From Gammaproteobacteria bacterium (GTDB taxonomy: Bacteria > Pseudomonadota > Gammaproteobacteria > S012-40): 64,000 nucleotides of DNA. Positions within the stretch are counted from its first letter, which is position 1, and each line of letters opens with the position of its first letter. The DNA is taken from NCBI GenBank assembly GCA_029883265.1, contig JAOUJM010000001.1, positions 10,511 to 74,510 of the forward strand, read 5' to 3'. The position numbers were made by a program, and so were the translations under genes. This document shows, piece by piece, positions 1 to 64,000 of this stretch. The notes under the pieces were generated by a model. The model searched no databases, was not told the origin of the DNA, and worked only from the letters and a program-made list of their open reading frames with translations.

Positions 1-702
1 ATCACCAATCGAGGCCATTAAGGTGGCCGCACTGATCGGGCCAATGCCGGGTATAGTTTGTAGTCGTTGATAATCTTCGTTATTTGCGAGCAGTGATTTC
101 AATTCCGCTTCCAGCGCTTTCACATGCTGGTCATGGGCCGTTAATTCACGATAGAGGCGATGCACAAAACCTCGAGCAGTCATGGTCAACGGTTGTTGCG
201 CATCTTCTAAAATATCGGGAACACTGCTGCGTAGTTTGTTTAAACCAACCGGAACGATAACACCGTATTCTGCCATTAAGCCTCGCAACTGATGTGCGGT
301 TGCTGTGCGTTGTTTAACGAGTCGTTCTCGTATGCGTTGCAGTGATTGAATGTCCTGCTGTTCTAGCGTTTTAACTGCAACAAAGCTGGCCTTGGGGCGA
401 CGCGATGCTTCAGCAATCGCAATGGCATCGTTGTGATCATTTTTGTTTCCTACCACAAAGGGTTTTACTTGATAGGCAGGAATCAGCTTGACAGTGTGAC
501 CTAAGGCCTGAATTTCCCTACCCCAATGATGCGACGAATAGCAAGCTTCCATGATAACCTCAGTTGGTTCAAACTGCCGCATGGCATGTAATAATTGTTT
601 GCGAGAGTGTTTCTTGTTTGAAACGATTGTGTTATCTGCATTCAATGCACAGATTTGAAAAACAGTTTTTGCTAAATCGATACTAATTACGCTATGTTTC
701 AT
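1..702 (-). CDS. IS110-family transposase (partial; C-terminus lies beyond window start)
   Basis: Hand translation of the minus strand from ATG at 702..700: MKHSVISIDLAKTVFQICALN...EACYSSHHWGREI...NDHNDAIAIAEA...QTIPGIGPISAATLMASIGD. It is open through position 1 (exactly 234 codons). The DEDD-type N-terminal motifs and the C-terminal IPGIG motif are typical of IS110/IS1111-family transposases. It is absent from the ORF track because there is no stop inside the window. Confidence 0.85.
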   Translation of the reverse strand, partial: MKHSVISIDLAKTVFQICALNADNTIVSNKKHSRKQLLHAMRQFEPTEVIMEACYSSHHWGREIQALGHTVKLIPAYQVKPFVVGNKNDHNDAIAIAEASRRPKASFVAVKTLEQQDIQSLQRIRERLVKQRTATAHQLRGLMAEYGVIVPVGLNKLRSSVPDILEDAQQPLTMTARGFVHRLYRELTAHDQHVKALEAELKSLLANNEDYQRLQTIPGIGPISAATLMASIGD

Positions 703-958
703 TATGGACACCCCGTTTGCTTGATTTGATTGAACACCTTACAAGTTTGGCACATTATGATGCCGGATGCGGGGTGTCCATCTCAGCACCCATCTATCCT
801 CAACTAAAGATCACTTCGGCATCCATCATTTGTACTTTTCTCTCAAACACTTTCTCAATGATTCACTAAACATCGGATCAATCATCGTACTGACATTTAA
901 TTTAAAGCCTGACGCCGTTTGGACTTCGGTTTAGAAAACGAATATTAGGCGCTTTCCC
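1..958 (-). mobile_element. IS110-family element (partial), including a ~256-bp 5' leader up to the breakpoint with the truncated toxin-A duplicate
   Basis: Similarity between 945-1103 and 1545-1699 stops at ~958/959, and everything below is unrelated IS sequence. A 12-bp perfect inverted repeat (ATGGACACCCCG at 704-715 and CGGGGTGTCCAT at 770-781) sits in the leader. The end point is an inference because IS110 elements lack terminal IRs. Confidence 0.4.
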
Positions 959-1103
959 AAAGTCCATACTTTTAACATTCCCAAGCTCATCAATGATTGA
1001 CGCCATATCCTTGTTATAAGATCCAAGGATTGTCGTTGTTTTTCCCGGCTCGGTCTGAAGAATTACCCCGGATGATGCCTGATGGTTTAGCGTTTTGTCT
1101 GGA
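902..1103 (-). pseudogene. Truncated duplicate of the orphan toxin A N-terminus (VVPDKTLNHQASSGVILQTEPGKTTTILGSYNKDMASIIDELGNVKSMDFG, then divergent, stop at 904..902)
   Basis: 959-1103 is ~95% identical at the nucleotide level to 1549-1699 (tandem duplication). The reading frame leaves the toxin sequence at ~958 where the IS110-associated DNA begins. Confidence 0.6.
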
Positions 1104-1306
1104 ACAACTTAATCGGTTGCACCCAAATACCAGATCATAAACTCATAGAACCCATCCCATTTTGCAGGGATTTCGCCATTCACAAAACGATCTCTAGTTG
1201 CTAGCTCAAAGTCCCAGACCCTGCCTGTAATCTTGTCATACAAATAGCAACCTTCTCCCTCTGCAGTAGTGAAGCATATATAGTTTTCTGGTACTTTCCA
1301 GATGAC

Positions 1307-1699
1307 CTATACCCCAAATCCTGTCAGTTCCATTTTACCTGTTGATGTGTTTGGCCTGATCAAGACACCCAACCCTCGATTATCGATAACATCGAACCCC
1401 GGCTTAGTAGCCATGAGAATACTGTCACCTCTAGAGGTAGCAGAATTTAAGAATGGTACATTGACTTCGTTCCAAAATCCTTTTGGCCCCAGTGTTCTGA
1501 ACAACTCATCTGGCGCATTTAATACATTGAAGTTACCAGGCTTTGGACCAAAGTCCATACTTTTAACATTCCCAAGCTCATCAATGACTGACGCCATATC
1601 CTTGTTATAAGATCCAAGGATTGTCGTTGTTTTTCCCTGCTCGGTCTGAAGAATTACCCCGGATGATGCTTGATGGTTTAGCGTTTTGTTTGGAACTAC
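1307..1699 (-). CDS. Orphan polymorphic-toxin C-terminal domain A (startless; begins VVPNKTLNHQASSG at the conserved junction)
   Basis: Track ORF 1307..1597 continues in frame upstream to GTA GTT CCA AAC AAA at 1699. There is no ATG until codon 36. The junction motif is shared with the other modules. The function of the domain is unknown. Confidence 0.6.
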   Translation of the reverse strand, partial: VVPNKTLNHQASSGVILQTEQGKTTTILGSYNKDMASVIDELGNVKSMDFGPKPGNFNVLNAPDELFRTLGPKGFWNEVNVPFLNSATSRGDSILMATKPGFDVIDNRGLGVLIRPNTSTGKMELTGFGV

Positions 1700-1707
1700 C
1701 CACTAGT

Positions 1708-2172
1708 CTACTTTGACTCTCCCCAATTAAATCTCACATCAATCCAAGACTTACCTTCCAACACTGACAATAGCTCTAAATCACTAAACAAAGAGTTCAC
1801 GAATTTCATGAATTCCCTTAACTGTTGCTCAAATTCTCCGCTATAGCTAGAAAGACTAAAAGGGCTTTGCTGAGAAATAGTACCACGCTTCTGTACCCAT
1901 GAATCCAGACTAAAGTCTTTATCTGTCTTATCATCAATCACATAAATGACAATGTAGTCGCCCTTATCCCCGAATGCTGGATAGAATGTAAATTCCACAG
2001 AAACACCATTATCACCGCTTAGCAAATACTCGTAGCTATCTCCTGCTGGCCCCTTACTTGATACATGCTTAGTGTGTTTAAGCCTAAATCCAATACTAGT
2101 TAGACTGTCTAACATCACCAAGAATGATTCAACTTTTTTGGCTTTATCTTTTACTGGTGTGGAGTTTTTCAT
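1708..2172 (-). CDS. Putative immunity protein for toxin B
   Basis: 154-aa ORF. Its ATG overlaps the toxin B stop (ATGA at 2172). It sits immediately 3' of a CT module, the classical toxin-immunity arrangement. Confidence 0.55.
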   Translation of the reverse strand: MKNSTPVKDKAKKVESFLVMLDSLTSIGFRLKHTKHVSSKGPAGDSYEYLLSGDNGVSVEFTFYPAFGDKGDYIVIYVIDDKTDKDFSLDSWVQKRGTISQQSPFSLSSYSGEFEQQLREFMKFVNSLFSDLELLSVLEGKSWIDVRFNWGESK

Positions 2173-2609
2173 TACTTACTCCCTCCAAATATGGTCTGCT
2201 TCTCAACAGCATAAAATGGGCTAAAACCCTGATTATGAGGATTACCTATATCAATGATTGTGTACCCTTCAGATTCAATCTTCTGAGCCCAAGCTTTGTT
2301 CGCCTGATACATTTCAGTTTTAACAAGCTCAGGATTAGTCAACCTACGACCACCTTCGGTTAACCTCTCGAATTCTTTGCGTGCTGAACGAGGAATCATG
2401 TCACCATCAAAAAGTTCTACATCGTAGCCTTTCTTTTGGAGCACAGCAGCATAATCTCTTACACCATTGATTTTATTATTTCCCATCGCTCTACCAATCA
2501 CAGCGACTTTTCCGTTATCACCCTGAGCAATCCTCTGTGCTTTTAGGCCGTCTACTTCAAGCGATCTAATGCTACCTAAATCGAAGAGTTTCTTGTTTGG
2601 AACATCAAA
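2172..2609 (-). CDS. Orphan toxin C-terminal domain B (begins FDVPNKKLFDLGSIRSLEVDGLKAQRIAQGDNGKVAVIGRAMGNN...)
   Basis: Track ORF 2172..2501 extends in frame to the DVPNK junction at ~2606. A stop lies just upstream at 2612..2610. Confidence 0.6.
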   Translation of the reverse strand, partial: FDVPNKKLFDLGSIRSLEVDGLKAQRIAQGDNGKVAVIGRAMGNNKINGVRDYAAVLQKKGYDVELFDGDMIPRSARKEFERLTEGGRRLTNPELVKTEMYQANKAWAQKIESEGYTIIDIGNPHNQGFSPFYAVEKQTIFGGSK

Positions 2610-2880
2610 CTATTTCAGTTTTTATCCTTTTGACACACTCCGCTAAAGCTCTATAGCTTGGGGGTTGAACGCAATAGGCATCAGATACATTTCGTGAAAA
2701 ACCAAGAGCTTTGTCTGATATATCGTCGACATTCCCACTCTTCAGTGCTTCCAAAAGTGCTTCAGCTGTCGCCACGATATTCATCAATTCTTCCCGATCC
2801 TCGGAATTTGAAGTATTTATTGCGTCTCTTCTGTAGAGAGCTAAGGTCGTCTTGAGTAATTCAATAATGTCATTTTGCAT
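2605..2880 (-). CDS. Putative immunity protein for toxin C
   Basis: 91-aa ORF whose ATG overlaps the toxin C stop (TAATG at 2880). Confidence 0.5.
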   Translation of the reverse strand: MQNDIIELLKTTLALYRRDAINTSNSEDREELMNIVATAEALLEALKSGNVDDISDKALGFSRNVSDAYCVQPPSYRALAECVKRIKTEIV

Positions 2881-3320
2881 TAATTTAACTCCTCAATTAT
2901 TGCTCTCGGGCCTTGAGCATTGTAAGTTTGCTGTCCTCCTCCAATTAGGTTCGGCTTTGGCTGCGGCGCTACTGTACCTTGAAACACGGTTGTTCCGGGC
3001 TGATATTTTACAACAGCAGCCTTGGTTACCTGGTTGTTCGGTAGAGCCAAAATCCGTATTCGATCCTCAATTTTCTCAATCCATTGGGGAGTGGACCATC
3101 TACCTCCAAGTTTTGCTCCACCTTTTAACCCATCAAAGTATCGAAATTCTACTAATTCACTGTTGAGTGTTTTTACTCTAAAGGTCTCTAACTCAAAAGC
3201 CTTTATGAGTTGATTTCTTTCTGAGGGTAGTAAATCTTGCCTAGTTTCTCTAAGGATAGATCTAGCCTGTCTGATATTTGCCGCCGCTTCGGATCTGATC
3301 CCTGCACTGTCTGGAACAAC
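2880..3320 (-). CDS. Orphan toxin C-terminal domain C (startless, 146 aa; VVPDSAGIRSEAAANIRQARSILRE...AIIEELN)
   Basis: Not in the ORF track because it has no Met. Hand translation from GTT GTT CCA GAC at 3320 is open to TAA at 2882..2880. The junction codon directly follows the TAG stop (3323..3321) of immunity D. Confidence 0.55.
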   Translation of the reverse strand, partial: VVPDSAGIRSEAAANIRQARSILRETRQDLLPSERNQLIKAFELETFRVKTLNSELVEFRYFDGLKGGAKLGGRWSTPQWIEKIEDRIRILALPNNQVTKAAVVKYQPGTTVFQGTVAPQPKPNLIGGGQQTYNAQGPRAIIEELN

Positions 3321-3542
3321 CTATTTTATTTCTTCTACACGTACCCCGAGCTCCCTTAACCTAGAAAAAACTGCGTCAGCCAAGCTTTCATCAGAAATAG
3401 GCAAATCATACTCTCGGCCGTCCTCGTTCGTAAAACAAAGCATTTCAGAATAAGGAGTAACTTCGATATAAAACCGACCAATCTCAACACCAGTTTCAGC
3501 TATAAATTTATCAGCTAAATCTCTCATATCTTCATTCAGCAT
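3321..3542 (-). CDS. Putative immunity protein for toxin D
   Basis: 73-aa ORF. Its start overlaps the toxin D stop at 3542. Its stop is immediately followed by the module C junction. Confidence 0.5.
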   Translation of the reverse strand: MLNEDMRDLADKFIAETGVEIGRFYIEVTPYSEMLCFTNEDGREYDLPISDESLADAVFSRLRELGVRVEEIK

Positions 3543-4069
3543 TATTTTGCACCTCCTGTACGAGGTGCCTTGCCGAACCCTGGATAATAGATTGTATTGT
3601 CAGCATTGCCTGTACCCCAGAAAATTCTTGTTGGCTGCGGTTTAGCCAAAGGGTTTTGTTGCAACTGCCTAAAATATCTTGCATTAACTAAATCCATATC
3701 TTTTAGAGATGGCCATATTTGTGTAGCAGTTTCATTCGGATGAACATGACCAATCAATCTAGAATCACGCGGAACTGGGCTAGTCCAAGCATTGCCACTG
3801 TATAGCCTCTTAACCAATGTCCCATCGCCTAATCTTTCAGTGGTCAACGCAAACTCGACGTTTCTTCCATCAAGCCTGCCTAACTCATAGACATCGCCAA
3901 ACCGAATCGACCTATCCGTTAACGTTACACCTTGAGTTCCTGGTAGAGCTCCAGTTTGACGTAACTCAGCCATCGATATATGTGAACCCAGGCCCTCAGT
4001 ATGCCTAAAGCCATTAGAGTCTACTTTACCGGCCTGATGTAAAACATCGAAAGCACTGTCTGGAACAAT
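3542..4069 (-). CDS. Orphan toxin C-terminal domain D (begins IVPDSAFDVLHQAGKVDSNGF...)
   Basis: Track ORF 3542..3973 extends in frame to the IVPD junction (GTCTGGAAC at 4058-4066). Confidence 0.55.
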   Translation of the reverse strand: MVPDSAFDVLHQAGKVDSNGFRHTEGLGSHISMAELRQTGALPGTQGVTLTDRSIRFGDVYELGRLDGRNVEFALTTERLGDGTLVKRLYSGNAWTSPVPRDSRLIGHVHPNETATQIWPSLKDMDLVNARYFRQLQQNPLAKPQPTRIFWGTGNADNTIYYPGFGKAPRTGGAK

Positions 4070-4070
4070 A

Positions 4071-4361
4071 CTACTTGGCTTCTATGAAAGCTCTTTCTGC
4101 TTTTGCTATGTCCTCAGCTAACTTCGAATCAAATGGCCAACTATCTGCTATCGCATGTGTAAGGCCTAAGTTCCGCTGACTCTTTTCTGGTAAAGAACCC
4201 GAATTCAAAGTGTCTAACATCTTCTGAAGCTTCTGTTTAAAAGCATCCTTCTGTACTTTTGGTACGTTGGCTAGTTTAGGATCAGGAGAGCTAGATAGCT
4301 CTCGATCCAATGCCTCCATAGCAGATTTGACCAGCTTAGTTGCCTGCTCTATTGAACTCAT
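4071..4361 (-). CDS. Putative immunity protein for toxin E
   Basis: 96-aa ORF directly 3' of toxin E. Its stop TAG (4073..4071) abuts the module D junction. Confidence 0.5.
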   Translation of the reverse strand: MSSIEQATKLVKSAMEALDRELSSSPDPKLANVPKVQKDAFKQKLQKMLDTLNSGSLPEKSQRNLGLTHAIADSWPFDSKLAEDIAKAERAFIEAK

Positions 4362-4799
4362 TTATGGCTCCAATAAGTCGTTTGTATCTAATATATATTT
4401 CTGAATTTGACTGCCTTCAACACCTACTCCCATTGAAGATGCACGCCCTTCAAGAATTTTAGTATTAGGCCTAATTTGGAATTGCTTCATGTAGGTCATC
4501 TGATTCCATTCTGGTTTTAATGCTAGATTTTGTCTTGAAGCAGGGAAAGTTTCGAACAGGTAACGACCTTTCTCCCACGCTTTCACATTATCGTAATACC
4601 TGATACCAAATTCGCTATCTGTTGCTTGTCTCAAGTTGAGAGTCTTAATATCAAAACTCTCTAGAACTTGCTTCCTGATATCTCGTGGCACTCCAGCATT
4701 TTGTAAGAACTGCGATGCTTCCTTAACCCCTGCGTATCTTTGACCAAGTACGCCCTCTAATTCAGCCGTAGAGATGTTGTCGGCTTTGTTTGGAACTAC
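4362..4799 (-). CDS. Orphan toxin C-terminal domain E (begins VVPNKADNISTAELEGVLGQRYAGVKE...)
   Basis: Track ORF 4362..4691 extends in frame to GTA GTT CCA AAC AAA at 4799. The first junction codon shares one nucleotide with the TAG stop of immunity F (TAGTAGTTCCA). Confidence 0.55.
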   Translation of the reverse strand, partial: VVPNKADNISTAELEGVLGQRYAGVKEASQFLQNAGVPRDIRKQVLESFDIKTLNLRQATDSEFGIRYYDNVKAWEKGRYLFETFPASRQNLALKPEWNQMTYMKQFQIRPNTKILEGRASSMGVGVEGSQIQKYILDTNDLLEP

Positions 4800-5191
4800 T
4801 AATTAGGTAACTGCTTTACTAATGCATCGAAGTTCTGCTTAAGTTTTATCGCAATTTCACTGAGCTGTTCCTCGTCGCTCATAGGCGTGTCAGGAACTCC
4901 AGCTAGTAACTCCTCTATCGATAACTGCTCCCCGTCAGATATCAATGAGTTCAAATATGACCACTCGGCATTATCTAATTCTTCATTGCTTGCTTCGATA
5001 GTGCCGATCAAACAATTTACTTCCCCATCCCTTTCGGATTGATAAAAACATAACTTACAGAGTGGGGAAGAATAAAAAACTAGGGATTTATTACCACCAT
5101 CCAAATCTAAAGTTTCGTCTAGTTTAAAACCCTTGGCAGAAAAGAAATCTTCCAAGGCCCTACGCACTTTTCTCTGAAAATCGATAGTCAT
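4799..5191 (-). CDS. Putative immunity protein for toxin F
   Basis: 130-aa ORF. Its start overlaps the toxin F stop (5188..5191). Confidence 0.5.
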   Translation of the reverse strand: MTIDFQRKVRRALEDFFSAKGFKLDETLDLDGGNKSLVFYSSPLCKLCFYQSERDGEVNCLIGTIEASNEELDNAEWSYLNSLISDGEQLSIEELLAGVPDTPMSDEEQLSEIAIKLKQNFDALVKQLPN

Positions 5192-5664
5192 TGTTTGTCA
5201 GCCTTGATCCAAGAATTACCATCTCTCACATAACCATAATTCTTGGCGTTGGTTTCAAGATATTTAATCTCCATCGCCGTGAAGCTTTTTGGTCTATTAG
5301 TTAAAACTTCTCTGATTGTTTCGCCATGGAGATCAATTCGACCAACGCCACGCTCTAATTGACCATGAAGGAATTGTTCATTAACAGACCAAGCTTTTGC
5401 TCTACCTTCTGTCTTGCTTAAACCATTGGTGAGTTTTGAGAAAAAGCTGGAGTCCGTCTCAAACCATACTCCACCATTAGCCTTTGCCTCACCGATATAC
5501 CCACCATTGTCAACCCACTTGCCCAAAACTACACGATTTGAATTCTGATTAACATGGGTGGACATTTCTGCTATTTGTCGAGCATACTGATCCGCATTAG
5601 TGCCCGATGTATTGCGTAATCCATTAATCGCATCATTCAGAGAGAGCTTGTTTGGAACAAATAA
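5188..5664 (-). CDS. Orphan toxin C-terminal domain F (begins LFVPNKLSLNDAINGLRNTSGTNADQYARQIAEMSTHVNQNS...)
   Basis: Track ORF 5188..5565 extends in frame to the FVPNK junction (TTTGGAAC at 5651-5658). A stop lies just upstream. Confidence 0.55.
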   Translation of the reverse strand, partial: LFVPNKLSLNDAINGLRNTSGTNADQYARQIAEMSTHVNQNSNRVVLGKWVDNGGYIGEAKANGGVWFETDSSFFSKLTNGLSKTEGRAKAWSVNEQFLHGQLERGVGRIDLHGETIREVLTNRPKSFTAMEIKYLETNAKNYGYVRDGNSWIKADKQ

Positions 5665-5675
5665 TCAGCTAGTAG

Positions 5676-6059
5676 TTAGCTGTAGTACTTATACAAATCA
5701 GAATCTTCCCACTCTTTCTCATAAACCGCAAGAACCCTGCTTAATGCATCTCGAACTCTTAAATCTGAGCTATTCGACATTTCCTGCAGAACTGATAGCT
5801 TAATTTCGTCCCATTTTAGTTCTCTCATGCAAAACTCAAGAATTTCAATAGGCCATTTTTCTTCTTTTACTATCGTTTTAAAATTCTCGACAAGTTCTTC
5901 ACGACTATTAGAATTGGACTGTACAAACTGGAGTATTTGTAACAAATAGGGCTCAAGTTCATCCGTGCCGTCAGTTTTTTGCCATGCAGACTCTGCGGCT
6001 TGTACTAAGGTCCAGAATTCATCTGCAACTTTCATGATCATTAATCCTTCTTTACCCAT
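5676..6059 (-). CDS. Putative immunity protein for toxin G
   Basis: 127-aa ORF. The internal Met at 6041 would give the typical TGATG stop/start overlap with toxin G, so the true start may be 6041. Confidence 0.5.
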   Translation of the reverse strand: MGKEGLMIMKVADEFWTLVQAAESAWQKTDGTDELEPYLLQILQFVQSNSNSREELVENFKTIVKEEKWPIEILEFCMRELKWDEIKLSVLQEMSNSSDLRVRDALSRVLAVYEKEWEDSDLYKYYS

Positions 6060-6846
6060 TCACCGCCACGAGGAAGTGTTGAATCAAACCTCCAGACTTT
6101 CTCTATATATTTGTTCGTGGTATCAAATCCTAGTGCTTGAAACGCTTTCTCAGTTGCCTTTTGTGCAGATTGCCCATGGGGCTGATAATGACCCGAAGTG
6201 TTGTCGATATATTTCAACTCGCCATTTACAGCTTTGACCTCGCCGGCAGCAATTACAGGACGATTGTTGGCAATATCAATATGACCGCCACCAGGCGCTT
6301 TCCTGGATTGTTTACCAAGCAGCAAAGTGCCATCCTCGAGTACTACATAATTGGCTTTTTGGTTAATCTCAGTAAATCTATTCGGATTTATAAGGTTAGC
6401 CGGACCAACGCTATCTTCAGGAAATTTATTCGTGAACACTGAAGTTTTGTTGTCTGGAACAAATCCGTCTACCTTGCGTAGTTTACCCAACATAGAGGAC
6501 CCAGCCAAGGTTAAAGCAAAATCAACTGGAGATTCTGGGATCAACATGTCGAACAATTGCGCACCTACAAACGCTCCAGGACTTAAATTCTTGAATGCAA
6601 AATGCTCCATTGAGTTTTTAACTTGTGATTTACCACTCCTCATATCGCTGGTAAATTTGACAGAATTTTCATAGATATTTCTAAGTATTGGATCTTCTAT
6701 CAAGTCACTGAGCTTATTAATATCTTGAATATCAGTGTCAACTCGCCATATTTTTGCACCGTTTTCATCAGAGCCAATACTATCTGAAACATCAGCTCTA
6801 ACAGGACCATGTTCATTTTTCGCAAGCTGTAATCCGTCCAGTGATA
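6041..6846 (-). CDS. Orphan module G: ~130-aa pre-junction RHS-tail fragment (…VDFALTLAGSSMLGKLRKVDGF) plus VPDNK junction plus CT domain
   Basis: Track ORF 6041..6868. Its first 7 codons (MRSLGRL) are encoded inside the IS66 left end (6847-6868). The internal junction is GTCTGGAAC at 6452-6460. Confidence 0.5.
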
Positions 6847-6930
6847 GTAAGCGTCCCAAACTCCGCACCTTCCCAGTTCGCTTAAGATCCGTTAGCCTGT
6901 TTCTGTGTAAATTACCGGCAGGAGCAAGCC

Positions 6931-7290
6931 ATGAACGATCTCACTCAATCATCCATCAAAAACATTCGCACGGATAAACGCAGCAAGGGCCCTGAGTATT
7001 GGCAGGCGCATATAGAGGCCATGAAACAAAGTGGTCTATCAAAAACCGCGTACTGTAAACAAAACAATCTTTCGACGGTGACATTTTTTAAATGGGAAAA
7101 GAAACTCGCCAAGGCCTCGGCTTTGTTTGTACCTGCGAAGTTGGAGATGCCGGTGTCTCCAACCTCATCCAACGAGATGATTCGGATTGATCTACCCAAT
7201 GGCTGTGTGATTTCCTTGCCGGTATCGTGCTCACCCGCAGAGGGTTTACGTTGGATTGAGACCTTGATGCGTGTTTCATGCTCAAGCTAG
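6931..7290 (+). CDS. tnpA: IS66-family TnpA (orf1, HTH)
   Basis: 119 aa. It is the first of three overlapping same-strand ORFs after a GTAAGCG-type IR. Its paralogue at 18817 is about 85% identical. Confidence 0.7.
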   Translation: MNDLTQSSIKNIRTDKRSKGPEYWQAHIEAMKQSGLSKTAYCKQNNLSTVTFFKWEKKLAKASALFVPAKLEMPVSPTSSNEMIRIDLPNGCVISLPVSCSPAEGLRWIETLMRVSCSS

Positions 7291-7634
7291 ATCAAGAGAT
7301 TCAGATTTACTTCGCGATTAACCCGATCAACATGCTGAAAAGCTTTGACGGTTTAGCAGCCTTGGTGGTGGATGTGATTCAACAAAATCCCCTATCAGGG
7401 CATTTGTTTGTGTTTCGTAATCGAGCCGCTGATAAAATTAAACTACTGATCTGGGATCGCAATGGCTTTACCATCTACTATAAAAGACTCGAACGCGGTC
7501 GCTTTAAGTTTCCTGAGTTGGATGACTGCACTCATCTTTCGATCACTCGTCAAGAACTGGATTTATTGTTTGATGGTATTGACTTCACTCAACTCAAACG
7601 CCTACCCACACTTCACTATAAATCAGTGATTTGA
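7278..7634 (+). CDS. tnpB: IS66-family TnpB (orf2)
   Basis: 118 aa with the motifs IYFAINPINMLKSFDGL…LFVFRNRAADKIKLLIWDRNGF…YKRLE characteristic of IS66 Orf2. It overlaps the tnpA end. Confidence 0.8.
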   Translation: MLKLDQEIQIYFAINPINMLKSFDGLAALVVDVIQQNPLSGHLFVFRNRAADKIKLLIWDRNGFTIYYKRLERGRFKFPELDDCTHLSITRQELDLLFDGIDFTQLKRLPTLHYKSVI

Positions 7635-7646
7635 TCCGTCTGATAC

Positions 7647-9185
7647 TTGCATTACAATAGTGCCATGCAAGGACGCACGAAAACACATTATTCCTACTCT
7701 GAACTCAAAGCTTTAGTCGATGAACTTCAAAAAGAAGTGCAGCTGCTTCGAGAGAAAAATCGTTTGTTACTGCATCGTCAGTTTGCCGCGAAGTCCGAAC
7801 AGACTACCGATGATCAGTTGTCCTTGTTTGATGCGGATACTTCATCGTCCGAAGTAAATCAAAACAATGAAAAAAACAACAACATCGTCGTACTGGCACA
7901 TCATCGCAAGAAACGACAACGACTGACGTTTTCTGATGACCTACCCAAACGTAGAGTTGAGATTGATCTGGATGAACACGATAAGACCTGCGATTGTTGC
8001 GAAGCACCACTGACGCATATTGGTGAAGACATCACTCGAAAGATTGAATTTATCCCAGCGAAAGTCCAAGTCGTCGAATACGCTCGATTAAAATATGCGT
8101 GTAAATCCTGTGAAGACACCATTAAACGCCCACCCTTACCGAACTTTATCTTACCAAAAAGTTTCGCCACACCAAGTTTACTCGCGCATTTGATTGTGAG
8201 TAAGTTTGGTGATGGCTTACCTTTGTATCGCATTCAACAACAACTGGCCCGTCAAGGTGTGCATTTACCGCGTTCCACCATGAGTACACTGTTACTCAAA
8301 GCCGCTGATTTACTCGATCCGGTTTATAAATTAATGATCAAGCAAGTATTGTCCGGCCCGCGTATTTGGACAGATGACACGATTCTTCCCAAACAAAACG
8401 ATGATCCGAGTCGAAACAAAATCATTCAATCCAGATTATGGGTGTATATTGGTGGACCTCTTAAAGATCCACCCTTGGTCATTTTCGATTACACCAGCAC
8501 TCGATCCTCGAAATGGCCGAAGGACTTATTGTCTGATTACCAAGGCTACAAACATGCCGATGGTTATGGCGGCTATAAATCGTTGCATGATACAGGTAAA
8601 ATTCACTATGTGGCGTGCTGGAGTCATGCGCGGCGAAAGTTTTTTGAGGCCTCATTACTCACCGAGCAAACCGGTAAAGCCAAGACCATGATTAAATACA
8701 TCAAACTGCTTTATAAGATTGAAACCGCTTGTGAAAAATATGGTAATAAAAAACGTAAACGGTTTCGACGAAGATATGCCACACCCATACTCAACACCAT
8801 CAAAGCCTATGCCGATCAACATGCGCCGCATATTCCACCCAAAACCAGTTTGGGTAAAGCGTTTACTTATTTGCTTAATCAATGGCATGGACTGGTTCGT
8901 TATCTCGATGCCGGTCACCTAACCATTGACAATAACCTGGCCGAACGACACATCCGACCCATTGCCGTGGTTCGAAAAAGTTTTCTGTTTGTCGGCTCGG
9001 ATCGCGGTGGTCGTGCGGCTGCGATTTATTATTCGGTGTTGGGGTCGTGTAAAAGTTTGAGGGTGAATCCTTATAAGTATTTGATGGATTTGTTTGAGCG
9101 GTTGCCAAATTTTGAATCAAAATTGGAGTTAAGCAATTTGATGCTAACTCGCTGGACTAAACAAGATGACGAACGAAAAATCTGA
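7647..9185 (+). CDS. tnpC: IS66-family transposase TnpC (orf3)
   Basis: 512 aa. It has an N-terminal leucine-zipper-like coiled coil, a CxxC…CxxC zinc-finger region (KTCDCC…CKSCED) and a DDE-type core. It is about 88% identical to the 19554..21044 copy. Confidence 0.85.
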   Translation: MHYNSAMQGRTKTHYSYSELKALVDELQKEVQLLREKNRLLLHRQFAAKSEQTTDDQLSLFDADTSSSEVNQNNEKNNNIVVLAHHRKKRQRLTFSDDLPKRRVEIDLDEHDKTCDCCEAPLTHIGEDITRKIEFIPAKVQVVEYARLKYACKSCEDTIKRPPLPNFILPKSFATPSLLAHLIVSKFGDGLPLYRIQQQLARQGVHLPRSTMSTLLLKAADLLDPVYKLMIKQVLSGPRIWTDDTILPKQNDDPSRNKIIQSRLWVYIGGPLKDPPLVIFDYTSTRSSKWPKDLLSDYQGYKHADGYGGYKSLHDTGKIHYVACWSHARRKFFEASLLTEQTGKAKTMIKYIKLLYKIETACEKYGNKKRKRFRRRYATPILNTIKAYADQHAPHIPPKTSLGKAFTYLLNQWHGLVRYLDAGHLTIDNNLAERHIRPIAVVRKSFLFVGSDRGGRAAAIYYSVLGSCKSLRVNPYKYLMDLFERLPNFESKLELSNLMLTRWTKQDDERKI

Positions 9186-9193
9186 ACCGGCTT

Positions 9194-9748
9194 TCAATTA
9201 CTAAGTCGAAGCACTTTACCCGAGGATACTTTGAAATGACTAGTAACGATTTTTTGTTCGCCGTTTATGATATAAATATAGTTTGCAATGATAGTTTTAT
9301 TTTCTATTTTTATGTCCCTAAGATTGCTAACTATGGCGTCACCATCTAGCAACCTAAAGCTGCTATCACGAAATTGAAAAATTAGTAAATTATAAAGATT
9401 TCCGCCACTATTGTAATACACGAGCAATTCTGGAGTTGGTTCTTCATCCATGTTCTCTTGTGCAAAATCAACGGAATGACCCTCTAGCATATAAATTATC
9501 TTAGGATAGCCATTTTCAATTGTTAACAAATAAGTTTCGTTTGTGGGTAGGCAATCATCAGCATCATCAATGTAGAATATTTTTAAATCACGGATTTCCA
9601 TGCTCTTCTTTGAATGAATATGAAACTCCATTTTGTTTGAGCCAGACTCAAATTTGTTGCACTTTTCCACAGATGAAAAACAATTAGTAATTCCGGCAAT
9701 ACTTATTAAAATCACGTATAAAGCATGTCTTATATGAGCCATTTTCAC
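9194..9748 (-). CDS. Putative immunity protein for toxin H, with N-terminal signal peptide (periplasmic)
   Basis: 184 aa. Hydrophobic leader MKMAHIRHALYVILISIAGITNCFSS. Its start overlaps the toxin H stop (9745..9748). Its stop lies 8 bp from the tnpC stop, in convergent orientation. Confidence 0.55.
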   Translation of the reverse strand: MKMAHIRHALYVILISIAGITNCFSSVEKCNKFESGSNKMEFHIHSKKSMEIRDLKIFYIDDADDCLPTNETYLLTIENGYPKIIYMLEGHSVDFAQENMDEEPTPELLVYYNSGGNLYNLLIFQFRDSSFRLLDGDAIVSNLRDIKIENKTIIANYIYIINGEQKIVTSHFKVSSGKVLRLSN

Positions 9749-10509
9749 GGTTTACCTTGTGTCTTAAGATAGTTTTCAATAAATTGCACGGTGGTTCCAT
9801 GCCCCTTAGTCGTATTGTAATAGACTTTCCAGTCCTGCGCATAAGAGTGAGCACCAGGTGATTCAATGAAAGATAGTTGACTTCTATATCTCCAATATTG
9901 TAAACCAGCCATCGCTGCAGCATATTTATCATTATTTCGGAGTTCAGAATGCAAATCACCACCATTTGTGAAGCTCATTACTAACTTTGCTATTTTGGGT
10001 TTATATGCAAGGACATTTGCCCATATATCATCATGCGTATTCGGTTCCATTTGAAACAAACCTTTTGCAGGGCCATTACTAAATTGATCCCTGTATTTAA
10101 GCGAACTTTCTTGCGCAGCAGTACCAACTAGAACTTCTTGGAATTCGGTTCGGTATTTTGAAAAAGTTTTGTCTATTTTCCCGAGCTCATCAATGGCAGG
10201 TTTAATCGAGTTAGTAAGCAAAGCATCTGCTTTCTTCTTGAAATGAAGATTATTATTAAACGTATATTTCTCAAGTTCATCCAAGTCAATTTTATACCCT
10301 GATGAATCGAACAAGGACCCCTCCCCAAACGTTCCATCTTGAGGCGCTAAGCTAAGAAGATACTTCGCTACTTCAGTATTGTCACCCCAATCAACGTCGG
10401 GCAACTCGTTTTTATCAAGAACCGCGTTTTGGCCCACACTGGCCAGCATGTTTGAACCAACTGGGTTATTTTTCCTAGGGGCAGAGTTTTGGACGCTTAC
10501 TGGAACTAC
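9745..10509 (-). CDS. Toxin H: lytic transglycosylase (SLT/lysozyme-like) C-terminal domain entered through the IS66 IRR (…LFVVP-VSVQNSAP-RKNNPVGSNMLASVGQ…)
   Basis: Track ORF 9745..10449 extends in frame through 10478-10500, which is translated as VSVQNSAP, to GTA GTT CCA at 10509-10501. The motif LVGTAAQESSLKYRDQFSNGPAKGLFQMEP matches the SLT catalytic signature (E-S … GLMQ-like). Confidence 0.6.
   Translation of the reverse strand, partial: VVPVSVQNSAPRKNNPVGSNMLASVGQNAVLDKNELPDVDWGDNTEVAKYLLSLAPQDGTFGEGSLFDSSGYKIDLDELEKYTFNNNLHFKKKADALLTNSIKPAIDELGKIDKTFSKYRTEFQEVLVGTAAQESSLKYRDQFSNGPAKGLFQMEPNTHDDIWANVLAYKPKIAKLVMSFTNGGDLHSELRNNDKYAAAMAGLQYWRYRSQLSFIESPGAHSYAQDWKVYYNTTKGHGTTVQFIENYLKTQGKP
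10478..10500 (+). repeat. IS66-type right inverted-repeat-like sequence (GGGGCAGAGTTTTGGACGCTTAC), copy 1
   Basis: 20/23 complementary to the IRL at 6847. Identical to 22817-22839. Confidence 0.6.
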
Positions 10510-11168
10510 AAATAGTTAGATTTTTCCAATTCCCACCATTCCAAAAATAAACTCCAGTCATACCAGCTAACAACGGTACCATCGTAAGGCTCGCTTATCC
10601 TAGTACTACAAAATTGCTTACCAGCCAAAGAACTTATTTTTTCTAATGCTAAATCTCTAAGCTCGTAAAAATAATCGCTGTTCATCCCTTTCTCTGCAGC
10701 ATAATCATCTTGCCTAAAATGTATCAAAGGAGATATTTCTCCTTTTTTTGCATAAGTATAATAATGATACAAAGCTATCCTTCTATACCCCAAATCATCT
10801 GAAATAAGATAATCCGCCATTATTTCTCTATAATTAGGATAGTTATCCTTTAACCAAACAAATAACTCTAAAGCTTGATAACAAACATATTTACTTTCAT
10901 GCTTTAAAAGTTTTTCCAATCTACCCACTAAATATTTAAAAAAATCAGTACCGAATGTACCAGGCTTATTCTTTTCTAGAAGCGCGTTTAGAAAAAGAAA
11001 CCCTGTTGATATATCAGCTTGGTCATCAGACGATAAACAATTATGTACCCCCTGTATTACGACTGAGTTTATACCCAGCTTTTGAATATCCGAATGGGTA
11101 AGAGTACTAGTATCCACACCAGTAGCATCTGATAGCAATTTTCTCAGTTCCTCTGATGGGTTCATCAT
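10506..11168 (-). CDS. Putative immunity protein for toxin I
   Basis: 220-aa ORF. Its start overlaps the toxin I stop (11165..11168). Confidence 0.5.
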   Translation of the reverse strand: MMNPSEELRKLLSDATGVDTSTLTHSDIQKLGINSVVIQGVHNCLSSDDQADISTGFLFLNALLEKNKPGTFGTDFFKYLVGRLEKLLKHESKYVCYQALELFVWLKDNYPNYREIMADYLISDDLGYRRIALYHYYTYAKKGEISPLIHFRQDDYAAEKGMNSDYFYELRDLALEKISSLAGKQFCSTRISEPYDGTVVSWYDWSLFLEWWELEKSNYL

Positions 11169-11596
11169 GGTCTAGTTATCCATTTAAGCTCATTGACAAA
11201 TAATGATTCAGTATCAATTTGTTTCACAAAATCAGAATGAAGTTCTTTCGGAATATATGTTTGAGTACCTGATCCACCTTTCACTCCTCCCTGCCAAGCT
11301 TGAAGCCCAGGCTTGATCTCAAACACTCCAAGTTGCTCGGCATTATTTCCCCATGCTTTGATATTAAACAACTCTTCTGCATCCATTGAGTTCAATGGCT
11401 TCATATTACTAAAGAATTCTCCAGTACCGCGTTGACCTTGTCTCTGAGCTTGGAAATACAGACCTGGCTTAACTTCCCCAAACCCTTTAGTTGAAAAAGA
11501 ATCAAGCTTAGATGCACTTATATTTCCAGGTGCAATCAGGCTCGGTGATGGACCTGACTCAGGTATTACAACTGAAGATTTATTGTTTGGAACTAC
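11165..11596 (-). CDS. Orphan toxin C-terminal domain I (begins VVPNNKSSVVIPESGPSPSLIAPGNISASKLDSFSTKGFGEV...)
   Basis: Track ORF 11165..11404 extends in frame to GTA GTT CCA AAC at 11596. Confidence 0.55.
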   Translation of the reverse strand, partial: VVPNNKSSVVIPESGPSPSLIAPGNISASKLDSFSTKGFGEVKPGLYFQAQRQGQRGTGEFFSNMKPLNSMDAEELFNIKAWGNNAEQLGVFEIKPGLQAWQGGVKGGSGTQTYIPKELHSDFVKQIDTESLFVNELKWITRP

Positions 11597-12021
11597 CTTT
11601 TTATAGCAGTTCCTTTAACAATTATATCCTCACCTACTTTCTCAATTGAATCTATAGAGTTAATTACATAGTTTGCAACGTCATTATCTTCATCTAAAGC
11701 AATATCAAGAATATCGAACTTATGGTAAGCATAAAGATATTCAAATAAAGATGCGCCTTCGATATCTATGAATTCAGATAATAACGGATAATCAGTAGCC
11801 CCCGGATATGGGGGCTCAAAATCACCAGCAATCTCGTCATCTTCTCTAAGTTCTTCAACACCATCATTGTACAAAGGTGTGAGCTTTTCTATAAAAACTC
11901 CTTTAGCAAATTTAATTTCGTAGCGGAAAGTCTCAAAGCCATCCCCTTTTCCGAAGCTAAATTGGCTAAACGTTAACGCATTGGAATCAATGTTCTTACC
12001 ATCTACACTATATAAAATCAT
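11593..12021 (-). CDS. Putative immunity protein for toxin J
   Basis: 142-aa ORF immediately 3' of toxin J. Confidence 0.5.
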   Translation of the reverse strand: MILYSVDGKNIDSNALTFSQFSFGKGDGFETFRYEIKFAKGVFIEKLTPLYNDGVEELREDDEIAGDFEPPYPGATDYPLLSEFIDIEGASLFEYLYAYHKFDILDIALDEDNDVANYVINSIDSIEKVGEDIIVKGTAIKR

Positions 12022-12023
12022 CT

Positions 12024-12539
12024 TTAACTTCCCGGAGGTAGAATAATAATTTTGCCATCAGGCGTTATCGTAATTGATCCAGATGGAATATATGGTTGAC
12101 CAGCTTTCAAGTCTCCACCAGCTCTAGTCCCAGATCTTTGGAAAAATTGCTCTGGCGTTGTCATTGTTTCTATAGTTTTTGTACTTTTACCAGGAACAAT
12201 AGTAAGTTCTTCCATTTTTAAGAAATTTGGATTATCAGCTGCGGCTTTATTGACGTTTTTAATTATTCTTTGAGCTTGCTTTTCAGATAAGCTACCGAAA
12301 CCGACATCAATATCACTACCTTTGCCGAAATCGCCTCTTATTCGGCTACCACCAAATACTACTGTTGAATTTCTTTTTAGCCCCTGCTCTAAAATTAACG
12401 TAGCTTGCTCAGTTGTCAAATCAGGTACATGCTTTGATAAAAATGCAGACTGTTCTGCAATGCCTGATGTGGTTAATGTAGTTTGCTCAGGATATGCATT
12501 AAATACAGATTTATCTGTCCAGCGTGTGTTTGGAACTAC
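12024..12539 (-). CDS. Orphan toxin J with nucleotidyltransferase-fold motif (begins VVPNTRWTDKSVFNAYPEQ...)
   Basis: Track ORF 12024..12419 extends to the junction at 12539. VVFGGSRIRGDFGKGSDIDVGF fits the G-S…D-x-D signature of pol-beta-superfamily nucleotidyltransferases. Confidence 0.5.
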   Translation of the reverse strand, partial: VVPNTRWTDKSVFNAYPEQTTLTTSGIAEQSAFLSKHVPDLTTEQATLILEQGLKRNSTVVFGGSRIRGDFGKGSDIDVGFGSLSEKQAQRIIKNVNKAAADNPNFLKMEELTIVPGKSTKTIETMTTPEQFFQRSGTRAGGDLKAGQPYIPSGSITITPDGKIIILPPGS

Positions 12540-12985
12540 TTATCTGTATAATACCATTCTAGAAAATCGAAAAAACTTTTGTATATCGGTTGCAACATCC
12601 TCTTGGAGAGTTTTTCCTCTTCTCCCCAGCTCACATCAAATACTTCATCGCTAACTTTGCTATAAAAATAGCTCCCCTCACCTTCAATAGACGAAATACG
12701 TAAATAATCTTCCATTCCTGGCAGTGAGCTATATTCACCTGATTCAGCATCTTCAATAATTTTTTCCAAAGTGCTAATTTCGCTACCGTTACCCACTACT
12801 GGGATAGCCACCAAAGTATAAAAATCAATAAAGGCAGAGTCAGCATTTCTTATTCCCAACTCTTTCTCAAAATAATTCTTGTCATCTTGCGTAACTATAA
12901 ATTTTCCATCTTGTGCAGAAAAAACGCCGTCATAACACCACTTCAGGTTAGACTTATAGAAGTTTGAGACAATGTCCGGTAACAA
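12536..12985 (-). CDS. Putative immunity protein for toxin K
   Basis: 149-aa ORF. Its TAG stop overlaps the first junction codon of toxin J (GTAG). Confidence 0.5.
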   Translation of the reverse strand: MLPDIVSNFYKSNLKWCYDGVFSAQDGKFIVTQDDKNYFEKELGIRNADSAFIDFYTLVAIPVVGNGSEISTLEKIIEDAESGEYSSLPGMEDYLRISSIEGEGSYFYSKVSDEVFDVSWGEEEKLSKRMLQPIYKSFFDFLEWYYTDK

Positions 12986-12986
12986 T

Positions 12987-13544
12987 TTAACGACCTCCGC
13001 TATTCGTTATCTCGATTAGTCGCTGTTGCCAATAGATTTTTCTGTCAATATCAAAAGCTGATCTATCAACAGGATATGTTGGATGTTGACTTTGAGTTGG
13101 CCCAGATCCCGCGCCATTCATTTCACGCCCTCTATTGGTTTTGTATGGGTGCAATGCCTCACCTCCTTGGCCTGTTTTTGACCGATGCGTTAAATCACTT
13201 AGTTCAAACAGAGGACCGTTCGCATTTTGGCGACTAAGATGCAATTCAATGCGAGACTGTACACCATTCTTCAGAACATAAGGAGCATTTCCCACTTCCA
13301 ATAGCTCCCTATTTGTAGTTGTATAGGTCCTTTTGGTTTTTGGATTGGTAATTTTTACCACTAAATCGGGATCAATTTCTTGTTGAAAGACTTTGTATTT
13401 AATCCCTGTCCCATTTACTGGGGCTACCCACACAGCTTCGGTTTTAAAATAACTAGGATTCTTGGCGTTTTTCGCCCGTAGCGCAACAAAGTCTATCTTA
13501 TTCGGTTCTACTGCTCCCTCAAGTTCATATTTGTTTGGAACTAC
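12987..13544 (-). CDS. Orphan toxin C-terminal domain K (begins VVPNKYELEGAVEPNKIDFVALRAKNAKNPSYFKTEAVWVAPVNG...)
   Basis: Track ORF 12987..13433 extends in frame to the junction at 13544. Confidence 0.55.
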   Translation of the reverse strand, partial: VVPNKYELEGAVEPNKIDFVALRAKNAKNPSYFKTEAVWVAPVNGTGIKYKVFQQEIDPDLVVKITNPKTKRTYTTTNRELLEVGNAPYVLKNGVQSRIELHLSRQNANGPLFELSDLTHRSKTGQGGEALHPYKTNRGREMNGAGSGPTQSQHPTYPVDRSAFDIDRKIYWQQRLIEITNSGGR

Positions 13545-14254
13545 TTATTAAAAAGCGCCTTCCTCAAGACTTTCTGAGCTTCTGCCTCTTCACCTGTAGA
13601 CTCTTTAAAGCATTCATCCTGTACATCAAGTTTAAGTACGCTTCCTAAATCAGAGACACATTCCATAGCAAAATTATCTGCCCCTATATCCCTCAAAAGA
13701 TCCTTACTCATCCACATAGTAGAACCAACACATTCAATATACCCATTCTTCAGATCCCATCGCCCTGGGTTCCTAGAAATATCAATCACTTCACTTTCAA
13801 GAGGAAATGGCAAACCATTGCTCTTCTTCGGTAGATTCGAATGATCTCGTCCTTCGGACTCATAGTAAGCAATATCTTCCATGTTTTGCCAACGGTCATA
13901 TTCTCCATCATATAACCTAGCCTGAACAAAAAACGGGTCATTTACTATTTGAGTAACCCATTTTTCTGCATACTCTTTAGACGCAGCTAGATTCTTTATA
14001 TCTAACCTGGAGAAATCCAGATCTGCTATATATGAAAACTCAATACTCCCCCCATCAAGCTCAATAAAGAAGCTATCGGCCTTATTCTTAAGAAGAGTTT
14101 CCGAAACATCAGTAAAACCTAGTTCTTTGCCAGTGAATCCATCCGCCACTTTTTTATCGGCATATATTTGTTTAAATTCTTCGGTAAGCTTATTCCATAA
14201 CTTATAAGCTTCAGCGTAAGCTTTACCTCTAAGAACAATTTCAATTTGTACCAT
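13541..14254 (-). CDS. Putative immunity protein for toxin L
   Basis: 237-aa ORF. Its start lies 6 nt after the toxin L stop. Confidence 0.5.
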   Translation of the reverse strand: MVQIEIVLRGKAYAEAYKLWNKLTEEFKQIYADKKVADGFTGKELGFTDVSETLLKNKADSFFIELDGGSIEFSYIADLDFSRLDIKNLAASKEYAEKWVTQIVNDPFFVQARLYDGEYDRWQNMEDIAYYESEGRDHSNLPKKSNGLPFPLESEVIDISRNPGRWDLKNGYIECVGSTMWMSKDLLRDIGADNFAMECVSDLGSVLKLDVQDECFKESTGEEAEAQKVLRKALFNK

Positions 14255-14259
14255 GATAA

Positions 14260-14676
14260 TTATTCACCAAACTCTTTAATAATTACTGGAATATTTCGCT
14301 GCTTGCCATACTCAATTAAATGCTTCGCATCATTAAAACCACCTGGCTGAACCCTAATATCCAATATTTTCGTTGCCGGAACGTCGGAAACGGTAATGGT
14401 AGTCTTTTGCAAGTGGTCGATATGAGATCTCATATCATACTCCCAAGATTTACCACCAGTATTAACCGTTTTCAGACTAACAACATTGTTTCCTTGTTGG
14501 AAATCAATCGAAGGGAAGTTATTAGACTTAAATGGTTCGCCAGTTTTTGGGTTAATAGAGTTATCGGAACGAGCCCAATCTTTATAATCTGTTTCTGTAA
14601 GGTGTGACTCAATCTGTCTACCACGAACCTTCGGATCTAGATCCCAAACTTCTCTGCCTAACTTGTTTGGAACAAC
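14260..14676 (-). CDS. Orphan toxin C-terminal domain L (startless, 138 aa; VVPNKLGREVWDLDPKVRGRQIESHLTETDYKDW…MRSHIDHLQK…EFGE)
   Basis: Not in the ORF track because it lacks Met. Hand translation is open from GTT GTT CCA AAC AAG at 14676-14662 to TAA at 14262..14260. The TAA stop of the upstream ORF (14679..14677) is directly adjacent. Confidence 0.55.
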   Translation of the reverse strand, partial: VVPNKLGREVWDLDPKVRGRQIESHLTETDYKDWARSDNSINPKTGEPFKSNNFPSIDFQQGNNVVSLKTVNTGGKSWEYDMRSHIDHLQKTTITVSDVPATKILDIRVQPGGFNDAKHLIEYGKQRNIPVIIKEFGE

Positions 14677-15075
14677 TTATCGCACAGTTACACTCCAAGA
14701 AAAGTCTGGATATCCATCATTTTCTGTGACTCCTAAGACCAGCTTTTTGGCACCTATCACGCACCTAATTTCGCCTAACTCTTCACTTATCTCATTAGGA
14801 TGTAGCAGATCAACGAACTGCCTATAAAATGGCTCGGTATTTTTCGACTTCAAAATTAGAGTTAGCGCGTCTTTTAAACCAGGACTATTACTCTCCACAA
14901 CAGCATTTGGAGTATCAACAGACAGCATAACTGGATTCATGCTTGAAGACAGAACACGTCCTATAAACAACTCACACAAAGATAACGCGCTTTCTGACGC
15001 CTCATTCAATTTGGGCGGAAGAATTATATCGACGGTTTTTTTGTTTTCACCAGTATTCATAGCACCTTCTTCCAA
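14677..15075 (-). CDS. Second small ORF of module M (accessory or immunity protein)
   Basis: 132 aa. It overlaps the 3' end of the zinc-ribbon ORF and ends immediately before the module L junction. Confidence 0.4.
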   Translation of the reverse strand: MEEGAMNTGENKKTVDIILPPKLNEASESALSLCELFIGRVLSSSMNPVMLSVDTPNAVVESNSPGLKDALTLILKSKNTEPFYRQFVDLLHPNEISEELGEIRCVIGAKKLVLGVTENDGYPDFSWSVTVR

Positions 15076-15293
15076 CCCCCTCGAAAAGCTTGGTCAGGAA
15101 ACTCTAATACCCATAATTGTCCACAGTGTTTGCACTTGTATTGAATTTTTATAAATGGCCCTGAATGATCTATTTGTCCGTAACTTTTCAACTCGCCCAT
15201 TTCAACCATCTGGGCAATCCGCTGCCGAAATTCAACGAATTCCTTCTCAGAATTAAACCGTTCTTGGCACAACTCGCAGACTACACAACTCAT
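15057..15293 (-). CDS. Putative immunity protein for toxin M (CxxC…CxxC zinc ribbon)
   Basis: 78 aa with CVVCELC … CKHCGQ. Its start overlaps the toxin M stop. Confidence 0.45.
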   Translation of the reverse strand: MSCVVCELCQERFNSEKEFVEFRQRIAQMVEMGELKSYGQIDHSGPFIKIQYKCKHCGQLWVLEFPDQAFRGGWKKVL

Positions 15294-15793
15294 GGCTTCA
15301 ACCTAAAGATGTGGGTATCCTCTATGGGTACTGGATCAAGCAAGAATTGAGTCCATCCTCCCTGTCCAGCTTCTGGATAGGAATTTGTATAAACCTCCCA
15401 CCCTCGTGTTCCTTCATTTCCAAATGGCCTTGCGACACTAAATCCGCGGACCTTATCTACGGGGATCGCGACACCATAAGTTGGTTCTCCCCACTCAGGC
15501 TTGATTTGAGCACCGCGAGCAATAGCACCACTGGAGTGCGAAAATTCTGTTGTTGAGTAGCCACGAACACTTCCATAACGCAGAGACTTATCAAGACCGT
15601 CTTCAGATAGATATCTAAAAATAAAATCCTGACTTTCTATAGACTCGGAGAGACGGCGTTCGTAGTTCAACTGCGAAAGCTTGTCAATCCTACCTGCACG
15701 CTCTTGCGGGCTTAGGTGACCATACTTTTCTTTCAGTGCTAATGAGCTTGCTCTCGCATCCAGAACAACCTGCGGTGCATTGTCTGGAACAAA
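15290..15793 (-). CDS. Orphan toxin C-terminal domain M (begins FVPDNAPQVVLDARASSLALKEKYGHLSPQE...)
   Basis: Track ORF 15290..15670 extends in frame to TTT GTT CCA GAC at 15793. It is in frame with, and directly after, the TGA stop of immunity N. Confidence 0.55.
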   Translation of the reverse strand, partial: FVPDNAPQVVLDARASSLALKEKYGHLSPQERAGRIDKLSQLNYERRLSESIESQDFIFRYLSEDGLDKSLRYGSVRGYSTTEFSHSSGAIARGAQIKPEWGEPTYGVAIPVDKVRGFSVARPFGNEGTRGWEVYTNSYPEAGQGGWTQFLLDPVPIEDTHIFRLKP

Positions 15794-16264
15794 TCACAAC
15801 AAGCCAAATTTTTCACCCTTACCAATTACTTCAATCGTAACTGAGTAGTCGGACTTTTTTATAGAAACATGTTCTATCAAACCATCAGTTAAATTCTCTA
15901 CACAAAAATCAATTTTTTCCGATTCACTTTTTGGCAAGAAAACCTTATCAGAATACTTTGCCAAATAAGGTAACTTTTTAACTATTGGAATCCTCAATAA
16001 CGGTGTGAGTTCTCTAAATACATCCAGGAATTTGTCGCTATCCAGAGAAGGAGATAAAATTTTCAAAGCTCTTTGAAAACTTCCGATATTTTCGTTTGCC
16101 ACAAAATCATCAAAACTTTTACCGGAAACTATAGCAACCTTTCTAGTGGGTAGGCTTTTACCTTGCCAAATAGTAAGAAACGCTTTAGAAAACTCAATCG
16201 TTCTTAATTTCTCTGGCTCTTCTTTTAAAAAATCTTTTGCCAAATTAATGCTCATATGCGTCAC
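15794..16264 (-). CDS. Putative immunity protein for toxin N
   Basis: 156-aa ORF 3' of toxin N. Confidence 0.5.
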   Translation of the reverse strand: MTHMSINLAKDFLKEEPEKLRTIEFSKAFLTIWQGKSLPTRKVAIVSGKSFDDFVANENIGSFQRALKILSPSLDSDKFLDVFRELTPLLRIPIVKKLPYLAKYSDKVFLPKSESEKIDFCVENLTDGLIEHVSIKKSDYSVTIEVIGKGEKFGLL

Positions 16265-16267
16265 CTT

Positions 16268-16792
16268 CTATTTAAAACCATAGATGGTTTTTATTCTATC
16301 CCATGCATCAAACCGTGTAGCCAGACTACCATTTTCTCCTAATAAAACCCTATTTTCATATATGGTTCCTAGTTCTGGTTTTCCTATGCTGTCTGCAAAC
16401 TTTTGTTCAGCTAGGAATGCTCTCGCCTCAAGATAAGACTTATTAGACATATTTTTCACACCGGAAATATCATCGAAAAAGTGTTGCCCTTCATGTGCAG
16501 TAATTGTAGCAGCTCGTTTTAACCCAGTATTTCCGGTATAAATTAGATCTTGGTTTAACTCAATTTGATTTGTACCAGGAAAATACCGACCATTAAGCCC
16601 ATCTAATTTCGAATAAACAATCTCAACTTTTCCATTTTGAATAGCAGTTGCCAATTTAACTGATCTAGCATCCCCAGTTTCCAATATACGGCTAATCATT
16701 TGAGGAGAAGGCGCTTGATTTCCGTTCGCTAACCTAACTCCATCACCCCCAAACATTACTTTACTTTCTAACTGAAGGTTGTCTGGAACAAC
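16268..16792 (-). CDS. Orphan toxin N with HExxH zinc-metallopeptidase motif (begins VVPDNLQLESKVMFGGDGV...)
   Basis: Track ORF 16268..16756 extends to the junction at 16792. It contains TITAHEGQHFFDD (HExxH). Confidence 0.5.
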   Translation of the reverse strand, partial: VVPDNLQLESKVMFGGDGVRLANGNQAPSPQMISRILETGDARSVKLATAIQNGKVEIVYSKLDGLNGRYFPGTNQIELNQDLIYTGNTGLKRAATITAHEGQHFFDDISGVKNMSNKSYLEARAFLAEQKFADSIGKPELGTIYENRVLLGENGSLATRFDAWDRIKTIYGFK

Positions 16793-16814
16793 CTAATCCC
16801 AAACATCAGTCAAG

Positions 16815-17096
16815 CTAACAAACAGACTCTAGATCCTTGATTAAAACCATAACCTGATCCTGATTACATTCAACAAAGAAACTGTCGATAGTAGAAGTTG
16901 TTTGCAAAGTAATAGATTGCTTAGCTTTAAGCTTTTCTGCTAGTTCTTTTGTTACATCTTCACGATTAGAATTAGTTATATGTACCGAACACACATCCTT
17001 ACCATAAACAACCATAGCTTCGTAGGAATCTTTTAAAGACCACCATTCTCGACGATCTAAAACTCCAGCTGCCTGTTCTCTTATTAAATTAGCCAT
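16815..17096 (-). CDS. Putative immunity protein for toxin O
   Basis: 93-aa ORF. Its start overlaps the toxin O stop (17096). Confidence 0.5.
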   Translation of the reverse strand: MANLIREQAAGVLDRREWWSLKDSYEAMVVYGKDVCSVHITNSNREDVTKELAEKLKAKQSITLQTTSTIDSFFVECNQDQVMVLIKDLESVC

Positions 17097-17563
17097 CAGT
17101 CTACCCTAATATTATCTGTAGAGTTGAATATGCTGCGCTGCCCAGCACTATTCAAGATCAAACTTTGACTTTGTTGCTGCCTAAATATATCCAATACCAT
17201 ACGATCCCCGGGCCAGCCTGATGCATCTAGTTTAATGTCTGTCGTTCCGGGATGAGTATGACCAGACCACTTATAGCCTTTATCAGCCAAACCTTGTAAT
17301 TCAGATTTGGTTAATGGAACACCTCCAGCATTCCCTCTAAACACTAGGCGTTGACTACCATTAGTAAACAAAGCAAACTCATCACCTGTCTTTGCCGTAA
17401 GCGCTGCCAGATCAGTCACGCTTATTTGCTTCTTATGAAGAGTTGTACTTGATAATGTATCTGGTAATTGACCCAAAACCCGTTGTTGACGCTTTGACAA
17501 ATCGCCAAAGCCCCAAGCTATTTCGCTAGGAGAACTAGCTGAAATCGTCTTGTTTGGAACTAC
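17096..17563 (-). CDS. Orphan toxin C-terminal domain O (begins VVPNKTISASSPSEIAWGFGDLSKRQQRVLGQLPDT...)
   Basis: Track ORF 17096..17500 extends in frame to the junction at 17563. The TAG stop of immunity P overlaps the junction (GTAG). Confidence 0.55.
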   Translation of the reverse strand, partial: VVPNKTISASSPSEIAWGFGDLSKRQQRVLGQLPDTLSSTTLHKKQISVTDLAALTAKTGDEFALFTNGSQRLVFRGNAGGVPLTKSELQGLADKGYKWSGHTHPGTTDIKLDASGWPGDRMVLDIFRQQQSQSLILNSAGQRSIFNSTDNIRVD

Positions 17564-17853
17564 ATACTAAATCCGCTTTTCCAATCACTTTTAGTAGTAG
17601 GATCCGACCTCATTTCTTCTAAGAAGAACTCACACGCTGAGCTTTCATCCTCAAAACACTCTTTGCCAGTCTGCAATCCTCTCTCACTATAATAAACACA
17701 CCACCGGCCATTTTCACAACGCAAGCACAACGCCTCGTCCTTTTGTTCCTCCTCCAATGAGTAAGAGCTAGGATTAAATTTCTCCTCACTCAACTTTCTT
17801 TGAAGATCATCTTTATTCATGCAATATCCCTCATCATTTTGTAACGCGCTCAA
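17560..17853 (-). CDS. Putative immunity protein for toxin P
   Basis: 97-aa Cys-rich ORF that overlaps the toxin P 3' end. Confidence 0.45.
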   Translation of the reverse strand: MSALQNDEGYCMNKDDLQRKLSEEKFNPSSYSLEEEQKDEALCLRCENGRWCVYYSERGLQTGKECFEDESSACEFFLEEMRSDPTTKSDWKSGFSM

Positions 17854-18732
17854 GATATTGGTTTGCTGGATTCAAGAGCTCCTTTACTGATTTTGGCAAC
17901 TCGTATTGGGTACCATATCCAGGCATATCAAAAGCAGGTGCAGCTGGGCCAATGCGTGTATCCGGAATTTCTTGGAGAACGCGATACACATTCAAGTTAC
18001 TCACATCTGTGCCGGGACGAAGGGATAATGTTTCTGGAGTTGTTCCTAAGGGGCTTGCGAATGTACCGCGTTCATTCCCGAGACGGCCTATTAGCTGTCC
18101 AGGTTGCAATGAGCCAATCTCATCAGCACCATAAACAAAACCTTTATTCTTCGGCCAATCCCAGAACACATTTTCTGCACCATACTTGCTGGTCAAATAT
18201 TCATTCCATTGAGCGCCTGAAACTGCTCCAGTCTTGTTTGGAACACGATCACCGCCTTTATATTTTAATATACCGCCAGCAATAAAACCATATGTTAAAC
18301 CACCCAATAGCTCTGGATTCTCCCTGTTCTGCCACAAGTTCCTCAGACTTTGGACCTTTCTATCTGAAAATTCGGTACTAGTAGGAAAACCCAGCTTATC
18401 TAACTTAAAGAAACTATTAAAATTTAAAGAGAGGTCATTAAACTCTTCCCAGATATTTTTTCCTATATCTAGCAAAACCTCTAAAGTCTCATTTGTCAAT
18501 CTGTCACCAAGATCTTTATGAGCATTTAGGGTTCCTTTACTGAATCTCAATGCGTAATCACCCACATCTCCGTTTTGTTTCTGCTGGTTACTCCGGCCCA
18601 AAACAACCCCATTAATCTGATCAAGTTGCTGCATTGCCTCTTCTAAATTTTGTTGACTCTCAGAAACCTCTCCAACCCCCTCCTCCTTACTATGTCCCGC
18701 CAACGTCAATGGTAAATCCACTTCCTGGCCAT
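17834..18732 (-). CDS. Module P: displaced original C-terminus of the giant rhs gene (EVDLPLTLAGHSKEEG…KYKGGDR-VPNKT-GAVSGAQWNEY…LERVTK)
   Basis: Track ORF 17834..18817. The first 28 codons are IS66-encoded (18817-18733). Immediately outside the IS left end the frame continues from the TSD (HGQ) into rhs-like sequence. That sequence joins seamlessly to …TYNGYGQ of the giant ORF once the IS66 element and one TSD copy are removed. Confidence 0.65.
18725..18732 (+). repeat. 8-bp target-site duplication CTGGCCAT (left copy) of IS66 element 2
   Basis: Identical octamer at 22840-22847, directly outside the other end. IS66-family elements make 8-bp TSDs. Confidence 0.85.
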
Positions 18733-18755
18733 GTAAGCGTCCTAAACTCCGCACC
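18733..18755 (+). repeat. IS66 left terminal inverted repeat (copy 2)
   Basis: GTAAGCGTCCTAAACTCCGCACC. The canonical IS66-family end starts GTAAGCG. Confidence 0.75.
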
Positions 18756-18816
18756 TTCCCAGTCAGTTTAAGATCCGTTAGCCTGCTGCTGTGTAAATTA
18801 CCAACAGGAGCAGGCA

Positions 18817-19173
18817 ATGAACGATCTCACTCAACCGTCCATCAAAAACATTCGCACGGATAAACGCAGCAAAGGCCCTGAGTATTGGCAGGCGCATATG
18901 GATGCGTTAAAGCAAAGTGGTATGACTAAAACCGGTTATTGCATGCATCACGGACTTTCTACGGCGACGTTTTTTAAGTGGGAGAAGAAACTGGCCAAGG
19001 CCTCGGCTTTGTTTGTTCCGGCTAAGTTGGAGACAGTGCCGGTGTATCCAGCCTCATCCAATGATCTGATTCGCATTGATCTGCCCAATGGTTGTGTGAT
19101 TTCCTTGCCAGTGTCGTGTTCACCTACTGAGGGTTTACGTTGGATCGAGACCTTGATGCGTGCTTCATGCTGA
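18817..19173 (+). CDS. tnpA: IS66-family TnpA (orf1)
   Basis: 118 aa. Paralogue of 6931..7290. Confidence 0.7.
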   Translation: MNDLTQPSIKNIRTDKRSKGPEYWQAHMDALKQSGMTKTGYCMHHGLSTATFFKWEKKLAKASALFVPAKLETVPVYPASSNDLIRIDLPNGCVISLPVSCSPTEGLRWIETLMRASC

Positions 19174-19523
19174 AGCTAGATCGTGAGATTCAGATTTACT
19201 TTGCGATTAATCCGATCAATATGTTAAAAAGCTTTGATGGGTTATCCGCTTTAGTGGTGGATGTGATCGAACAAAACCCCCTATCGGGGCATTTGTTTGT
19301 GTTTCGTAATCGAGCCACTGATAAGATTAAATTGCTGATCTGGGATCGCAATGGTTTTACCATTTATTACAAAAGACTCGAACGTGGTCGCTTTAAGTTT
19401 CCTGAGCTAGATGACTGCACCCACTTGTCTATCACCCGCCAAGAGTTGGATTTGTTATTTGACGGGATTGATTTTACTAAGCTCAAACGATTACCCGCAC
19501 TGCATTACACATCCGTGACTTGA
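19140..19523 (+). CDS. tnpB: IS66-family TnpB (orf2); true start probably the internal MLKLDREIQIY at ~19167
   Basis: Same motifs as 7278..7634. Confidence 0.8.
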   Translation: MDRDLDACFMLKLDREIQIYFAINPINMLKSFDGLSALVVDVIEQNPLSGHLFVFRNRATDKIKLLIWDRNGFTIYYKRLERGRFKFPELDDCTHLSITRQELDLLFDGIDFTKLKRLPALHYTSVT

Positions 19524-19553
19524 TTCTGGATTAACCTGCATTACAATAGCGCC

Positions 19554-21044
19554 ATGCAGGCAAAGTCTCAAACACGCTATTCTTATTCTGAACTCGAAGC
19601 ACTTGTGGTTGAACTTCAAAAAGAAGTGAACCTGCTTCGAGAGAAAAACCGGTTGTTGTTGCATCGACAGTTTGCTGCTAAATCCGAACAGATGACGGAC
19701 GATCAGTTGTCTTTATTTAATGATGATTCGGTAACAGCAGAATCAACTCCTACAAAAATGAAGAACGATAACATCGTCGTACTCGCCTATCATCGCAAAA
19801 AACGGCAACGACTGACGTTTTCTGATGACCTACCTAAACGTAGAGTTGAGATTGATCTGGATGAACACGACAAGACCTGTGATTGTTGCAATACTCAACT
19901 CACGCAAATCGGTGAAGACATTACTCGAAAGATTGAATTTATCCCAGCGAAAGTCCAAGTCGTCGAATACGCTCGATTAAAATATGCGTGTAAATCCTGT
20001 GAAGACACCATTAAACGCCCACCCTTACCGAACTTTATCTTACCAAAAAGTTTCGCCACACCAAGTTTACTCGCGCATTTGATTGTGAGTAAGTTTGGTG
20101 ATGGCTTACCGTTGTATCGCATTCAACAACAACTAGCGCGACAAGGCGTGCATTTACCGCGTTCGACTATGAGCACCTTATTACTCAAAGCAGCTGATTT
20201 GCTCGTACCAATTTATAAATTAATGATCAAGCAAGTATTGTCCGGCCCGCGTATTTGGACGGATGACACGATTCTACCCAAACAAAATGATGATCCAAAT
20301 CGAAAGAAGATTATTCAATCTCGATTATGGGTATATATCGGAGGTCCACTCAAAGATCCACCCTTGGTGATTTTCGATTACACCAGCAATCGATCTTCGA
20401 AATGGCCGAAGGACTTATTAGCCCATTACCAAGGTTATAAGCATGCTGACGGGTATGGTGGATATAAATCGTTGCATGTAACCGGTAGCATTCACTATGT
20501 GGCTTGCTGGAGTCACGCACGGCGAAAGTTTTTTGAGGCTTCACAACTGACCGAACAAAGCGGTAAAGCCAAGACCATGATCAAATACATCAAACAGCTT
20601 TATCGGATTGAAACGGCTTGTGAGAAGTATGGCAACAAAAAACGTAAACGGTTTCGACGAAGATATGCCACACCCATACTCAACACCATTAAAGCCTATG
20701 CCGAGCAACATGCGCCGCTTATTCCACCCAAAACCAGTTTGGGTAAAGCGTTTACCTATTTACTCAATCAATGGCATGGCTTAGTTCGTTATCTCGATGC
20801 CGGTCACCTAACCATCGACAATAACCTGGCAGAACAACACATCCGACCCATCGCCGTTGGAAGAAAAAGTTTTTTGTTTGTCGGCTCCGATCGCGGCGGT
20901 CGTGCGGCTGCGATTTATTATTCGCTGTTGGCGTCGTGTAACAGTTTGGGGGTGAATCCTTATGCGTATTTGGTGGCGGTGTTTGAGCGTTTGCCGGAGT
21001 GTCTAAGTGACCAGGATTTTCAGAAGCTGATGCTTAAACAATAA
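19554..21044 (+). CDS. tnpC: IS66-family transposase TnpC (orf3)
   Basis: 496 aa. Coiled-coil N-terminus, zinc-finger region and DDE core. About 88% identical to copy 1 but diverges at the extreme C-terminus. Confidence 0.85.
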   Translation: MQAKSQTRYSYSELEALVVELQKEVNLLREKNRLLLHRQFAAKSEQMTDDQLSLFNDDSVTAESTPTKMKNDNIVVLAYHRKKRQRLTFSDDLPKRRVEIDLDEHDKTCDCCNTQLTQIGEDITRKIEFIPAKVQVVEYARLKYACKSCEDTIKRPPLPNFILPKSFATPSLLAHLIVSKFGDGLPLYRIQQQLARQGVHLPRSTMSTLLLKAADLLVPIYKLMIKQVLSGPRIWTDDTILPKQNDDPNRKKIIQSRLWVYIGGPLKDPPLVIFDYTSNRSSKWPKDLLAHYQGYKHADGYGGYKSLHVTGSIHYVACWSHARRKFFEASQLTEQSGKAKTMIKYIKQLYRIETACEKYGNKKRKRFRRRYATPILNTIKAYAEQHAPLIPPKTSLGKAFTYLLNQWHGLVRYLDAGHLTIDNNLAEQHIRPIAVGRKSFLFVGSDRGGRAAAIYYSLLASCNSLGVNPYAYLVAVFERLPECLSDQDFQKLMLKQ

Positions 21045-21094
21045 GTGAAAATGTAAACCATTATTGTTCACCTATTACCACACGGCCAAACATC

Positions 21095-21823
21095 TCATTT
21101 ACGAGGTTCAGGTATCTCCACACCTCGCTGCTTTAACGCGGCTAAGAGTTTTTCATACCAAATCTGTTGACTGTCGGGAACATTTACCATTACAGCAATT
21201 TGTGCCAATCTCTCTAATTCTACAGTAGTGCCCTTTTCTAAATAAAAAAGCCCTTTATCATAACGTCCCCAGACGGCAACAACGTGATCGGCTATAGTTC
21301 CGCCTTGGTTGTCAACACCATTTAAATCGGCACCATTATCCAGTAAAAAATCAATGCGTTTCCAATTGCGTCCATTAGCTATGCGTTGTAATAATGGCAT
21401 ACCATTCCAGCAAGTGATGTTGGGGTCACCGCCATGGCGTAACAATATTTTTAGATAGTCGATGTCGTCGGCTTGTGCAGCAAGTTCCATAGCTGAAAAT
21501 TCAATATCGGTTTTGTAATTCGGATTCGCACCTAGCTGTAATAGTTTTTCCAAACCTTTTTTGGCTTTCGCAGCAATCAGCCACATTAAGGGTGAGAGGC
21601 CTTCGGATCCGACCGCATTCACATTGGCACCTGCTTTTACTAATCGATCGACTTCGGCAAAATCCTCGTCAATGGCGGCATAGATCAATTGTGAATCCAA
21701 CGGCTTTGAAAACGATTGTTTCGCGGTTAAGCCACCCAGTTTTAATTCACCACAGGCGCTACACATGAAACTCATGCCGAATAAAAGAAATAAGTATTTT
21801 CGGAGTTTTATATTTTGAATCAT
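21095..21823 (-). CDS. Ankyrin-repeat lipoprotein, the cognate immunity protein for the lipase-like toxin domain (IS66 cargo)
   Basis: 242 aa with a signal/lipobox-like N-terminus (LFGMSFMCSACG). It has at least four ankyrin repeats (GANVNAVGSEGLSPLMWL…, GANPNYK…, GGDPNIT…, GADLNGV…). An RBS AAGGTGA precedes the ATG. It lies immediately 3' of the toxin domain. Confidence 0.7.
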   Translation of the reverse strand: MIQNIKLRKYLFLLFGMSFMCSACGELKLGGLTAKQSFSKPLDSQLIYAAIDEDFAEVDRLVKAGANVNAVGSEGLSPLMWLIAAKAKKGLEKLLQLGANPNYKTDIEFSAMELAAQADDIDYLKILLRHGGDPNITCWNGMPLLQRIANGRNWKRIDFLLDNGADLNGVDNQGGTIADHVVAVWGRYDKGLFYLEKGTTVELERLAQIAVMVNVPDSQQIWYEKLLAALKQRGVEIPEPRK

Positions 21824-21846
21824 GCTTCACCTTAATTGCAGATCAA

Positions 21847-24800
21847 TTATTTAAACGCGTTGATAAAATATTGCATATCGTGCAAATCCACAGGGTCCAA
21901 ATAACTTTGCCATGGCAAGGGCTGTTTCGCTTCATTTACGGCCGGTACGGCAATACGAGTGCCTGCGGCTTCTGGCATTTGTCCGGGGCCAAAACGATGC
22001 CAGCCAATGTCCCTACCATAAGATACATCATTAAGTGCCATAACAGCCGCGAGTAAATTTTTTGGGACTGTACCCCATTGGTTGAGGACGGAGTCCACCA
22101 CTGGACTAGCCTGGAGTGTGCTCAATATTTCACCCGGCGTATAGAATGCGTAAACATTTTTCTTTAAGTGATTCCGATCCATTCCATAGCGCTCAATTGT
22201 ACCATCACTGAGTCCTGCCGCGTTAAAGGTAACCGCACTGGATTTCAACCTGCCAGCTTGTGCCGAAGCAATGCCGCCACCGAGGGAGTGACCGGTAAAG
22301 GTTAGTGGTGATGAGCCTAACGCTATTTGAAGATCAATTGCAAGATTGATCCCAAATTCATATTGGGTCGAATTGAAATCGGATCCTTGAGCAATACTTG
22401 CTACTGCATCTTTAACCGCTTCATGCCGGCCCAATTTCGTATCCGTTCCTCGATTGGCGAATATAAATTCGCTTGTGCGATAATTAAAATAGAGTGCGCC
22501 TTGGTAGCCACTCTTCTTATCTACAAAATTTTCAGGTTTCATATCCAGGACATCAATAAAATCCCTACCCATGCGGTAAATATCCTCAGTGACTTTCTTT
22601 GGTTCCTTTCCGGTGTATTCTTGATAAACATCGTCAGATACCATAGCGTTTTCATACCAATCAAGGCTTCCACTAAAGTCCAGTCTGATTGGAGCGGCAC
22701 TAGCAAGCTGCGAGTTATATAGCGTTCCGTTTTCATCAACTAGCTGTCCGTTCTTGAATGTGAGTATCGGTTTGGTTTCAACGGCATCGGATGATTGTCT
22801 ATAAGGAATTTTGCCTGGGGCAGAGTTTTGGACGCTTACCTGGCCATACCCATTATACGTTTTACCGCCATTACGAATAAGATTGCGACCTGGCTGGATT
22901 CCCCCAAATAGCGGCAACTCACCCAAAGCAGATTTCCAAGCATCCTCACCAGACACGCCTTTGCGAATAGACTTGGTGTAGTGTTTCTTAATCGCCTGTC
23001 TTTGTCGGTGGTCGTTTATTTTCAACTCATCAAGTTTGTTATCAAACTTTTTGGTCGACTGCTCAGCACTAATATATCCCGACGCAGCACTACTTAGTGC
23101 CTCAACAGCAACCGTCCGCCAGTCCGGCCGGTAGTCTTTCAGAGTCATGGAGTTAACGGCTATGCGGCCAACTCCAGTTAACGCACCACGTATCGCATCG
23201 CCTGCAACACCCGCGAAACCCCATCCATCAACTTTCCCAACGTTGCTTGGTAATGAAGATGTGACTCCACCCACTAATGCGCCAACCGCTACATTCGCGA
23301 ACAGATTTCCTGCTTGGCTATTGTATTTTTTACGCTGCTCAGTTGACTCCATGGCCATCGATAAGCCAGTCGATATAAGTGCTCGTCCCGCACCTTGTAG
23401 TGCACCCTTAACAACCCCTCCTCCTGTCTGATTCAATCCAGGTATTTGTGATATGATCGCGGCGATTGTCATTGATTTAACAATTTCTTCCTCGTCAATT
23501 TCATCGATGTAACCAACATTCTTCATGTATTTCTGTATGGCATACGAGGTCATTCCGGCAGCAATAATCGCCCCTTGCGGACCAAACACTATAAAAGCAG
23601 CAATAGATATGACAACAGAAGCAACATTCATCCAAAATATTTCAGACTTCGAGGGTTGATTCCTTGCAGGCATGCTTGGGTCCGTACTTCCAATTATCTC
23701 TCCCGGACTATAAGGTTTGAAGGTATCGGCATTGTTATGAATGTTTGTGACAACATTCGGAATGATTATGGATATTCCAGGTGTTAAATCAATATTGGTG
23801 ATATTGTTTGCGTTTGCAATCACATACCAAAGACTAGCATCTCCCCATACTTTACCTGCAATCGTTTCCAAAGTGTCACCTTGCACAACGAGGTATTCAC
23901 TGGCTGTATTCGCAGGATAGTTAGCACTAATGGCTTGATAATTTTGATCAAAGTCTGCTGAAATAACTCGATTCTTCCCTCTTTTTTCGTTATCTGCAAT
24001 CTCCTTGTTTGATAGTCGCGACTGGGCAAGTATTTGTGTATAGTCGGTTTCACCGGCACCTCGGTTGGATACTTCACCAATACCCCGTCCATTAAGATAG
24101 AAATAGCGGTTTACATCGTAATTTGTATTATCGATTTCATTACGCATAATGATTCGGCCGTCGGCATCAACCGTAAACTCAACTCGGCGCTCATATTTGG
24201 TGCCATGTAGTGGTGAGTTGGAATCATCCATTCTCATCAAGTGTCCATTTTGGTCATAATAAAGGTGAGAATACCCGTCAACAAAACCACGTGAATTTAC
24301 ATCCGACCTACCAACACTCTTTTTTGCAGAATCCCAATAGCTATAGAAATAGGAATTCCTGAAATTCTTTTGTTCCTCAATGCTCTTTACTTGATATGAG
24401 ACATTCTTTTCAGCTAGATCTAAACGATCTATTTCACGATAGGTGTAATCGTTATGAATTGTTGACTGCTCTTGCAAATATAGAAATTGATCCTCAGAAT
24501 TTTCCACTCTTTTACGATACTCAATACGAGAGATACGACTATCCAGATCATAGCTATAGTCGTATTGTTGTACAGACTGGGGTGGAATTGTGGTAACAAC
24601 AGTTTCTATATCTGGGTCATATAAATGAGAGGAGCTCGTTCGACCTAGCGCATCTAGCAAGCGCCGAGACACTAAATTTTTGTCTTCAACATTATCGACT
24701 ATTTTTCCGTGTTCAACAGTTTCTAAAATACCATTTTTTGTATATCCATATCGTTCGATCATAGTCGTATTCGCGCGAATATAGTTAACGCCAATTCGCT

Positions 24801-27800
24801 CACCTGCAAGATTATACAGGACTTCATATCCTTTATTTTCTGCAATTTCGACATTGCCAGACCCACCGACATCGAGTCTACCTTGTGTAATTCTAAATCG
24901 GTTCATTGAGTCGTAGTCATACCAATGTTCCTGGACGAAATCTCCAGTCGCTTCTCTATAGTCTGCTCCTCGATGAGCGTTAAGATCAATACCACCGTGG
25001 TACTTGGATACCACATGAATGCGATTTCCCATTTCGTCGTAATCATATGTAATATTGAAAAACGGATCGTTAATCTCGACAACACGATTGTAGTCATCAT
25101 ATATCGCTATCGTATATTGATAATCTTTTCCAATATCGGCATTTGCTCCCTCTTCGTAAACCGCTTCATAGGTTTTGTTACCATTGTTGTCGTAGCCATA
25201 CCGACTAACCAATCTAACACCATCATTTCCACCGTTAAAACCATAATCTACTTTTGCCTTTAATGACCCGTTATCATTGTAGTCAAACTCAATCACTTGA
25301 TCATAATCAGAATGATTAGTCATAAAATTGTTCAGACTATAGCGATATAAATCCATGTAGTCATAAGTAAAACCATGTAGCTGTGTATCAATATTATTCC
25401 ATGCGGCATCAGTTGCAATAATTGAAGCACCCGGATCCGTATTACCGATTTGATAGCGCAACTGCCCCCTTGCATCATAAAAATAGCGATAGCTACGGTT
25501 TCCGAGATCACGGTGGTAAACGAGCTTATTGAAATAGTCATATTGGTCTGTGATGGCTCGTGTTTCATAGTGCGGAATAATAATTTGAAGTCCAGCTTTC
25601 AAATCCGCATCAGTAATGTTATTTGCTTGACCTATCGAATTTGACATGTCTTCAACATTTAGTAAGCTATAGGCTATGGACGCCAAGGTATCGCCAGTTT
25701 GGACAATATAATTTAATTTTTCCCGACGTCCATAAAGGTAGACGGTTAATGTGTTTCCGACCACCAGTGTTTCGTCAACGACACCATTATCACTTCCAAT
25801 CCGGTTCGCTACCTCAGAGACTCTCAACAACTGTCTTGCAATAGATTCTAGCGTGTCACCGGACCTGACAATATACAAATTGCCAGAATAGGTTGTTTTG
25901 CTGAACCCCCCTTCCTGACCATTAAAGGTGAGATAGTTATAATCGTAACGAGTAACTTTATCACCATAGCTGACATGTTTTACCACCCGTCCTAATGCAT
26001 CGAAATAAGTCCGCTCTCGTCCACCGCCTTGGTCATGGAGAATTTCGTCATGGGAATTTGTATCCGGGTCAGTTAGATCGAGTGATGTATCAACTAAATT
26101 GATATGTGCAATTCGGTTACCATTTTCATCATATTCGTACTTTTCAACATTGTCGTATATATTGCTAGTTTCTTCAGTAATACCACCAAAAGAGCCTAAT
26201 ACATATTTTATAACATTATGTTTTTCTTTAGTAACATAGGTAATTTGGTTATTGTGATCAAACTGATATTTTGTCACGCGATCTGAGTCAGCTGTTAGCT
26301 TCTGACGTTTTTCAATTACATTACCAAAGCCGTCATAGACATAGGTCATTCCGCCCCCATCAGGGTTGAACTCCTGCTTGAGGCCATTTTGGTCATAAGA
26401 GAATCTTTTTAAATTGTTGCGTGCATCTGTAATTCCAGTGACATTACCCAGCTTGTCATAGTAATAAATCGCATTGGCATCCTGAATAGTTTGAAGCCGA
26501 CTGTAATAACTATTTCGAATTGGATCTTTTCGCGGATTACTTTTTCTAATTAGATTACCCATCTTGTCATATTCAAAGTAGGTATAGATATCTTTGCCAT
26601 CTTTTTCTTGGACAATTTCTCCAAAAGCGTTGTAGTAGTGAGATTTGTGAATTTGTACAAACTGGTCTGGATCGCTGTTATCACTAGAATTCACGCGACG
26701 ATGTGAGTAAAGTGACGCCTCACCTGTTAAATCGATGGACAATTGTCCCTGCAATACTTTGGCATTGGGATCATTTGGTTTATAGGTATAATTAATAACA
26801 TAGTCACCGGAATAGCTTCTTGGAACTGAATATCTTTGTCTCGTGCTGTCCGTTATAGTACGGAAAATTATTTCTTTGTATGTTTCACCGCCAGATTGTC
26901 TAATTGTTGCTGACAGTGTTCCTTGTGCTGGATCAACGTTTTCAAGATATACATCCCTGATATAATACCAAGATAAGCTAGAATCCATAAATGGAAATGA
27001 AGTAACGCGAGCCTCAATCGAATTATCACCATCATCCGAGCTAAAAGCGTTGCCATCTAAGCGCAAATGACTGCCTGGTTCTACTGATGGGTTATTAGAT
27101 AAATTCAGAATTACTTTCCCTGTATGAGGCGTTAAATCTGGGTTTGTTGCTTCATTGTCATAATGATATTCATATTTCAACTCAAACTGTCCTTCGAGTC
27201 CAGCATCGCCAAAATTCCAGGTTTGCCAGGAAGGATTAAAACCACTCGGTGTATCAAAATGTTCAACAGTAACCCACTCAGTTTCACCCACCCGTCTAAT
27301 CTCTACCGTTAGGGTGCCCAGAGACTTTGGTACATTCTTTAATATAATATCTCGACCATAGTACTGGTCGACAGCAACGTAATTATTCTGGCCGTCCACG
27401 TCACGAAAGCTTCCTGATACCGACGCAATGGTATAGCCATTCTTCTTGATTGTGGCACTATATGTCCTGGAACCAATATCATGTCCTTTCGGCGTACGAT
27501 AATGCGCGTCCTTACCGCCACTCCCATATGTGATAATTTTTTCTTCTTCATTATTCGGATTAAACTCTAGCACCAGACTACCTTCACCGTAGGAATTCTT
27601 GATTGAATCCACATTCGGATCTACGGCATCCCACCAAGTCTCCGCCCAGTCTTTACCTACAGCGTCATGAACACGTAGATGTAAACCACCATAGGGGGTA
27701 ACTTCAATATCAACTTTTCTATCACTTAATGTCTGGTATAGAGTTTGTGAAATCGACTGAGTGTGCGATGGTTCGTAAATATGAACAAGTTCGTTTCTTT

Positions 27801-30800
27801 CATTGTAAACGCTTGAACGATAAACAGAAGGAGCATTGTTATCAGTGATTGATGGCAGGATCTCTTTTGTCGCATTTCCGTTACGATCATAAGCATATTC
27901 CTTGACCACACCATCGCTGTTAGTTTTAATCAGGTTGCCGTTGCTGTCATATTCAAAAAACACTTGCCTGGCTTTGTTAGCTTCTGGACGTGATAGTTGA
28001 AGTGTATTTCTTTCGTATGCGCCCTGAAACGCTGCTTTTTCATAGCCATTGTATTCAGTGTATTTGTTCTCAAAGTAAGCATAGACAGAAGAATTTTTCT
28101 CTGTCCTTTTTCCACTGACTATGTTCCTATTTAGTCTATCATAAATGTATTCCGCGATATCTGTAAAAAGGTTTCCATCTGCATCATGTCTATTTAGGCT
28201 TTGGGTTCTAACATTACCAACAGCGTCGTAAGTATACTTGTTATTGGCACCATATTCTTCACTAACATTGGCATTGAAGTTTGCATCCCAATCCTCCAAC
28301 AACCTCCCATCAACTCCGTATGAGAATTTTTGTATTTGATCAAGGTTCGCAAGAGAGGGAGCACCATTAAGAGGAATATTTCTAGACTCACTGTCTTTCT
28401 CAGATGCAATATTTCGCGCCTCGATCACATTCCCATGTGCATCATATATATTTTTTGTAGATTTAAGACCTGATTTTTTTGTTAAGAGGCGACCTAAAAC
28501 ATCGAAACTATAATTTGTAGTATTTGACTCCGCGTCTACTATAGTGGTTATATTTCCCATTACGTCATAGACATATGCAGTAACACTATCTTCAAGCACT
28601 CCAGATTGCATGTTACCGTTACTAAAAGAGTATGTTTGAAAATTTTCCAAAGAATCCGTTTTCAGCCTATTTAATTTGTCGAATGAATAATTTTTAATTC
28701 TCGAATCAGAATATTGATTATCTCTTAAATCAACACTTTCTATCACAAAATTGTAACCACCATTCGTTGCAACGTTCACATTAGACAAATTAATCGAACC
28801 GCTTTTTATTACTCGATCGTTATCTTGCAGAATATATGATACCGTTGCTCTTCCACTAATGTTACCGACATCAAAAAATGCTTCGCCATTTTCATTCACC
28901 ATAACATCTACTGGTGTAGCAGTCGTTTCACCTTCTCGCAGCAGGCTCGCGCTCCAGACTCCACCAACATAATCAACGTCACTAATCTTCAAACGATTGA
29001 CATCAAATGCTGAGTATCCGGAATGCCAGCCTTGTGATCCAAGCATAAGATTCGTATCCACTCTTGCAATTTCAAAAGAGTCTGAATTGCTTATAAGTGT
29101 GATAACAAACTCTTTGATTTCACCAGTATTATATGAACGAAGAGGTATTGTCCCTTTGGTAAGGATTGTCGTAGTAGGAAAAGTTGTGTGATAAGTGCCA
29201 TCCGCTCTCGCAGCTCGAATAACGTAATAGTCGCCTTGTTTTAAGGTGGGAAGATTTATTTTTACGTACATCACAGAAGGCATCCCATCGCCTACCTGCC
29301 AAAAGTAAGGATAAAAGTAACCTTCCTCCAAATTGACTTGAACGATTCGATCCTCGTAACCGTTTGTTTCAAACTTCTCAAGCACTTCTAATAAAGAAGT
29401 ATTTTCATCCACCACATCTCTTAAACGTATCGAAGCCTTCTCTTCTCTAATCGCATTATTGAATGCATCGTAATTCCACTGGGTTGCATATCTTAGTGCA
29501 TCAACTGTGACTCTTTTATTACCTTTTTTATCATAATAATGAAAAATAGAATTTTCGTTTCCATCTACTTCTCTTACTAAGCGGCCTTTATGGTCATAGT
29601 ATTTCCGAATCACCGTTTCGCTGACATAATTTTCTTCCTTAATAAATTGATCATCACCAGGATCACCAATGGGCACCATTCTATCTTTTTCATAACGATG
29701 CTCTGCCGGAAGTTTTGTCTCCACAATTTGATTAAATGCATCATAACGATGTGTTAGTTGCATGTAGACATTTGAGACTGTAAATTTGTAAATCGAGTCT
29801 GCGAAGGTTGCAGTATCACGATATTTTCGCTCTTCAATAATATTACTCACAGAATCATAGGCAAACGTTTTCAAGAACCCTTCCGCATCGTGGGTGGCTA
29901 TCCGTCGTCCTAAATTATCATAATAATGCTGAGTTATGTTTAGATTTGCATCAATTTCACGGACCAAATTGCCAACAACATTGTATTTTTGTTCGATTGT
30001 GGTCGTTATACCCACGCTATCACCGGCACTCAATTTTATTCTATGGTTTTCCGTTTTAACCAGTAAGTTTAATTTGTTATAGGTATAGCTTCGACTTCGC
30101 TCTTCCTCCATGCCCGCTGCTTCTCGTGAAATGCGCCGGTTTCCGAATGCATCGTAACTGAACTCATTTGTTTGTCTTTCAAAACCTGTAGTTTCAAAAT
30201 CGATAAAAGGCAGCAAGAATCGCCCATCCATGCCTACCTCAATGGATTCACGATCGCTGATTCCACCTTTGTTAGCAATCGGCAAATACTCACTCGTCAA
30301 ATTTCCTTTGCGATCATAATTGTAGTGGTATTGATAACCAAGCGAGCGTTGGTAGTCTGGGTCTAGAACATTTGTTATAGGTTGATGACCTAGTAATTTT
30401 CCAATCTGATTTCCAAACGCATCATAATCATATTTTTCTTTTACCGATTCTGCATTGGTTAATTCAGTTTTGCGGTTCAGTTGATCGTAGTTCAGTAAGG
30501 TCTTTTGATCTTTATCAGTATTAATCTCCAAAAAGGTTTCGAGAATCTGACTTTCCGTGGTGTTGTCATCAACAGTATGAGCGGCCGCAATTGCGGTTGC
30601 ATATTGCATCGTACCCGTTAGATTACCCATTCCATCATAGGCTTTGGTTGTCACATAACGCTCAGGATCAACCACCAAAGTATTGCGATCAAGCTTATCG
30701 TAGTAAAAATAACTTATTGTGTCATAGGGTTCAGTAATTTTAGTAATATTACCAAACGCATCATAATCGGTTTTCTTCAATTCAAAAATATTGACGGTGC

Positions 30801-33800
30801 TACCAGCGCCTTCCTTAATCACTGATGCCGTCTTACGATTTAGCTGATCAAATGTCTGATACGTTGAATAGTAGTTTAGTAATGTATCTTTTTGATCCTG
30901 TGTTAACTGGATATAACTTAAGTTTGTAGTTGCCGTTAAACCGAGAATTAATTTACGTTCATTATCAGCCCAATCAGAATCAGTTTCTGTAAGCTCAATA
31001 CCGCGTGGATCAATAATCTTTGTCTGATTACCAAACGCGTCATAACCGAACTCACTTGAATAGGCCATTTGAGTTTGTGGATGTGCGGTATCAAGATTAG
31101 CTACAACACTGGCAGCCTCGAGATAAACTGTACGGCGTGTTAACAGACCACGCTGACTAAATTCTTGCGTGGTGCGTTGCAATTCATCACCACTGATATT
31201 GAGTCGCTTAACAATCGACGTTGTATTACCAAATGCATCGTAGCCATACTCCGTTACCAAGTCTCCATTCTCATCAGTTGAATGCGTCGTATACGACACA
31301 TTCTCAAGTATCTCTTGATATAATCGCCCGGCATCATCGTATACATAACGGGTACTGCGATCACCACTTGTTGTATCACTATTTCTATACAATAGGTTCG
31401 TACCACTAACTAGTAGTTGAATATCTCCCTCATTTCGAACATCAAATCGTTGTGTTGCCAAGGTGGCGACACCACTTTCTGGAAAACCTTCCGCTGTTGT
31501 ATCGTTAACAACCTGTAGTTGGTTAGCGTATTGAGTTACCCGAGATAGAAGATCACCTGTATATTCTCGTCCAGTGACATAACCCTCTGCATCGACACTG
31601 AAACTCACTCTACCTGCAGCGTCGTACTGTTGAAAACTAACACGGTCTTTACCACTCGTCGCCGTAACAAGTGGCGTTGTTTCAGTGACATCCACCACTT
31701 GTCTGTTCAGAGTATTAATACGCGTTTCTAAGTAGGTGTTCCACTCAGCGGCTGTAGGAGTAGAGTCTTGATAGGAATTAATAGTGAGTGCCTGATAGAA
31801 ACGCGAAGCAACAATTGCCTGTCCCAATGCATCGTAGCTTGTCTGATTAACATACCCCAAGGCGTCTATCGAGTAAATCTTGCGTCCGGCATTATCATAA
31901 AAATAATGATTAATCTGATCAGTAGACGAATTACCCGCTAGGTTTCCTCGAATAGTCGCCTCTTTATAATCCGCAAATGTAGTTTCTTTTGAGGCATAAC
32001 GCATGCTAAGAATAACTTGGCCACTAGCGTCATAACGTTTTTCATTGACGTAGCCCATGGCATCCACGCTATAACGCAAACGGTTTAGCTTGTCGTAAGC
32101 AAAGTGATCGCCCTGATCATTTGCAATAACATCGGGACGTTTCTGGAGAATTGTTTGCGCGAGTAATTCAGTGTTAGTGCTATTTATCGTAGCAAGATCG
32201 GTGGTAGATACTGAATTAGCCAGCCTAGATTGACGAATCACATTACCATTGTCGTCATACTCGTACACAGTATAGTTGCCCACTGCATTTACCGTTACAG
32301 TCAGGCGACCATCGTCATCAAAAACTGAATAATCAACGATATCTTTTGCAAGGTCCGCTGATGCCGAGACTAAACTCAGAATGTCGGCTTCCGTTGAATG
32401 ATCATCAAGAGTAGTTGTGGATATGGGCAAGGCATACTGAATTGTCTTAACCTTGTCCCCTCTGTCGTTATACACCGACTCAACCACTACTGCTAGCTGA
32501 CCTGTTGGAATAGGATCCAATTCCATGTATTCAAAATCAAGAACGTCAGCATTCTTGATGGAATAACGTAACCGATTAACATCATCATAAACATATCTCA
32601 TGGAGTGTGAGGTATCTTCCGCGCTCAAATCGGTAGCGAAAGCAACTTCTGAGGTTTCACTAAATGCACCAAGGGCCGGGGTAAATGGTAGAACTGTAGC
32701 AACACTTAACTCTAAACCATTACGCAATAGAACTAACTCATATGTAAAGCCGGATCGACCTCGCCTGTAACGCCCAAAATCAGAGTCAGCTGGAGAATCA
32801 TAAACCGTAGTTCCATTCTCTTTTAACAGAATCCGGTCGGTTGCTAAAGAAGTTACATTTGACCACATCACATAGTAACTTGAGGTTAGCGTTTGATCAT
32901 CAAAAGCATAATTCAATGTTAACGAGCCACTCAATCCGCTAACATCTACTCGTCTGTAACCCTCCACCTTACGCACCATATTATCCGCAGCATCATAATA
33001 ATATTTAGTAGTAATATTTAACCCACCCGGATCAACAATCGTATCTGTGCGTCGACCTAAGTGATCGTAAATGTATTGTGTTTCCCTGGCTTGTGTACTA
33101 TTGGCGCCTTCGGTAACCGTTAATTGACGACCTTCTGCATCATACGTATATTCGGTCCGCAGATTTAAACCACCATTGACGGCATCAACAACGACGGCTA
33201 ATACATTACCCGCACGATCATATTCGGTATCCGTATGTACACCGTTGGCATCAATGGTTGTAACTTTGCGACCCAGACCATCAAAGACATACTGGGTTTG
33301 AATATTCAGTCCAGTCTCATTGTCACCCGTAGTGTGAATCGTCATGGGATCAACGGTACGGGTCATCACCCGATTGGCGGCATCATATTCAAACTTGGAA
33401 TAGACACCATTTTTATCCACGGTGTGGGTTAATCTTCCCGCCTTGTCATACTCACTAGTTATTGTGTTATTGAGCATGTCAACCACTTTAACCAGCTTGC
33501 CATTGGTATCATAATGATACTCTGTACCATCATTTGAATTTGCTGCCGACTGATTGCCGTCAATGATTTTAATCGTTTGACCATTGCGATCCGTAATGGT
33601 CTGTGTCTGAATCAATTCAGGCGTCGTCACCGTCAAGGTATGCGTCGCATCATCATACGCATAAGTGGTTACATTCAAAAATGCATCGGTCATGGTCAAC
33701 ACTCGACCAAAGGCATCATAAGTTTGTGAACGTGATACGTCTAATGCATTCCTTGTTTGTACCTGTCGCCCCAGACGATCATATCCAAACTGAGTGATGT

Positions 33801-36800
33801 TGCTATTACCATCGGTTGATTGAATCACACGACCAAACGCGTCATAGGTTCGCTTGGTTTCGATTTCGAGTCCAGTATGACCCGCGACAGACACGTCTTT
33901 AAGGGTTGAGGTTGAAAGACCGCGACGATCATAAACATACGTGTCGCTACGACTCGTTTGCCCGGTAAGTGCTTGACTGACAGGTATCAGCGTAGGATCT
34001 TGCTGCTGCACCGATGAACTTATTTGACCGAACGCATTGTATGCATATTCGGTGCGTTGGCCTTCGCCATTGATGGCCCGCCATATGGCACCGCGAAGAT
34101 TGTAAGAAGACTGAGTTCGACTATCGACCATCGTATTTCCACTAAGCCTATCAAGAAAAGATGGAGTTACCAAGCCACCGGTCAACGTATTACTATTAGT
34201 GATGCGGGTGGAGTACGCAACGGTTTCTTTCACTTCACCGAATTGGTTATAGCTCAATTCGTTGACTTCGGCGACATTACTCAAAACCTTACCACTTTCA
34301 TCCAGAGTACCGCTGACGTCCTGTGCAGTAAAACGCAAACGACCATTATCATCATAATAGAACCAAGTTCGATGATCGTTTTGATCTTTGGTCGACGTTC
34401 TTAATCCTTGCTCGTTATAGGTATGAGTAACTCCATAGATTTCCCAAAGTAAATCTAATTCAGATTCACTAGGATTTATTAATGTGTCAAGCTTGGCGAT
34501 ACCTTGTGCATTAAGTTGCTCACCAATTAAGCGTCCTTGAATATCATAACGTAACAACGACGACCGCTGGTTATGAGTATAAGAAAAACGACCCGGCAAA
34601 TTCAGCATTTCCCCAACCGTTGGGGAAGCGGCACCCATGAGTTCCGCAAACGCCACAAAAGCATTGGCATTCGCTGTGTGATAAACCGATCGAACAATGC
34701 TTTCCCACGTATCACCTGATTGTACGGTATAACCATTTTCTGGGGCTAAACTGACATCAAGATCGGCAAACTCAAGCAGAGCATTGAGGTAGGAATCTGT
34801 TTGTCGAATCAGATTACCCACGTCATCGTACGCATAACTCGTCACTAACCCATCAACAGAATTAGTCACTGTTTCCATCTGATTTAATTCAGTGTAAGTC
34901 TTAACAATCGTTTTATCATTCACATGCGCCAATCGTTTCTGAATCAAACCATGCGCAACACTAACGGAATATGTATCTGGTGTTGCAACAACTTGCTGAT
35001 GTTCGCCTGTGGTAATGGATTGTATTTGCAGATCACGGCTCGTAAGATCATTATTCACAAACGTTAAATCAATCGTGTACGTATCCCGCTGATCAAACAA
35101 TGCATTAATCTGGTAGTCTTTAAAGTTTTCGCTGTCGACAACAATACTGTCAACCAGTACTCCATCGACGCGTACTTCCATGATCGGATATGTTCCATCG
35201 GCCGGAATGCCTTTCGCGCTTATGATTAATGCTTTGTTGTTGTAACGTATGCTTTCTGTCTCGTTGCCGTTTAGGTCATAGGAAAATGTACTTAGGTAGC
35301 CTTCTGCATCATGATTGGCAATCAACTGGCCTTTGGCATTGTAGAAATTGTAGCTATATTGATCTTTGGCTAAATTTCTTACGATAGCATCCTTCAATTG
35401 CTGTAAACTTGCACTGGCTAAATTCGCAGTACTGCGATTCGCATAGGCGCTGGTTTTCACCACTTGCCCTGCCGCATTATATTCTGTCTCGGTTAAGTAA
35501 CCTTCCGCATCAAGCGTCGCAACAAGTTGTCCATCATTGTTATAGAAAAACCGAGTGCGTCGATCGTTATTCGCATCTTCGTTTACATAAGTACCTGTTG
35601 TTGAATCGAGAAAATATTCTGCTCTGGGGTTATTCGGCATCCCAGTGATAACAAAAGGATTCGCATAAGCAATACTGTGAGTGAGTTGATTACTTCCATC
35701 ATAGAAATGTTGAGTAACTGCAACCCGTGTCACATCATTGTCATACGGCGTTAATTGCATCACCAATCGATCTGCATCGTCGTAGATAAAATAGTTGATT
35801 CGGTCGCTGGGGCTGCTATTGGGTTTGATTGCGCTTAACTCATAGAAATTGCTGCCTGCAACATAGGGATAATTGACGATCGACTGGAGGACTGGCGTCG
35901 AATATTCAATGGTTTTTATTACCCGTCCCGCATCGTCATAAACGGTTTCAGTCAACCCGCCTTCTTTATCCACCGTCGCCACTAAACGATTTGTAGCATC
36001 GTAGTAATTTTGGGAATAGTTGCCGGTTTGATCTATAGTCAGGCGCAGGTTGCCGGAGGAATCATACTTGTATTCAATTGTTCCCAACGGATTCAACTGA
36101 CCATCCTGCTGAGATTGTGATATGGCATAACCGTGTGAATCGTACACAGTGGTTGTCTGCAATTCATTTGCATCGGTTCGAACAATTTGATTTCCGACAT
36201 CATCATAGAAATAAGTCGTCGTATGATTCAGTGGTTTGTTTGATGCCAGTAATCGTCCTAATCCATCATAGGTGAACGTTGTAATAAAGTCTCTTGTTTC
36301 ACCCGTTGCTGCTGCTTGAGCCTCAATCGTTTCAATGAGAATGCCTTGGGCGTCATAAACAAAATGTGTGGTACTGGCAGTGGTAGTGACGCCCGCACCG
36401 GTCGTTGGATTAATCGAATCAAAGGTGGTCACCGTGCTTATATTGCCGCGGAAATCATACGTCGTATCACTGCGCTGTAAAATATTGCCCACGTTAACAA
36501 CCGAGTTGTAGGGCGCTTGATTCAATAATGTTGCGGATATAGGTGTAGCGGGATCTAAAGCACTGGTATCAATATGCCCCTTATAAAGGATTTGGCTGAT
36601 TTGTCTCCCTTGCGTATCATATACATATTCATTGACGACACCCTCGGAACTAACTGTAAATACCAAATGTTGCTCTGCGTCATAGATATAAAAACTACTT
36701 TGTGCATCTGAGGCACCGACACCACCGGTCCCAGTGTTATTGATATCCGCACCATCGGGGTCATTCACGCGATAACGGGTTTCGGAAATAATTTGATTAA

Positions 36801-39800
36801 CATCATTATATTCATAATCAACACGCACGCCTTCACTATCAATCATTGACGTACGATTGCCCTGATCGTCATAAGCAAAACGCGTTATATTGCCATTTTG
36901 ATCGGTAATGGACGTTATGTTATCGCTGCTGCGACCATCCTCATCATAACCATAAACCATCCGATTTTGATTTTGGTCATAGAACTCATGTAATCGATTC
37001 TGCTCATCAAGAAAATAATTCGTCTGTGTATTGCGAGTCAGATCCTCAACCATCGTCCGGGTGGATGTTGTTTCATTTTTCACATAATAGAAATTGAGTG
37101 GCATGATTAAATCCATGCCTTCGACGAGTGAGGTGACGCCCTGCGAGGCAAAATATTCCTGCAAACTCACAGCGAGTTGTTCGTCGCCATAAATCGCAAA
37201 CGCAATGTTTTCCCAAGTGTCACTCGCACTAACCGTGTGAAAGGGTGGGAGCGTAAACTCTTGATAAGTGGGTGAAAAGAAATTGAAGGTATGACTACTC
37301 AGATTATTTTCAATCAGGCCACCACCCACACTGCTCCAGTCATTCCATAGATAAAAGGCCTGTCCTTGCTCGTCCAGTGATAAATCGACCAGAACTTTAT
37401 TACCAGTTCCCACACCATCTTGAGCAACTTCGTCACTCCAGCCACGACCGGGAACATAGTATCTGCTTTTAACAACTGCGGCGCCCGACGCACCATCTTC
37501 CCAAAGTGCGACGATACGCCCTTGTTTGTCCTGCTCAATTCGGTAATCAAAATAATTCGAATTACCTCTGGATGTAGCGCCGAGTAATTTAGTGTCACTC
37601 AAACCGTTAACAGAATCAAAAACTCGCGTATAAAGATTGCCGCCATTCTTCCACGTCACCAACCATTGATCACCATCCAACTTGAAGATTTCTGGATTGA
37701 TATTCGTGTTATATAAAGTGCTTGAAATCGTATCGACAACAAAACCCGTTGACCAAGCAGCGCCGCCTTCTGAATACCATAGATTGATTTTTGGACTGGA
37801 GGCCTGTACAAAAACCATAAGTCGATTACCCAAGCCATCACTTTCTAACTTAATATTGTTGCCACCATCTAGTACACCAAAACCCGGAATACTTAACTTT
37901 TGTGATGCAGCCCATCCTGTAGCTACCGAATAGCGCATGGTGCGAACTGCTCGGGAAATTTCCCAAACCACTTCCAAACCACCATCGGGGAGAACAGTGG
38001 CATTAAAATCGGCGTTGTAGGTGCCACCCAGATAGGTTTCACCAATCCAACCCGATCCCAAAACATAACGATCGGCTTTAATGGGTTGTGGATTGGTGGA
38101 GGTATTACCTTCAGTCCATACTAGATAAACATCACCATTATGGCCTTGATGTAATTGAAATGGTTTCCATTCGGGAAAGCTCACCGGTGCTTTAACAGTG
38201 GGTGCGCTCCAACTATTCGTTGATGCATCATAAAACATCACCATTAAATTGCCGGAGGTATTGGCAAGATTCATTTCATAATATGCAACGGTAATATTGC
38301 CCGCGTCATCAATTAATACCTGGGGCGCTTCCATACGCGTGGACATTGCTTGCCCATCCACCAATGTTATTGCAGCTTGCCAATTTACATTAGTACCGCT
38401 TTGTTGATAGCGACTGATATATAGACTTTTAGATTGTGCAATACTTTGATCGGCCAAGACATCATTATCAATCCAAACTGCCACACCCTGCCCGCTGGTG
38501 TTAGACGCTACATCGATACTTTCTTCCGCTTGCGCCGATGTGCTATACACGGTGTTGGTTGCGACGGCGTGTTCCGCATTGCTTAGCCAACCAGGATAGA
38601 AATCACCGGCATAAACAATCTTTGTAGTCTGTAATTGTTCTGGAAGGGCGATAGCAGAGGCAACTTTATTTAAGTCGAGATTAATGCTTTTGTTTACAAA
38701 TTCACCACTAACTATTTCCGACCAACTCAGTAATCCGAAACCTAGCTCATTCACACTTAGATAAGGACCATAAATACTACTGTCACTTGCGGCCACCTGA
38801 CTCGGACTTGTCCAATTTGCACCATCAAGTGAATAACGCACGAAAAGCGTGCTCGGACCATTTTGTTCACGCCACACCAGTGCCATTCGACCTTGATCAT
38901 CTTGATGAACCTCATAATCAAAATAAAGATAATGACTGGTGAAGCTTTGCTGGGTCGCCACGGATGTTGTTGTCGACCAGCCCGTTGCTGAATCAAATCG
39001 CTTGGAAAACACTTCCTGGTTATCCTTCCAAAACAACACCCAATTGCCTTCCCCTTGATTGAGCAGTTTTAGATCCTTATTGCGATAGGTGCTTGAAGTT
39101 AATACGCTATCGATATTTTCAGTGGTTGTGGTATCACTCATCGCATCATAATACGATGTACCTAAAACACCGGCGTTGTACCACACCATGAGGCGGTTTC
39201 CTACAGTGTCGCTATCGTGGGCGATATTTGCATAGGTATTTGTAATGAACTGATTCTGGGTTGGTTGAACACCGACGCCTGCAATGTAGTCAGTAACTTT
39301 AACAAGATTGCCTCGCGACCAGGCAACGCTCGCATTACCCGACTCGGTGACATCTAATACCGGATACAAATTGAAAGTGGTACCATAGAGACGATCATTG
39401 ATAAATTGCGCGCCCGTCCAACCGGATCCCGCGACAAATCTATCCAAAACAATATCATTGTATTCCGGCGAGGGACTGTCTTGGTTGTACATCAGATAAA
39501 AAGCCCCGGTTCCACCGGTTTTCAGCTCAAAAAGCCGTTTTGAGTCGTAATTTGCAGCCATGTTCTGAATGGTATGTTGCTGCTCGGATTGCCACGTTTG
39601 TGTTGCCGCATCGTAAAAACGTGTCATCAAATAGTAATTACTAGACGTCAGCTCAGCACCATCATTCTCCTGCCACGCAATCATGGCATTACCTGCATCA
39701 TCAATGGCGACCTTAAGATCATAGAAAGTGACGGTGGGTGTGGTTTGTCCTATGGCAGGTTCGGCGCCAACAGTAATGCTTTTTGGTTCACCCCAGGAGC

Positions 39801-41001
39801 CACCAAACTCATTCATGGTGTAGTGTGAAACAAAAATGCTTTTGGAATAACCACGGCTGAAATCGCTCGTGGTGTTATCCTCGATCCATGCGGCAACACC
39901 AGAACCATTTGCACTCATAGCGACATGAGGATTGATCGCTGCGTATTGAGTGGTTTGGGGTAGTGTTTGCAAGGTTCCCGTAGACACAACTCGTTCACCC
40001 GGATAGGTGTAACGTGTCTCATTCCCCAACACATCGCTTACCGTTTGTAACTGACCGGCTGCATTATAGGTAAAAGAAATACTAACCCCATCACCACTGG
40101 TAATGTTACTGATTAAATGGCTCACATCATCCCGATAGGTATAAGTCGTTACATAACGTTGGCCATTAATCGTAGAATTGGTTGTACCGCTAATAGCACT
40201 GATGAGCGAATCGGGTGATAAATCAACAATCACCTGAGTTAAACGATTCAATGCATCATAAGTGTAATGGGTGCGTGCACGGGATTCGACAGCTTGAGTT
40301 TTAGTATCTCGAACCGTACTGGCGATTTTTGTTAAATTTCCTTTAGGGTCATAAACAAGATTAACTGTTTCGACAATACCTTCTGCTTGTAGTAGTTCAA
40401 TTTTTGAAACAAATTGACTGGGCGTGGATCCCCCACCGTAATTATATTTAATTTCATTCTGATCAGAATCAACAACACGACTAACACCCCAAATCGCGCT
40501 ACCATCTGTTGCGGTACCAATTTGCGTATATTCTTCGGTAAAGCTTGAGTTGCCATCCCAAAATGTCCAGTTAGTACCATCAAAAGTTAATATATCATGA
40601 GCGCCATCACCGTCAGTGCTAATGTAATGGTTGTTGGCTTGATCATAAGTAAAGAGTGCTTCAAATCCATCCTTATACGATTTGATCACACTGGAACCAT
40701 CTTGGTTGACCGTTCCCGACAAGCTATGAACACGACGATTTACTCCTAGTCGCCAGTTATCACCATTGTCATCATTTTTCTGACCCAGACTGTTATAAGT
40801 ACGAACCAGATTGAAATCGAGTCCCAAACCAGAGATAAATTCATCCTGGGCTTGCACCACCAAATTACCCGTTTGGGTATTCACATAAACATTGTCGCCA
40901 TTGCGGCCCAATCGAGCTTTGCCTTGGCCGGCATCATTGCCGATGAGATTAAGTGAGGTGTTGTATAAACCCAGTCCTTCACCATTGGTTATCGCAACCA
41001 T
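21847..41001 (-). CDS. Giant RHS/YD-repeat polymorphic toxin (6,384 aa) with a C-terminal class-3-lipase-like (GHSLGGGIA) toxin domain
   Basis: Single uninterrupted 19,155-nt ORF. N-terminus GRNGDNVYVN…LVRTYNS (RHS N-terminal motif). About 16 W-containing Asp-box-like repeats (S-x-D-G-x-x-W-T) in two groups. Dozens of YD repeats (YxYDxxGNL/R). Five LysM-like segments (Y-x-V-x-x-GDTL-x-x-IA). A Gly-rich hydrophobic segment (FWMNVASVVISIAAFIVFG…). Then the IRR-encoded VSVQNSAP and a GHSLGG serine-hydrolase domain. RBS GGAGA at 41007-41011. Confidence 0.9.
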   Translation of the reverse strand: MVAITNGEGLGLYNTSLNLIGNDAGQGKARLGRNGDNVYVNTQTGNLVVQAQDEFISGLGLDFNLVRTYNSLGQKNDDNGDNWRLGVNRRVHSLSGTVNQDGSSVIKSYKDGFEALFTYDQANNHYISTDGDGAHDILTFDGTNWTFWDGNSSFTEEYTQIGTATDGSAIWGVSRVVDSDQNEIKYNYGGGSTPSQFVSKIELLQAEGIVETVNLVYDPKGNLTKIASTVRDTKTQAVESRARTHYTYDALNRLTQVIVDLSPDSLISAISGTTNSTINGQRYVTTYTYRDDVSHLISNITSGDGVSISFTYNAAGQLQTVSDVLGNETRYTYPGERVVSTGTLQTLPQTTQYAAINPHVAMSANGSGVAAWIEDNTTSDFSRGYSKSIFVSHYTMNEFGGSWGEPKSITVGAEPAIGQTTPTVTFYDLKVAIDDAGNAMIAWQENDGAELTSSNYYLMTRFYDAATQTWQSEQQHTIQNMAANYDSKRLFELKTGGTGAFYLMYNQDSPSPEYNDIVLDRFVAGSGWTGAQFINDRLYGTTFNLYPVLDVTESGNASVAWSRGNLVKVTDYIAGVGVQPTQNQFITNTYANIAHDSDTVGNRLMVWYNAGVLGTSYYDAMSDTTTTENIDSVLTSSTYRNKDLKLLNQGEGNWVLFWKDNQEVFSKRFDSATGWSTTTSVATQQSFTSHYLYFDYEVHQDDQGRMALVWREQNGPSTLFVRYSLDGANWTSPSQVAASDSSIYGPYLSVNELGFGLLSWSEIVSGEFVNKSINLDLNKVASAIALPEQLQTTKIVYAGDFYPGWLSNAEHAVATNTVYSTSAQAEESIDVASNTSGQGVAVWIDNDVLADQSIAQSKSLYISRYQQSGTNVNWQAAITLVDGQAMSTRMEAPQVLIDDAGNITVAYYEMNLANTSGNLMVMFYDASTNSWSAPTVKAPVSFPEWKPFQLHQGHNGDVYLVWTEGNTSTNPQPIKADRYVLGSGWIGETYLGGTYNADFNATVLPDGGLEVVWEISRAVRTMRYSVATGWAASQKLSIPGFGVLDGGNNIKLESDGLGNRLMVFVQASSPKINLWYSEGGAAWSTGFVVDTISSTLYNTNINPEIFKLDGDQWLVTWKNGGNLYTRVFDSVNGLSDTKLLGATSRGNSNYFDYRIEQDKQGRIVALWEDGASGAAVVKSRYYVPGRGWSDEVAQDGVGTGNKVLVDLSLDEQGQAFYLWNDWSSVGGGLIENNLSSHTFNFFSPTYQEFTLPPFHTVSASDTWENIAFAIYGDEQLAVSLQEYFASQGVTSLVEGMDLIMPLNFYYVKNETTSTRTMVEDLTRNTQTNYFLDEQNRLHEFYDQNQNRMVYGYDEDGRSSDNITSITDQNGNITRFAYDDQGNRTSMIDSEGVRVDYEYNDVNQIISETRYRVNDPDGADINNTGTGGVGASDAQSSFYIYDAEQHLVFTVSSEGVVNEYVYDTQGRQISQILYKGHIDTSALDPATPISATLLNQAPYNSVVNVGNILQRSDTTYDFRGNISTVTTFDSINPTTGAGVTTTASTTHFVYDAQGILIETIEAQAAATGETRDFITTFTYDGLGRLLASNKPLNHTTTYFYDDVGNQIVRTDANELQTTTVYDSHGYAISQSQQDGQLNPLGTIEYKYDSSGNLRLTIDQTGNYSQNYYDATNRLVATVDKEGGLTETVYDDAGRVIKTIEYSTPVLQSIVNYPYVAGSNFYELSAIKPNSSPSDRINYFIYDDADRLVMQLTPYDNDVTRVAVTQHFYDGSNQLTHSIAYANPFVITGMPNNPRAEYFLDSTTGTYVNEDANNDRRTRFFYNNDGQLVATLDAEGYLTETEYNAAGQVVKTSAYANRSTANLASASLQQLKDAIVRNLAKDQYSYNFYNAKGQLIANHDAEGYLSTFSYDLNGNETESIRYNNKALIISAKGIPADGTYPIMEVRVDGVLVDSIVVDSENFKDYQINALFDQRDTYTIDLTFVNNDLTSRDLQIQSITTGEHQQVVATPDTYSVSVAHGLIQKRLAHVNDKTIVKTYTELNQMETVTNSVDGLVTSYAYDDVGNLIRQTDSYLNALLEFADLDVSLAPENGYTVQSGDTWESIVRSVYHTANANAFVAFAELMGAASPTVGEMLNLPGRFSYTHNQRSSLLRYDIQGRLIGEQLNAQGIAKLDTLINPSESELDLLWEIYGVTHTYNEQGLRTSTKDQNDHRTWFYYDDNGRLRFTAQDVSGTLDESGKVLSNVAEVNELSYNQFGEVKETVAYSTRITNSNTLTGGLVTPSFLDRLSGNTMVDSRTQSSYNLRGAIWRAINGEGQRTEYAYNAFGQISSSVQQQDPTLIPVSQALTGQTSRSDTYVYDRRGLSTSTLKDVSVAGHTGLEIETKRTYDAFGRVIQSTDGNSNITQFGYDRLGRQVQTRNALDVSRSQTYDAFGRVLTMTDAFLNVTTYAYDDATHTLTVTTPELIQTQTITDRNGQTIKIIDGNQSAANSNDGTEYHYDTNGKLVKVVDMLNNTITSEYDKAGRLTHTVDKNGVYSKFEYDAANRVMTRTVDPMTIHTTGDNETGLNIQTQYVFDGLGRKVTTIDANGVHTDTEYDRAGNVLAVVVDAVNGGLNLRTEYTYDAEGRQLTVTEGANSTQARETQYIYDHLGRRTDTIVDPGGLNITTKYYYDAADNMVRKVEGYRRVDVSGLSGSLTLNYAFDDQTLTSSYYVMWSNVTSLATDRILLKENGTTVYDSPADSDFGRYRRGRSGFTYELVLLRNGLELSVATVLPFTPALGAFSETSEVAFATDLSAEDTSHSMRYVYDDVNRLRYSIKNADVLDFEYMELDPIPTGQLAVVVESVYNDRGDKVKTIQYALPISTTTLDDHSTEADILSLVSASADLAKDIVDYSVFDDDGRLTVTVNAVGNYTVYEYDDNGNVIRQSRLANSVSTTDLATINSTNTELLAQTILQKRPDVIANDQGDHFAYDKLNRLRYSVDAMGYVNEKRYDASGQVILSMRYASKETTFADYKEATIRGNLAGNSSTDQINHYFYDNAGRKIYSIDALGYVNQTSYDALGQAIVASRFYQALTINSYQDSTPTAAEWNTYLETRINTLNRQVVDVTETTPLVTATSGKDRVSFQQYDAAGRVSFSVDAEGYVTGREYTGDLLSRVTQYANQLQVVNDTTAEGFPESGVATLATQRFDVRNEGDIQLLVSGTNLLYRNSDTTSGDRSTRYVYDDAGRLYQEILENVSYTTHSTDENGDLVTEYGYDAFGNTTSIVKRLNISGDELQRTTQEFSQRGLLTRRTVYLEAASVVANLDTAHPQTQMAYSSEFGYDAFGNQTKIIDPRGIELTETDSDWADNERKLILGLTATTNLSYIQLTQDQKDTLLNYYSTYQTFDQLNRKTASVIKEGAGSTVNIFELKKTDYDAFGNITKITEPYDTISYFYYDKLDRNTLVVDPERYVTTKAYDGMGNLTGTMQYATAIAAAHTVDDNTTESQILETFLEINTDKDQKTLLNYDQLNRKTELTNAESVKEKYDYDAFGNQIGKLLGHQPITNVLDPDYQRSLGYQYHYNYDRKGNLTSEYLPIANKGGISDRESIEVGMDGRFLLPFIDFETTGFERQTNEFSYDAFGNRRISREAAGMEEERSRSYTYNKLNLLVKTENHRIKLSAGDSVGITTTIEQKYNVVGNLVREIDANLNITQHYYDNLGRRIATHDAEGFLKTFAYDSVSNIIEERKYRDTATFADSIYKFTVSNVYMQLTHRYDAFNQIVETKLPAEHRYEKDRMVPIGDPGDDQFIKEENYVSETVIRKYYDHKGRLVREVDGNENSIFHYYDKKGNKRVTVDALRYATQWNYDAFNNAIREEKASIRLRDVVDENTSLLEVLEKFETNGYEDRIVQVNLEEGYFYPYFWQVGDGMPSVMYVKINLPTLKQGDYYVIRAARADGTYHTTFPTTTILTKGTIPLRSYNTGEIKEFVITLISNSDSFEIARVDTNLMLGSQGWHSGYSAFDVNRLKISDVDYVGGVWSASLLREGETTATPVDVMVNENGEAFFDVGNISGRATVSYILQDNDRVIKSGSINLSNVNVATNGGYNFVIESVDLRDNQYSDSRIKNYSFDKLNRLKTDSLENFQTYSFSNGNMQSGVLEDSVTAYVYDVMGNITTIVDAESNTTNYSFDVLGRLLTKKSGLKSTKNIYDAHGNVIEARNIASEKDSESRNIPLNGAPSLANLDQIQKFSYGVDGRLLEDWDANFNANVSEEYGANNKYTYDAVGNVRTQSLNRHDADGNLFTDIAEYIYDRLNRNIVSGKRTEKNSSVYAYFENKYTEYNGYEKAAFQGAYERNTLQLSRPEANKARQVFFEYDSNGNLIKTNSDGVVKEYAYDRNGNATKEILPSITDNNAPSVYRSSVYNERNELVHIYEPSHTQSISQTLYQTLSDRKVDIEVTPYGGLHLRVHDAVGKDWAETWWDAVDPNVDSIKNSYGEGSLVLEFNPNNEEEKIITYGSGGKDAHYRTPKGHDIGSRTYSATIKKNGYTIASVSGSFRDVDGQNNYVAVDQYYGRDIILKNVPKSLGTLTVEIRRVGETEWVTVEHFDTPSGFNPSWQTWNFGDAGLEGQFELKYEYHYDNEATNPDLTPHTGKVILNLSNNPSVEPGSHLRLDGNAFSSDDGDNSIEARVTSFPFMDSSLSWYYIRDVYLENVDPAQGTLSATIRQSGGETYKEIIFRTITDSTRQRYSVPRSYSGDYVINYTYKPNDPNAKVLQGQLSIDLTGEASLYSHRRVNSSDNSDPDQFVQIHKSHYYNAFGEIVQEKDGKDIYTYFEYDKMGNLIRKSNPRKDPIRNSYYSRLQTIQDANAIYYYDKLGNVTGITDARNNLKRFSYDQNGLKQEFNPDGGGMTYVYDGFGNVIEKRQKLTADSDRVTKYQFDHNNQITYVTKEKHNVIKYVLGSFGGITEETSNIYDNVEKYEYDENGNRIAHINLVDTSLDLTDPDTNSHDEILHDQGGGRERTYFDALGRVVKHVSYGDKVTRYDYNYLTFNGQEGGFSKTTYSGNLYIVRSGDTLESIARQLLRVSEVANRIGSDNGVVDETLVVGNTLTVYLYGRREKLNYIVQTGDTLASIAYSLLNVEDMSNSIGQANNITDADLKAGLQIIIPHYETRAITDQYDYFNKLVYHRDLGNRSYRYFYDARGQLRYQIGNTDPGASIIATDAAWNNIDTQLHGFTYDYMDLYRYSLNNFMTNHSDYDQVIEFDYNDNGSLKAKVDYGFNGGNDGVRLVSRYGYDNNGNKTYEAVYEEGANADIGKDYQYTIAIYDDYNRVVEINDPFFNITYDYDEMGNRIHVVSKYHGGIDLNAHRGADYREATGDFVQEHWYDYDSMNRFRITQGRLDVGGSGNVEIAENKGYEVLYNLAGERIGVNYIRANTTMIERYGYTKNGILETVEHGKIVDNVEDKNLVSRRLLDALGRTSSSHLYDPDIETVVTTIPPQSVQQYDYSYDLDSRISRIEYRKRVENSEDQFLYLQEQSTIHNDYTYREIDRLDLAEKNVSYQVKSIEEQKNFRNSYFYSYWDSAKKSVGRSDVNSRGFVDGYSHLYYDQNGHLMRMDDSNSPLHGTKYERRVEFTVDADGRIIMRNEIDNTNYDVNRYFYLNGRGIGEVSNRGAGETDYTQILAQSRLSNKEIADNEKRGKNRVISADFDQNYQAISANYPANTASEYLVVQGDTLETIAGKVWGDASLWYVIANANNITNIDLTPGISIIIPNVVTNIHNNADTFKPYSPGEIIGSTDPSMPARNQPSKSEIFWMNVASVVISIAAFIVFGPQGAIIAAGMTSYAIQKYMKNVGYIDEIDEEEIVKSMTIAAIISQIPGLNQTGGGVVKGALQGAGRALISTGLSMAMESTEQRKKYNSQAGNLFANVAVGALVGGVTSSLPSNVGKVDGWGFAGVAGDAIRGALTGVGRIAVNSMTLKDYRPDWRTVAVEALSSAASGYISAEQSTKKFDNKLDELKINDHRQRQAIKKHYTKSIRKGVSGEDAWKSALGELPLFGGIQPGRNLIRNGGKTYNGYGQVSVQNSAPGKIPYRQSSDAVETKPILTFKNGQLVDENGTLYNSQLASAAPIRLDFSGSLDWYENAMVSDDVYQEYTGKEPKKVTEDIYRMGRDFIDVLDMKPENFVDKKSGYQGALYFNYRTSEFIFANRGTDTKLGRHEAVKDAVASIAQGSDFNSTQYEFGINLAIDLQIALGSSPLTFTGHSLGGGIASAQAGRLKSSAVTFNAAGLSDGTIERYGMDRNHLKKNVYAFYTPGEILSTLQASPVVDSVLNQWGTVPKNLLAAVMALNDVSYGRDIGWHRFGPGQMPEAAGTRIAVPAVNEAKQPLPWQSYLDPVDLHDMQYFINAFK
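22817..22839 (+). repeat. IS66 right terminal inverted repeat (copy 2), translated on the minus strand as VSVQNSAP inside the giant ORF
   Basis: GGGGCAGAGTTTTGGACGCTTAC, directly followed by the TSD. Confidence 0.75.
22840..22847 (+). repeat. 8-bp target-site duplication CTGGCCAT (right copy)
   Basis: Matches 18725-18732 exactly. On the minus strand it encodes (Y)GQ of the giant protein. Confidence 0.85.
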
Positions 41002-41006
41002 GAGAG

Positions 41007-41011
41007 TCTCC
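41007..41011 (-). promoter_or_regulatory. Shine-Dalgarno sequence (GGAGA) of the giant rhs gene
   Basis: GGAGACTCTC precedes the ATG (41001..40999) on the minus strand. Confidence 0.5.
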
Positions 41012-41063
41012 CTAGAATCAGTACTTATAATTTATCGTCTACAAGTTATATCCAGGGTTTAAT

Positions 41064-41514
41064 GAAGATGTTCAGTCGGATTGCACAAAAAAATGTTTGT
41101 TTGACTATTCTTTATACGATTTTAATTTTTTAGTCTATTTTTGCCTAGCCATATGAGATGTCATGTCAATTTAAAGCGCTGAAGATCAAGCTTTTTCAAA
41201 AAAACTCATAACGCTCTGAATGATTTTTTCCGGTGTATCAAGATTGTCTCCTGCTGCGAGAATAGTTTTACATAGGAGTACGAGCGGAGAATTTGGCTGC
41301 ATGGCTTCCGCTTTTAGCAATACTTCGCTGGCTTGATTGTCATTGCCTTCAAACAATGCCACCAAAGCCAAACTTGCGAGTGTTTCCGCACTTTGTCCAT
41401 CAAGTATTAATGCTTGCTGCAAGTTGCTTTTTGCTACTGGGATTTGATTACTGGCTATTTGCGCCCAGGCCAATGCAACCAGGTTCGCAGTGTCGTTTGG
41501 CATGAGGTTTGTGG
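41064..41514. repeat. ~450-bp direct repeat, left copy (duplicate of the 3' end of TPR gene 47101..48189 plus its downstream region)
   Basis: About 98% identical to 46980-47429. Similarity begins at AGATGTT(C/T)AGTCGGATTGCAC and ends at CATGAGGTTTGTGG. It contains the region immediately upstream of the giant gene start. Confidence 0.8.
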
Positions 41515-41545
41515 GTTGAGCTGAGCTAAAAAACAAGTCGATCAT
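41186..41545 (-). pseudogene. Truncated copy of the TPR protein C-terminus (110 aa nearly identical to the end of 47101..48189)
   Basis: ORF MIDLFFSSAQPTNLMPNDTANLVALAWAQIASNQIPVAK… matches …NLMPNDTANLVALAWAQIASNQISVAK… of the full gene. The N-terminal 9 aa come from unrelated flanking DNA. Confidence 0.7.
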
Positions 41546-41877
41546 CCACCATAGATTATGAGCATAAAGCCCTTGACGAACGTATACTGTACTTGATTTG
41601 TTTTCGAGTAATGCATTGTTTTCAGTTGCAAGCTTGATTAGAAAATCACCTTCATCACCGAGTGTGCCTACTCATACATTTTCGTCTGAGAAAATATTTG
41701 GTAGGTGTAGTAATTGGAATAAGCATTCAACGATGTCTCAATATCGTAGAAGGACAATAAACTCCCATTTTCCACACTCAAGCGCACAACGAATTCTCTG
41801 TCACTACCCGCGCTCATAGTCAGTGAAACTGATAGCCCATAAATTATCTGAGTGCGACTTTAACATTGAAATACTCC

Positions 41878-42330
41878 TTAATGTGAATGACTCACCAAGA
41901 TCAACACTTTCATTTGATCATTGTTCACGGAAATTTCCAAACGATCAAAATTTAATTGTAATGGTGGGGAGTTTTGCACGGTTACATAGCTGTATCCGAC
42001 GTAGGTGGCAATTTCTTCTAACCTGTAGTGCCCACTTAGATAAGCTTGGGGCATGGCTTCACTGCGAGTGCTCGTATTTTTTTCATAGTACGCGATTGGT
42101 TTGGGGGGCGTTTGTCTTTGAGGCTTGGGGATATCTTTCAACGAAAAGATCGGGTTGAATGTTCGATTGCATTTCTTCAACAAATTCGCGAAGTGCTTTT
42201 TTAGCTAGTTTTCTGGACGAATGAGCCTTTGACGACGCGCTAACAAACTTATTGATAGTGTATATTTGGATTGCAAGTGCCGGGGCTTCAACTATGACTC
42301 ATTTCCGGACAACTTAAATCAGAAATGGTG
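41878..42330 (-). pseudogene. Degenerate HTH/transposase-like remnant (frameshifted)
   Basis: There are two adjacent frames. One reads …SSKAHSSRKLAKKALREFVEEMQSNIQPDLF… and the other reads MLKKCNRTFNPIFSL…YRLEEIATYVGYSYVTV… (IS3-OrfA-like RTF-P-F motif plus an HTH). There is no intact ORF, so the assignment is weak. Confidence 0.3.
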
Positions 42331-42369
42331 TTGCAGCAGGATTTCCCACATTTTCCCTTGCCAACGGTA

Positions 42370-43845
42370 TTAGAAGCTTATCAATACTCCCATCTTCATC
42401 GATGATAGGCTGATTTGTCGTAATTTATGAAAGTGAGTATTTTTCAATTCAAGTTGGGGCAGATGATGCTGGTATCGTATAAAAATATTCATCGCAGATT
42501 GACTAAGGACTGGATACTGAATTCCCATAAGCGCAAACCAAGCGTTATGTATTTTCTCTTGCACTTGCATAGTCCCTTTTTGGGCCAGATAACTTTTTGC
42601 CTGAGAGTCGATTGTATTCCTGTTTAGAGAGTACCCCGAACCAATATTAAAGCCAATTTTGCGAAATGGTCTTATATCAAACATCACATAAAATGGGATG
42701 CTAGTAAATGTGCCACGACTCAACTCGCCTACTTGATTACTGCCCTGCTCATATGCCATACCTATAGTTAATTTTTGATAACCAAATTCCAGTTGCGGGT
42801 CGAAATGATTCTTTCGGTTTTTAGCATATAACGAATAGGCTATGCCAAACTTTGCATTTAGTGTTGAAATATTTCTTCGTTTCGTTATAAAACGGGAAGT
42901 ATGCATGGAAGTATGTGCAGAAATACCCAATAACACAATAGAGTTGCGTGCAGAAAATGTTTGGTCCAGTTTGGCGAGAAATGACAAATTAGGACTGCTT
43001 GTATCATATAAATACTGTGTTTGTTTTCCTTGGCTATCAATTTGCTCATATTGATACTGAACAAAGCCAAACAATCTTTGAGATAGAGGATAAGTGAGTG
43101 TAAAAGTATAGGCAATCATGCTGCCTTTAAGGCTTCCACGTGAAAGTTTTTTCCTTATTAAGTGATCGTCCTCATCCTTCAAGCGAAGTCGTGGTGCCTT
43201 AATCAAATTAAATTCGAAAATGAGTTGACGAAAAATACTTTCTACTGAAACACTCCAGTAAGGAATTTGCAAAAAAGTATTGTAGTGCAACACGGGACCA
43301 GAATGTGTATTAGCTGCGCGTGTGGAATCAGCATAAAATTGGTTTAGGTTACTGGCTACAAAATAGCGTTGACTGCTTCGATAACCTAGCGAAAATTTAT
43401 AAATCGTCTTAACTCCGCTGCTCCAGTGCTGAGTTTGTAAAGTTGAGACTCCTTTAACATTATTGGTTTTTTGGTTTAATACTAAATCACTTATTGAATA
43501 AACATCCGGTGTAGATATATTCCCCGATAACCAATCGCCATCTTTAAGTTGTCCACTTTTCTGTGTCGTACTTCGATTTGAGTTTAATTCGATCGATAAT
43601 CGATTACTTAATGCAGCTGCAATGGAAATTGAAGGGGATATGTTATTAATTGGAAAGTGCAATTCACTTACCGGGAAATGTAATTGAGCGTTTCTTTGCG
43701 CTAATTCCGTTTCCCCCCCAATACGATATTGATTATAGCCTTGGTAGAGACCTATTCCCGGCTGCAAAAAAAGTAGTTTAGCGCCAAAAACGCTTACCGC
43801 GTTCAACGTCAATCCCATGAAGATGATAATATTGCATGTGCGCAT
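42370..43845 (-). CDS. Putative outer-membrane beta-barrel protein
   Basis: 491 aa. N-terminal signal peptide. Alternating hydrophobic beta-strand pattern rich in Y/G/S/N. C-terminal …GVLISF ending in Phe. Confidence 0.5.
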   Translation of the reverse strand: MRTCNIIIFMGLTLNAVSVFGAKLLFLQPGIGLYQGYNQYRIGGETELAQRNAQLHFPVSELHFPINNISPSISIAAALSNRLSIELNSNRSTTQKSGQLKDGDWLSGNISTPDVYSISDLVLNQKTNNVKGVSTLQTQHWSSGVKTIYKFSLGYRSSQRYFVASNLNQFYADSTRAANTHSGPVLHYNTFLQIPYWSVSVESIFRQLIFEFNLIKAPRLRLKDEDDHLIRKKLSRGSLKGSMIAYTFTLTYPLSQRLFGFVQYQYEQIDSQGKQTQYLYDTSSPNLSFLAKLDQTFSARNSIVLLGISAHTSMHTSRFITKRRNISTLNAKFGIAYSLYAKNRKNHFDPQLEFGYQKLTIGMAYEQGSNQVGELSRGTFTSIPFYVMFDIRPFRKIGFNIGSGYSLNRNTIDSQAKSYLAQKGTMQVQEKIHNAWFALMGIQYPVLSQSAMNIFIRYQHHLPQLELKNTHFHKLRQISLSSMKMGVLISF

Positions 43846-43876
43846 TTTACAATAGCCGCAACCACACGATAAAATA

Positions 43877-44809
43877 CTAAATATCAGTTGTTTCTTGATA
43901 ATTAAGAAGATACGGAGTAATTGTTTGCTCGGTTCGGTTCAATAAATAAAAACCGTGTTGATCGACAAGCGCGCCTCTTAATAAAATTAAATCACCATCG
44001 GTAGAAACAGAATATGATTGTATAACTCCACTGTATTCAAAATTAGCTGGGACAAAATCCAATGAATCGACAGTTGTCGTTTTTGGCTGAACATCCAGAA
44101 TATGAAGATCATTATCGGTGATGCCATATAGTTGATCTAGCAAAGAGTTGTATTGCCGAGGTTTGAAGGAAATGCCTTGTTCCGTATAAAAAGACAACTG
44201 TAGATCCAAAATTACTAAGGAATCAGTTGTTGGATGATAGAGAAAAGCTTCTGCATCCGTTTTCCATACGAAGAATCCGTATTGATCACTACTTTCTACG
44301 ACTGTACCAAAATCGTTGACGATCTTAAAGCTGTTGGCCGTGGAAACTGCGATTAAGCTACCATCGGGTGAAGTGTCTAAATTAATAGGTGGTTCTTCCA
44401 GGAGCATTCGAGTTATCTCTACTCCTGAGGCATCGTAAGCAATCAGTCCGTATTCTTGAGTTAGGCGATTTTCCGTGACAAAGAAGGTTGTATTATTTGT
44501 TAAACGAGCTGCGTATAGTTCTGCAATCGAATCTGCTTTGTGATCGTTCAGTTGCATAATTTTCACAGGAGTTTGAATCGATGTTGCTGCTGTAAACACG
44601 GTTTTAGTGTTACTCACCTGGTTATGGGAAGACTGAGGCCCCCAGGTTTTTTGAAGATCCTCGAGAAACAGAACACTGTTATCTGTATCAAAACTCGCGG
44701 CAAAGTAAGAAATGTGTCTTGTTTCCGTTTCTGTCTCGTTTGGCAACAGATCACATCCTAATAAAGTCACGGCAATGTAAGCCGTGACAAATCTAAACAA
44801 TATTTTCAT
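43877..44809 (-). CDS. Lipoprotein, possibly beta-propeller-like
   Basis: 310 aa. Lipobox VTLLGC. Repeated D/S/G-rich strand segments. It is in an operon with the flanking genes (gaps of 5 and 31 bp). Confidence 0.45.
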   Translation of the reverse strand: MKILFRFVTAYIAVTLLGCDLLPNETETETRHISYFAASFDTDNSVLFLEDLQKTWGPQSSHNQVSNTKTVFTAATSIQTPVKIMQLNDHKADSIAELYAARLTNNTTFFVTENRLTQEYGLIAYDASGVEITRMLLEEPPINLDTSPDGSLIAVSTANSFKIVNDFGTVVESSDQYGFFVWKTDAEAFLYHPTTDSLVILDLQLSFYTEQGISFKPRQYNSLLDQLYGITDNDLHILDVQPKTTTVDSLDFVPANFEYSGVIQSYSVSTDGDLILLRGALVDQHGFYLLNRTEQTITPYLLNYQETTDI

Positions 44810-44814
44810 AAACC

Positions 44815-46089
44815 TTAGAATCCAGAACTCGAAAGATCGCAGTTATTGCTGCTTGATCCATCGTTGCTTGAACTATTCGAGCTACTACAGTGCTCATTCC
44901 CATTTTCTGCAATGAATAGTAATTTACTTTTGGTTTCCGCTTCAACTTCTGCGGTAAATCGAGTGCCAGTCCATTTTTCTGGTAACCCCGTATTTACATA
45001 AATCGCTTCGAGTGCTTTAGTATGAAGGTTAGCAATAATTGATACAATAGGCGATTTATAGGTATAACCTACCCATATTTTAAGAGTACCCAACCATGTT
45101 TTAATGTAAATATAATTGCTACTCCAATGAGCGTAGGCTGCATAAACGTCTCGGCCCACTTTATTGTTATGCAAATCCATTTGGCCTGCCTTTGAGTCCC
45201 AGTTTTCACCCTTTTGTTCATGCGCGTTGGTAAATACCTCGGCCCACCATAAACCGCGACTTTCACTGGATGGCAAAATTAAAGTTGAAGAAGCAAAATG
45301 TGCAAGGTATGCATTCCATGCCGAATGCTGAAAGGAATTTGCTGAGGTACTATCAGCCGTGGTATTGAAAAGACTTTTAGTTGAGCTTTTAGCGTTGTTG
45401 GATGCATTGAAGGTGTCTAACCAATGTTCGGGGTGATTTACCAACAAATAGATTTCACCGGCACTCAATTTACTACCAAATAAATTCTCCAAGTCGTCGT
45501 AAATTGATTGAGAAACCGCCGCTGTATCTATAATTGCATTTTGCAGTTCAGCAATGGAAGCGGCAATTTGCATTTGTACCTGCGGCGTCGCAAGTTCGGA
45601 TATGACTATATAGTTTTTCTCTGCACCGATTTTTTTAAGTTCATTACGAATTTCTGCGACCACATAATCTTCAATATCTTGCTCCGTCATGACTTGATCC
45701 GGGGTCCCTGTTTGAGGATTAACTAAGTTTTGTACTTTCTCATTTGCAAAAGCCTCAACATTGAATGCAGGATAGCTTGTTCCTAGCGCTTGGATGATAG
45801 GTTCGACTGCGTCGAAAGTAGCTAGAAATTCAAGCCCTACACCATCCAAGGATTGAACCACGTGAGGTGTCAACATATCCACGAAATCATCATCGCTCAT
45901 TTCCAAAAGATTAGGAGGAAAGCTGGTTTTATATTTTTCGTAAAGCGGTTGCTCACTAGTGCCATACTGATGACTTACAAGTGAATCTCTATCGGAGTGA
46001 CTACACGCATGCAAAAATGTAGTCAATGATAAAACTATCAAGCAGGAAAATAACTTCCGATTATAAAAATTGTTTTCTAAAATTACCAT
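44815..46089 (-). CDS. Lipoprotein of unknown function with a Ser-rich C-terminal tail
   Basis: 424 aa. Signal peptide with lipobox FLHAC. C-terminus CSSSNSSSNDGSSSNNC. Confidence 0.45.
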   Translation of the reverse strand: MVILENNFYNRKLFSCLIVLSLTTFLHACSHSDRDSLVSHQYGTSEQPLYEKYKTSFPPNLLEMSDDDFVDMLTPHVVQSLDGVGLEFLATFDAVEPIIQALGTSYPAFNVEAFANEKVQNLVNPQTGTPDQVMTEQDIEDYVVAEIRNELKKIGAEKNYIVISELATPQVQMQIAASIAELQNAIIDTAAVSQSIYDDLENLFGSKLSAGEIYLLVNHPEHWLDTFNASNNAKSSTKSLFNTTADSTSANSFQHSAWNAYLAHFASSTLILPSSESRGLWWAEVFTNAHEQKGENWDSKAGQMDLHNNKVGRDVYAAYAHWSSNYIYIKTWLGTLKIWVGYTYKSPIVSIIANLHTKALEAIYVNTGLPEKWTGTRFTAEVEAETKSKLLFIAENGNEHCSSSNSSSNDGSSSNNCDLSSSGF

Positions 46090-46776
46090 AATATTTTTCT
46101 CAACTGTCTATTACCAAAAACAAGATCTTGCAGCAGGCTTCCTCAAGCTACACCTTGCGATGTTAACCATGCCTTTCTACTAACCTTCAGCTTTGCGAAC
46201 ATCTTGTAAAAGTAGGAAATGGGTGTCTTACAATTTACCCATTTAGAAATCATATGAGTCAATTTGACTGACGTAAAAGGTTGCGTCCCATTTTTCCAAC
46301 GGCCTACAGTAGAATTCGGCTAATAATAATTGGGAATCGGTACTCGAAAGAAATAAGTGTCGTTTTTTAATCGAGCAGCGATTAATTGAACCAATCGAAC
46401 TAATTTACCATTATTATTTTTGCGCATATTACATTACGCATGCAACTTGTCAATTACTTTTGGTTGCTTTAGTTTATTGAGGGATTGCAAACGGGTTAAT
46501 TGTCGGGCTTAGGATTGTGGCTGATAGAGTTTCACACTAGCTGATTTTGTTCGTGGTGCGAATTCGAGTCTTAACGCATTCTCAACTAATAATCTCCATC
46601 AAAGTTGGCCTAAACATTTTCAGGCTGAATCAAATTCAAAGGACACTACTGCGCAATCTTTATTTCCACGACCTTGGCGCTCCAACTCGTTATATACAAA
46701 CTGTTGAAGCTGCGATGAAACGCCGTTTTCCTCACACGCCGGCACATTGTTAACTTTCTTGAAAAAGATATAGGCT

Positions 46777-46944
46777 TCAAAAGAATTCATCCTTGGCCAT
46801 AATATGAGAATCATGAGCCTTAACGGGACAAATATTCTTAAAATACCCGCGAAATGCATCGTTGACATGATCCATATTTCGATCACGCTCTTTCATGCGT
46901 CTCTTTGCTCTGGCAAATGCTTCGTCACTTGGTATTTTACTCAT
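46777..46944 (-). CDS. Small ORF (55 aa, MSKIPSDEAFARAKRRMKERDRNMDHVNDAFRG…) with a strong RBS
   Basis: AGGAAGG lies 8 nt upstream of the ATG (46944..46942). The ORF is below the ORF-track size cutoff. It conflicts with the overlapping track ORF 46620..46886. Confidence 0.3.
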   Translation of the reverse strand: MSKIPSDEAFARAKRRMKERDRNMDHVNDAFRGYFKNICPVKAHDSHIMAKDEFF

Positions 46945-46979
46945 CTATTTTCGCCTTCCTGACCTAGTGATCTTGCTCA

Positions 46980-47429
46980 AAGATGTTTAGTCGGATTGCA
47001 CAAAAAAATGTTCGTTTGACTATTCTTTATACGATTTTAATTTTTTAGTCTATTTTTGCCTAGCCATATGAGATGTCATGTCAATTTAAAGCGCTGAAGA
47101 TCAAGCTTTTTCAAAAAAACTTATAACGCTCTGAATGATTTTTTCCGGTGTATCAAGATTGTCTCCTGCTGCGAGAATAGTTTTACATAGGAGTACGAGC
47201 GGAGAATTTGGCTGCATGGCTTCCGCTTTTAGCAATACTTCGCTGGCCTGATTGTCATTGCCTTCAAACAATGCCACCAAAGCCAAACTTGCGAGTGTTT
47301 CCGCACTTTGTCCATCAAGTATTAATGCTTGCTGCAAGTTGCTTTTTGCTACTGAGATTTGATTACTGGCTATTTGCGCCCAGGCCAATGCAACCAGGTT
47401 CGCAGTGTCGTTTGGCATGAGGTTTGTGG
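46980..47429. repeat. ~450-bp direct repeat, right copy
   Basis: Pairs with 41064-41514. Confidence 0.8.
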
Positions 47430-48189
47430 CCTGTTGCAAATAGTCACAAGCGGAGGAAAAATCCTGTTGCTGTAATGCAATCATGCCCAGCCCAGACAAG
47501 GACCGTGCATTTTTTGCATCACGCTTCAACGCATGATGGTAATATTGTTTGGCATGATTCAAATCAGATCGATCAAAACTTATCGTCCCCAACACTACAT
47601 GGGCTTCAAGCGAATCAGCATCTAATTCCAAAGCTGTTGTGGCATACTCTAAGGCCCTGTCTTGTTGTTGCGCATCCAAAGAAATAATCGCTAGTTGTCC
47701 GAGTGCTGTCACATCCTGAGGATGCCGCACAAGATATTTTTCGAGATTAGACTGCGCTTCATCAAGTTTATTGAGGTGATGCTGTGCTCGCGCAAGTACA
47801 ACCGCTACATTGGGTACTTGTTGAGACTGTAGATCAATTGCACGAAGCACCTCTTCGGCTTGCTCATACTCTCCTGTATATAAGTAGGCATAACCAAGAT
47901 TGTAACGCAGCACATCATTATCCACGCCTTGTCGCTGCATATCCAACAAAGTAGCAATCGCTTGCTTATAATCACCACTGGCGATGCTGAATGTTGCTAA
48001 ACGAAAAAGCAAACCCGGGTCAGCTCCTAAGCGTTGGATGGCAGATTTAATCTGTTGTTCTGCGTTATCAAACTGCGCAAGCTGCGTTTGTAAATCAATC
48101 ACACGATACAAAAGATGCAAATTGTTTTCGTCTTGTGACAAATAACCTAAAAACTTGTTGAGCTCTGTTTGCAGTTGATCCGTATCCAT
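47101..48189 (-). CDS. TPR-repeat protein
   Basis: 362 aa containing multiple 34-residue TPR-like repeats. It is the last gene of the flagellar array. Confidence 0.6.
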   Translation of the reverse strand: MDTDQLQTELNKFLGYLSQDENNLHLLYRVIDLQTQLAQFDNAEQQIKSAIQRLGADPGLLFRLATFSIASGDYKQAIATLLDMQRQGVDNDVLRYNLGYAYLYTGEYEQAEEVLRAIDLQSQQVPNVAVVLARAQHHLNKLDEAQSNLEKYLVRHPQDVTALGQLAIISLDAQQQDRALEYATTALELDADSLEAHVVLGTISFDRSDLNHAKQYYHHALKRDAKNARSLSGLGMIALQQQDFSSACDYLQQATNLMPNDTANLVALAWAQIASNQISVAKSNLQQALILDGQSAETLASLALVALFEGNDNQASEVLLKAEAMQPNSPLVLLCKTILAAGDNLDTPEKIIQSVISFFEKA

Positions 48190-48205
48190 GCAGGTTCCTG
48201 TTGGC

Positions 48206-48763
48206 TTAGTTTATCGTCTTATACGCGTTTTTTGCTAATTGAAGATTATTATTAACATCCTCATTGCTTTGATCTTGATTGAGCTGTGTTAACAATTCCT
48301 TGGCCTTGCCAAAATATAAATTATCGGCAGGTGCAGACTGCATCAGTCGATTCAAACACTCACGAGATTTCTCGAATTCTCCTTTTTGCGCATGGGCAAG
48401 TCCCTTATAAAACAGTGTCGGCGGACTCAAAGGCTCAACCTCTAACACTTCTGCCCATATTTGTAGCGCGTCATCAATCTGGTTTGAGTCAAAGTGTAAC
48501 ATACCGTACTCAAATTTTTCGATGGTTGCTTGATGACTGTTTTTTAGGTATTGCTGATAAAATTGTTTGGCTTTGTCATACAAATGCAATTGCGCGAACA
48601 ACTTTCCTCCCATAATTAATGCCTCGCTATTATCCGCATCGACTTTCAGCACTTGTTTGATTTTTAATAAAGCGTGATCGACCCGATTTTGCTCGATATC
48701 TAAACGTGCTAAGGCCACTAGCTCCCTATTATCAAATTCATTCAACATGGATTGAATATCCAT
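48206..48763 (-). CDS. TPR-repeat protein (small, chaperone-like)
   Basis: 185 aa with 3-4 TPR repeats. It lies directly downstream of fliA. Confidence 0.5.
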   Translation of the reverse strand: MDIQSMLNEFDNRELVALARLDIEQNRVDHALLKIKQVLKVDADNSEALIMGGKLFAQLHLYDKAKQFYQQYLKNSHQATIEKFEYGMLHFDSNQIDDALQIWAEVLEVEPLSPPTLFYKGLAHAQKGEFEKSRECLNRLMQSAPADNLYFGKAKELLTQLNQDQSNEDVNNNLQLAKNAYKTIN

Positions 48764-48803
48764 TATTACTTCTCCTCAATTATTTTCAATTCATTCAAAC
48801 CTG

Positions 48804-49538
48804 TTAGTAACTAACATCCATTGTTTCCGAATGATCCATAAGTTTTCGTAGATTGTCCAAACCACTTTTGTGGAGTTGGGATACGCGCGCTTTTGATAAA
48901 CTCATTAACTTGGCTATGGACTCAAAGCTTAGATGATAAAAATAGTGACAGCGTAACACTTCTTGCTCGTTTTCTTTCAATCTGCCGACTAAATCCCGCA
49001 TTTGAGATTTCAAGCGCCGTAGTTCGTCACTGTTATATGGATTACCATCAATTGCCACTGGGTGATCTTCACTGTCAAGTATATAACTGATCGCAAAGTT
49101 TACCGTGGTCTCAACCATTCGCGCAAACACCGACTGTTTAAAAGCCTCCGAGTCCACAGAGGTAATCGATGTTACACGATCGGCCTGGGCCTGCTTGGCG
49201 AAACTATATTGTTTTCGTTTTTCAGTAAAGTTTTGAATACCATTAAGAATGGCTCCTTTGATTCGATAGCTTGCGAAGCTTGAAAATCGTATATTCTTCT
49301 GCCAATCAAAACGATCAATTGACTCAATAAGACCGACGGTTCCCAATTGAATATAATCGTCTAGGTCAATATCATGCTGATTCTGTTTTAAATAAACATG
49401 GGTTGCAGTTTGCCGGACCAAGCCGAGATAGTGACAGATAATTTTATCTCTAACTTTGCCGCATGAATCCGAATCAAGCTGCTGCCACAAATCCAGTTCA
49501 TCATTGATTATCGGTTCTTCCGCTGAAATTGTCATCAT
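48804..49538 (-). CDS. fliA: Flagellar sigma factor FliA (sigma-28 type)
   Basis: 244 aa. Region 2 motif LGTVGLIESIDRFDWQKNIRFSSFASYRIKGAI. Region 4 HTH LSFESIAKLMSLSKARVSQLHKSGLDNLRK. Confidence 0.8.
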   Translation of the reverse strand: MMTISAEEPIINDELDLWQQLDSDSCGKVRDKIICHYLGLVRQTATHVYLKQNQHDIDLDDYIQLGTVGLIESIDRFDWQKNIRFSSFASYRIKGAILNGIQNFTEKRKQYSFAKQAQADRVTSITSVDSEAFKQSVFARMVETTVNFAISYILDSEDHPVAIDGNPYNSDELRRLKSQMRDLVGRLKENEQEVLRCHYFYHLSFESIAKLMSLSKARVSQLHKSGLDNLRKLMDHSETMDVSY

Positions 49539-49550
49539 CCATACAACAGC

Positions 49551-50300
49551 TTATAGAAAACTTCCCATTAATGCTTCAATCACCAAGTTCCAACCGTCAA
49601 TTAACACAAACATCATAATTTTGATGGGCAGAGAAATCATCATGGGCGGTACCATTAACATGCCCATGGACATTAGGATACTCGCCACCACCAAATCGAT
49701 AAGCAAAAAGGGCAAAAAAATAACAAATCCAATTTGAAAAGCGGTTTTTAATTCACTAATCATAAATGCCGGAATCAAAGTGAAATTACTTATTTCTTCT
49801 ACGGTGCCAGGCATTTCTTCTCCCGCCAAATCAATCATCAGTGCAATATCTTTTTCTCGCGATTGCTTAATCATAAATTCCCGGAGTGGTGACATTGCCA
49901 AATCAAAGGCGTGCCCCGGTTGCATTTGATCGTTCATGAAGGGCTGAAACGCTTGCTGGTTAATCTGTTTAAATACGGGCGCCATATTAAACACCGTCAG
50001 AAACAATGCAAGACTAATCAAAACCGTATTCGGTGGTGTTTGCTGCATACCAAACGCATGGCGCAATATGGCTAATACTACGATAATTCGCGTAAACGAT
50101 GTCATAACTACTAGAATGGCTGGTACCAGACTGAGTACAGTCAACCCCAATAATACTTTAAGCGCTGCCGCGATTTCAGTTTTGTCTTCAGCTTTATCAG
50201 CAAATGAAACACTAATGCCGGGCAACTCGATATCGGCCGCTTGAATTTGTCCTGACCAAACAAAAACCGCTAATCCTAGAAATAAAAGCAAAAACTTCAT
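49551..50300 (-). CDS. fliP: Flagellar export apparatus protein FliP
   Basis: 249 aa. Cleavable signal peptide followed by four TM helices. Conserved motifs …PPxxV/I…GF…IPFL. Confidence 0.9.
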   Translation of the reverse strand: MKFLLLFLGLAVFVWSGQIQAADIELPGISVSFADKAEDKTEIAAALKVLLGLTVLSLVPAILVVMTSFTRIIVVLAILRHAFGMQQTPPNTVLISLALFLTVFNMAPVFKQINQQAFQPFMNDQMQPGHAFDLAMSPLREFMIKQSREKDIALMIDLAGEEMPGTVEEISNFTLIPAFMISELKTAFQIGFVIFLPFLLIDLVVASILMSMGMLMVPPMMISLPIKIMMFVLIDGWNLVIEALMGSFL

Positions 50301-50314
50301 GCTTAGGTCTACCT

Positions 50315-50728
50315 TTATAATTCTTGTTTTGCACTTGCTATGGCTGTGACATTAACATGATCACCGGCTTGCGATAATAAAAATGTCTGCTGATCGATTT
50401 CAACCAAGAACACGGTGGTCTTGGTTGATAAACGCTGCGTCTCCAATAATCGTATCCGTCGCCCTCCTGGCGATTGTGCCGATGGTACAAAATTAAAACG
50501 GCGCATTATATAAATTGAAAATACCGCCAACGTAATCGCAATCACTAATCCTACAAACACTTTTGAAACCAATGCAACGGTTATAACCTCGTCTTGCTTA
50601 AAAGGAATTGCTGACGATTCTGTGCGTAACTCGATGCGCTCGTTCTTTTGCAGAGTGCCCGCGGGATCATCAGCAGCCAAACTTAACATCGGCATCAATA
50701 GCAGTAACAACAAAATAGTTTTTTTCAT
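50315..50728 (-). CDS. fliO: Flagellar protein FliO
   Basis: 137 aa with a single TM segment. It sits between fliN and fliP. Confidence 0.6.
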   Translation of the reverse strand: MKKTILLLLLLMPMLSLAADDPAGTLQKNERIELRTESSAIPFKQDEVITVALVSKVFVGLVIAITLAVFSIYIMRRFNFVPSAQSPGGRRIRLLETQRLSTKTTVFLVEIDQQTFLLSQAGDHVNVTAIASAKQEL

Positions 50729-51027
50729 TATTTTTGGATATCAGTCACTTGAACACCATAATTATTATCCACTGCCACGAGATTGCCCCGAGCCACTACT
50801 TTACCATCTAAAATAATATCCACCGGCGCATTAATTTCCTGATTGAGCTGCAATACTTCATTTTCTTTTAAATCATACAATTCACCAACCGTCATCTCAG
50901 AATCACCCAATCTGACTTCAAGCGATACCTTTACATTACGAATCAGTTCCATATCGTTATCTAGCAACTTTTTTCCTTGGTCTTCTTCAATAAAAAACTC
51001 ACCAAGTTCTACATTCTTTACCACCAT
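50728..51027 (-). CDS. fliN: Flagellar motor switch protein FliN
   Basis: 99 aa SpoA-domain protein (…VSLEVRLGDSEMTVGELYDLKENEVLQLNQ…DIILDGKVVARGNLVAVDNNYGVQVTDI). Confidence 0.8.
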   Translation of the reverse strand: MVVKNVELGEFFIEEDQGKKLLDNDMELIRNVKVSLEVRLGDSEMTVGELYDLKENEVLQLNQEINAPVDIILDGKVVARGNLVAVDNNYGVQVTDIQK

Positions 51028-51051
51028 TTTACCATCCTCATTGATTTCTAA

Positions 51052-51852
51052 TTACTTATTTAGTGAAACAACTTTTAATGATTTGCGTTTATTCTGCTGT
51101 CCCAAGTAGGCTTTGCATTGAATTGTTTTGCCATGAATAACTATATTTACAGAATCATTCAACGATTGATCCAAGCGCAACACATCCCCGATTTTTAGAT
51201 TACGCAAATCATTAACACTGACTTCCGTCTGGCCAATCTCCACACTATACTGAATGCGTTTGGACCGCAGGGACTCATGAATACTGTTTAATTTTGCTTT
51301 TTCTTTTCTTGATTGATTATCTGCGACTAACAGGCTGCTGACCATTGTAGGCGCCATTACAACGCGTAGTTCTGCGAGCCCGAGACGAATCGACACCTGT
51401 ATCGCAGCTGAACCTTTGTAGAAATAATTGCTTGGCACAGTGGTGTCACTGGTTTGGTCAAAGGGCGCAACACGCACTTGCTCAATTTCTTTTTCACAAA
51501 GTCCGGCCCCCAAGTGTCGTAATGCGTCACGCAACACATGCGACATCAATTGACTATTTGAAAGATCAATTGATGTCGTCTTTGGTTCTGGAAACATTAA
51601 CGTTGTATAAAAATCTTTTTTAAAGCTTGCGCCCGTGCGAAACTCACACATAAACTCATTGTTCTCATCCATAAATGCATAGGCAATGGATGCATCGAGT
51701 GGTGGCAACGGATGATCAACATGTACAATGGCTATTTGACTATTAAGCATCCAGTCTTTTGCCCATTGCTCAAGTCTATTTTGTAGCTTTGTTTTAATAA
51801 CTTGTGCTCGTTTGGGACTGATCAGCACAAAAGAAGATATGTTTTTCATCAT
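51052..51852 (-). CDS. fliM: FliM-like switch protein (short; lacks the N-terminal CheY-binding peptide)
   Basis: 266 aa. C-terminal SpoA-like segment EVSVNDLRNLKIGDVLRLDQ…VNIVIHGKTIQCKAYLG. Position immediately before fliN. Confidence 0.55.
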   Translation of the reverse strand: MMKNISSFVLISPKRAQVIKTKLQNRLEQWAKDWMLNSQIAIVHVDHPLPPLDASIAYAFMDENNEFMCEFRTGASFKKDFYTTLMFPEPKTTSIDLSNSQLMSHVLRDALRHLGAGLCEKEIEQVRVAPFDQTSDTTVPSNYFYKGSAAIQVSIRLGLAELRVVMAPTMVSSLLVADNQSRKEKAKLNSIHESLRSKRIQYSVEIGQTEVSVNDLRNLKIGDVLRLDQSLNDSVNIVIHGKTIQCKAYLGQQNKRKSLKVVSLNK

Positions 51853-53078
51853 TTCCTCATTGACTCAATGAGTTCTTGCATCATTTCATTTGCCGTGGTC
51901 AAAATTTGCGATGAGGCTTGAAATCCACGTTGCGTGATAATTAGATTGGCAAATTGAGTACTAATCTCAACATTAGACAATTCAATTTTTCCACTCACTA
52001 TTTCGCCCATGCCATCCTGTGTTGCTGATGAAATTGTTTTCTTCATACCGTCATCCGCTGAAAATATTCCACGTCCCAACTGTCTTAACGATTGCAAATC
52101 ATCAAACCAAGCAATAGCCAACTGGTTCAATTTCAGCTCCTCACCATTGGCGTAAGTGATGGTGAATACGCCTTCCCGGTCAAATGCCATATCGCGAATT
52201 GCCGACGCGGTTGAACCATTTTGTGATTTCACCGCCAAATCTGATCGGGTGCCGGCAGAAAACGAAGTTGCATTGGCAAAACTACCCGGTTCACCAAAAA
52301 ACAATTTAACAGACATTGTTTCTTGCCCTTCGGGTTGAAACTCAAATTCATATTGGTTAAATCCCTCCTCCGGCGTTCCATTGCTTTGAAATCGAATCTG
52401 TCCACCGGTGTTTATGGTTATTCCTTTACTATTTTGCACCTCTAGATTCCATTGATGGAGAAACGGCGTGGATTTGTCCTCAACCAGGATTAACTTCAAT
52501 TTATGTTCAGTCCCGGCCTTATCAAGAATGACAACGTCACTAACTTCATGACGGTTTGGTGTTGAACTCTCTGTTGATCGAGATAAGTTATTTGAAAACT
52601 TTATTTCTGTTGTTGCTCGGGGTGCAAGTGTGCGATAGGCATCAATATTAATTGTCTCGAGATTGTTTTTTGAATTTAGACTTAGGAGTTGGTAATTGCT
52701 TCCTAAACTAACAACATAACCATCTTTGTCGACTGAAAATTGTCCAGATCGACTATAATATTGTTGCCCCCCATCACTAACGATAAAAAAACCATTTCCT
52801 CTAACCGCAGCATCCAAGGAATTACCCGTATCGCGCAGTTCACCTTGACTAAATTGAATTGATGTCGAATGAGTCGCTACACCTTGACCAATTTGAGTGT
52901 GCGTTTTTCCCGAGTTTTGTTCATCGTTAAGTTGATACTGATAAAACAAATCCCTAAAAACCAAATCTGAGCCTTTAAAACCCGGCGTGTTGAGATTTGA
53001 AATATTATTACTAATGGAATCTAAACCTTTCGAATAAGCGCTTAATCCAGACATTCCGGTATACATGGCTCCAATCAT
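51849..53078 (-). CDS. flgE: Flagellar hook protein FlgE
   Basis: 409 aa. N-terminal rod/hook motif SGLSA…ISNNISNLNTPGFK. C-terminal GFQASSQILTTANEMMQELI. Confidence 0.8.
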   Translation of the reverse strand: MIGAMYTGMSGLSAYSKGLDSISNNISNLNTPGFKGSDLVFRDLFYQYQLNDEQNSGKTHTQIGQGVATHSTSIQFSQGELRDTGNSLDAAVRGNGFFIVSDGGQQYYSRSGQFSVDKDGYVVSLGSNYQLLSLNSKNNLETINIDAYRTLAPRATTEIKFSNNLSRSTESSTPNRHEVSDVVILDKAGTEHKLKLILVEDKSTPFLHQWNLEVQNSKGITINTGGQIRFQSNGTPEEGFNQYEFEFQPEGQETMSVKLFFGEPGSFANATSFSAGTRSDLAVKSQNGSTASAIRDMAFDREGVFTITYANGEELKLNQLAIAWFDDLQSLRQLGRGIFSADDGMKKTISSATQDGMGEIVSGKIELSNVEISTQFANLIITQRGFQASSQILTTANEMMQELIESMRK

Positions 53079-53515
53079 GGTGCATCTCCTGTCGTTGCCT
53101 GAGTGACAAGTGAAATTTGTGAAAGACTGACATTAATATCCACTTGTTGGCTGGCATCACTTTTCACTGACAATCGTGGAACACCTTGTTCAAATCGAAT
53201 AGCAATGACATCACCAGTTTCTTTCCGTCCATCCGAGTAACCAACATCGACTTTTTTACCGATCAAACCGATGGCTTGATCCGATGATTGAATGGTTAGT
53301 GCCGCATCCAATTTTTCATTGAGTTGGCGCGATTGCTCTAAATTAGTAAACTGAGCAAGCTGTGCAATAAACTCTTGATTGTCCATTGGCTTAAGTGGAT
53401 CCTGGTAGGTCAATTGGTTGATCAAGATTTTGAACAAATCCTCTTGTCCTACACCAGCATTCTGTAATTGTGCTAGCGGGGTTGATATCACACCACCGAC
53501 AGTTTCGACAGCCAT
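53075..53515 (-). CDS. flgD: Hook capping protein FlgD
   Basis: 146 aa. LFKILINQLTYQDPLKPMDNQEF matches the FlgD signature. Confidence 0.75.
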   Translation of the reverse strand: MAVETVGGVISTPLAQLQNAGVGQEDLFKILINQLTYQDPLKPMDNQEFIAQLAQFTNLEQSRQLNEKLDAALTIQSSDQAIGLIGKKVDVGYSDGRKETGDVIAIRFEQGVPRLSVKSDASQQVDINVSLSQISLVTQATTGDAP

Positions 53516-53527
53516 AAGTTTGCCTCC

Positions 53528-54208
53528 TTAATACAAAATATTAACCGAGCCATCGTTATTGACTGGCTCCGTTTGATGTTTTGATGGTTGATGAAAAACC
53601 AGTTGTTGGTTAACCTTCAGTCCTACCAATTTTTGATTGCTCCGTTGTAATTGTAATTGTGTCCATTGGAGCAAACGCTGAATATGATGTGTTTCAAGTG
53701 TAAGGTCATTAATGGCAACCAAGACACCTCCCTCCACTTTGGTCAATACGACCGGGTTTTTCTCACGCGACAATGGTTTATGTTGATTGTCGCTAGTGGG
53801 TTCCACCGGCTTTGCTTGTGGTCTTGCATTATTGACCACGAGCGAACGCATAGCTTGAGGAAAATCGGTGGTAGGCTTACTGGTTTGTGAAACAAATTCC
53901 TGTTGAATAGCGACCGAGACTGTTTTATTGGAAGCAACCTGATTGACACCTGAATTCGCGGTCTGTATGGCAATTGATGCGCTATCAATTGCGTCATAAG
54001 GTGAAGCACTGACTATTTGATTTACCACAACATGTTCGGTGGAAGGATTGGTATCGGGCGAGTTTTTTATTTGTGCATCAAATTGTCGTTGTTCATCAAA
54101 CCAGGCCTTTTCCCATTGATTCATCGCCTTGGATTTCTCGTTCTGATAGGAAATTATATTTTTCATTGCCAGTAATGGCATTGGATTTGTTTTCACAGAA
54201 TCAGTCAT
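53528..54208 (-). CDS. fliK: Putative hook-length control protein FliK
   Basis: 226 aa Q/P/S-rich protein between fliJ and flgD. The assignment is positional. Confidence 0.4.
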   Translation of the reverse strand: MTDSVKTNPMPLLAMKNIISYQNEKSKAMNQWEKAWFDEQRQFDAQIKNSPDTNPSTEHVVVNQIVSASPYDAIDSASIAIQTANSGVNQVASNKTVSVAIQQEFVSQTSKPTTDFPQAMRSLVVNNARPQAKPVEPTSDNQHKPLSREKNPVVLTKVEGGVLVAINDLTLETHHIQRLLQWTQLQLQRSNQKLVGLKVNQQLVFHQPSKHQTEPVNNDGSVNILY

Positions 54209-54657
54209 TAGTGCGTGCCTCCATGTTTGAGTAACTGGAATTCGTCAGCTTGGCATTGTTCACTTTTTGAAGTCCGTTCTGAAATAGATTGCTGTTTTTT
54301 CTCGGCCAAATGATTGAGTGCACGTTCTTCTGACGAAATGCGCTTGCACTGTTGTTCGATCATTTGCAGTTTCTCTAGCTCATAGTCAAATAGTCGCTTG
54401 AGTTGATCGTAGCGATGACGTTGTGCGCGTATGAATTGCGGATAACTAAGCATGCTAGTCAATGCCAATTGTTGTTTGCTTTGCAAGCAATCTCGATAAT
54501 CGGACTCACTTTGTTTGATGATGTGTAAACATTGATCCATTGCACCTTCAATATTTTGAGTTTTTACACGCTGTTGATTACGCTGCTGAACTTGCTTCTG
54601 TAGCTCAAAGGATCGAATCATAGCAAGGCGAATGAATATTTGTTTTTGTCTATTCAT
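54208..54657 (-). CDS. fliJ: Flagellar export chaperone FliJ
   Basis: 149-aa Q/R/E-rich coiled-coil protein immediately after fliI (overlapping starts). Confidence 0.55.
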   Translation of the reverse strand: MNRQKQIFIRLAMIRSFELQKQVQQRNQQRVKTQNIEGAMDQCLHIIKQSESDYRDCLQSKQQLALTSMLSYPQFIRAQRHRYDQLKRLFDYELEKLQMIEQQCKRISSEERALNHLAEKKQQSISERTSKSEQCQADEFQLLKHGGTH

Positions 54658-55993
54658 TGGGAATCCTTGCCGACGCTTGTGAATCCTTAAGTAACTGCTT
54701 TAAGTCCTTGTATCCATCAGCTAGGCTACAGTGGTCGCTGGTTTTTTGCTGTGCAAATTGGTCAAACTCCGCTTTAAAGCGAATCGCACGATCCAAAACT
54801 GCATTCCCACCCGCTTGATACACGCCAAGTTCGACCATGTCGCGGGACTTTTCGTAGCTGGCTAACAACTTCATAACATCGTTACAAATACTGGCCTGTT
54901 CTTCGGTATGCAAACTCGAACTCAGACGACTATGACTTTGCAACACGTCAATTGCAGGAAAGTGTCGTTTATTCGCATAATCACGCGATAACACTATATG
55001 TCCATCCAAAATCGCTCGCACACTGTCACTGACGGGCTCATTCAAATCATCACCTTCGACTAGCACCGTATAAATCCCGGTAATCGAGCCTTTGCCTTTT
55101 ATGCCACCGCAACGTTCCAGTAATCGGGGCAAATGTGTGAACACCGTGGGTGTATATCCTCTTGCGGTGGGAGGCTCTCCGATGGATAGACCGATTTCCC
55201 GCTGCGCCATTGCAAACCGGGTAATAGAATCCATGGTCAACAAAACGTGTAAACCCTGCTCACGATAATATTCCGCAATCCGTGTCGCCGTGTATGCGGC
55301 ATGCACACGTTCGAGCGGTGATTGGTCTGAGGTTGAAACAATGACAACTGATTTTTTTAGAGTGTCTGCGTCGAGATTTTCTTCAACAAACTCCATGGCC
55401 TCACGACCGCGTTCACCCACTAGTGCAATTATATTGACGTCGGCATCCGAGCAGCGGGAAATCATACCTAACAAAGAACTTTTCCCTATTCCGCTGCCGG
55501 AAAATATGCCAATGCGCTGACCTCGACCAATACTTAACAAGGTATCAATCACCGCTACACCGGTGTGTATTTGTGTGTCAATACGCGAACGCGCAAGTGG
55601 GTTGATCTCAGGCTGATACAATTCTATTCGTTGATTACAATCGTGAAGATCTTCACCGTCTAAGGGTTCACCGAATGCATTAAGTACGCGCCCCAAAAGA
55701 CCTCTACCCACATTAAGTTGAGTTGTACGGCCCAACGCGATCACCTCTGCACCCAGGCGAATACCACGAATATCGCCATGGGGCATGAGTAAAACACGAT
55801 TGTTTTTTATACCCACAACCTCTGCCATCACTTGATGTCGCTGTGAGGAATGGATTTGACAGAGCTCTCCGAGAAAGACTTCTGGACCGACGGATTCAAT
55901 AATCAAACCAAAAAACTGCGTCACTTTGCCAACCGACTTAACCAGGCGTTTGTCTTTAATCGCTTGTTTTAAGCTATGCAACTGAGCATTCAA
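54650..55993 (-). CDS. fliI: Flagellum-specific ATPase FliI
   Basis: 447 aa. Walker A GSGIGKS. Overall T3SS ATPase layout. Confidence 0.9.
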   Translation of the reverse strand: MNAQLHSLKQAIKDKRLVKSVGKVTQFFGLIIESVGPEVFLGELCQIHSSQRHQVMAEVVGIKNNRVLLMPHGDIRGIRLGAEVIALGRTTQLNVGRGLLGRVLNAFGEPLDGEDLHDCNQRIELYQPEINPLARSRIDTQIHTGVAVIDTLLSIGRGQRIGIFSGSGIGKSSLLGMISRCSDADVNIIALVGERGREAMEFVEENLDADTLKKSVVIVSTSDQSPLERVHAAYTATRIAEYYREQGLHVLLTMDSITRFAMAQREIGLSIGEPPTARGYTPTVFTHLPRLLERCGGIKGKGSITGIYTVLVEGDDLNEPVSDSVRAILDGHIVLSRDYANKRHFPAIDVLQSHSRLSSSLHTEEQASICNDVMKLLASYEKSRDMVELGVYQAGGNAVLDRAIRFKAEFDQFAQQKTSDHCSLADGYKDLKQLLKDSQASARIPNE

Positions 55994-56745
55994 ACGTCTT
56001 GTCCCTCTTGTTGGTTTTCCAACAATACCTTTTTCAATTCTTCGAGTTGTTGTTCTAATCGAGCATCTAAACTACCTTGATCAAGCTGAATAATGCAGCC
56101 ACCGTATCTAACCCGTTCATCGGCTACTAGTGGGTACGTCAAGGAAAGGCATGGTGAATCACTTGTCTCATGCACCAACATCTCGTAATCCTGAGGAGAC
56201 ACCAGCACCTCAATGACCTGTTGATTAGTCACTTGCTGGATAGCGTGATTAATAGCCGCGCGACTGAACGTTTTATTAGCGAGTGATTCACCAACTATTT
56301 TACTGATGCTCACCATAACTACATCGAGCAATTCATCACTCATGGCCTGCAAATAACGTTGTTTCTCATCATTGATAGTACCCAATAGTGTTTCTAACGA
56401 GACTAATTTTGAGTTCATCTCTTTGGTTGCATCTTCTAACCCGCGGGCATACGCTTCATCGTAAGCTTTTTTGCAAGCTTCTTCCTGGTCTAGTCTCAAT
56501 CCGTCATTCAAAACATCGACTTGTTGTTTTAACTCCACGTTGTCTAGTTTAAGCTGCGTATTTTGTGCTACCACTAATTGGTAGTCGTCCTGCGAAATAG
56601 TAGATTTGGGGGCGAAGTCTATTGCTTCCACTAGCGTGGAAGTGGTGTGAGATAACACAGTAGGTTTATTGAATGTCCTACCCAAAATGACTTTGTTGCA
56701 CTCATCAAATACGGGTGAAGTAATTACTTTTTTTAATTCCGTCAT
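55990..56745 (-). CDS. fliH: Flagellar assembly protein FliH
   Basis: 251 aa in the fliG-fliH-fliI position. Coiled-coil middle region. Confidence 0.55.
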   Translation of the reverse strand: MTELKKVITSPVFDECNKVILGRTFNKPTVLSHTTSTLVEAIDFAPKSTISQDDYQLVVAQNTQLKLDNVELKQQVDVLNDGLRLDQEEACKKAYDEAYARGLEDATKEMNSKLVSLETLLGTINDEKQRYLQAMSDELLDVVMVSISKIVGESLANKTFSRAAINHAIQQVTNQQVIEVLVSPQDYEMLVHETSDSPCLSLTYPLVADERVRYGGCIIQLDQGSLDARLEQQLEELKKVLLENQQEGQDV

Positions 56746-56778
56746 GGTTTGTACGCGCCTATTCTTTTTACCACAGGG

Positions 56779-57270
56779 TTAATTGATAGTAGAAATTGAA
56801 TTTGGATCCGACTCTAGTACCAACGCCCTTATTAATGATGCTTGTAATTTTCCTGGAAGGCGTGGTAACACGTCATCACCGTTCGTCAATACTTTCAGTT
56901 GTCTCCGTCGCTTTGATTGATTGATATATTCCGCCTTCCAAGGCCATTCTTTCATATTTACCACTTGGGCACTCACATGTATGGATTCACTATCCAGAAT
57001 TGCCTGCACATCAAGCAATTTAACTTTTGCAAGGATTTCTTCTTCTAAACTCGTCGCCGAAAAGGCCTTCTTTTGCAGAGAGGTATCACATGTTTGCAAT
57101 ACTTGTTGCAATAATAATTCGTCTTTTGGAATCCCAATACTTTCTAATTCTTCCAAGGCTGTTTCAATCGCCGGCTGATACAAATCGGGTATCGACTCCA
57201 ATAGCCACTGCTGATCTTTAGGATCAAGTGAATACAAAACCATCGCTATTCTTTTCGTTACTTGCATCAA
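56779..57270 (-). CDS. fliG: FliG-like protein, N-terminal domain only (163 aa)
   Basis: KRIAMVLYSLDPKDQQWLLESIP resembles the FliG N-terminal (FliF-binding) domain. The protein is about half the usual FliG length and lacks the C-terminal torque-generating domain. It sits in the fliF-fliG-fliH position. Confidence 0.45.
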   Translation of the reverse strand: MMQVTKRIAMVLYSLDPKDQQWLLESIPDLYQPAIETALEELESIGIPKDELLLQQVLQTCDTSLQKKAFSATSLEEEILAKVKLLDVQAILDSESIHVSAQVVNMKEWPWKAEYINQSKRRRQLKVLTNGDDVLPRLPGKLQASLIRALVLESDPNSISTIN

Positions 57271-58751
57271 CGTGCTTCCCTCAAAACACCATTTTCATCT
57301 GCTTCCAACCAATGATTAATTTGTAACAACAGTTTATTTCGTTCTGATTCACTCAAGCGTTTTCGTTGGTTAATTAATTTGAACGCCAACAAAATGATGA
57401 TTAGCACAAGAAAAAAAAGACCGGCAAACACAGCCACAATTTGGTTTCGACTCGTTGTCCAATAGTGCTGCACACGTGCTTTGATCTGCTCAAGTAACCA
57501 ACTGTCGCTCGCGTCTGCGTCGACTGGTTGAATGGGTTGTGACAGCGTGTTCTGGACGAGTGGTTGTGGAGGTACTGGTTCCGCAATAGCAACAGGTACT
57601 TCTAGTTGATCGTCATGATCCGTAAAAAATCCATATTCAATTGCATGAACCACCACCTTGTCGCCACGGGCATCATCAAGACCCGCTGCCATTGCCACCA
57701 GCTCTTGTATTTTCTTGATTTGGCGCGAGCTGGTATCTTCAGGCACTGATACGCCGATGCTTATATTTTTAATGGAGCCAGGCTCGCTGATTATCAGATC
57801 CACTTTTTTGCCGAATTGGTATTCTATTTCTGTAATTGATTGAGGCTCAGCATTCTCCGAGTTATTGTTGTCGCTTCGCTTGATTTCTTTCCTTCGGATC
57901 ACTCCACGATTTTTTGAATCAACCGGTATGTAGTCTTCGCGAGTGGTTTTGGTTTGGCGGTAATCCAGATTGACATTAACCCCCACAACACTTTGGTTAG
58001 GTCCTAGCGATTGCTCGAGCACTTTTTCTATTTTCCTTGTAAGATAATTCTCTAGCTCCTGTTTTCGTTTTAGTCGGGAACTAATGTTTACCACTGCTTG
58101 ATCGGTTTCAATATTATTGCTGATTGTATTTCCATCCTGGTCAATGACAACAACATTGTGCTCACTCATATGATCCACAGCATTTGCAACTAGTTTTTGG
58201 ATCCCTATAATTTGCCGTTCAGCAAGACGGGATCCTGATTTTAGAAATACTGTCACCGACGCGCTTGATTCCGTTTTCTTCTTTGAAAATAGTTTGGTTT
58301 GCGGAATCATTAGATGAACACGCGCATGTCGTATTTCTTCAATTGAGGAAATAGTACGCGCAAGCTCACCCTGCATAGCGCGTTGGTAATTAATTTTTTG
58401 TACAAATTCAGTCATTCCAAAATCGGACTTGTCAAATAATTCCAAACCTACCCCACCACCAAAGGTCACATTAGCGCCTGCCAGTTTTAGCCGTGTTTCA
58501 TGAACCTTGTCTTGGGGTATTAATAACGCGGTGCCATTCTGGCTGATTCGATAAGGAACTTTTTGATTCTCTAGTTCAGCGATGACTTTTGCCGCATCCT
58601 GAGGTGCTAACTCGGAAAAGAGTAAGCCGTATTCTGTTTTAAGCAGCCAAAATAGAGACGAAACAATTACTCCCACAATAATTACGCCGCCCAGAATGAG
58701 TATTAGGTTCTTAGTCGTTGGTTGTTGATCTGTTTTTAATATGCTTGGCAT
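57267..58751 (-). CDS. fliF: Flagellar MS-ring protein FliF
   Basis: 494 aa. N-terminal TM segment, YscJ/FliF-type periplasmic domains and a C-terminal TM segment. Confidence 0.85.
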   Translation of the reverse strand: MPSILKTDQQPTTKNLILILGGVIIVGVIVSSLFWLLKTEYGLLFSELAPQDAAKVIAELENQKVPYRISQNGTALLIPQDKVHETRLKLAGANVTFGGGVGLELFDKSDFGMTEFVQKINYQRAMQGELARTISSIEEIRHARVHLMIPQTKLFSKKKTESSASVTVFLKSGSRLAERQIIGIQKLVANAVDHMSEHNVVVIDQDGNTISNNIETDQAVVNISSRLKRKQELENYLTRKIEKVLEQSLGPNQSVVGVNVNLDYRQTKTTREDYIPVDSKNRGVIRRKEIKRSDNNNSENAEPQSITEIEYQFGKKVDLIISEPGSIKNISIGVSVPEDTSSRQIKKIQELVAMAAGLDDARGDKVVVHAIEYGFFTDHDDQLEVPVAIAEPVPPQPLVQNTLSQPIQPVDADASDSWLLEQIKARVQHYWTTSRNQIVAVFAGLFFLVLIIILLAFKLINQRKRLSESERNKLLLQINHWLEADENGVLREAR

Positions 58752-58760
58752 GATAATCCT

Positions 58761-59081
58761 CTACACTTGCATGCGCATAATTTCCTGATAACCTTCAAGC
58801 AATTTGTTTCGAACTTGAATGGCCAGTTGTAATTCAGTTTTAGCTTTCTCTAGCGACAACATGACGTGATGTAAGTTGTTTGTTTCGCCTGTTGCCAGTG
58901 CCATAAGCTGAGACTCGGCTTGTTGTATATTTTGATTTAAATGGCCCGTACCCTGATTAAGCCATATCGCAAAATCACTATTCGGCTGCGAGACATTTGC
59001 AGTCATCCCATTTCCCTCAAGACTGGGTAACAACATTTGCGAATTGATACTGGTTAGGTTGATCGGTTCTACTGCCATCAC
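58761..59081 (-). CDS. fliE: Flagellar hook-basal body protein FliE
   Basis: 106 aa with C-terminal …VRNKLLEGYQEIMRMQV. Confidence 0.8.
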   Translation of the reverse strand: MMAVEPINLTSINSQMLLPSLEGNGMTANVSQPNSDFAIWLNQGTGHLNQNIQQAESQLMALATGETNNLHHVMLSLEKAKTELQLAIQVRNKLLEGYQEIMRMQV

Positions 59082-59512
59082 TATCTCCCAATTTCTAGTG
59101 CGCGGTTCGCCATGGATTTTGCAGCATTCATCGCCGCCACGTTTGCATCATAGGTTCTTAATGCCTGTAACATCGTGACCATTTCCGATACGGTATTAAT
59201 ATTTGGATAGGCAACATAACCCTTATCATCCGCATGAGGGTGACTTGGATCATAAACCAACTTCGGTTCGACATTGTCCGGTTGTACACTAAACGCAGTA
59301 ACACCTTGTGGATTGATCTGCTGTTTTAACAGTATTTTATTAAACGTTGAATCAATCGGTACGTTGGAGATAACGCGTAATGGTCGATATGTTTCACTCG
59401 CATTCTTTGCACTCACATTGGCATTTGCTAGATTCATGGCCACCGTGTCCAATCGAAGTTTTTCTAGTGCCATGCCTGATGCGCTAATTTGAAAAGCGGA
59501 TAAATAATCCAT
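59081..59512 (-). CDS. flgC: Flagellar basal-body rod protein FlgC
   Basis: 143 aa. N-terminal …SASGMALEKLRLDTVAMNLANANV. Confidence 0.85.
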   Translation of the reverse strand: MDYLSAFQISASGMALEKLRLDTVAMNLANANVSAKNASETYRPLRVISNVPIDSTFNKILLKQQINPQGVTAFSVQPDNVEPKLVYDPSHPHADDKGYVAYPNINTVSEMVTMLQALRTYDANVAAMNAAKSMANRALEIGR

Positions 59513-59514
59513 AA

Positions 59515-59910
59515 CTAACTCCTGACATCTTCTTTAATAGCCATTTTTAACAAGGAACCGTATTTGCTCAACCCCTCTAATAGTGCTTTATAGTGCAAGG
59601 TGTTGTCTGCCAGTTTTGCCATTTCCATATCAAGCTGTACTTTTTGCTCACCGGTTTGAAGCAAGCCTTCTCCATTATTTAATTGATTGCGCAGAGAACT
59701 AATATGTTCATCGATAGATTGTTCCGCGCCATCGCCTGCGATGTGTTCACTCAACTGTCTCAGATAGGGCTCGAACGCCAGGGTTTGTGGTTTGAACCCA
59801 TCGGTATTTGCATTAGCAATATTATTAGCGATGACCTTATGTTGCATAACCGAGGCATCAAGCGCCAGTTTGACCACCTCAGCGGTGATACTAGAAATTC
59901 CTTCAGTCAT
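59515..59910 (-). CDS. flgB: Flagellar basal-body rod protein FlgB
   Basis: 131 aa with IANNIANANTDGFK. Confidence 0.85.
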   Translation of the reverse strand: MTEGISSITAEVVKLALDASVMQHKVIANNIANANTDGFKPQTLAFEPYLRQLSEHIAGDGAEQSIDEHISSLRNQLNNGEGLLQTGEQKVQLDMEMAKLADNTLHYKALLEGLSKYGSLLKMAIKEDVRS

Positions 59911-59959
59911 TTATTTTCCTTCTACTGTTGTTTCAAACATTGACAGAATCTGCCTGTGG

Positions 59960-61108
59960 CTATTGAATAATAATTTCTGCATGTAAACTGCCTGCTCGTT
60001 TAATGGATTGTAATATTGTAATGATATCCCGACTTGATGCTTTTACTTGATACAACGCGGTGACTAAATCCATGACCGTGGAATGACCGGACAAAGACAC
60101 GAGCAATGGATCATCCTCTTTCACTTCAAGCGTGGATTTGGGCACAATTGCAGTTCTAACATCACTGCCGCTTTGACGAACGAACATGGGTTGTGAAACA
60201 CTGTAATCAGTACTAATGGATACATTCAAATCACCGTGAGTGATACTCACTGGCGATATTTTTACATTCCCACCGGCAACCACCGTACCCGTACGTTCAT
60301 TGACCACAACTTTTGCGCTTACATCTGGTTGAACTTTTGTATTTTCAATCTTGGTGATGAATCCAACCACATTATTTCGATCTTGACGAGGCACACGAAT
60401 TTGAATTCGTCCGGCATTGCTTGCTTTAGCTAACGATTGACCAAACGCTTGTTGTAAGGCTTCAACAATACGGCTAGACGTTGTGAAATCCGGATTTGCC
60501 AGAACAAACTCGATAAAACCTTCGTCATTGACCAATGTGGTTTGCGCAGATTGCTCAACGATAGCGCCATTGGGAACATAACCAGCGGTAGGATGATTTT
60601 TTTGAACAAGATTTCCGTTTAGGTCATAACTAAAACCACCGACCGATATTTGGCCTTGCGCTAACGCAAAGATTCGCCCACCTGGGCCAATGAGGTGTGC
60701 ACGCAACAAGGTACCACCCACTAAACTACGCGCATCTCCCATCGACGTAATATTAACATCCAGTTTATCACCCGATCCTGCAAAAGGAGGTAAGATCGCG
60801 GTAACCATTACGGAAGCCACATTACGTCCCCGCACTTGTTTGGGCACAACATTTACGCCAAACGCTTTCAAAACATTGGCAACTGATTGGTAAGTGGCAG
60901 CACTTCGGGTGGAATCACCGGTGCCAGCGAGACCAGTGACTAAACCATAGCCCACCAACATATTGTCTCGTGCTTCGGCAATGCGTCCGAGTTCTTTTAT
61001 ACGTATTGTTAAATCTATTTCACCATTGTCTTCGGCATGAGTAACCGTGCCTGCAAAACAACACAAGAGCACGAGAATGATTTGAATAATTTTTCTAGTC
61101 TGTTTCAT
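59960..61108 (-). CDS. flgI: Flagellar P-ring protein FlgI
   Basis: 382 aa. Signal peptide. LVGYGLVTGLAGTGDS. Confidence 0.9.
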   Translation of the reverse strand: MKQTRKIIQIILVLLCCFAGTVTHAEDNGEIDLTIRIKELGRIAEARDNMLVGYGLVTGLAGTGDSTRSAATYQSVANVLKAFGVNVVPKQVRGRNVASVMVTAILPPFAGSGDKLDVNITSMGDARSLVGGTLLRAHLIGPGGRIFALAQGQISVGGFSYDLNGNLVQKNHPTAGYVPNGAIVEQSAQTTLVNDEGFIEFVLANPDFTTSSRIVEALQQAFGQSLAKASNAGRIQIRVPRQDRNNVVGFITKIENTKVQPDVSAKVVVNERTGTVVAGGNVKISPVSITHGDLNVSISTDYSVSQPMFVRQSGSDVRTAIVPKSTLEVKEDDPLLVSLSGHSTVMDLVTALYQVKASSRDIITILQSIKRAGSLHAEIIIQ

Positions 61109-61109
61109 G

Positions 61110-61676
61110 TTAAAACAACCAATTAAATATGCGAGTTATAATGCCTGGTTTACCGCGAGAGCTAATGAGCCCCTCACCACTAAATTCAATTTCTGCATCT
61201 GCCATTCGACTGGACAATATGGTGTTATCACTGGCGATATCCTGGGGTCTTACTCGACCATACACACTTATTTTTTGGGTATCGTTGTTAAAATCAATAT
61301 ACTGCTCACCTTCGACAATTAATTCACCGTTGTTTAATTTTTCACTAACGGACACGGAAACGGTTGCAACCAGCTTTCCCGCTTGTTTACTACTACCACT
61401 CCCGCCAAAATCATTTGATATATCCAAACCTGCCCCAAGATTCGAAATCTTATCAAACGCCGATATACCAACATCACTGGATTTTTTTGTATCCGTTTGT
61501 GTTGATGTCGTCGCGGAAGCCACTTCATAAATCATGACTGTTAATAAATCGCCAACCTTGTAGCTGCGGTGATCGCCGGTTAAGGACTTGTAACTTGATT
61601 CACTATATAAACTGCCCGCTAGGGCTGTGTTTTGAATAAGCAATAAAAGTAAAACAACATTAACTATTGTCTTCAT
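61110..61676 (-). CDS. flgH: Flagellar L-ring lipoprotein FlgH
   Basis: 188 aa. Signal peptide. GDLLTVMIYEVASATTSTQTDTKKSS. Confidence 0.85.
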   Translation of the reverse strand: MKTIVNVVLLLLLIQNTALAGSLYSESSYKSLTGDHRSYKVGDLLTVMIYEVASATTSTQTDTKKSSDVGISAFDKISNLGAGLDISNDFGGSGSSKQAGKLVATVSVSVSEKLNNGELIVEGEQYIDFNNDTQKISVYGRVRPQDIASDNTILSSRMADAEIEFSGEGLISSRGKPGIITRIFNWLF

Positions 61677-62652
61677 TTCGGCCTCCCACCACAGCCAACT
61701 GATCGCCAGTCACTCTCACTTGATAAATTAAACCGCTGCGAATGTTTTTTACATCAATGTAATCACCCACCTGTCCATCAGACAATGCTTCAGCATCCGC
61801 ATGGATGACAACTGCTCCTTGAGAGACCATGACTTTTAACTTTTCACCTTTGCTTACGGCAGGCAAGACTTCTATACTTCGCCTTGTTAACACATCGCCT
61901 TGTTTCACTGACAAACGCAAACGATTACCTTCAAGTAGGGAAGCTTTATTCAAATGCTCCGGAAACAAGGTAATGTCTTTTTGCTCCAGCAAAAACTGTT
62001 GTGTTGACAGGTGTTGACCGCGATCTAGGTCATGTCGAGCGACATAAACCCAATCCTTAATTTTGACTTCAAACCAAATCGGCACAGACTGATACAATAC
62101 ACTTTGGCTGTGGATATCAACCCAAACACACATACGTCGATGTGGATTCAAGGGCTCAGCTAATCTCACTCGTAAATCATAGGGTGCATCGGGAATCAAT
62201 AAATCTTTTAACAAACTTTTTTCATTGATATTCACTATTGAATATTCTTCACTGAGTGTTTTGTATAGCGCATCATAAGCAGGTTTCAAAATGGTCGTTC
62301 TTGTCAATTTGGTAGCCTTTGTTTTCACTTTTACACTCAACGGGCCCTGCCAATGTATGGATTCGTTATGTAGAACATTAGCTTTCTCCAATTGCGCTTG
62401 GATTTGCAAACGTGCAATAGTCTTGCTTTGCCCAGCAAGCGGTGCCTCGGAGATCATTAATTGTTGCAACAATGCTTTCTCGCTAGTATCAGTGGTTAAA
62501 ACTTCCACAAGTTGTCCTAACATGATCACTGGTGTATTGACTTGCGTATTCGTTAACAACTGTAACTCCACAGCCGCATTGGCAATGCTATGCAGCAGAC
62601 CGAGGAATGCTGTCAATATCAAAACCATTAATTGTCGCTGGTAAAATCTCAT
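61660..62652 (-). CDS. flgA: Flagellar P-ring assembly chaperone FlgA (long form)
   Basis: 330 aa. Signal peptide. C-terminal GDYIDVKNIRSGLIYQVRVTGDQLAVV matches the FlgA SAF-domain end. Confidence 0.6.
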   Translation of the reverse strand: MRFYQRQLMVLILTAFLGLLHSIANAAVELQLLTNTQVNTPVIMLGQLVEVLTTDTSEKALLQQLMISEAPLAGQSKTIARLQIQAQLEKANVLHNESIHWQGPLSVKVKTKATKLTRTTILKPAYDALYKTLSEEYSIVNINEKSLLKDLLIPDAPYDLRVRLAEPLNPHRRMCVWVDIHSQSVLYQSVPIWFEVKIKDWVYVARHDLDRGQHLSTQQFLLEQKDITLFPEHLNKASLLEGNRLRLSVKQGDVLTRRSIEVLPAVSKGEKLKVMVSQGAVVIHADAEALSDGQVGDYIDVKNIRSGLIYQVRVTGDQLAVVGGRNEDNS

Positions 62653-63428
62653 CGTTTTAAATTATTCACAATTCCCATTAATTCATCAGCGGCTTGTATT
62701 ACTTTTGAATTTATTTCATATGCCCGTTGTGCCAACATCAAGCTTGAGAGTTCTTCGACTAGCTTCACATTGGATGATTCAAGAAATCCTTGTGCGAGCG
62801 TACCACTACCGTTTTCCCCAGGTGTATTATAAATGGCATCACCGCTTTGACGATTTTTAAGATAAAGATTATTACCGATCGGTTCCAATGCTGTTTGATT
62901 GACAAAACTTGCCAACTCCAACTCGCCGAGCTCCATGAGCTCTTGTTCACCCGCAAGTTGTGCCAGCACTTTTCCATTGGGTTTTACCAGTAGCTGTTCA
63001 GTATCACTAGGTACTGAAATCATCGGATTTATCATATGACCATCTGCATTCACCAAGTAATTATCCTGGTTGACACTAAATGCGCCCGTACGTGTATAAG
63101 CAAAACTGCCATCCGGCAAAACCACTTCAAAAAAGCCATCACCATTGATCGCAAAATCATATGGACTTTCGGTCTGTTTCATATCACCGGTTGAAAATAT
63201 TTTTGAGGTGCCAGTAATTGCCGAGCCCAATCCTGAAAATTTTTGTGATTCTACTTGCGTTAGTGGAATAGCGGCCAGGTCATTACTCGATCGGTACATC
63301 AAGTCTTCGAAATCAACCCGGCTCTTTTTAAACCCAGGGGTATTCACATTTGCCAAATTGTTTGCGATCACGTCGATTGCGGTTTGTTGGGTTTGCATGC
63401 CTGTTGCGGCAATAAATAACGAATCCAT
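62649..63428 (-). CDS. flgG: Flagellar distal rod protein FlgG
   Basis: 259 aa. ATGMQTQQTAIDVIANNLANVNTPGFK. Confidence 0.8.
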   Translation of the reverse strand: MDSLFIAATGMQTQQTAIDVIANNLANVNTPGFKKSRVDFEDLMYRSSNDLAAIPLTQVESQKFSGLGSAITGTSKIFSTGDMKQTESPYDFAINGDGFFEVVLPDGSFAYTRTGAFSVNQDNYLVNADGHMINPMISVPSDTEQLLVKPNGKVLAQLAGEQELMELGELELASFVNQTALEPIGNNLYLKNRQSGDAIYNTPGENGSGTLAQGFLESSNVKLVEELSSLMLAQRAYEINSKVIQAADELMGIVNNLKR

Positions 63429-63439
63429 AATGTTTACTC

Positions 63440-64000
63440 CTATAAATTGCTGCCTAGACTACGAATAGCCGAGTCCATCATTTCGTCATACGTTTTCATG
63501 ACACGTTGCGCTGATTCAAAGTGTCTTGTAGTTGCGATCATGTTAACCATTGCCTGCATGGTATTGACATTTGAGTTTTCCAAATAGCCAGGACGTAGGG
63601 TTAGCGAATCGTCATTGACCGGATGTGGCTCGGCCCCATTGAACCTAAATATCCCCCCGCCTGCTTTTTCCAAGGATGAAACTTCTCCCGTGCTATATAA
63701 CTGCAACTGTGCCACAAGATTATCGCCGTCCCATATGCGCCCTTGCGAATCAATTCTAGGACTGGAGGTGTTTAGCATGATGTCTCCGCTTGTTCCTTGC
63801 ACCGCGTATCCATGCTGGCTGACTAAACGTCCGCTTTGATCAATTGAAAAATTCCCTTGACGGGTAAAAAATGATTGACCGTTTGAATATAATTTGAAAA
63901 ACGCATTTGTTTCAATGGCCACATCGAGAGGATTACCGGTGAACTTGAAAGTGCCGGGCTGCATATCTACCTGTGTAACAAGGCTTTGATTGTCTGGTAA
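63440..64000 (-). CDS. flgF: Flagellar proximal rod protein FlgF (partial; N-terminus beyond window end)
   Basis: Track ORF 63440..63964. The frame stays open to position 64000 (…LPDNQSLVTQVDMQPG…). C-terminal rod-protein motif …ENSNVNTMQAMVNMIATTRHFESAQRVMKTYDEM. Confidence 0.7.
   Translation of the reverse strand, partial: LPDNQSLVTQVDMQPGTFKFTGNPLDVAIETNAFFKLYSNGQSFFTRQGNFSIDQSGRLVSQHGYAVQGTSGDIMLNTSSPRIDSQGRIWDGDNLVAQLQLYSTGEVSSLEKAGGGIFRFNGAEPHPVNDDSLTLRPGYLENSNVNTMQAMVNMIATTRHFESAQRVMKTYDEMMDSAIRSLGSNL

Follow-up and report, generated by a model that had tools for sequence, protein, structure and literature searches.

ISEcp1/IS1380-type elements mobilise adjacent genes with surrogate right ends, and composite transposons likewise carry their neighbours. 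IS66 'transporter' elements with passenger genes are known as tIS66 (e.g., ISPa75-fosZ, ISPsp18, ISPa120, ISPa128 and ISPsy43; PMC12888890), and those such as ISPa75 have 8-nt target site duplications (TSDs), inverted repeats (IRs) beginning GTAAGCGTCC… and passenger genes that follow the DDE gene (PMC12888890). Rhs proteins, in turn, undergo C-terminal displacement and are followed by orphan tip arrays (Jackson et al. 2009, PMC2935791; Poole et al. 2011, PMC3150448). The acquisition of new tips in Rhs, CdiA and their relatives, and the relegation of old ones to orphan arrays, have so far been explained only by homologous recombination, which in the displacement model proceeds via shared core sequence and a hypothetical circular intermediate (PMC2935791). 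Here, we compare with these systems an IS66-family element, E2, that occupies the 3' end of a giant RHS-repeat gene in a 64,000-nucleotide stretch of gammaproteobacterial DNA (the window; Table 1).

Ends, target duplication and genes of E2

E2 has the three ORFs of the IS66 family in the order tnpA, tnpB and tnpC, including a DDE transposase. Their products matched the IS66 domains PF05717, PF03050, PF13005, PF13007 and PF13817, and NF047593, NF033819 and NF033517 each scored above its own curated cut-off; no annotated plasmid IS66 transposase is more than 41% identical to TnpC. Both 23-bp IRs begin GTAAGCGTCC, as expected of IS66 ends (~20-30 bp, GTAAGCG start; for comparison, the ISPsko1 IR is GTAAGCGTCCGGCGAACTCACCTT), and the left repeat (IRL) matches the inverted right repeat (IRR) at 20 of 23 positions. 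A 17-nt core of these repeats is found five times in the 64 kb, against 0.17 copies expected, representing the four ends of two IS66 copies and one degenerate remnant. The left junction reads CTGGCCAT followed directly by GTAAGCGTCCTAAACTCCGCACC (18725-18755), and the right junction GGGGCAGAGTTTTGGACGCTTAC followed directly by CTGGCCAT (22817-22847). Two of the three copies of CTGGCCAT in the window exactly abut the E2 repeats, where an 8-bp identity at two fixed positions has a chance of ~1.5e-5. E2 is thus flanked by the 8-bp TSD of the IS66 family.

Within the bracketed unit lie tnpA, tnpB, tnpC, an ankyrin-repeat gene and the final 330 codons of the RHS-repeat ORF (6,384 codons in all). 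This is not the classic cargo-free IS66 layout (IRR directly after tnpC, ~2.4-2.7 kb in total): 1.77 kb beyond tnpC lack an IR, and the elements measure 4,107 bp (E2) and 3,654 bp (its sister, E1). No second IR was found between tnpC and the right end of E2: interior sequence matches the IRL at no more than 13 of 23 positions, and GCTTAC occurs just once within 21000-22839, at the true IRR. As in tIS66, passengers (here the ankyrin gene and a lipase tip) occupy the interval from tnpC to the IRR, and the entire unit is enclosed by the TSD. A composite transposon was considered and rejected because each element has a single tnpABC set, with no other tnp fragments in the window. The first-pass annotation had proposed an IS66-family unit of this length, with no IR behind tnpC (21045-21094), a distal IRR, an 8-bp TSD, and tnpABC, the ankyrin gene and the toxin tip inside its ends; each of these points held. 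None of the databases searched yielded the empty site, …NGYGQEVDLPLTLAG….

Both cargo genes are on the strand opposite to tnpABC, and the 5' end of the toxin tip abuts the IRR. The tip has no in-frame ATG, GTG or TTG before codon 66, and its PF26363 domain occurs at the ends of RHS, PAAR and VgrG proteins. After a gap of 23 bp comes the ankyrin ORF; because of this position directly downstream of a toxin tip, we infer that it encodes the immunity protein, which would protect the producer.

Table 1 Features of the E2 locus, the sister element E1 and their surroundings in the window
Feature	Position	Strand	Remarks
Giant ORF, 6,384 codons	21847..41001	-	DUF6531, RHS/YD repeats, LysM domains, TM/Gly-rich pre-toxin module; IS-borne lipase at end
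E2	18733-22839		4,107 bp
TSD, left copy	18725..18732		CTGGCCAT; direct reading
TSD, right copy	22840..22847		CTGGCCAT; read as (Y)GQ in giant ORF
E2 IRL	18733..18755	+	GTAAGCGTCCTAAACTCCGCACC; 23-bp, IS66-type
E2 IRR	22817..22839	-	GTAAGCGTCCAAAACTCTGCCCC on minus strand; translated VSVQNSAP within giant ORF
E2 tnpA	18817..19173	+	IS66 accessory protein, NF047593
E2 tnpB	19140..19523	+	PF05717 / NF033819; ATG-initiated 118-aa form from 19167
E2 tnpC	19554..21044	+	DDE transposase, all four IS66 domains; NF033517 384 bits (cut-off 180)
E2 cargo gene 1, phospholipase-like toxin tip without start codon	21847..22816	-	GHSLGG; PF26363 (precomputed); last ~322 codons of giant ORF
E2 cargo gene 2, ankyrin-repeat protein	21095..21823	-	Hydrophobic N-terminal signal-like segment; putative immunity protein for lipase
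Displaced earlier tip	17834..18724	-	In frame with TSD (GQ-EVDLPLTLAG…); ends in TNT NAD+-glycohydrolase domain, PF14021, E=1.9e-20
Small ORF directly after TNT tip	17560..17853	-	Putative cognate immunity gene (from position only)
Solo IS66-type IR remnant	41963..41985	-	GTAACCGTGCAAAACTCCCCACC; 19/23 to IRL; upstream of giant ORF
E1, second IS66 copy	6847..10500	+	3,654 bp
E1 IRL	6847-6869		
E1 tnpA	6931-7290		
E1 tnpB	7278-7634		
E1 tnpC	7665-9185		
E1 cargo region	9194-10477		
E1 IRR	10478-10500		Identical (23/23) to E2 IRR
E1 cargo toxin-like ORF	9745..10477	-	Open from IRR (VSVQNSAPRKNN…); residues 92-247 match phrog_3108, E=1.2e-27, function unknown
E1 cargo ORF 2, 184 aa	9194..9748	-	Hydrophobic N-terminus; putative immunity protein (from position)
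267-codon ORF leaving E1 IRL	6041..6846	-	Contains PVDFALTLAGSS; same phase as TNT tip leaving E2 IRL

The fusion junction and the displaced tip

The protein that receives the tip is of the Rhs type, a large RHS/YD delivery protein with a variable C-terminal toxin domain. It has RHS_repeat matches at E=2.7e-68 and 4.9e-47, and TEN_YD-shell and Phospholipase-like are among its precomputed annotations. Its pre-toxin module is common to ~1,900 representative proteins, many of them 4,000-7,000 aa long, whose variable tips include lipases; homologous giant proteins naturally terminate in GHSLGG lipase tips. The canonical Rhs core boundary (a PxxxxDPxGL autoproteolysis motif at the tip) is absent: the only two DPxG[LI] matches (residues 2657 and 3331) are remote from the tip, which lies at 6055, and no PxxxxDP is reported near the tip. 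The insertion lies ~75 residues past the end of the family-conserved pre-toxin module, and thus within the variable tip.

A single ORF crosses the IRR, reading …TYNGYGQ-VSVQNSAP-GKIPYRQ… and then the phospholipase-like domain (translation across the right junction, …GGKTYNGYGQVSVQNSAPGKIPYRQ…; fusion-junction stretch of the giant ORF, …GYGQVSVQNSAPGK…), so that the in-frame course of the ORF across the IRR, noted at first reading, is confirmed. Because the IRR is stop-free in this frame and the insertion has the right orientation and phase, the giant ORF reads eight IR residues into the lipase. However, the IRR can be read without a stop in two of its three frames, so read-through by itself is weak evidence of design. 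Among the homologues that protein searches retrieved, none was IS-free and covered the fusion junction, and thus none with VSVQNSAP at this position was seen.

Outside the IRL, the old frame goes on as GQEVDLPLTLAGHS… into the TNT domain. The TNT tip, with the small ORF that follows, is now just outside the element, at the head of a putative orphan array in which TNT, LHH and NTP-transferase domains alternate with small ORFs. The retained old immunity gene may guard the cell against kin that still bear the TNT tip.

The sister element E1 and a third module

Element positions 1-2260 of E1 and E2 show 86.7% identity; beyond them, only the last 32-33 nt are alike. Their tnpABC genes have a dS of ~0.5-1.1 and dN/dS values of 0.18 (tnpA), 0.03 (tnpB) and 0.16 (tnpC) and are thus under purifying selection, in line with an active lineage. 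The E1 toxin-like ORF is open from the IRR in the same frame as the E2 lipase, yet the cargo is different; a stop 5 codons upstream of the E1 IRR leaves this toxin unfused here. The E1 flanks, CAGTGATA and TGGAACTA, form no TSD. The ORF leaving the E1 IRL has the phase that an in-frame insertion would give and is interpreted as another displaced toxin tip. E1 was missed as a second cargo element by the first-pass annotation, and its presence strengthens the reading of E2 as a cargo-carrying IS.

A related contig (L005) also has an IRR identical to that of E1 and E2, and two others (L004 and L002) share the first 22 nt of it, followed by a third toxin-like ORF in the same frame and a weak SUKH-type immunity ORF. 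In a related genome, this third module adjoins a CRISPR array. Since an in-frame TAA separates the IRR from the toxin in L004, where the module also lies next to a different, complete IS66-type element (6076-9947) with IR-like ends of its own, the third module is not a clean complete element. Beside the CRISPR array, the same junction of flank and IRR leads into an HNH-like module in L004 and L002 and into the lipase module in L005. Scans of genome contigs for the element family gave no match and a metagenome scan gave only two contigs; the family is known from one uncultured gammaproteobacterial lineage.

Competing explanations and comparison with known systems

We consider it probable that E2, as a tIS66 with its passenger region between tnpC and the IRR, grafted a toxin tip in frame, that the fusion is delivered, and that this is a recurrent strategy of the lineage. 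The whole unit transposed once into the 3' variable region of the giant RHS/YD-repeat toxin gene, generating the 8-bp duplication; the host ORF now reads via VSVQNSAP into the cargo lipase, and the earlier TNT tip with its following small ORF was pushed just beyond the IRL. The resulting fusion protein would be made and delivered. Because E1 and the third IRR-toxin-immunity module have different toxins behind an identical IRR in the same frame, tip delivery would be a strategy of this IS lineage and no accident. That the continuity of rhs, IRR and lipase is unreal, a chimeric join produced from repeated IS copies during metagenome assembly, is barely credible: the window derives from a MAG, several related contigs break within the IS and the lipase-IRR end is joined to two different flanks, but mis-assembly does not generate an exact 8-bp TSD, and one 4.4-kb contig (L010) contains the whole element with both IRs, both flanks and both junctions at 99.98%. 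Contigs L008, L009 and L011 repeat the fusion and L006 and L012 the IRL side; the fusion recurs in four independent assemblies, the supporting contigs come from four samples and three assemblers, and the ENA, JGI and Logan assemblies from the four samples agree at 99.98-100%.

An accidental knock-out in a lucky frame would make the fusion ORF a by-product and the chimera a protein that is not made, delivered or toxic, with the cargo a relic or otherwise used (e.g., the immunity gene alone). IS insertions are frequent in rhs and other toxin loci, mobile elements including IS66 are enriched near some polymorphic toxins, and the open frames across the IRR, the unfused E1 toxin and the in-frame stop of the third module would all fit. 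We nevertheless regard this as rather unlikely: an element landing at random in a gene of 19 kb would seldom hit the variable tip with both orientation and phase correct, the first 65 codons of the lipase offer no start codon, the same IRR is followed directly and in one frame by three different toxins, all four samples have the arrangement fixed, and lipase tips are natural endings in this protein family. E2 could also be a one-off hybrid, in which an ordinary IS66 that had lost its IRR came by chance to use, together with its IRL, a solo IRR that an earlier insertion had left upstream of a resident toxin/immunity pair; the unit would have moved once, with toxin cargo that has no special relation to the IS. 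The fosZ study proposes such a route for ISPa75, whose IRL and IRR would be of different origin, and both the solo IR remnant and L004 (a plausible intermediate, with a complete IS66-type element beside a tnp-less immunity-toxin-IRR module) are in keeping with it. This origin appears quite improbable, however, because it only re-uses an existing IRR-toxin junction and leaves unexplained why three different toxins are joined at the same IRR nucleotide; moreover, E1 and E2 differ by a dS of ~0.5 and yet each has toxin cargo behind an identical IRR with tnpABC under purifying selection, which argues that the architecture is old or recurrent. As the unit transposed with a TSD either way, this alternative concerns the origin of E2 and not the present event.

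Beyond in-frame grafting by E2, it is a tentative possibility that the IS66 lineage is a dedicated toxin-tip shuttle. The IRR would at the same time serve as a fixed adaptor (VSVQNSAP), in frame and free of stops, for any cassette, and the tip/immunity cassettes behind it would be grafted by transposition onto resident delivery proteins, in a cassette-based, somewhat integron-like manner but acting on protein C-termini. These cassettes may be exchangeable, since HNH-like and lipase modules follow the same flank and IRR in the related contigs.

The locus provides a concrete self-mobilising vehicle for a tip and putative immunity gene, whose end is suited to in-frame fusion and which left an unambiguous footprint of IRs, a TSD and, still in frame, the displaced old tip. 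Were this general, it would allow homology-independent horizontal spread of toxin/immunity pairs among unrelated delivery proteins, offer one possible origin of orphan arrays, and supply a simple search rule, namely to look for ORFs that continue across an IS end into a toxin domain. A transposon terminal repeat with a coding role would, in addition, be a rarity in bacteria. The first-pass annotation knew of no earlier description of such a mechanism; because cargo-bearing IS66 as such are known as tIS66 (PMC12888890), only the toxin tip and the translated IR are new. We found no description in the literature of a toxin tip delivered in frame by transposition, and this aspect appears to be new.

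Like tIS66, E2 has tnpA-tnpB-tnpC and then a passenger region before the IRR, IRs that start with GTAAGCGTCC, an 8-nt TSD and mobility as a whole unit. Known tIS66 passengers (e.g., resistance genes) are self-contained and have a promoter of their own, whereas E2 carries a start-less toxin tip oriented to be read from outside via the IRR, plus a putative immunity gene. Like ISEcp1/IS1380-type elements and composite transposons, it moves neighbouring genes as one unit with a TSD; unlike the former, its right end is no weak surrogate but is the same in E1, E2 and L005. The host protein shares its TM/Gly-rich pre-toxin module with giant LysM/YD-repeat polymorphic toxins, although reading 12 homologues by eye revealed no IS end at the boundary of the tip. 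As in Rhs displacement, a new tip and putative immunity gene replace the earlier tip, the old tip and its presumed immunity gene are kept just downstream, and a long array of candidate orphans follows the main gene. Displacement by homologous recombination was nevertheless rejected for E2, since only the 23-bp IRR, and no core homology, precedes the new tip; here, an IS end and a TSD make up the junctions, and the transposase is encoded by the vehicle itself.

One transposition exchanged a TNT tip for a lipase tip

Direct reading of both junctions of E2, the IS66-type cargo element at 18733-22839, gave CTGGCCAT followed by GTAAGCGTCCTAAACTCCGCACC on the left (18725-18755) and GGGGCAGAGTTTTGGACGCTTAC followed by CTGGCCAT on the right (22817-22847), so that the 8-bp target-site duplication (TSD) claimed in the first-pass annotation borders both ends exactly. 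Two of the three copies of CTGGCCAT in the window directly abut the E2 inverted repeats. The left and right repeats (IRL and IRR) agree at 20 of 23 positions, and a 17-nt core of the repeat with at most three mismatches was found at five sites in the 64 kb of the window, where chance predicts 0.17. No inverted repeat had been seen after tnpC, and this held: the segment most similar to IRL in the stretch from tnpC to 22817 agrees at 13 of 23 positions, and between tnpC and the right end the hexamer GCTTAC occurs at the true end only. E2 measures 4,107 bp and has one set of ends, flanked by a perfect 8-bp TSD. Comparison of three IRR flanks, which are mutually unrelated, yielded no target-site consensus, and nothing informative came from promoter and terminator scans or from the GC profile.

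All three transposition genes of E2 exceed the curated cut-offs of IS66 accessory or transposase models (TnpC scores 384 bits on NF033517, cut-off 180). TnpC carries four of the four Pfam IS66 transposase domains and is 100% identical to 'MAG: IS66 family transposase [Gammaproteobacteria bacterium]'. ORFs and domains verified the content claimed for the 4,107-bp unit, namely tnpABC, the ankyrin gene and the last ~330 codons of the giant ORF.

Features of the toxin locus, the two cargo elements and their surroundings (window coordinates)
Feature	Position	Strand	Details
tnpA (E2)	18817-19173	+	
tnpB (E2)	19140-19523	+	
tnpC (E2)	19554-21044	+	
Ankyrin-repeat ORF (E2 cargo)	21095-21823	-	hydrophobic N-terminal segment
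Lipase tip (E2 cargo)	within ORF 21847-41001	-	last 330 codons of the 6,384-codon ORF
Pre-toxin module	22840-23889	-	LysM, TM helix, Gly/Ala-rich 'GLQEKFDW'-type repeats; Pfam matches LysM only
E1	6847-10500		3,654 bp
Toxin-like frame (E1 cargo)		-	251 codons, open from first IRR base: VSVQNSAPRKNNPVGSNMLASVG…
Second cargo ORF (E1)		-	184 codons, hydrophobic N-terminus
IR core sites	6847, 10500, 18733, 22839, 41985	+, -, +, -, -	last one degenerate
Solo IS66-type IR remnant	41963-41985	-	GTAACCGTGCAAAACTCCCCACC, 19/23 to IRL
300-nt direct repeat	41065-41364, 46980-47279		99%
TPR-repeat gene	47101-48189, 41186-41545		full copy, partial copy
152-nt direct repeat	957-1108, 1548-1699		97%
Flagellar-type cluster	~49,500-64,000	-	co-directional

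The giant ORF encodes DUF6531, many RHS repeats and LysM, and the public annotation of the identical protein gives a TEN_YD-shell with a C-terminal 'Phospholipase-like' domain (PF26363). Across the junction its translation reads …NGGKTYNGYGQ VSVQNSAP GKIPYRQSSDAVE… (junction peptide TYNGYGQVSVQNSAPGK) and runs onward to a GHSLGG lipase motif, which bears out the proposal that the IRR is read in frame as VSVQNSAP. Past the IRR, the lipase frame first offers an ATG, GTG or TTG at codon 66, and no Shine-Dalgarno-like sequence lies ahead; a lipase with its full N-terminal part can thus be made only as the fusion. The lipase homologue search returned no protein with the IR peptide; the closest homologue shares 33% of residues over nearly its whole length and up to 48% on partial stretches.

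Ahead of the junction lies a 350-residue pre-toxin module built from LysM, NVVTNIHNNADTFKPY, a TM helix and Gly/Ala-rich repeats. It defines a large family: at E≤1e-3 it has 1,901 homologues among representative proteins, and many of these are 4,000-7,000 aa long. Most of the best-scoring homologues cease to align between about residues 270 and 315 of the 350-residue query and then continue for a few hundred residues of variable sequence, which places the IS ~75 residues inside the variable tip, upstream of the toxin domain. Several homologues terminate in GHSLGG lipase tips, making a lipase a natural ending for this protein family. We found no PxxxxDPxGL near the tip of the giant protein, and the site is not a canonical Rhs core-tip boundary.

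Outside the E2 IRL, the second TSD copy keeps the old frame, (H)GQ EVDLPLTLAGHSKEEG…, which opens a displaced tip of 296 codons with a TNT NAD+-glycohydrolase domain at its end (PF14021, E=1.9e-20), followed by a 97-codon ORF. From ~17,500 to 1 on the minus strand, toxin-like ORFs, including an LHH nuclease (E=5e-9) and a nucleotidyltransferase, alternate with small ORFs in what is, judged by gene order, the layout of a putative orphan tip/immunity array. The predicted empty site reads AATGGGTATGGCCAGGAAGTGGATTTACCATTGACGTTGG (40 nt); in a search for it, the rebuilt uninterrupted protein (pre-toxin plus TNT) matched only the IRL-TNT ORF and an unrelated TNT toxin. The putative displaced tip at 6041-6846 (-) and the displaced tip at 17834-18724 (-) have a short motif in common (PVDFALTLAGSS, EVDLPLTLAGHS), alongside which the toxin on L004, a related metagenomic contig, starts with KEPVDGLAMNLS; the motif may mark the tip boundary in this toxin family. 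The 152-nt direct repeat lies within the distal array.

Contigs bearing the ankyrin protein were found in ENA ERZ27296342 (27 kb), JGI 3300022223, ENA ERZ27296366 and Logan SRR7132771, and are 99.98-100% identical to the window. One of 4,361 nt (L010) equals window 18598-22958, with both TSD copies, both inverted repeats and both flanks, and the IRL-TNT side is also reproduced by two others (L006 and L012). The rhs-lipase fusion is not an assembly artefact. Exact-protein look-ups with TnpB, the ankyrin protein and the putative immunity protein of E1 led back to this locus alone.

On the other side of the giant ORF, the solo IR remnant lies ~960 bp upstream of the ORF start, oriented like the IRRs, and no transposase fragments were found near it. 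The 300-nt direct repeat doubles the 3' end of the TPR-repeat gene. Between its copies are 5.6 kb with three ORFs (42370-46089) and the IR remnant, an arrangement that resembles an insertion accompanied by target duplication. A flagellar-type cluster of rod, ring, export-apparatus and ATPase-like ORFs adjoins the toxin locus.

A sister element and related modules with other cargos

The IS66 copy E1 is a second cargo element, which had been overlooked in the first-pass annotation. Its IRL differs from that of E2 at one position, and its IRR is identical (23/23). The two elements share 86.7% identity over element positions 1-2260, nearly to the end of tnpC, and past that point match only over the final 32-33 nt, as expected from the earlier claim that the copies are unrelated there. 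Residues 92-247 of the E1 cargo toxin match phrog_3108 (function unknown; E=1.2e-27), searches of Pfam, NCBIfam and PDB sequences gave no match, and a single-sequence AlphaFold model (pLDDT 34.6) was unusable. Its AAQESS…GLFQ motif may be SLT-like. The E1 frame is unfused, with a stop five codons upstream of the IRR.

E1 has no TSD (flanks CAGTGATA and TGGAACTA), and the simplest reading is that its ends come from two different insertions that later recombined. A 267-codon ORF running out of its IRL (6041-6846) has the same phase to the repeat end (…CGC TTA C/xx) as the TNT tip at E2, as would be expected if that earlier insertion also set the IRR in the VSVQNSAP frame. Between E1 and E2, dN/dS is 0.18 for tnpA, 0.03 for tnpB and 0.16 for tnpC (dS ~0.5-1.1), indicating that the transposition genes were kept under purifying selection while both cargo-bearing lineages diverged; the IRR stayed unchanged at 23/23 positions across this divergence. 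By these comparisons, the lineage appears both active and old.

Scans of species-representative genomes with TnpC-derived peptides and of their contigs with the IR pattern gave no match, and the IR pattern scan of metagenomes returned two contigs, both from one JGI sample. L004, the same locus as ENA contig L002, has a 22-nt IRR (GTAAGCGTCCAAAACTCTGCCC) followed by a toxin-like ORF of 290 codons (…EVDHIFP…N…), in the IRR frame but past one TAA, and then an ORF of 239 codons that matches SUKH/SMI1 weakly (E=0.008, below cut-off). We considered this module and the adjacent tnpABC (TnpC 66% identical) as a third complete cargo element and rejected it: the IRL next to tnpABC (GTATACGTCCGGACAACTGCATC, at 6076) belongs to a different IS66 subtype, and its S26-peptidase-like cargo is separated from the toxin module by an IR-like end (GTAAGCATCCGGTTCTCAGC…, at 9947). 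L004 thus holds a tnp-less IRR-toxin-immunity module adjoining a different tIS66 (an IS66-family element with passenger genes), possibly an intermediate of the kind that gives rise to elements like E1 and E2. An N6-DNA-methylase (hsdM-like) gene is cut short by the separate element at 6076-9947, whose cargo is an S26 signal-peptidase-like gene plus two small secreted ORFs; the element borders directly on the toxin module beside a type I-F CRISPR-Cas locus.

Contig L005 (1-150, compared with L004 11659-11731) shares the 23-nt flank and CRISPR I-F trailer of L004 and is 99.7% identical to L002 past the first spacers; the trailer-proximal spacers differ. Behind its IRR, where L004 has the HNH-like toxin module, lie 77 nt that match the lipase cargo of the window at 100% identity. 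This junction could mean that the cargo behind a fixed IRR was exchanged, or that a second, IR-targeted insertion landed exactly at an existing end. Logan contig L011 starts exactly at window 22839, the outer base of the IRR, as expected if that sample, too, contains the lipase-IRR with two alternative flanks. More distant TnpC relatives (47-51% identity; L013-L015) have no toxin-tip cargo of this kind. On L014/L015 (4556-9512), an IS66 relative (TnpC 47%) lies directly downstream of a YD-shell gene and small ORFs, of which one is RraB-like. Another IS66 copy, inverted, follows further on; this is an IS66-Rhs association in a different orientation.

Comparison with known systems

Together, these data confirm the original observation as a whole and support its interpretation. 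One transposition of a 4.1-kb tIS66 swapped, in frame, a TNT tip for a lipase tip plus an immunity-like gene, and no fewer than three distinct toxin-like cargos follow this IRR in one and the same frame. The cargo had been described as an expressed toxin and immunity pair; it does lie inside the TSD-bracketed unit, and the fusion is presumably expressed, delivered and protected against. The tip-delivery design would be adaptive. We regard the structural part of this account as nearly certain and the full mechanistic statement as likely.

In full-text literature on IS66 or transposons together with polymorphic toxins, Rhs or toxin cassettes, we found only mobile elements (IS66 included) near some toxin genes, and among open-access papers and preprints we met no account of a toxin tip that lacks a start codon, is carried on a transposon and is read through the terminal repeat of an IS. 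Replacement of Rhs tips, with downstream displacement of the previous ones, is known, and homologous recombination with a hypothetical circular intermediate has been proposed (PMC2935791). Cargo-bearing IS66 as such is already known: a 2026 study of ISPa75-fosZ reported passengers downstream of the DDE gene in 7 of 25 Pseudomonas IS66 entries in ISfinder ('tIS66'), with inverted repeats starting GTAAGCGTCC and 8-nt TSDs, and its authors suggested cargo capture via ends of different origin (PMC12888890). The locus described here combines tIS66 with polymorphic-toxin tip displacement.

Follow-up and report, generated by a model that had tools for sequence, protein, structure and literature searches.

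The closest described counterparts of the toxin/immunity pair analyzed here are Tle–Tli of Enterobacter cloacae (PDB 7UBZ and 9CYS) and Slp of Serratia marcescens, with which it shares a lipase domain, a GHSLGG nucleophile elbow, and a Ser/Glu/His triad. Tle6 domains have been reported always to be paired with an ankyrin lipoprotein immunity protein, Tli (PMC11470151; bioRxiv 10.1101/2023.03.28.534661), and the published Tle6 family includes Rhs and CdiA fusions (bioRxiv 10.1101/2023.03.28.534661). A second related system is formed by the tIS66 transposons, IS66 elements in which passenger genes follow the transposase (PMC12888890), such as ISPa75 with fosZ. IS66 elements are recognized by terminal inverted repeats of 20–30 bp that begin with GTAAGCG (PMC11946415, PMC12888890) and by an 8-bp target duplication (PMC11946415). 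The third comprises the orphan arrays of Rhs, CdiA, and MafB loci, in which toxin/immunity modules without promoters are lined up behind a big scaffold gene and share a short conserved junction. The diversity of polymorphic toxins is usually attributed to homologous recombination at conserved junctions.

The window, i.e., the whole 64-kb stretch of DNA that was analyzed, contains features of each of these systems. Very probably, a Tle6-family lipase and its ankyrin immunity gene are the passengers of an IS66 transposon that inserted in frame into a giant gene. The present form of this gene and the pair at its 3′ end are composed of the following features.

21847..41001, minus strand: giant YD-repeat/LysM protein in its present form, 6384 aa (open reading frame and translation)
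22840..41001, minus strand: constant part of the giant protein, fused in frame with the transposon-borne lipase domain
21847..22839, minus strand: Tle6-like α/β-hydrolase (phospholipase) toxin domain, 330 aa, the C-terminal end of the giant protein (residues 6055–6384)
22279..22293, minus strand: nucleophile elbow G-H-S-L-G (codons checked)
22285..22287, 22129..22131, and 21880..21882, minus strand: codons of the triad residues Ser6239, Glu6291, and His6374, respectively
21095..21823, minus strand: predicted Tli6-like ankyrin-repeat immunity protein, 242 aa (Pfam, model, and homolog alignment)
21755..21823, minus strand: signal peptide, residues 1–23 of the ankyrin protein
21752..21754, minus strand: Cys24, likely lipidated (homolog alignment)

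The giant protein ends in ...SSPLTFTGHSLGGGIASAQAGRL..., and the GHSLGG elbow that the initial annotation had placed at this end is present as TFTGHSLGGG within the last 330 residues. Its serine belongs to an alignable catalytic triad: Ser6239, Glu6291, and His6374 correspond to Ser341, Glu393, and His448 of Tle (PMC11470151). In the homologs, Ser is conserved in 66/66, Glu or Asp in 65/66, and His in 65/66 sequences, and the nine columns that are invariant across these 66 are all intact in this domain. With the single lipase-domain sequence, phmmer matched 7UBZ_B at E = 5e-11, while a profile of the 66 homologs matched the “T6SS lipase effector” 7UBZ_B/9CYS at E = 6e-55 over profile positions 59–321. 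An AF2 model of the domain has a core pLDDT of >90, and its top Foldseek match in the PDB is 9CYS; the matches ranked next are fungal class-3 lipases and feruloyl esterase A (FaeA). Sequence comparison thus supports homology of the lipase domain with E. cloacae Tle (“Tle6”, PDB 7UBZ/9CYS), with the same Ser/Glu/His triad. The fungal enzymes (Rhizomucor, Thermomyces, and Aspergillus), second only to Tle in both structural and sequence matching, have a similar fold and elbow, but their identity to the domain is 11–15%; moreover, the present domain has Glu instead of Asp, lacks the stabilizing disulfides, and occurs in a toxin context.

The label “Lipase_3/Tle-type” given initially has to be narrowed, as the family is Tle6 and not Tle1–5 or DUF2974 proper. 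A lipase family is identified through PF26363 (“Phospholipase-like”, a newer Pfam family), recorded for the 6384-aa product, and through the Tle match above, but not through Pfam Lipase_3 (PF01764), which scored 17.3 bits against a cut-off of 22 and covered the elbow alone. When the domain was scanned directly against Pfam and NCBIfam, Lipase_3, Thioesterase, and SA1320 came up, all sub-threshold. Since several homologs exceed the thresholds of Lipase_3 or Mbeg1-like (PF11187, formerly DUF2974) while the domain itself remains below them, it is a clan-level relative of these families rather than a member.

There are also differences from Tle. The two lipase domains are only ~20–25% identical, and the region matching the N-terminal helix α1 of Tle differs here. 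In E. cloacae Tle, immunity-dependent activation requires a methylglyoxal crosslink between Arg180 and Lys461, which joins the N- and C-terminal helices; a recognizable counterpart of this pair was not found in the present domain. In Tle, the Lys is located 13 residues past the catalytic His, and family members do not conserve it; here, Lys6384 at the C-terminus is 10 residues past the His, and the domain’s Arg52 is located ahead of the first helix. If they behave like E. cloacae Tle, the C-terminal 330 residues would act as a serine phospholipase with a Ser6239/Glu6291/His6374 triad and may attack the membrane phospholipids of a neighboring Gram-negative cell from the periplasmic side.

Immediately downstream, as in Tle–Tli, lies the ankyrin gene, which begins 23 nt past the toxin stop codon and is preceded by the Shine–Dalgarno sequence AAGGTG. 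Its product scores above the Pfam cut-offs for Ank_2, Ank, Ank_4, Ank_3, and Ank_5, in agreement with the initial annotation; the “at least four” repeats proposed there was too low a figure, because the AF2 model (pLDDT 91.7) contains six helix pairs, equivalent to the six-repeat ankyrin of Tli. Among full-length structural comparisons, the ankyrin protein matches Tli (9cys_I/7ubz_A) best, with TM values of 0.64/0.67 over 231 columns. The N-terminus, MIQNIKLRK-YLFLLFGMSFM-CSAC/G, is a good signal peptide, probably of the lipoprotein type also found in Tli, and it contains the in-frame Met17 and Met20, comparable to Met10, Met16, and Met24 of Tli. The claimed lipobox was borne out in part: Cys24 aligns with the Cys of a canonical L-x-G/A-C lipobox in 13 of 16 homologs, but the sequence is non-canonical because Cys occupies position −3 (C-S-A-C) in place of Leu/Val.

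The proposed role of the ankyrin protein as immunity agrees with the published family rule and with synteny: of 80 related loci, 62 have an ankyrin reading frame beside the lipase gene in the same orientation, and none has one in the opposite orientation. In some of these loci, the ankyrin genes form tandem arrays of up to six copies. The toxin/immunity pair is of a known type and represents a newly added Tle6/Tli6 example. The ankyrin protein would be exported by its signal peptide, probably as a lipoprotein, and may, like Tli, bind the lipase and thereby shield the producer.

The carrier distinguishes this pair from Tle6/Tli6, since it is a 6384-aa YD-repeat/LysM protein with no T6SS adaptor, VgrG, or PAAR attached. 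RHS_repeat/YD_repeat, DUF6531, and LysM matches were found in the giant protein, with the YD/RHS repeats and a partial RHS_core similarity confined to its first two thirds; PAAR, VgrG, a signal peptide, and the Rhs-core C-terminal cleavage motif were not detected in it. Ahead of the toxin, the protein contains a LysM domain, a hydrophobic Gly-rich segment (residues ~5786–5818), and a linker instead of an Rhs core-end motif, and no DPxGL aspartyl autoprotease motif was found there. By the canonical definition of an Rhs toxin, i.e., a C-terminal core with the DPxGL motif, the protein would not be classified as one from its sequence. The 64-kb window contains no PAAR, VgrG, DUF4150, or T6SS genes, and when siblings of the giant protein were sought by their pre-toxin region, only generic LysM matches emerged. 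Homologs of the lipase domain are found on PAAR, VgrG, Rhs, and stand-alone scaffolds. The lack of T6SS parts, together with the published Rhs and CdiA fusions, weakens the label “T6SS effector” and leaves the homology unaffected. The in-frame fusion is the sole indication that the composite protein would be expressed, and the protein may be exported in this form. Flagellar-type export genes adjacent to it and TPR genes are candidates for the export route.

The lipase domain and the ankyrin gene are located within a transposon, tIS66-B, whose features are listed below.

18733..22839, no strand assigned: tIS66-B, complete IS66-family element, 4107 bp (inverted repeats, target duplication, and IS66 Pfam domains)
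18817..21044, plus strand: IS66 open reading frames tnpA (18817..19173), tnpB (19140..19523), and tnpC, the DDE transposase (19554..21044)
18733..18755, plus strand: left inverted repeat GTAAGCGTCCTAAACTCCGCACC, matching the right repeat at 20/23 positions
22817..22839, minus strand: right inverted repeat GTAAGCGTCCAAAACTCTGCCCC, open solely in the frame of the toxin
22840..22847 (right) and 18725..18732 (left), no strand assigned: perfect 8-bp target-site duplication CTGGCCAT flanking tIS66-B

The tnpA, tnpB, and tnpC genes are intact and in IS66 order, and their identical copies in an independent assembly (L083) have precomputed Pfam matches to TnpB_IS66, LZ_Tnp_IS66, zf-IS66, DDE_Tnp_IS66, and DDE_Tnp_IS66_C. 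As in tIS66 elements such as ISPa75, the repeats start with GTAAGCGTCC, an 8-bp duplication is present, the passengers sit between tnpC and the right repeat, and the left ~2.26 kb is common to related elements, whereas the cargo varies. Judged from its gene order, terminal repeats, and target duplication, tIS66-B can be assigned to this group. No inverted repeat was found between tnpC and the ankyrin gene; the sole right-end repeat is at 22839, past the lipase. The domain boundary that the initial annotation had set at 22839 does exist, as the end of an IS66 inverted repeat; the transposon context had been missed. A promoter and terminator scan of tIS66-B gave nothing above shuffled controls, and the G+C content of the cargo is not distinguishable from that of the flanks.

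Excision of tIS66-B together with one copy of CTGGCCAT restores an open reading frame of 6350 aa that reads ...KTYNGYGQ-EVDLPLTLAGHS... and ends in a TNT domain. The insertion would have hit the giant gene in its 3′ region and duplicated 8 bp. The right repeat encodes VSVQNSAP, the first eight residues of the lipase domain and an in-frame linker, and the domain has no in-frame start-type codon until residue 66. Because the toxin’s frame is open through the right repeat, the start-less lipase reading frame is fused to the scaffold, and its expression would depend on this in-frame fusion to the host gene. This is where tIS66-B departs from described tIS66 elements: its passenger is a toxin/immunity pair, and the toxin reading frame lacks a start and runs through the right repeat. 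In the literature searched, no description of such a passenger toxin was found, nor anything specific on IS66 or other transposons carrying in-frame toxin cassettes.

The sequence displaced by the insertion and the array that follows it contain these features, together with a second transposon.

17834..18732, minus strand: displaced former 3′ end of the giant gene, comprising 162 aa of pre-toxin sequence followed by the native RVPNK junction and a TNT toxin domain
18234..18247, minus strand: RVPNK junction motif
1095..17563, minus strand: at least 15 orphan toxin/immunity cassettes with a 14-nt junction motif
6847..10500, no strand assigned: tIS66-A, a sister element with the same ends and different cargo

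The displaced end matches Pfam TNT (NAD-glycohydrolase-type) at E = 2.3e-20, and no uninterrupted giant::TNT allele was recovered. The prior TNT toxin would have become the first downstream “orphan”, a position that a displaced former toxin also takes in Rhs, CdiA, and MafB loci. Each orphan cassette opens with the 14-nt KTWGTTCCARACAR, which encodes (V/F)VP(N/D)K, directly past the preceding stop codon; this motif has 15 matches, all on the minus strand, compared with 0.56 expected by chance. LHH nuclease and NTP_transf_2 domains are found among the orphan cassettes. The junction is (V)VPNK here and VENN or DPxGL in other polymorphic toxin loci. The locus differs from the Rhs, CdiA, and MafB arrays in that junction homology is ~14 nt only, the cassettes start directly past the preceding stop, the C-terminal autoproteolysis motif of Rhs was not found, and the current toxin appears to have been placed by transposition instead of junction recombination. 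The repeat at 22808..22839 was considered as a VENN-like recombination junction common to the orphans and was rejected, as two of its four copies are inverted and bracket IS66 genes.

The window contains four GTAAGCGTCC termini. tIS66-A and tIS66-B are 86.7% identical over the left repeat, tnpA, tnpB, most of tnpC, and the last 33 bp, i.e., the right repeat, but the cargo of tIS66-A consists of a 251-aa start-less reading frame (VSVQNSAPRK...), in which an E-S...GLFQM motif occurs, and a signal-peptide-bearing protein of 184 aa. No target duplication was found around tIS66-A. Look-ups with its tnpB and its cargo toxin gave nothing beyond the window’s own context. The whole of tIS66-B with both flanks is present in L083 at 99.98% identity, and four assemblies contain the fused allele in identical or nearly identical form. 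In another metagenome (L085), the same right repeat and 76 nt of lipase sequence (100% identity) abut a CRISPR array, showing that the element has moved. An exact-pattern scan for the right inverted repeat retrieved this one locus from metagenome contigs and none from viral contigs. A Logan contig (L084) breaks precisely at the terminus of the right repeat.

These observations raise a broader proposal, namely that IS66 elements of this kind are dedicated toxin-swapping transposons, with the right repeat as a linker block (VSVQNSAP) and a start-less toxin plus an immunity gene as cargo. This is a tentative reading, somewhat short of an even chance. In both elements, the cargo toxin reading frame lacks a start codon and abuts the right repeat, reading through its sole open frame, so that the cargo could be made only as a fusion. 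Likewise, the left-repeat flanks of both are displaced 3′ ends of a giant-gene allele, and the right repeat of tIS66-A is in frame exactly at a cassette junction (...LFVVP/VSVQ). The generality of the proposal is unsupported, since no IS66 transposase or GTAAGCG terminus was found in 80 reference-genome Tle6-like loci.

These features of the two elements argue against an accident in which the insertion broke the toxin gene, the fortuitous fusion is undelivered or inactive, and TNT was the functional toxin, as do the intact catalytic and invariant residues and the preservation of the fused allele in four assemblies. An accident would be consistent with the lack of IS66 at the other Tle6 loci and with insertion sites that have no common motif, one of them being a CRISPR spacer, which indicates that targeting is not specific to toxin genes. 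By chance, one third of insertions would be in frame. Furthermore, 162 codons separate the insertion point of tIS66-B from the native VPNK cassette junction downstream, and this pre-toxin stretch, which may be needed for delivery, is missing from the fusion. On balance, an accident of this kind is unlikely, though it is the strongest competitor of the passenger reading; as to the in-frame fusion itself, it may represent either an evolved strategy or an accident that was subsequently selected.

Phospholipase effectors are able to act on eukaryotic membranes, and the pair could in principle combine a host-membrane phospholipase with a secreted ankyrin effector or chaperone, resembling the Ank proteins of Legionella and Coxiella. 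In NCBIfam, the ankyrin protein weakly resembles Dot/Icm Ank effectors, with scores far under the cut-offs. On the other hand, its Sec/lipoprotein-type signal peptide is conserved among the homologs, its best full-length structural match is an immunity protein, and its synteny with the lipase and its tandem arrays are typical of immunity genes; moreover, TNT and LHH-nuclease cassettes mark the locus as a classical polymorphic-toxin array. A eukaryotic target is thus highly improbable.

Least probable of all is a toxin swap by ordinary homologous recombination with the IS66 copies as bystanders downstream of the immunity gene: although the locus has a native cassette system with a common 14-nt junction motif and transposases frequently neighbor polymorphic toxin loci (bioRxiv 10.1101/2025.10.01.679605), the 8-bp duplication flanking the whole 4107-bp unit and the intact reading frame restored by its removal already contradict this reading, which is further opposed by the position of the only right end past the lipase, the absence of the VPNK junction motif from the lipase module, and the joining of the same lipase end to unrelated DNA in L085.

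Through the lipase and its ankyrin partner, the recently defined Tle6/Tli6 family now includes an uncultured gammaproteobacterium and a giant YD-repeat carrier outside the T6SS. The pair thereby lends itself to a natural test of how general immunity-dependent activation is in this family. The transposon context carries more weight than the toxin/immunity pair itself, as it presents a precise, reconstructable event in which an autonomous IS66 element brings a start-less toxin domain and an immunity gene by in-frame insertion. If such elements are indeed toxin-swapping transposons, one transposition into the 3′ end of a scaffold gene would install a weapon together with its antidote and turn the old toxin into an orphan, and orphan arrays could be built without homologous recombination. 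Should the fusion represent an evolved strategy, it would provide a new route for the horizontal spread of interbacterial weapons, give the inverted repeat a new role as a coding linker, and explain the frequent transposases in toxin loci.

The giant gene now ends in a Tle6-type lipase with an intact catalytic triad, followed at 23 nt by a co-transcribable gene for a Tli-type exported ankyrin protein. Upstream of the lipase, the giant protein carries DUF6531 near its N-terminus, three LysM domains and dozens of YD/RHS repeats, and its C-terminal residues include LTFTGHSLGGGIASAQAG. PAAR, VgrG, a signal peptide and an Rhs-type C-terminal cleavage motif were searched for in this protein and not found. 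The features concerned are as follows.

Features of the giant gene, the two IS66-family elements and the cassette array
21847..41001, minus strand: giant gene, a single ORF of 6384 codons (ORF calling)
22279..22293, minus strand: GHSLG nucleophile elbow
21095..21823, minus strand: ankyrin gene, an ORF of 242 codons
18733..22839: element B (tIS66-B), 4107 bp, with inverted repeats and a target duplication
6847..10500: element A (tIS66-A), with the same inverted repeats as element B and other cargo
6847 and 18733, plus strand; 10500 and 22839, minus strand: copies of a ~30-nt repeat
1095..17563, minus strand: at least 15 small orphan toxin/immunity cassettes downstream of the giant gene
18234..18247, minus strand: a sixteenth copy of the cassette motif, with two mismatches, in a displaced TNT ORF (GGDR-VPNK-TGAV)

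The GHSLGG elbow and the downstream ankyrin ORF of the initial annotation were correct as written, judging from the ORFs and their translation. In a direct Pfam scan, the Lipase_3 match remained below threshold (17.3 bits vs. a cut-off of 22) and covered the elbow only. PF26363 (‘Phospholipase-like’) is annotated on the 6384-aa protein and on all 95 homologues of the lipase domain from a database search, some of which are additionally annotated as Lipase_3 or Mbeg1-like (former DUF2974). Against solved structures, a profile of 66 homologues placed the Enterobacter cloacae ‘T6SS lipase effector’ (7UBZ_B/9CYS) far ahead with E = 6e-55, followed by fungal class-3 lipases at ~1e-6; the module as a single sequence matched the same chain, 7UBZ_B, at 5e-11. 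The AlphaFold model of the domain (mean pLDDT 78, core >90) had 9CYS as its top Foldseek match, and then feruloyl esterase A and fungal lipases. Jensen et al. defined the Tle6 group and its triad, Ser341/Glu393/His448 (PMC11470151). The HMM alignment pairs this triad with Ser6239, Glu6291, and His6374 of the giant protein; the elbow serine, Ser6239, is kept in 66/66 homologues, with Glu or Asp in 65/66 and His in 65/66 at the other two positions. In contrast, the Arg180–Lys461 pair, which makes the activating methylglyoxal crosslink in E. cloacae Tle, is not conserved across the 66 homologues and has no confident counterpart in the giant protein.

The ankyrin gene is preceded by an AAGGTG ribosome-binding site, and its product scores above the cut-off for all Pfam ankyrin models. 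The predicted structure (pLDDT 91.7) consists of six helix-pair repeats. DARPins gave slightly better E-values in the structure search, over only ~155 columns, whereas the best full-length match was Tli (9cys_I and 7ubz_A; TM 0.64/0.67, 231 columns, 24–25% identity). An ankyrin ORF adjoins the lipase, always on the same strand, in 62 of 80 reference-genome loci encoding a relative of the lipase, some with up to six copies in tandem. The carriers of these relatives (PAAR, VgrG, Rhs, and stand-alone) span the same range as published for the family. The N-terminus comprises a basic n-region, an 11-residue hydrophobic core and then C-S-A-C24-G, and Cys24 aligns with the Cys of a canonical L-x-[GA]-C lipobox in 13/16 homologues. 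Export can safely be predicted from this sequence, and lipidation is only probable because the Cys at position −3 is atypical. Met17 and Met20 codons lie in frame inside the signal peptide (21764..21775, minus strand), with no evident Shine-Dalgarno sequence upstream of either; they recall Met10/16/24 of Tli, alternative starts that give the cytosolic, activating form in E. cloacae. As a toxin/immunity pair, the two genes are a fresh member of an already described family, and the reading given in the initial annotation holds.

Comparing the toxin boundary with the orphans downstream for shared sequence revealed a ~30-nt repeat (22808..22839) in four copies, each starting GTAAGCGTCC, and each plus/minus pair encloses one IS66 tnpA-tnpB-tnpC set. 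IS66 elements have 20–30-bp inverted repeats starting GTAAGCG and 8-bp target duplications (PMC11946415), and those whose transposase is followed by passenger genes are termed tIS66 (PMC12888890). Since no inverted repeat lies between tnpC and the ankyrin gene of element B, the ankyrin gene and the lipase domain are both inside this element. A perfect direct repeat, CTGGCCAT, flanks it at 18725..18732 and 22840..22847. In silico removal of the element and one repeat copy restores an uninterrupted ORF of 6350 codons that contains ...KTYNGYGQ-EVDLPLTLAGHS... and has a TNT (tuberculosis-necrotizing-toxin-type) domain at its end. It was IS66 transposition that brought in the lipase together with the ankyrin gene. 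Only a single frame of the right repeat is open; its translation, VSVQNSAP, forms the start of the lipase module, and no in-frame start-type codon occurs in the module before residue 66, which is already within the folded domain. Production of the lipase therefore depends on fusion.

Each native cassette abuts the stop codon before it and opens with the 14-nt motif KTWGTTCCARACAR; the motif encodes (V/F)VP(N/D)K, and its 15 matches all fall on the minus strand, vs. 0.56 matches expected by chance. Homology at the junctions is limited to ~14 nt, and the cassette domains include TNT, LHH nuclease, and NTP_transf_2. Two neighboring orphan cassettes, 957..1105 and 1550..1699, have nearly identical starts (VVPDKTLNHQASSGVILQTEPGKTT and VVPNKTLNHQASSGVILQTEQGKTT), indicating a local cassette duplication. 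The VPNK copy inside the displaced TNT ORF implies that the giant gene ended in pre-toxin region-VPNK-TNT before the insertion. The insertion point of element B lies 162 codons upstream of that junction, and these codons are missing from the present fusion.

Element A is 86.7% identical to element B over the first 2.26 kb and the last 33 bp, whereas the cargo differs. It includes a start-less ORF of 251 aa that reads through the right repeat (VSVQNSAPRK...AQESSLKY...GLFQMEP), whose E-S...GLFQM motif hints at a lytic transglycosylase, and a gene for a 184-aa signal-peptide protein. No target duplication was found around element A. Its right repeat is in frame, exactly within a VVP|NK cassette junction, and the sequence on its left (6041..6846) represents a further giant-gene allele's 3′ end that has been displaced, reading ...VDFALTLAGSS...KVDG-FVPDN-toxin, comparable to EVDLPLTLAGHS in the TNT allele. 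The position of element B upstream of its junction, the VVP|NK site, and this displaced flank suggest repeated insertions of such elements into the giant gene, followed by rearrangement.

The pre-toxin region (22848..23700, residues ~5770–6054) follows the last LysM domain and contains a strongly hydrophobic, glycine-rich segment (residues ~5786–5818) besides several Gly/Ala-rich amphipathic segments. In one homologue (P0007), the lipase is preceded by a similar Gly-rich region. This region may be a membrane-insertion or translocation module. Directly upstream of the giant gene, in the same orientation, is a flagellar-type cluster (48804..64000, minus strand) with FlgF/G/A/H/I/B/C, FliE/F, a short FliG-like protein, FliH/I/J, FlgD/E, FliM/N-like proteins, FliO/P, and a FliA-like sigma factor. 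After this cluster come two TPR proteins (47101..48763), and the 64-kb window shows no further secretion system. A 300-bp direct repeat (41065..41364 and 46980..47279, 99% identical) covers the 3′ end of a 362-aa TPR gene and the region downstream. The 5.9-kb segment between its copies encodes a 424-aa DUF6973 protein, a 310-aa putative lipoprotein, and a 491-aa signal-peptide protein; minus this segment, the TPR gene would be directly followed by the giant gene.

An independent assembly contains the whole of element B and both flanks at 99.98% identity, and a Logan contig starts exactly at the right-repeat terminus. A third contig (JGI Ga0224506_10003679) has a CRISPR array (positions 1..420; 28-nt repeats GTTATCCGCTGAGTACGCGGTTTAGAAA, 32-nt spacers) that is broken within a spacer by the element's right end, here the right repeat plus 76 nt from the start of the lipase module at 100% identity; large ORFs lie downstream on this contig. 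Because of this junction, the lipase-bearing element is placed in at least two genomic contexts, and toxin genes are not its only insertion sites. The main rival explanation is an accidental IS insertion that produced a non-functional fusion, and the 162 missing pre-toxin residues and the CRISPR insertion favor it. Yet two different cargos are both start-less and span the right repeat, and the catalytic residues of the lipase are intact; we consider an accident unlikely.

By analogy with the E. cloacae system, the lipase would hydrolyze membrane phospholipids of neighboring Gram-negative cells from the periplasmic side, and the ankyrin protein would protect the producing cell by sequestering the lid helix of the lipase; a cytosolic ankyrin form from Met17/Met20 could possibly help the lipase mature. 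The Tle6 toxin family, its ankyrin immunity, and IS66 elements with passengers are already described. The literature searched contained no transposon that uses its inverted repeat as an in-frame linker and carries a start-less polymorphic-toxin domain with an immunity gene. No IS66 was found in the 80 other Tle6 loci, and the arrangement is so far known from this lineage only. Here, the start-less cargo design replaced the toxin of a scaffold gene in one reconstructable event.

Follow-up and report, generated by a model that had tools for sequence, protein, structure and literature searches.

How does a bacterial protein of 6,384 residues, built largely from RHS/YD repeats, leave the cell that makes it? 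This question is raised by the locus above, in which a single open reading frame with an ATG start occupies 21847..41001 on the minus strand of the window, that is, the whole 64,000-nucleotide stretch of DNA analysed. A preliminary description made from the sequence alone had given the secretion route of this protein, here called the giant, as unknown. That statement is now superseded by a specific candidate, since synteny and a sigma-28-class promoter point to a filament-less flagellar-type type III secretion system (T3SS).

Architecture of the giant and its toxin

The giant ORF is real and intact, and does not look like an assembly artefact. The window was assembled from short metagenome reads, and the repetitive nature of YD proteins could in principle produce an artificial ORF through a chimera or a collapsed repeat, a reading we regard as next to impossible. 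The preliminary description had asked whether repeats had collapsed; the ORF contains no DNA repeats other than those of the YD motifs, 28-42 nt in length and 62-79% identical, and the best internal self-identity of the protein is 42% over 60 aa. Matching contigs come from four other samples, with 99.98-100% agreement over as much as 11.8 kb of the window, and contig k141_160683 of ENA ERZ27296342 encodes the same 6,384-aa product, bearing out the earlier claim of a single intact ORF. Intact relatives of 4.4-12.9 kaa are also found in finished genomes of cultured bacteria. The ORF had been called exceptionally large, but its size is typical for the family, in which relatives range from 4,442 to 12,948 aa. 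The giant contains no cysteine, and family members contain 0-4 cysteines per 4,400-6,400 aa.

The assignment to the RHS/YD proteins was confirmed by matches to RHS_repeat (PF05593, with TIGR01643-type repeats) in every third of the giant, at E values of 1e-24 to 1e-73. We counted 54 YD motifs, and the existing annotation includes PF25023 TEN_YD-shell. The shell starts with a DUF6531 domain at aa 40-95 (29.3 bits against a Pfam cut-off of 24.1 bits), and by Foldseek (E 3e-10 to 1e-4) the AF2 model of the N-terminal region resembles T6SS Rhs cores, TcB/C and teneurins. In this model aa 36 is the first residue of confidently predicted beta structure. The preceding 35 residues have a pLDDT below 30, and among 20 relatives Met1, Gly7, Leu10, Gly11, Leu12, Gly21 and Gly27 are invariant or nearly so. 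This N-terminal conservation across the family, as judged from the alignment, is a new result. The 35-residue segment, which is predicted to be disordered, is a candidate export or chaperone-binding signal, and its conservation together with its predicted disorder is consistent with a putative T3SS export signal.

As the preliminary description had stated, the usual N-terminal secretion domains are absent: searches with Pfam and NCBIfam and a scan of the sequence returned no PAAR, prePAAR, LXG, TPS, signal peptide or VgrG-like region in the giant, and domain searches found no clade domain. Its statement that no DPxGL autoproteolysis motif precedes the toxin also stands. The only DPxG[LI] matches lie mid-shell, at aa 2657 and 3331, with no DPxG[LIVMW] beyond aa 3331. 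The RHS-associated core model TIGR03696 had no match in the giant at E <= 0.01, and when aa 4801-5800 were compared with Rhs cores in the PDB only generic YD repeats aligned. The gene product is a giant polymorphic RHS/YD toxin without a canonical Rhs core or DPxGL site.

What precedes the toxin is a different module. The single TM-like segment of the giant (aa 5786-5818) is followed by a Gly-rich region and then by the lipase, in agreement with the Gly-rich hydrophobic segment noted previously. LysM domain 5, the first element of the module, is conserved by alignment in the Burkholderia, Ralstonia and Eleftheria giants, and the module as a whole is common to the giant and to those of B. ubonensis, R. 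solanacearum and Eleftheria, the three relatives compared, while the last 350 aa of the four proteins are unrelated. This LysM-TM-Gly-rich module takes the place of the Rhs autoprotease core, a conclusion that stands whatever the export route.

The toxin itself is shown by sequence comparison to be a predicted phospholipase of the Tle6 family. The C-terminal lipase matches PDB 7UBZ_B, labelled 'T6SS lipase effector', at a phmmer E value of 1.5e-10 over aa 6198-6313, and the existing annotation includes PF26363 Phospholipase-like. Ser6239 lies in a GHSLGGG motif and Glu6291 follows at Ser+52, a spacing equal to that between Ser341 and Glu393 of Tle; H6335 and H6374 are candidates for the catalytic histidine. 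According to a published account (PMC11470151), Tle6 lipases always occur together with an ankyrin immunity protein. An ankyrin-repeat protein with a signal peptide and a lipobox-like ...FMCSAC sequence at its N-terminus is encoded directly downstream of the giant, and this periplasmic lipoprotein should neutralise the lipase. With a variable C-terminal toxin, a downstream immunity gene and orphan cassettes, the giant follows the polymorphic-toxin plan. By eye, the orphan ORF at 16268-16756 resembles the C-terminal toxin of the R. solanacearum giant, with which it has the HEGQH motif in common.

The giant also carries a number of inserts, for which the preliminary description holds in part. 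It had proposed tandem BNR-type propellers. The tandem arrangement is supported, as the two units are 28-30% identical in self-BLAST, and unit 1 matches a local HMM of the propeller family at E 7e-122, with 418 remote homologues among 1.84 billion representatives. A BNR/sialidase type could not be demonstrated; no Pfam BNR/Asp-box match to the giant exceeds threshold, the nearest being BNR_4 at E 1e-3 and 19 bits against a cut-off of 27.3 bits, and the propellers are generic and 7-8-bladed. Three of the five LysM segments proposed (at aa 5043, 5098 and 5703) pass the Pfam LysM model PF01476 (E 1.7e-16, 60.3 bits in total against a cut-off of 20.9 bits), and those at aa 1255 and 2091 stay below significance. 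Among the Ig/CBM-like insertions, one CBM60-like insert has a borderline match (E 3.5e-6, 27.8 bits against 28.2 bits), and the others called 'Ig-like' have none. Propellers are absent from the intact Burkholderia, Ralstonia and Eleftheria relatives and from the N-terminal ~7,000 residues of the Undibacterium KW1 giant. On this comparison of sequences both propellers, the additional LysM copies and the CBM-like insert are accessories of particular lineages, which probably serve in binding.

Table 1. Positions of the giant's parts and of neighbouring features in the window
Feature	Position	Strand	Basis
Orphan toxin/immunity cassette array, beyond an IS66 insertion, downstream of the giant	9194..18817	-	
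LHH nuclease, orphan array	12987-13433		
HEGQH toxin, orphan array	16268-16756		
Imm59-like gene, orphan array, with TNT fragment	17560-17853		
TNT toxin fragment, orphan array	17834-18817		
Ankyrin-repeat lipoprotein, Tli-like immunity protein	21095..21823	-	Pfam Ank_2, Ank, Ank_4
Tle6-type phospholipase toxin (predicted), aa ~6150-6384	21850..22554	-	phmmer, motif, existing annotation
Remainder of pre-toxin module, aa 5751-6010: P.VTNIHN..TF.PY linker, TM helix, Gly/Ala-rich hydrophobic region	22972..23751	-	Hydrophobicity scan, alignment
LysM domain 5, aa 5703-5750, first element of pre-toxin module	23752..23895	-	Pfam LysM
Long YD-repeat shell, aa 1345-5690, ~3,200 aa of YD repeats plus inserts	23932..36969	-	RHS_repeat and YD_repeat_2x matches throughout
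LysM domains 3 and 4, tandem, aa 5043-5145	25567..25875	-	Pfam LysM
LysM-like segment 2, divergent, aa 2091-2138	34588..34731	-	Regex; partial Pfam LysM, E 0.11
CBM60-like insert, aa 1926-2004	34990..35226	-	Pfam CBM60, borderline
LysM-like segment 1, divergent, aa 1255-1302	37096..37239	-	Regex, likeness to the other four; no Pfam match
Beta-propeller unit 2, aa 777-1234	37300..38673	-	
Beta-propeller unit 1, aa 340-769	38695..39984	-	Self-BLAST, local HMM
DUF6531 plug and first YD hairpins (start of Rhs shell), aa 36-339	39985..40896	-	Pfam, Foldseek
Conserved N-terminal peptide, aa 1-35, MVAxxSGxGLGLxNSSLxxLG..G..GR.GD	40897..41001	-	Alignment and AF2
Sigma-28-class promoter of the giant	41046..41075	-	PWM from relatives
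Two TPR proteins, 185 and 362 aa, candidate chaperones	47101..48763	-	Pfam TPR
FliA/WhiG-like sigma factor, divergent	48804..49538	-	Pfam Sigma70_r2, r4
Flagellar-type hook-basal-body/T3SS cluster, runs past window end	49551..64000	-	Pfam

The family of giants and its promoter

The giant belongs to a family that is so far uncharacterised, with members in Burkholderia, Ralstonia, Variovorax, Undibacterium, Eleftheria and Steroidobacter. RefSeq names the relatives 'LysM peptidoglycan-binding domain-containing protein', 'tandem-95 repeat protein' or 'hypothetical protein'. They include WP_162062193.1 of Undibacterium KW1 (8,221 aa), WP_301260612.1 of Eleftheria terrae (5,105 aa), WP_069240722.1 of B. 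ubonensis (4,897 aa), BCN11938.1 of R. solanacearum (4,442 aa) and WP_162044930.1 of Undibacterium YM2 (12,948 aa). The RefSeq relatives share the conserved N-terminus with the giant at 31-38% identity over ~330 aa, and by this sequence criterion we take those listed to be true family members. They differ from the giant in their toxins. None of those with sequence checked, the YM2 protein left out, has propellers, and those with full sequence checked have one LysM only; in the 5,306 aa read of the YM2 protein the body is mostly non-YD. Most have the sigma-28-class promoter and several have the same flagellar-like cluster.

The promoter of the giant consists of a -35 element CTGAAC (41075-41070), a spacer of 16 nt and a -10 element GGATATAA (41053-41046), and straddles the boundary of a 450-bp duplication. 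The consensus for the family is CCCTAAAC-N16-GGATA(t)A, given here as CTAAAC-N16-GGATAA, from which the -35 element in the window deviates at one position. FliA recognises the consensus TAAA-N15-GCCGATAA; the spacing of the family motif is the same, and the -35 and -10 labels are assigned by analogy with it. CTAAAC occurs in 72 of the 86 upstream regions (3.2 expected), and 40 of the 45 hits to the strict motif on both strands of the 1.82 Mb of fetched loci fall within 260 nt upstream of the start of a giant. Scored with the PWM of the relatives, the site before the giant is the second best in the whole window and the best on its strand. The motif is present also at giant loci away from the flagellar cluster. 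The placing of this family under a conserved sigma-28-class promoter is, on the sequence evidence, a new finding that stands whatever the export route, and a large family of 4-13 kaa toxins so controlled would remain a result in any case. A housekeeping FliA, and not the sigma factor of the cluster, could be what reads the promoter.

Gene neighbourhood and possible routes of export

Upstream of the giant the window contains a flagellar-type cluster in the order FlgF, FlgG, FlgA, FlgH, FlgI, FlgB, FlgC, FliE, FliF, p163, FliH, FliI, FliJ-like, p226, FlgD, FlgE, FliM/N-like, FliN, FliO, FliP, and the contig goes on with FliQ, FliR, FlhB and FlhA just beyond the window. NCBIfam models class the export gate as flagellar, and FlhB retains its NPTH site. 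No flagellin, FlgK/L, FliD, MotAB or detectable FliG was found in this cluster, including its part of the contig beyond the window. Likewise, no filament, junction, cap, stator or FliG gene is annotated in the whole feature table of pUYM01, and none was found in the cluster flanks of pMSMB2035. The sigma factor next to FliP scores 105 bits against TIGR02479 FliA_WhiG, under the 189.6-bit cut-off, and directly follows FliP in relatives too. The TPR proteins have sub-threshold similarity to the T3SS chaperones SctY and LcrH/SycD, TPR being a generic fold, and genes like that of the 362-aa protein adjoin giants at other loci.

The order FliQ...FliP-sigma-TPR-giant runs along one strand in the window. 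The same order is found in B. ubonensis pMSMB2035, the R. solanacearum MAFF 311693 megaplasmid, Variovorax PDNC026 and six metagenome loci. In an unbiased metagenome scan, 4 of the 24 loci with at least 5 kb upstream had the cluster order and 8 had the sigma factor or a TPR gene; in metagenome loci without annotation the screen covered the flagellar, sigma, TPR and neighbouring genes known from the window. Among 72,556 plasmid records the seven best FliP matches are all in records that carry a giant, and the number of FliP-family loci is three in Ralstonia strains with a giant beside fliP_1 and two in other strains. The cluster is compact and mobile, being plasmid-borne and flanked by IS elements. 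About 70-80% of family loci are not adjacent to it. No PAAR, VgrG, TpsB or TcA gene was called or annotated beside giants in the annotated or Pfam-labelled contexts. The repeated placing of a giant after a complete cluster of this kind, with its sigma factor and TPR genes, is, as far as gene order goes, a new result.

Co-regulation of the giant with the flagellar-type cluster is well supported by these sequence comparisons, and we infer export through the T3SS from the gene neighbourhood, the shared promoter and the absence of alternatives. That the giant is a late substrate of a filament-less, flagellum-derived T3SS is the reading towards which we lean. The apparatus would comprise a basal body, rod, L/P rings and hook, without a filament, junction, cap, stator or recognisable rotor. 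On completion of the hook FlhB, with its NPTH site kept, would switch substrate class, and the FliA-like sigma factor of the cluster would drive the CTAAAC-N16-GGATAA promoter before the giant and further copies elsewhere in the genome. The unfolded, cysteine-free giant may then be recognised through its disordered N-terminal 35 residues, possibly with the TPR proteins, and threaded through the hook-basal body, the YD cocoon folding round the toxin outside. Modules that bind carbohydrate or peptidoglycan, with the hydrophobic segment before the toxin, would hold the protein to its target and let the lipase pass to the periplasmic membrane faces of Gram-negative neighbours. Against this model, a giant of ~700 kDa would be unusually large for a T3SS substrate. 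The imperfect -35 element at a duplication boundary, the majority of family loci that lie apart from the cluster, the possible reading of the promoter by a housekeeping FliA, the sub-threshold likeness of the TPR proteins to chaperones and the possible supply of filament and motor parts from a canonical flagellar locus also count against it.

It is possible, if rather unlikely, that the giant is simply co-regulated as part of a FliA-like regulon and exits by lysis, in vesicles or through an unrecognised exporter, the cluster being a second, perhaps ordinary, flagellum with its filament and motor genes elsewhere. The promoter and synteny data do speak to co-regulation and not to transport, many giants lie far from flagellar genes, and in Ralstonia the canonical flagellar locus on the same replicon could supply the missing filament and motor parts in trans. 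However, the cluster is compact, mobile and consistently without FliG, MotAB, FlgK/L, FliC and FliD, giants with differing bodies have the conserved, disordered N-terminal peptide in common, and no other secretion genes were seen beside giants in the annotated contexts examined. That the giant is a T6SS cargo effector, loaded on a VgrG/PAAR spike encoded elsewhere, is very improbable. Neither the window nor the annotated or Pfam-labelled surroundings of relatives contain a vgrG, hcp, tss or Eag gene, the protein is without PAAR, prePAAR, clade domain and VgrG-like region, the Rhs core and DPxGL release site are absent, and 4.4-12.9 kaa is far above the known size of T6SS Rhs cargo, whereas the Tle6-type toxin is of a family described for T6SS effectors and T6SS Rhs cores are the nearest match to the N-terminal fold.

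The preliminary description had suggested a cell-wall-anchored or peptidoglycan-targeting delivery mode, which may be spelled out as a surface protein like teneurins or Tc toxins, held on the producer by LysM and delivering its toxin by contact. LysM domains are present, and have been noted as an adhesion module of polymorphic toxins (Zhang et al. 2012, PMC3482391); the layout of propellers and YD shell also recalls TcB and teneurins. Yet the host is diderm, because FlgH and FlgI are present and the immunity protein is a lipoprotein, and its peptidoglycan is therefore not surface-exposed. The N-terminus is without SpvB, TcA, signal peptide or membrane anchor, many relatives lack the propellers and the extra LysM copies, and such a protein would leave the synteny and the promoter unexplained, making this proposal improbable.

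Returning to export by the flagellar-type T3SS, we tentatively put forward a wider reading, in which the cluster would be an unrecognised, horizontally mobile, flagellum-derived secretion system: a hook-basal body that has L/P rings but no filament, junction, cap or stator and no functional rotor, served by a FliA-like sigma factor and TPR chaperones of its own. Polymorphic toxins of 4-13 kaa would be its dedicated late substrates, taken up via their N-terminal peptide, and the system would form a third functional branch of T3SS beside the motility flagellum and the injectisome. If true, the motility-less intermediate postulated for injectisome evolution would have a living analogue in the cluster. 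Export by this route would be a new delivery pathway for polymorphic toxins, accounting for both the lack of known secretion domains and the near-absence of cysteine. Burkholderiales of soil and plants, among them strains of Ralstonia solanacearum, and bacteria of sediments would then carry a self-contained secretion machine that derives from the flagellum and is borne on plasmids. The evolutionary question whether a flagellum can be turned to secretion with no gain of a secretin would also become testable, and carriers include cultured bacteria.

Comparison with known systems

RHS toxins are known to be delivered by the T6SS, the T7SS, Sec-dependent routes and Tc complexes, and we found no description of a type III (flagellar-type) route for them in the literature searched. 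The closest comparison is with the T6SS Rhs effectors RhsA, Tse5 and Tse15 (PDB 7Q97, 8CP6, 8UY4), which like the giant have a YD shell starting with a DUF6531-type plug, a variable C-terminal toxin, an immunity gene next to it and orphan cassettes further downstream. The giant is 4-5 times longer, with ~3x the usual YD repeat, and its shell starts at aa 36 without a PAAR, prePAAR or VgrG-binding N-terminus. In place of the core and its DPxGL aspartyl autoprotease it has the LysM-TM-Gly-rich module, and it is tied to a flagellar-type T3SS cluster and a sigma-28-class promoter instead of a T6SS.

The YD cocoon and beta-propeller are also found in the TcB-TcC cocoon of Tc toxins and in teneurins (Foldseek E 1e-6 to 1e-4). 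We considered the giant as a Tc BC subunit or teneurin and rejected this, as there is no match to the SpvB N-terminal domain and no TcA gene nearby, and only the general fold of the YD shell is similar. Where those proteins have one 6-bladed gate, the giant has two 7-8-bladed propellers near its N-terminus, which are dispensable in the family. The lipase resembles Enterobacter cloacae Tle of the Tle6 family (PDB 7UBZ; PMC11470151), an alpha/beta-hydrolase with the same GHSLGG elbow and Ser-Glu spacing, and the E. cloacae immunity protein Tli has ankyrin repeats and a signal peptide like that in the window. E. cloacae Tle is a free-standing T6SS effector, whereas the lipase of the giant is the C-terminal warhead of an RHS protein.

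Non-flagellar proteins are exported by flagellar T3SS in Yersinia enterocolitica (the phospholipase YplA) and Campylobacter (Cia and FlaC), and Buchnera has filament-less hook-basal bodies. In these cases a flagellar-type apparatus is used or proposed for secretion, with a phospholipase among the substrates, as we propose here. A dedicated filament-less cluster paired with giant toxins had no precedent in the literature searched. Compared with these cases, the cluster in the window appears dedicated, mobile and compact, is without filament, junction, cap, stator or recognisable FliG, has its own FliA-like sigma factor and is paired with a family of giant toxins.

An intact giant RHS protein carrying a Tle6-type lipase

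The giant RHS/YD protein is encoded by one uninterrupted open reading frame that begins with ATG and specifies 6,384 residues, none of them cysteine. We considered whether a frame of this length could be an assembly chimera and rejected the idea, as no long repeats lie within it (the only DNA repeats are YD-motif repeats of 28-42 nt at 62-79% identity) and contigs from four other samples (ENA ERZ27296342, ENA ERZ27296366, JGI 3300022223 and SRA SRR7132771) agree with the window at 99.98-100% identity along as much as 11.8 kb. The best internal protein match is 42% over 60 aa. The frame is real, as the preliminary description had supposed, being intact and free of any sign of assembly artefact, with the same 6,384-aa product encoded on one 27-kb contig from another sample.

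RHS/YD repeats were found in each third of the protein (Pfam and NCBIfam, E 1e-24 to 1e-73), together with a DUF6531 plug at aa 40-95 (Pfam). Searches of Pfam and NCBIfam gave no PAAR, LXG, TPS or signal peptide match and no match to the RHS-associated core TIGR03696, and DPxG[LI] strings occur only in mid-shell, at aa 2657 and aa 3331. The family searches and motif scan thus bear out the earlier reading, in which PAAR, LXG, TPS, signal peptide and a pre-toxin DPxGL were all missing. When the terminal part of the shell was searched against PDB sequences for an Rhs core, the only matches were generic YD and LysM ones. The tandem propeller arrangement proposed earlier was confirmed, residues 340-769 and 777-1234 forming a tandem duplication at 28-30% identity; its assignment to BNR was not upheld, the single BNR_4 match falling below threshold. 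Of five LysM segments originally described, those at aa 5043, 5098 and 5703 are solid and those at aa 1255 and 2091 only LysM-like. A CBM60-like insert at aa 1926-2004 is a borderline match. The Gly-rich hydrophobic segment reported ahead of the toxin is present, and is preceded by a lone TM-like helix at aa 5786-5818.

Each propeller blade spans about 48 aa, with the consensus P.iA.D..GNA.AVW.Q.dG....I.A.RY..G.GWg.p..iE. The propeller family is large (proteins P0006-P0154 among it) and consists mainly of 400-600-aa proteins with almost no Pfam coverage. Using an exhaustive HMMER search we recovered 418 remote homologues at E <= 1e-3, the only source of such relatives, as a word-indexed homologue search with the propeller region gave no match. 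A GTDB genome scan with this region likewise gave none. The propellers and the extra LysM copies are restricted to the window protein and a subset of its relatives.

By sequence the C-terminus of the giant matches the Tle lipase of Enterobacter cloacae (PDB 7UBZ_B, E 1.5e-10), GHSLGGG included, and Ser6239 and Glu6291 are separated by 52 residues, as are Ser341 and Glu393 in Tle. The product of the adjacent gene has ankyrin repeats and a signal peptide of lipoprotein type in appearance; ankyrin immunity proteins have been reported as invariable partners of the Tle6 family (PMC11470151). Beyond an IS66 insertion lies an orphan toxin/immunity array, among whose members are a TNT fragment accompanied by an Imm59-like gene, an LHH nuclease and a HEGQH toxin. 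By eye the last resembles the C-terminal toxin of the Ralstonia solanacearum giant, the HEGQH motif being present in both. The lipase, ankyrin antidote and orphan cassettes together make this a polymorphic toxin locus, whose giant is an RHS toxin that ends in a Tle6 lipase and is paired with an ankyrin immunity protein. The two IS66-family copies in the window are about 87-90% identical, and one lies directly 3' of the immunity gene. IS66 elements likewise flank the loci of relatives in B. ubonensis and Undibacterium YM2.

Features of the window and their positions
Feature	Position	Strand	Remarks
Repeat copy at window start	1055-1094	-	AACGCTAAACCATCA(G/A)GCATCATCCGGGGTAATTC
Repeat copy at window start	1646-1685	-	AACGCTAAACCATCA(G/A)GCATCATCCGGGGTAATTC
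IS66-family copy	6847-9185		
Truncated TNT toxin ORF	17834-18817		adjoins IS66 copy
IS66-family copy	18817-21044		
Ankyrin immunity gene	21095-21823		next to giant
Giant RHS/YD toxin	21847-41001	-	
Propeller repeats	37237-39981	-	within giant
Giant promoter copy	41075-41046		CTGAAC-N16-GGATATAA
Direct repeat, copy 1	41065-41513		
Three exported proteins	42370-46089	-	within 5.9-kb insertion
Direct repeat, copy 2	46980-47428		
FliG-position protein (p163)	56779-57270	-	homologues at loci L109, L111, L115, L019, L108

The giant family and its conserved ends

Searches of protein databases with the first 345 aa gave 58 homologues, mainly fragments of broken giant genes. The initial 20-sequence alignment was too divergent for a metagenome scan, and a trimmed 96-aa alignment was used instead; it detected at least 298 metagenome loci with relatives of the first 96 aa. 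Intact giants are present in finished genomes of cultured bacteria: B. ubonensis (WP_069240722.1, 4,897 aa), R. solanacearum (BCN11938.1, 4,442 aa), Eleftheria terrae (WP_301260612.1, 5,105 aa), Undibacterium KW1 (WP_162062193.1, 8,221 aa) and Undibacterium YM2 (WP_162044930.1, 12,948 aa), and the finished genome of Variovorax PDNC026 has one of about 6,150 aa or more. With intact relatives of 4,442-12,948 aa, the window protein is not of the exceptional size that had been claimed for it. A comparison of the window protein with one of the two broken copies in Steroidobacter flavus showed the two to be colinear.

Two parts are common to the family, the N-terminus and a C-terminal pre-toxin module. 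The latter runs from the end of the YD shell (YFYvNG..iG) through LysM, P.rVTNIHN..TF.PY and a TM helix to a Gly/Ala-rich region. In the four giants compared, the final 350 aa show no relation to one another, and Pfam assigned no family to the Burkholderia, Ralstonia or Eleftheria toxins. At the other end, residues 1-35 (MVAxxSGxGLGLxNSSLxxLG...) rank with the best-conserved positions of the family. AlphaFold gives them a pLDDT below 30, with confident beta structure from aa 36 onward, and the N-terminal model beyond them matches Rhs cores. Residues 1-35 look as a linear export or chaperone-binding signal might be expected to, and are a candidate for one.

The conserved N-terminal ~100 aa of the RHS giants is shared by the 12,948-aa giant of Undibacterium YM2, a 'tandem-95 repeat protein' (locus L112, plasmid pUYM01 129783-168629) in which YD motifs are very sparse over the first 5,306 aa. 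That the module heads this different body suggests it is portable between giant bodies. The same plasmid encodes three consecutive hypothetical proteins of 3,577, 1,281 and 1,271 aa, as well as one of 1,671 aa whose annotation reads 'FliJ family protein' (large proteins at loci L113/L114, record 27718-46096 and 77777-82792). All of these might be additional cargo or components of the system.

A filament-less flagellar-type cluster and the giant promoter

Upstream of the giant and on the same strand lies a compact flagellar-type cluster, in the order FlgF FlgG FlgA FlgH FlgI FlgB FlgC FliE FliF p163 FliH FliI FliJ-like p226 FlgD FlgE FliM/N-like FliN FliO FliP, followed by a FliA/WhiG-like sigma factor and two TPR proteins. 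The contig continues just beyond the window with FliQ, FliR, FlhB and FlhA. FlhA, FliP, FliQ and FliR score above the flagellar equivalog cut-offs, so that the gate for export belongs to the flagellar type. The NPTH switch site is retained in FlhB. Flagellin, FlgK/L, FliD, FliS and MotAB are missing from the cluster, and of the FliM-like protein just the C-terminal SpoA domain remains. Every cluster of this type has a conserved protein of ~160 aa between FliF and FliH, the position of FliG. Searches of NCBIfam and PDB with the window copy, p163 (163 aa), gave no match at all, and the sole trace of FliG in its family is a sub-threshold Pfam FliG_M match in the Ralstonia homologue; p163 may be a truncated FliG or an SctK-like adaptor. 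FlgH, FlgI and the lipoprotein immunity protein indicate a diderm host. In a GTDB scan the window FliI was at best 44-49% identical to any species representative. The window has a GC content of 41% and no tRNA genes.

The same gene order, with FliP, sigma factor, TPR and giant as its last members, recurs between IS elements on plasmid pMSMB2035 of B. ubonensis, on the R. solanacearum MAFF 311693 megaplasmid (genes flgC_1, flgD_1 and fliP_1), in Variovorax PDNC026 and at metagenome loci L018, L019, L047, L057, L067 and L085. On pUYM01 the whole cluster lies within ~3 kb of the end of the 12,948-aa giant, and the annotation of the entire plasmid includes neither filament nor motor genes. When the window FliP was compared with 72,556 plasmid records, its best seven matches were all in giant-bearing ones; five of these are Ralstonia megaplasmids, in which there are three FliP-family loci against two in other strains. 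Most giant loci do not adjoin a cluster. Of the 24 loci in an unbiased metagenome scan that extend at least 5 kb upstream, four carry the cluster and eight the sigma factor or the TPR gene. The family shows recurrent synteny and co-occurrence with the filament-less flagellar-type cluster.

A common promoter element emerged only from unbiased 6-mer enrichment. CTAAAC is present in 72 of 86 non-redundant giant upstream regions, against 3.2 expected, and aligning these regions gives CCCTAAAC-N16-GGATA(t)A. The FliA consensus is TAAA-N15-GCCGATAA, and the giant motif has the same geometry, by analogy placing it in the sigma-28 class. The canonical E. coli FliA pattern, TAAA-N13-17-[GC]CGA[TA]A, showed no enrichment in front of the giants. 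In its strict form the giant motif has 45 occurrences on both strands of 1.82 Mb of fetched loci, and 40 of these precede the start codon of a giant by no more than 260 nt, which is 1.3% of the search space. The motif is also found far from flagellar genes, at the Steroidobacter, Aquabacterium, Undibacterium KW1, Eleftheria and R. pseudosolanacearum loci. The copy at the window giant has the second-best PWM score in the whole window. Two near-identical copies of another sequence, within repeated sequence at the window start, score moderately.

A direct repeat of ~450 bp at 99% identity, made up of the 3' end of a 362-aa TPR gene and ~120 bp downstream, lies on either side of 5.9 kb of sequence between the giant and the cluster. 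Because the repeat covers the 3' end of the TPR gene, the 119-aa 'TPR' frame just upstream of the giant is a duplicated fragment, and the 5.9 kb looks like an insertion that parted the giant from the TPR gene. The -35 element of the giant straddles the repeat boundary. Three exported proteins are encoded in the insertion: one of 491 aa with a signal peptide and no family match, and two lipoproteins, of 310 and 424 aa. The longer lipoprotein contains DUF6973, has a weak Wnt-family match (E 8e-5) and may be a bacterial representative of the 'Lipocone' superfamily (bioRxiv 10.1101/2025.01.14.632903).

Proposed export route and comparison with known systems

The preliminary observation is real and largely correct. 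Its interpretation, which favoured cell-wall-anchored or peptidoglycan-targeting delivery, is partly supported, and the secretion route that it left open now has a specific candidate in the flagellar-type T3SS. We consider the identity of the toxin, and its link to the cluster by co-regulation and synteny, to be very probable. The sigma factor of the cluster would drive the giants as late genes, and these would pass unfolded through the hook-basal body and fold once outside. By means of the binding modules and hydrophobic pre-toxin segment, the lipase would then reach the periplasmic side of target membranes. We lean slightly towards this full model, in which the giant is a late substrate of a filament-less flagellar-type T3SS. 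Delivery as T6SS cargo was rejected, the giant failing every T6SS-specific feature, and a Tc-like ABC toxin was also considered and rejected. A phage origin was dropped, PHROGs giving no phage signal around the gene.

Flagellar T3SSs export non-flagellar proteins, YplA and Cia being examples. We found no paper on a link between flagellar T3SS and RHS proteins, or on a dedicated filament-less flagellar cluster with giant RHS toxins, and the flagellar-T3SS route is absent from the listing of Zhang et al. 2012 (PMC3482391). It is possible that the filament-less cluster and its giant toxins form a categorically new system, a suggestion that we make tentatively. Although the giant departs from Rhs polymorphic toxins in the Rhs-core/DPxGL feature, it works as they do and shares most of the features that define membership, and its toxin is a member of Tle6.
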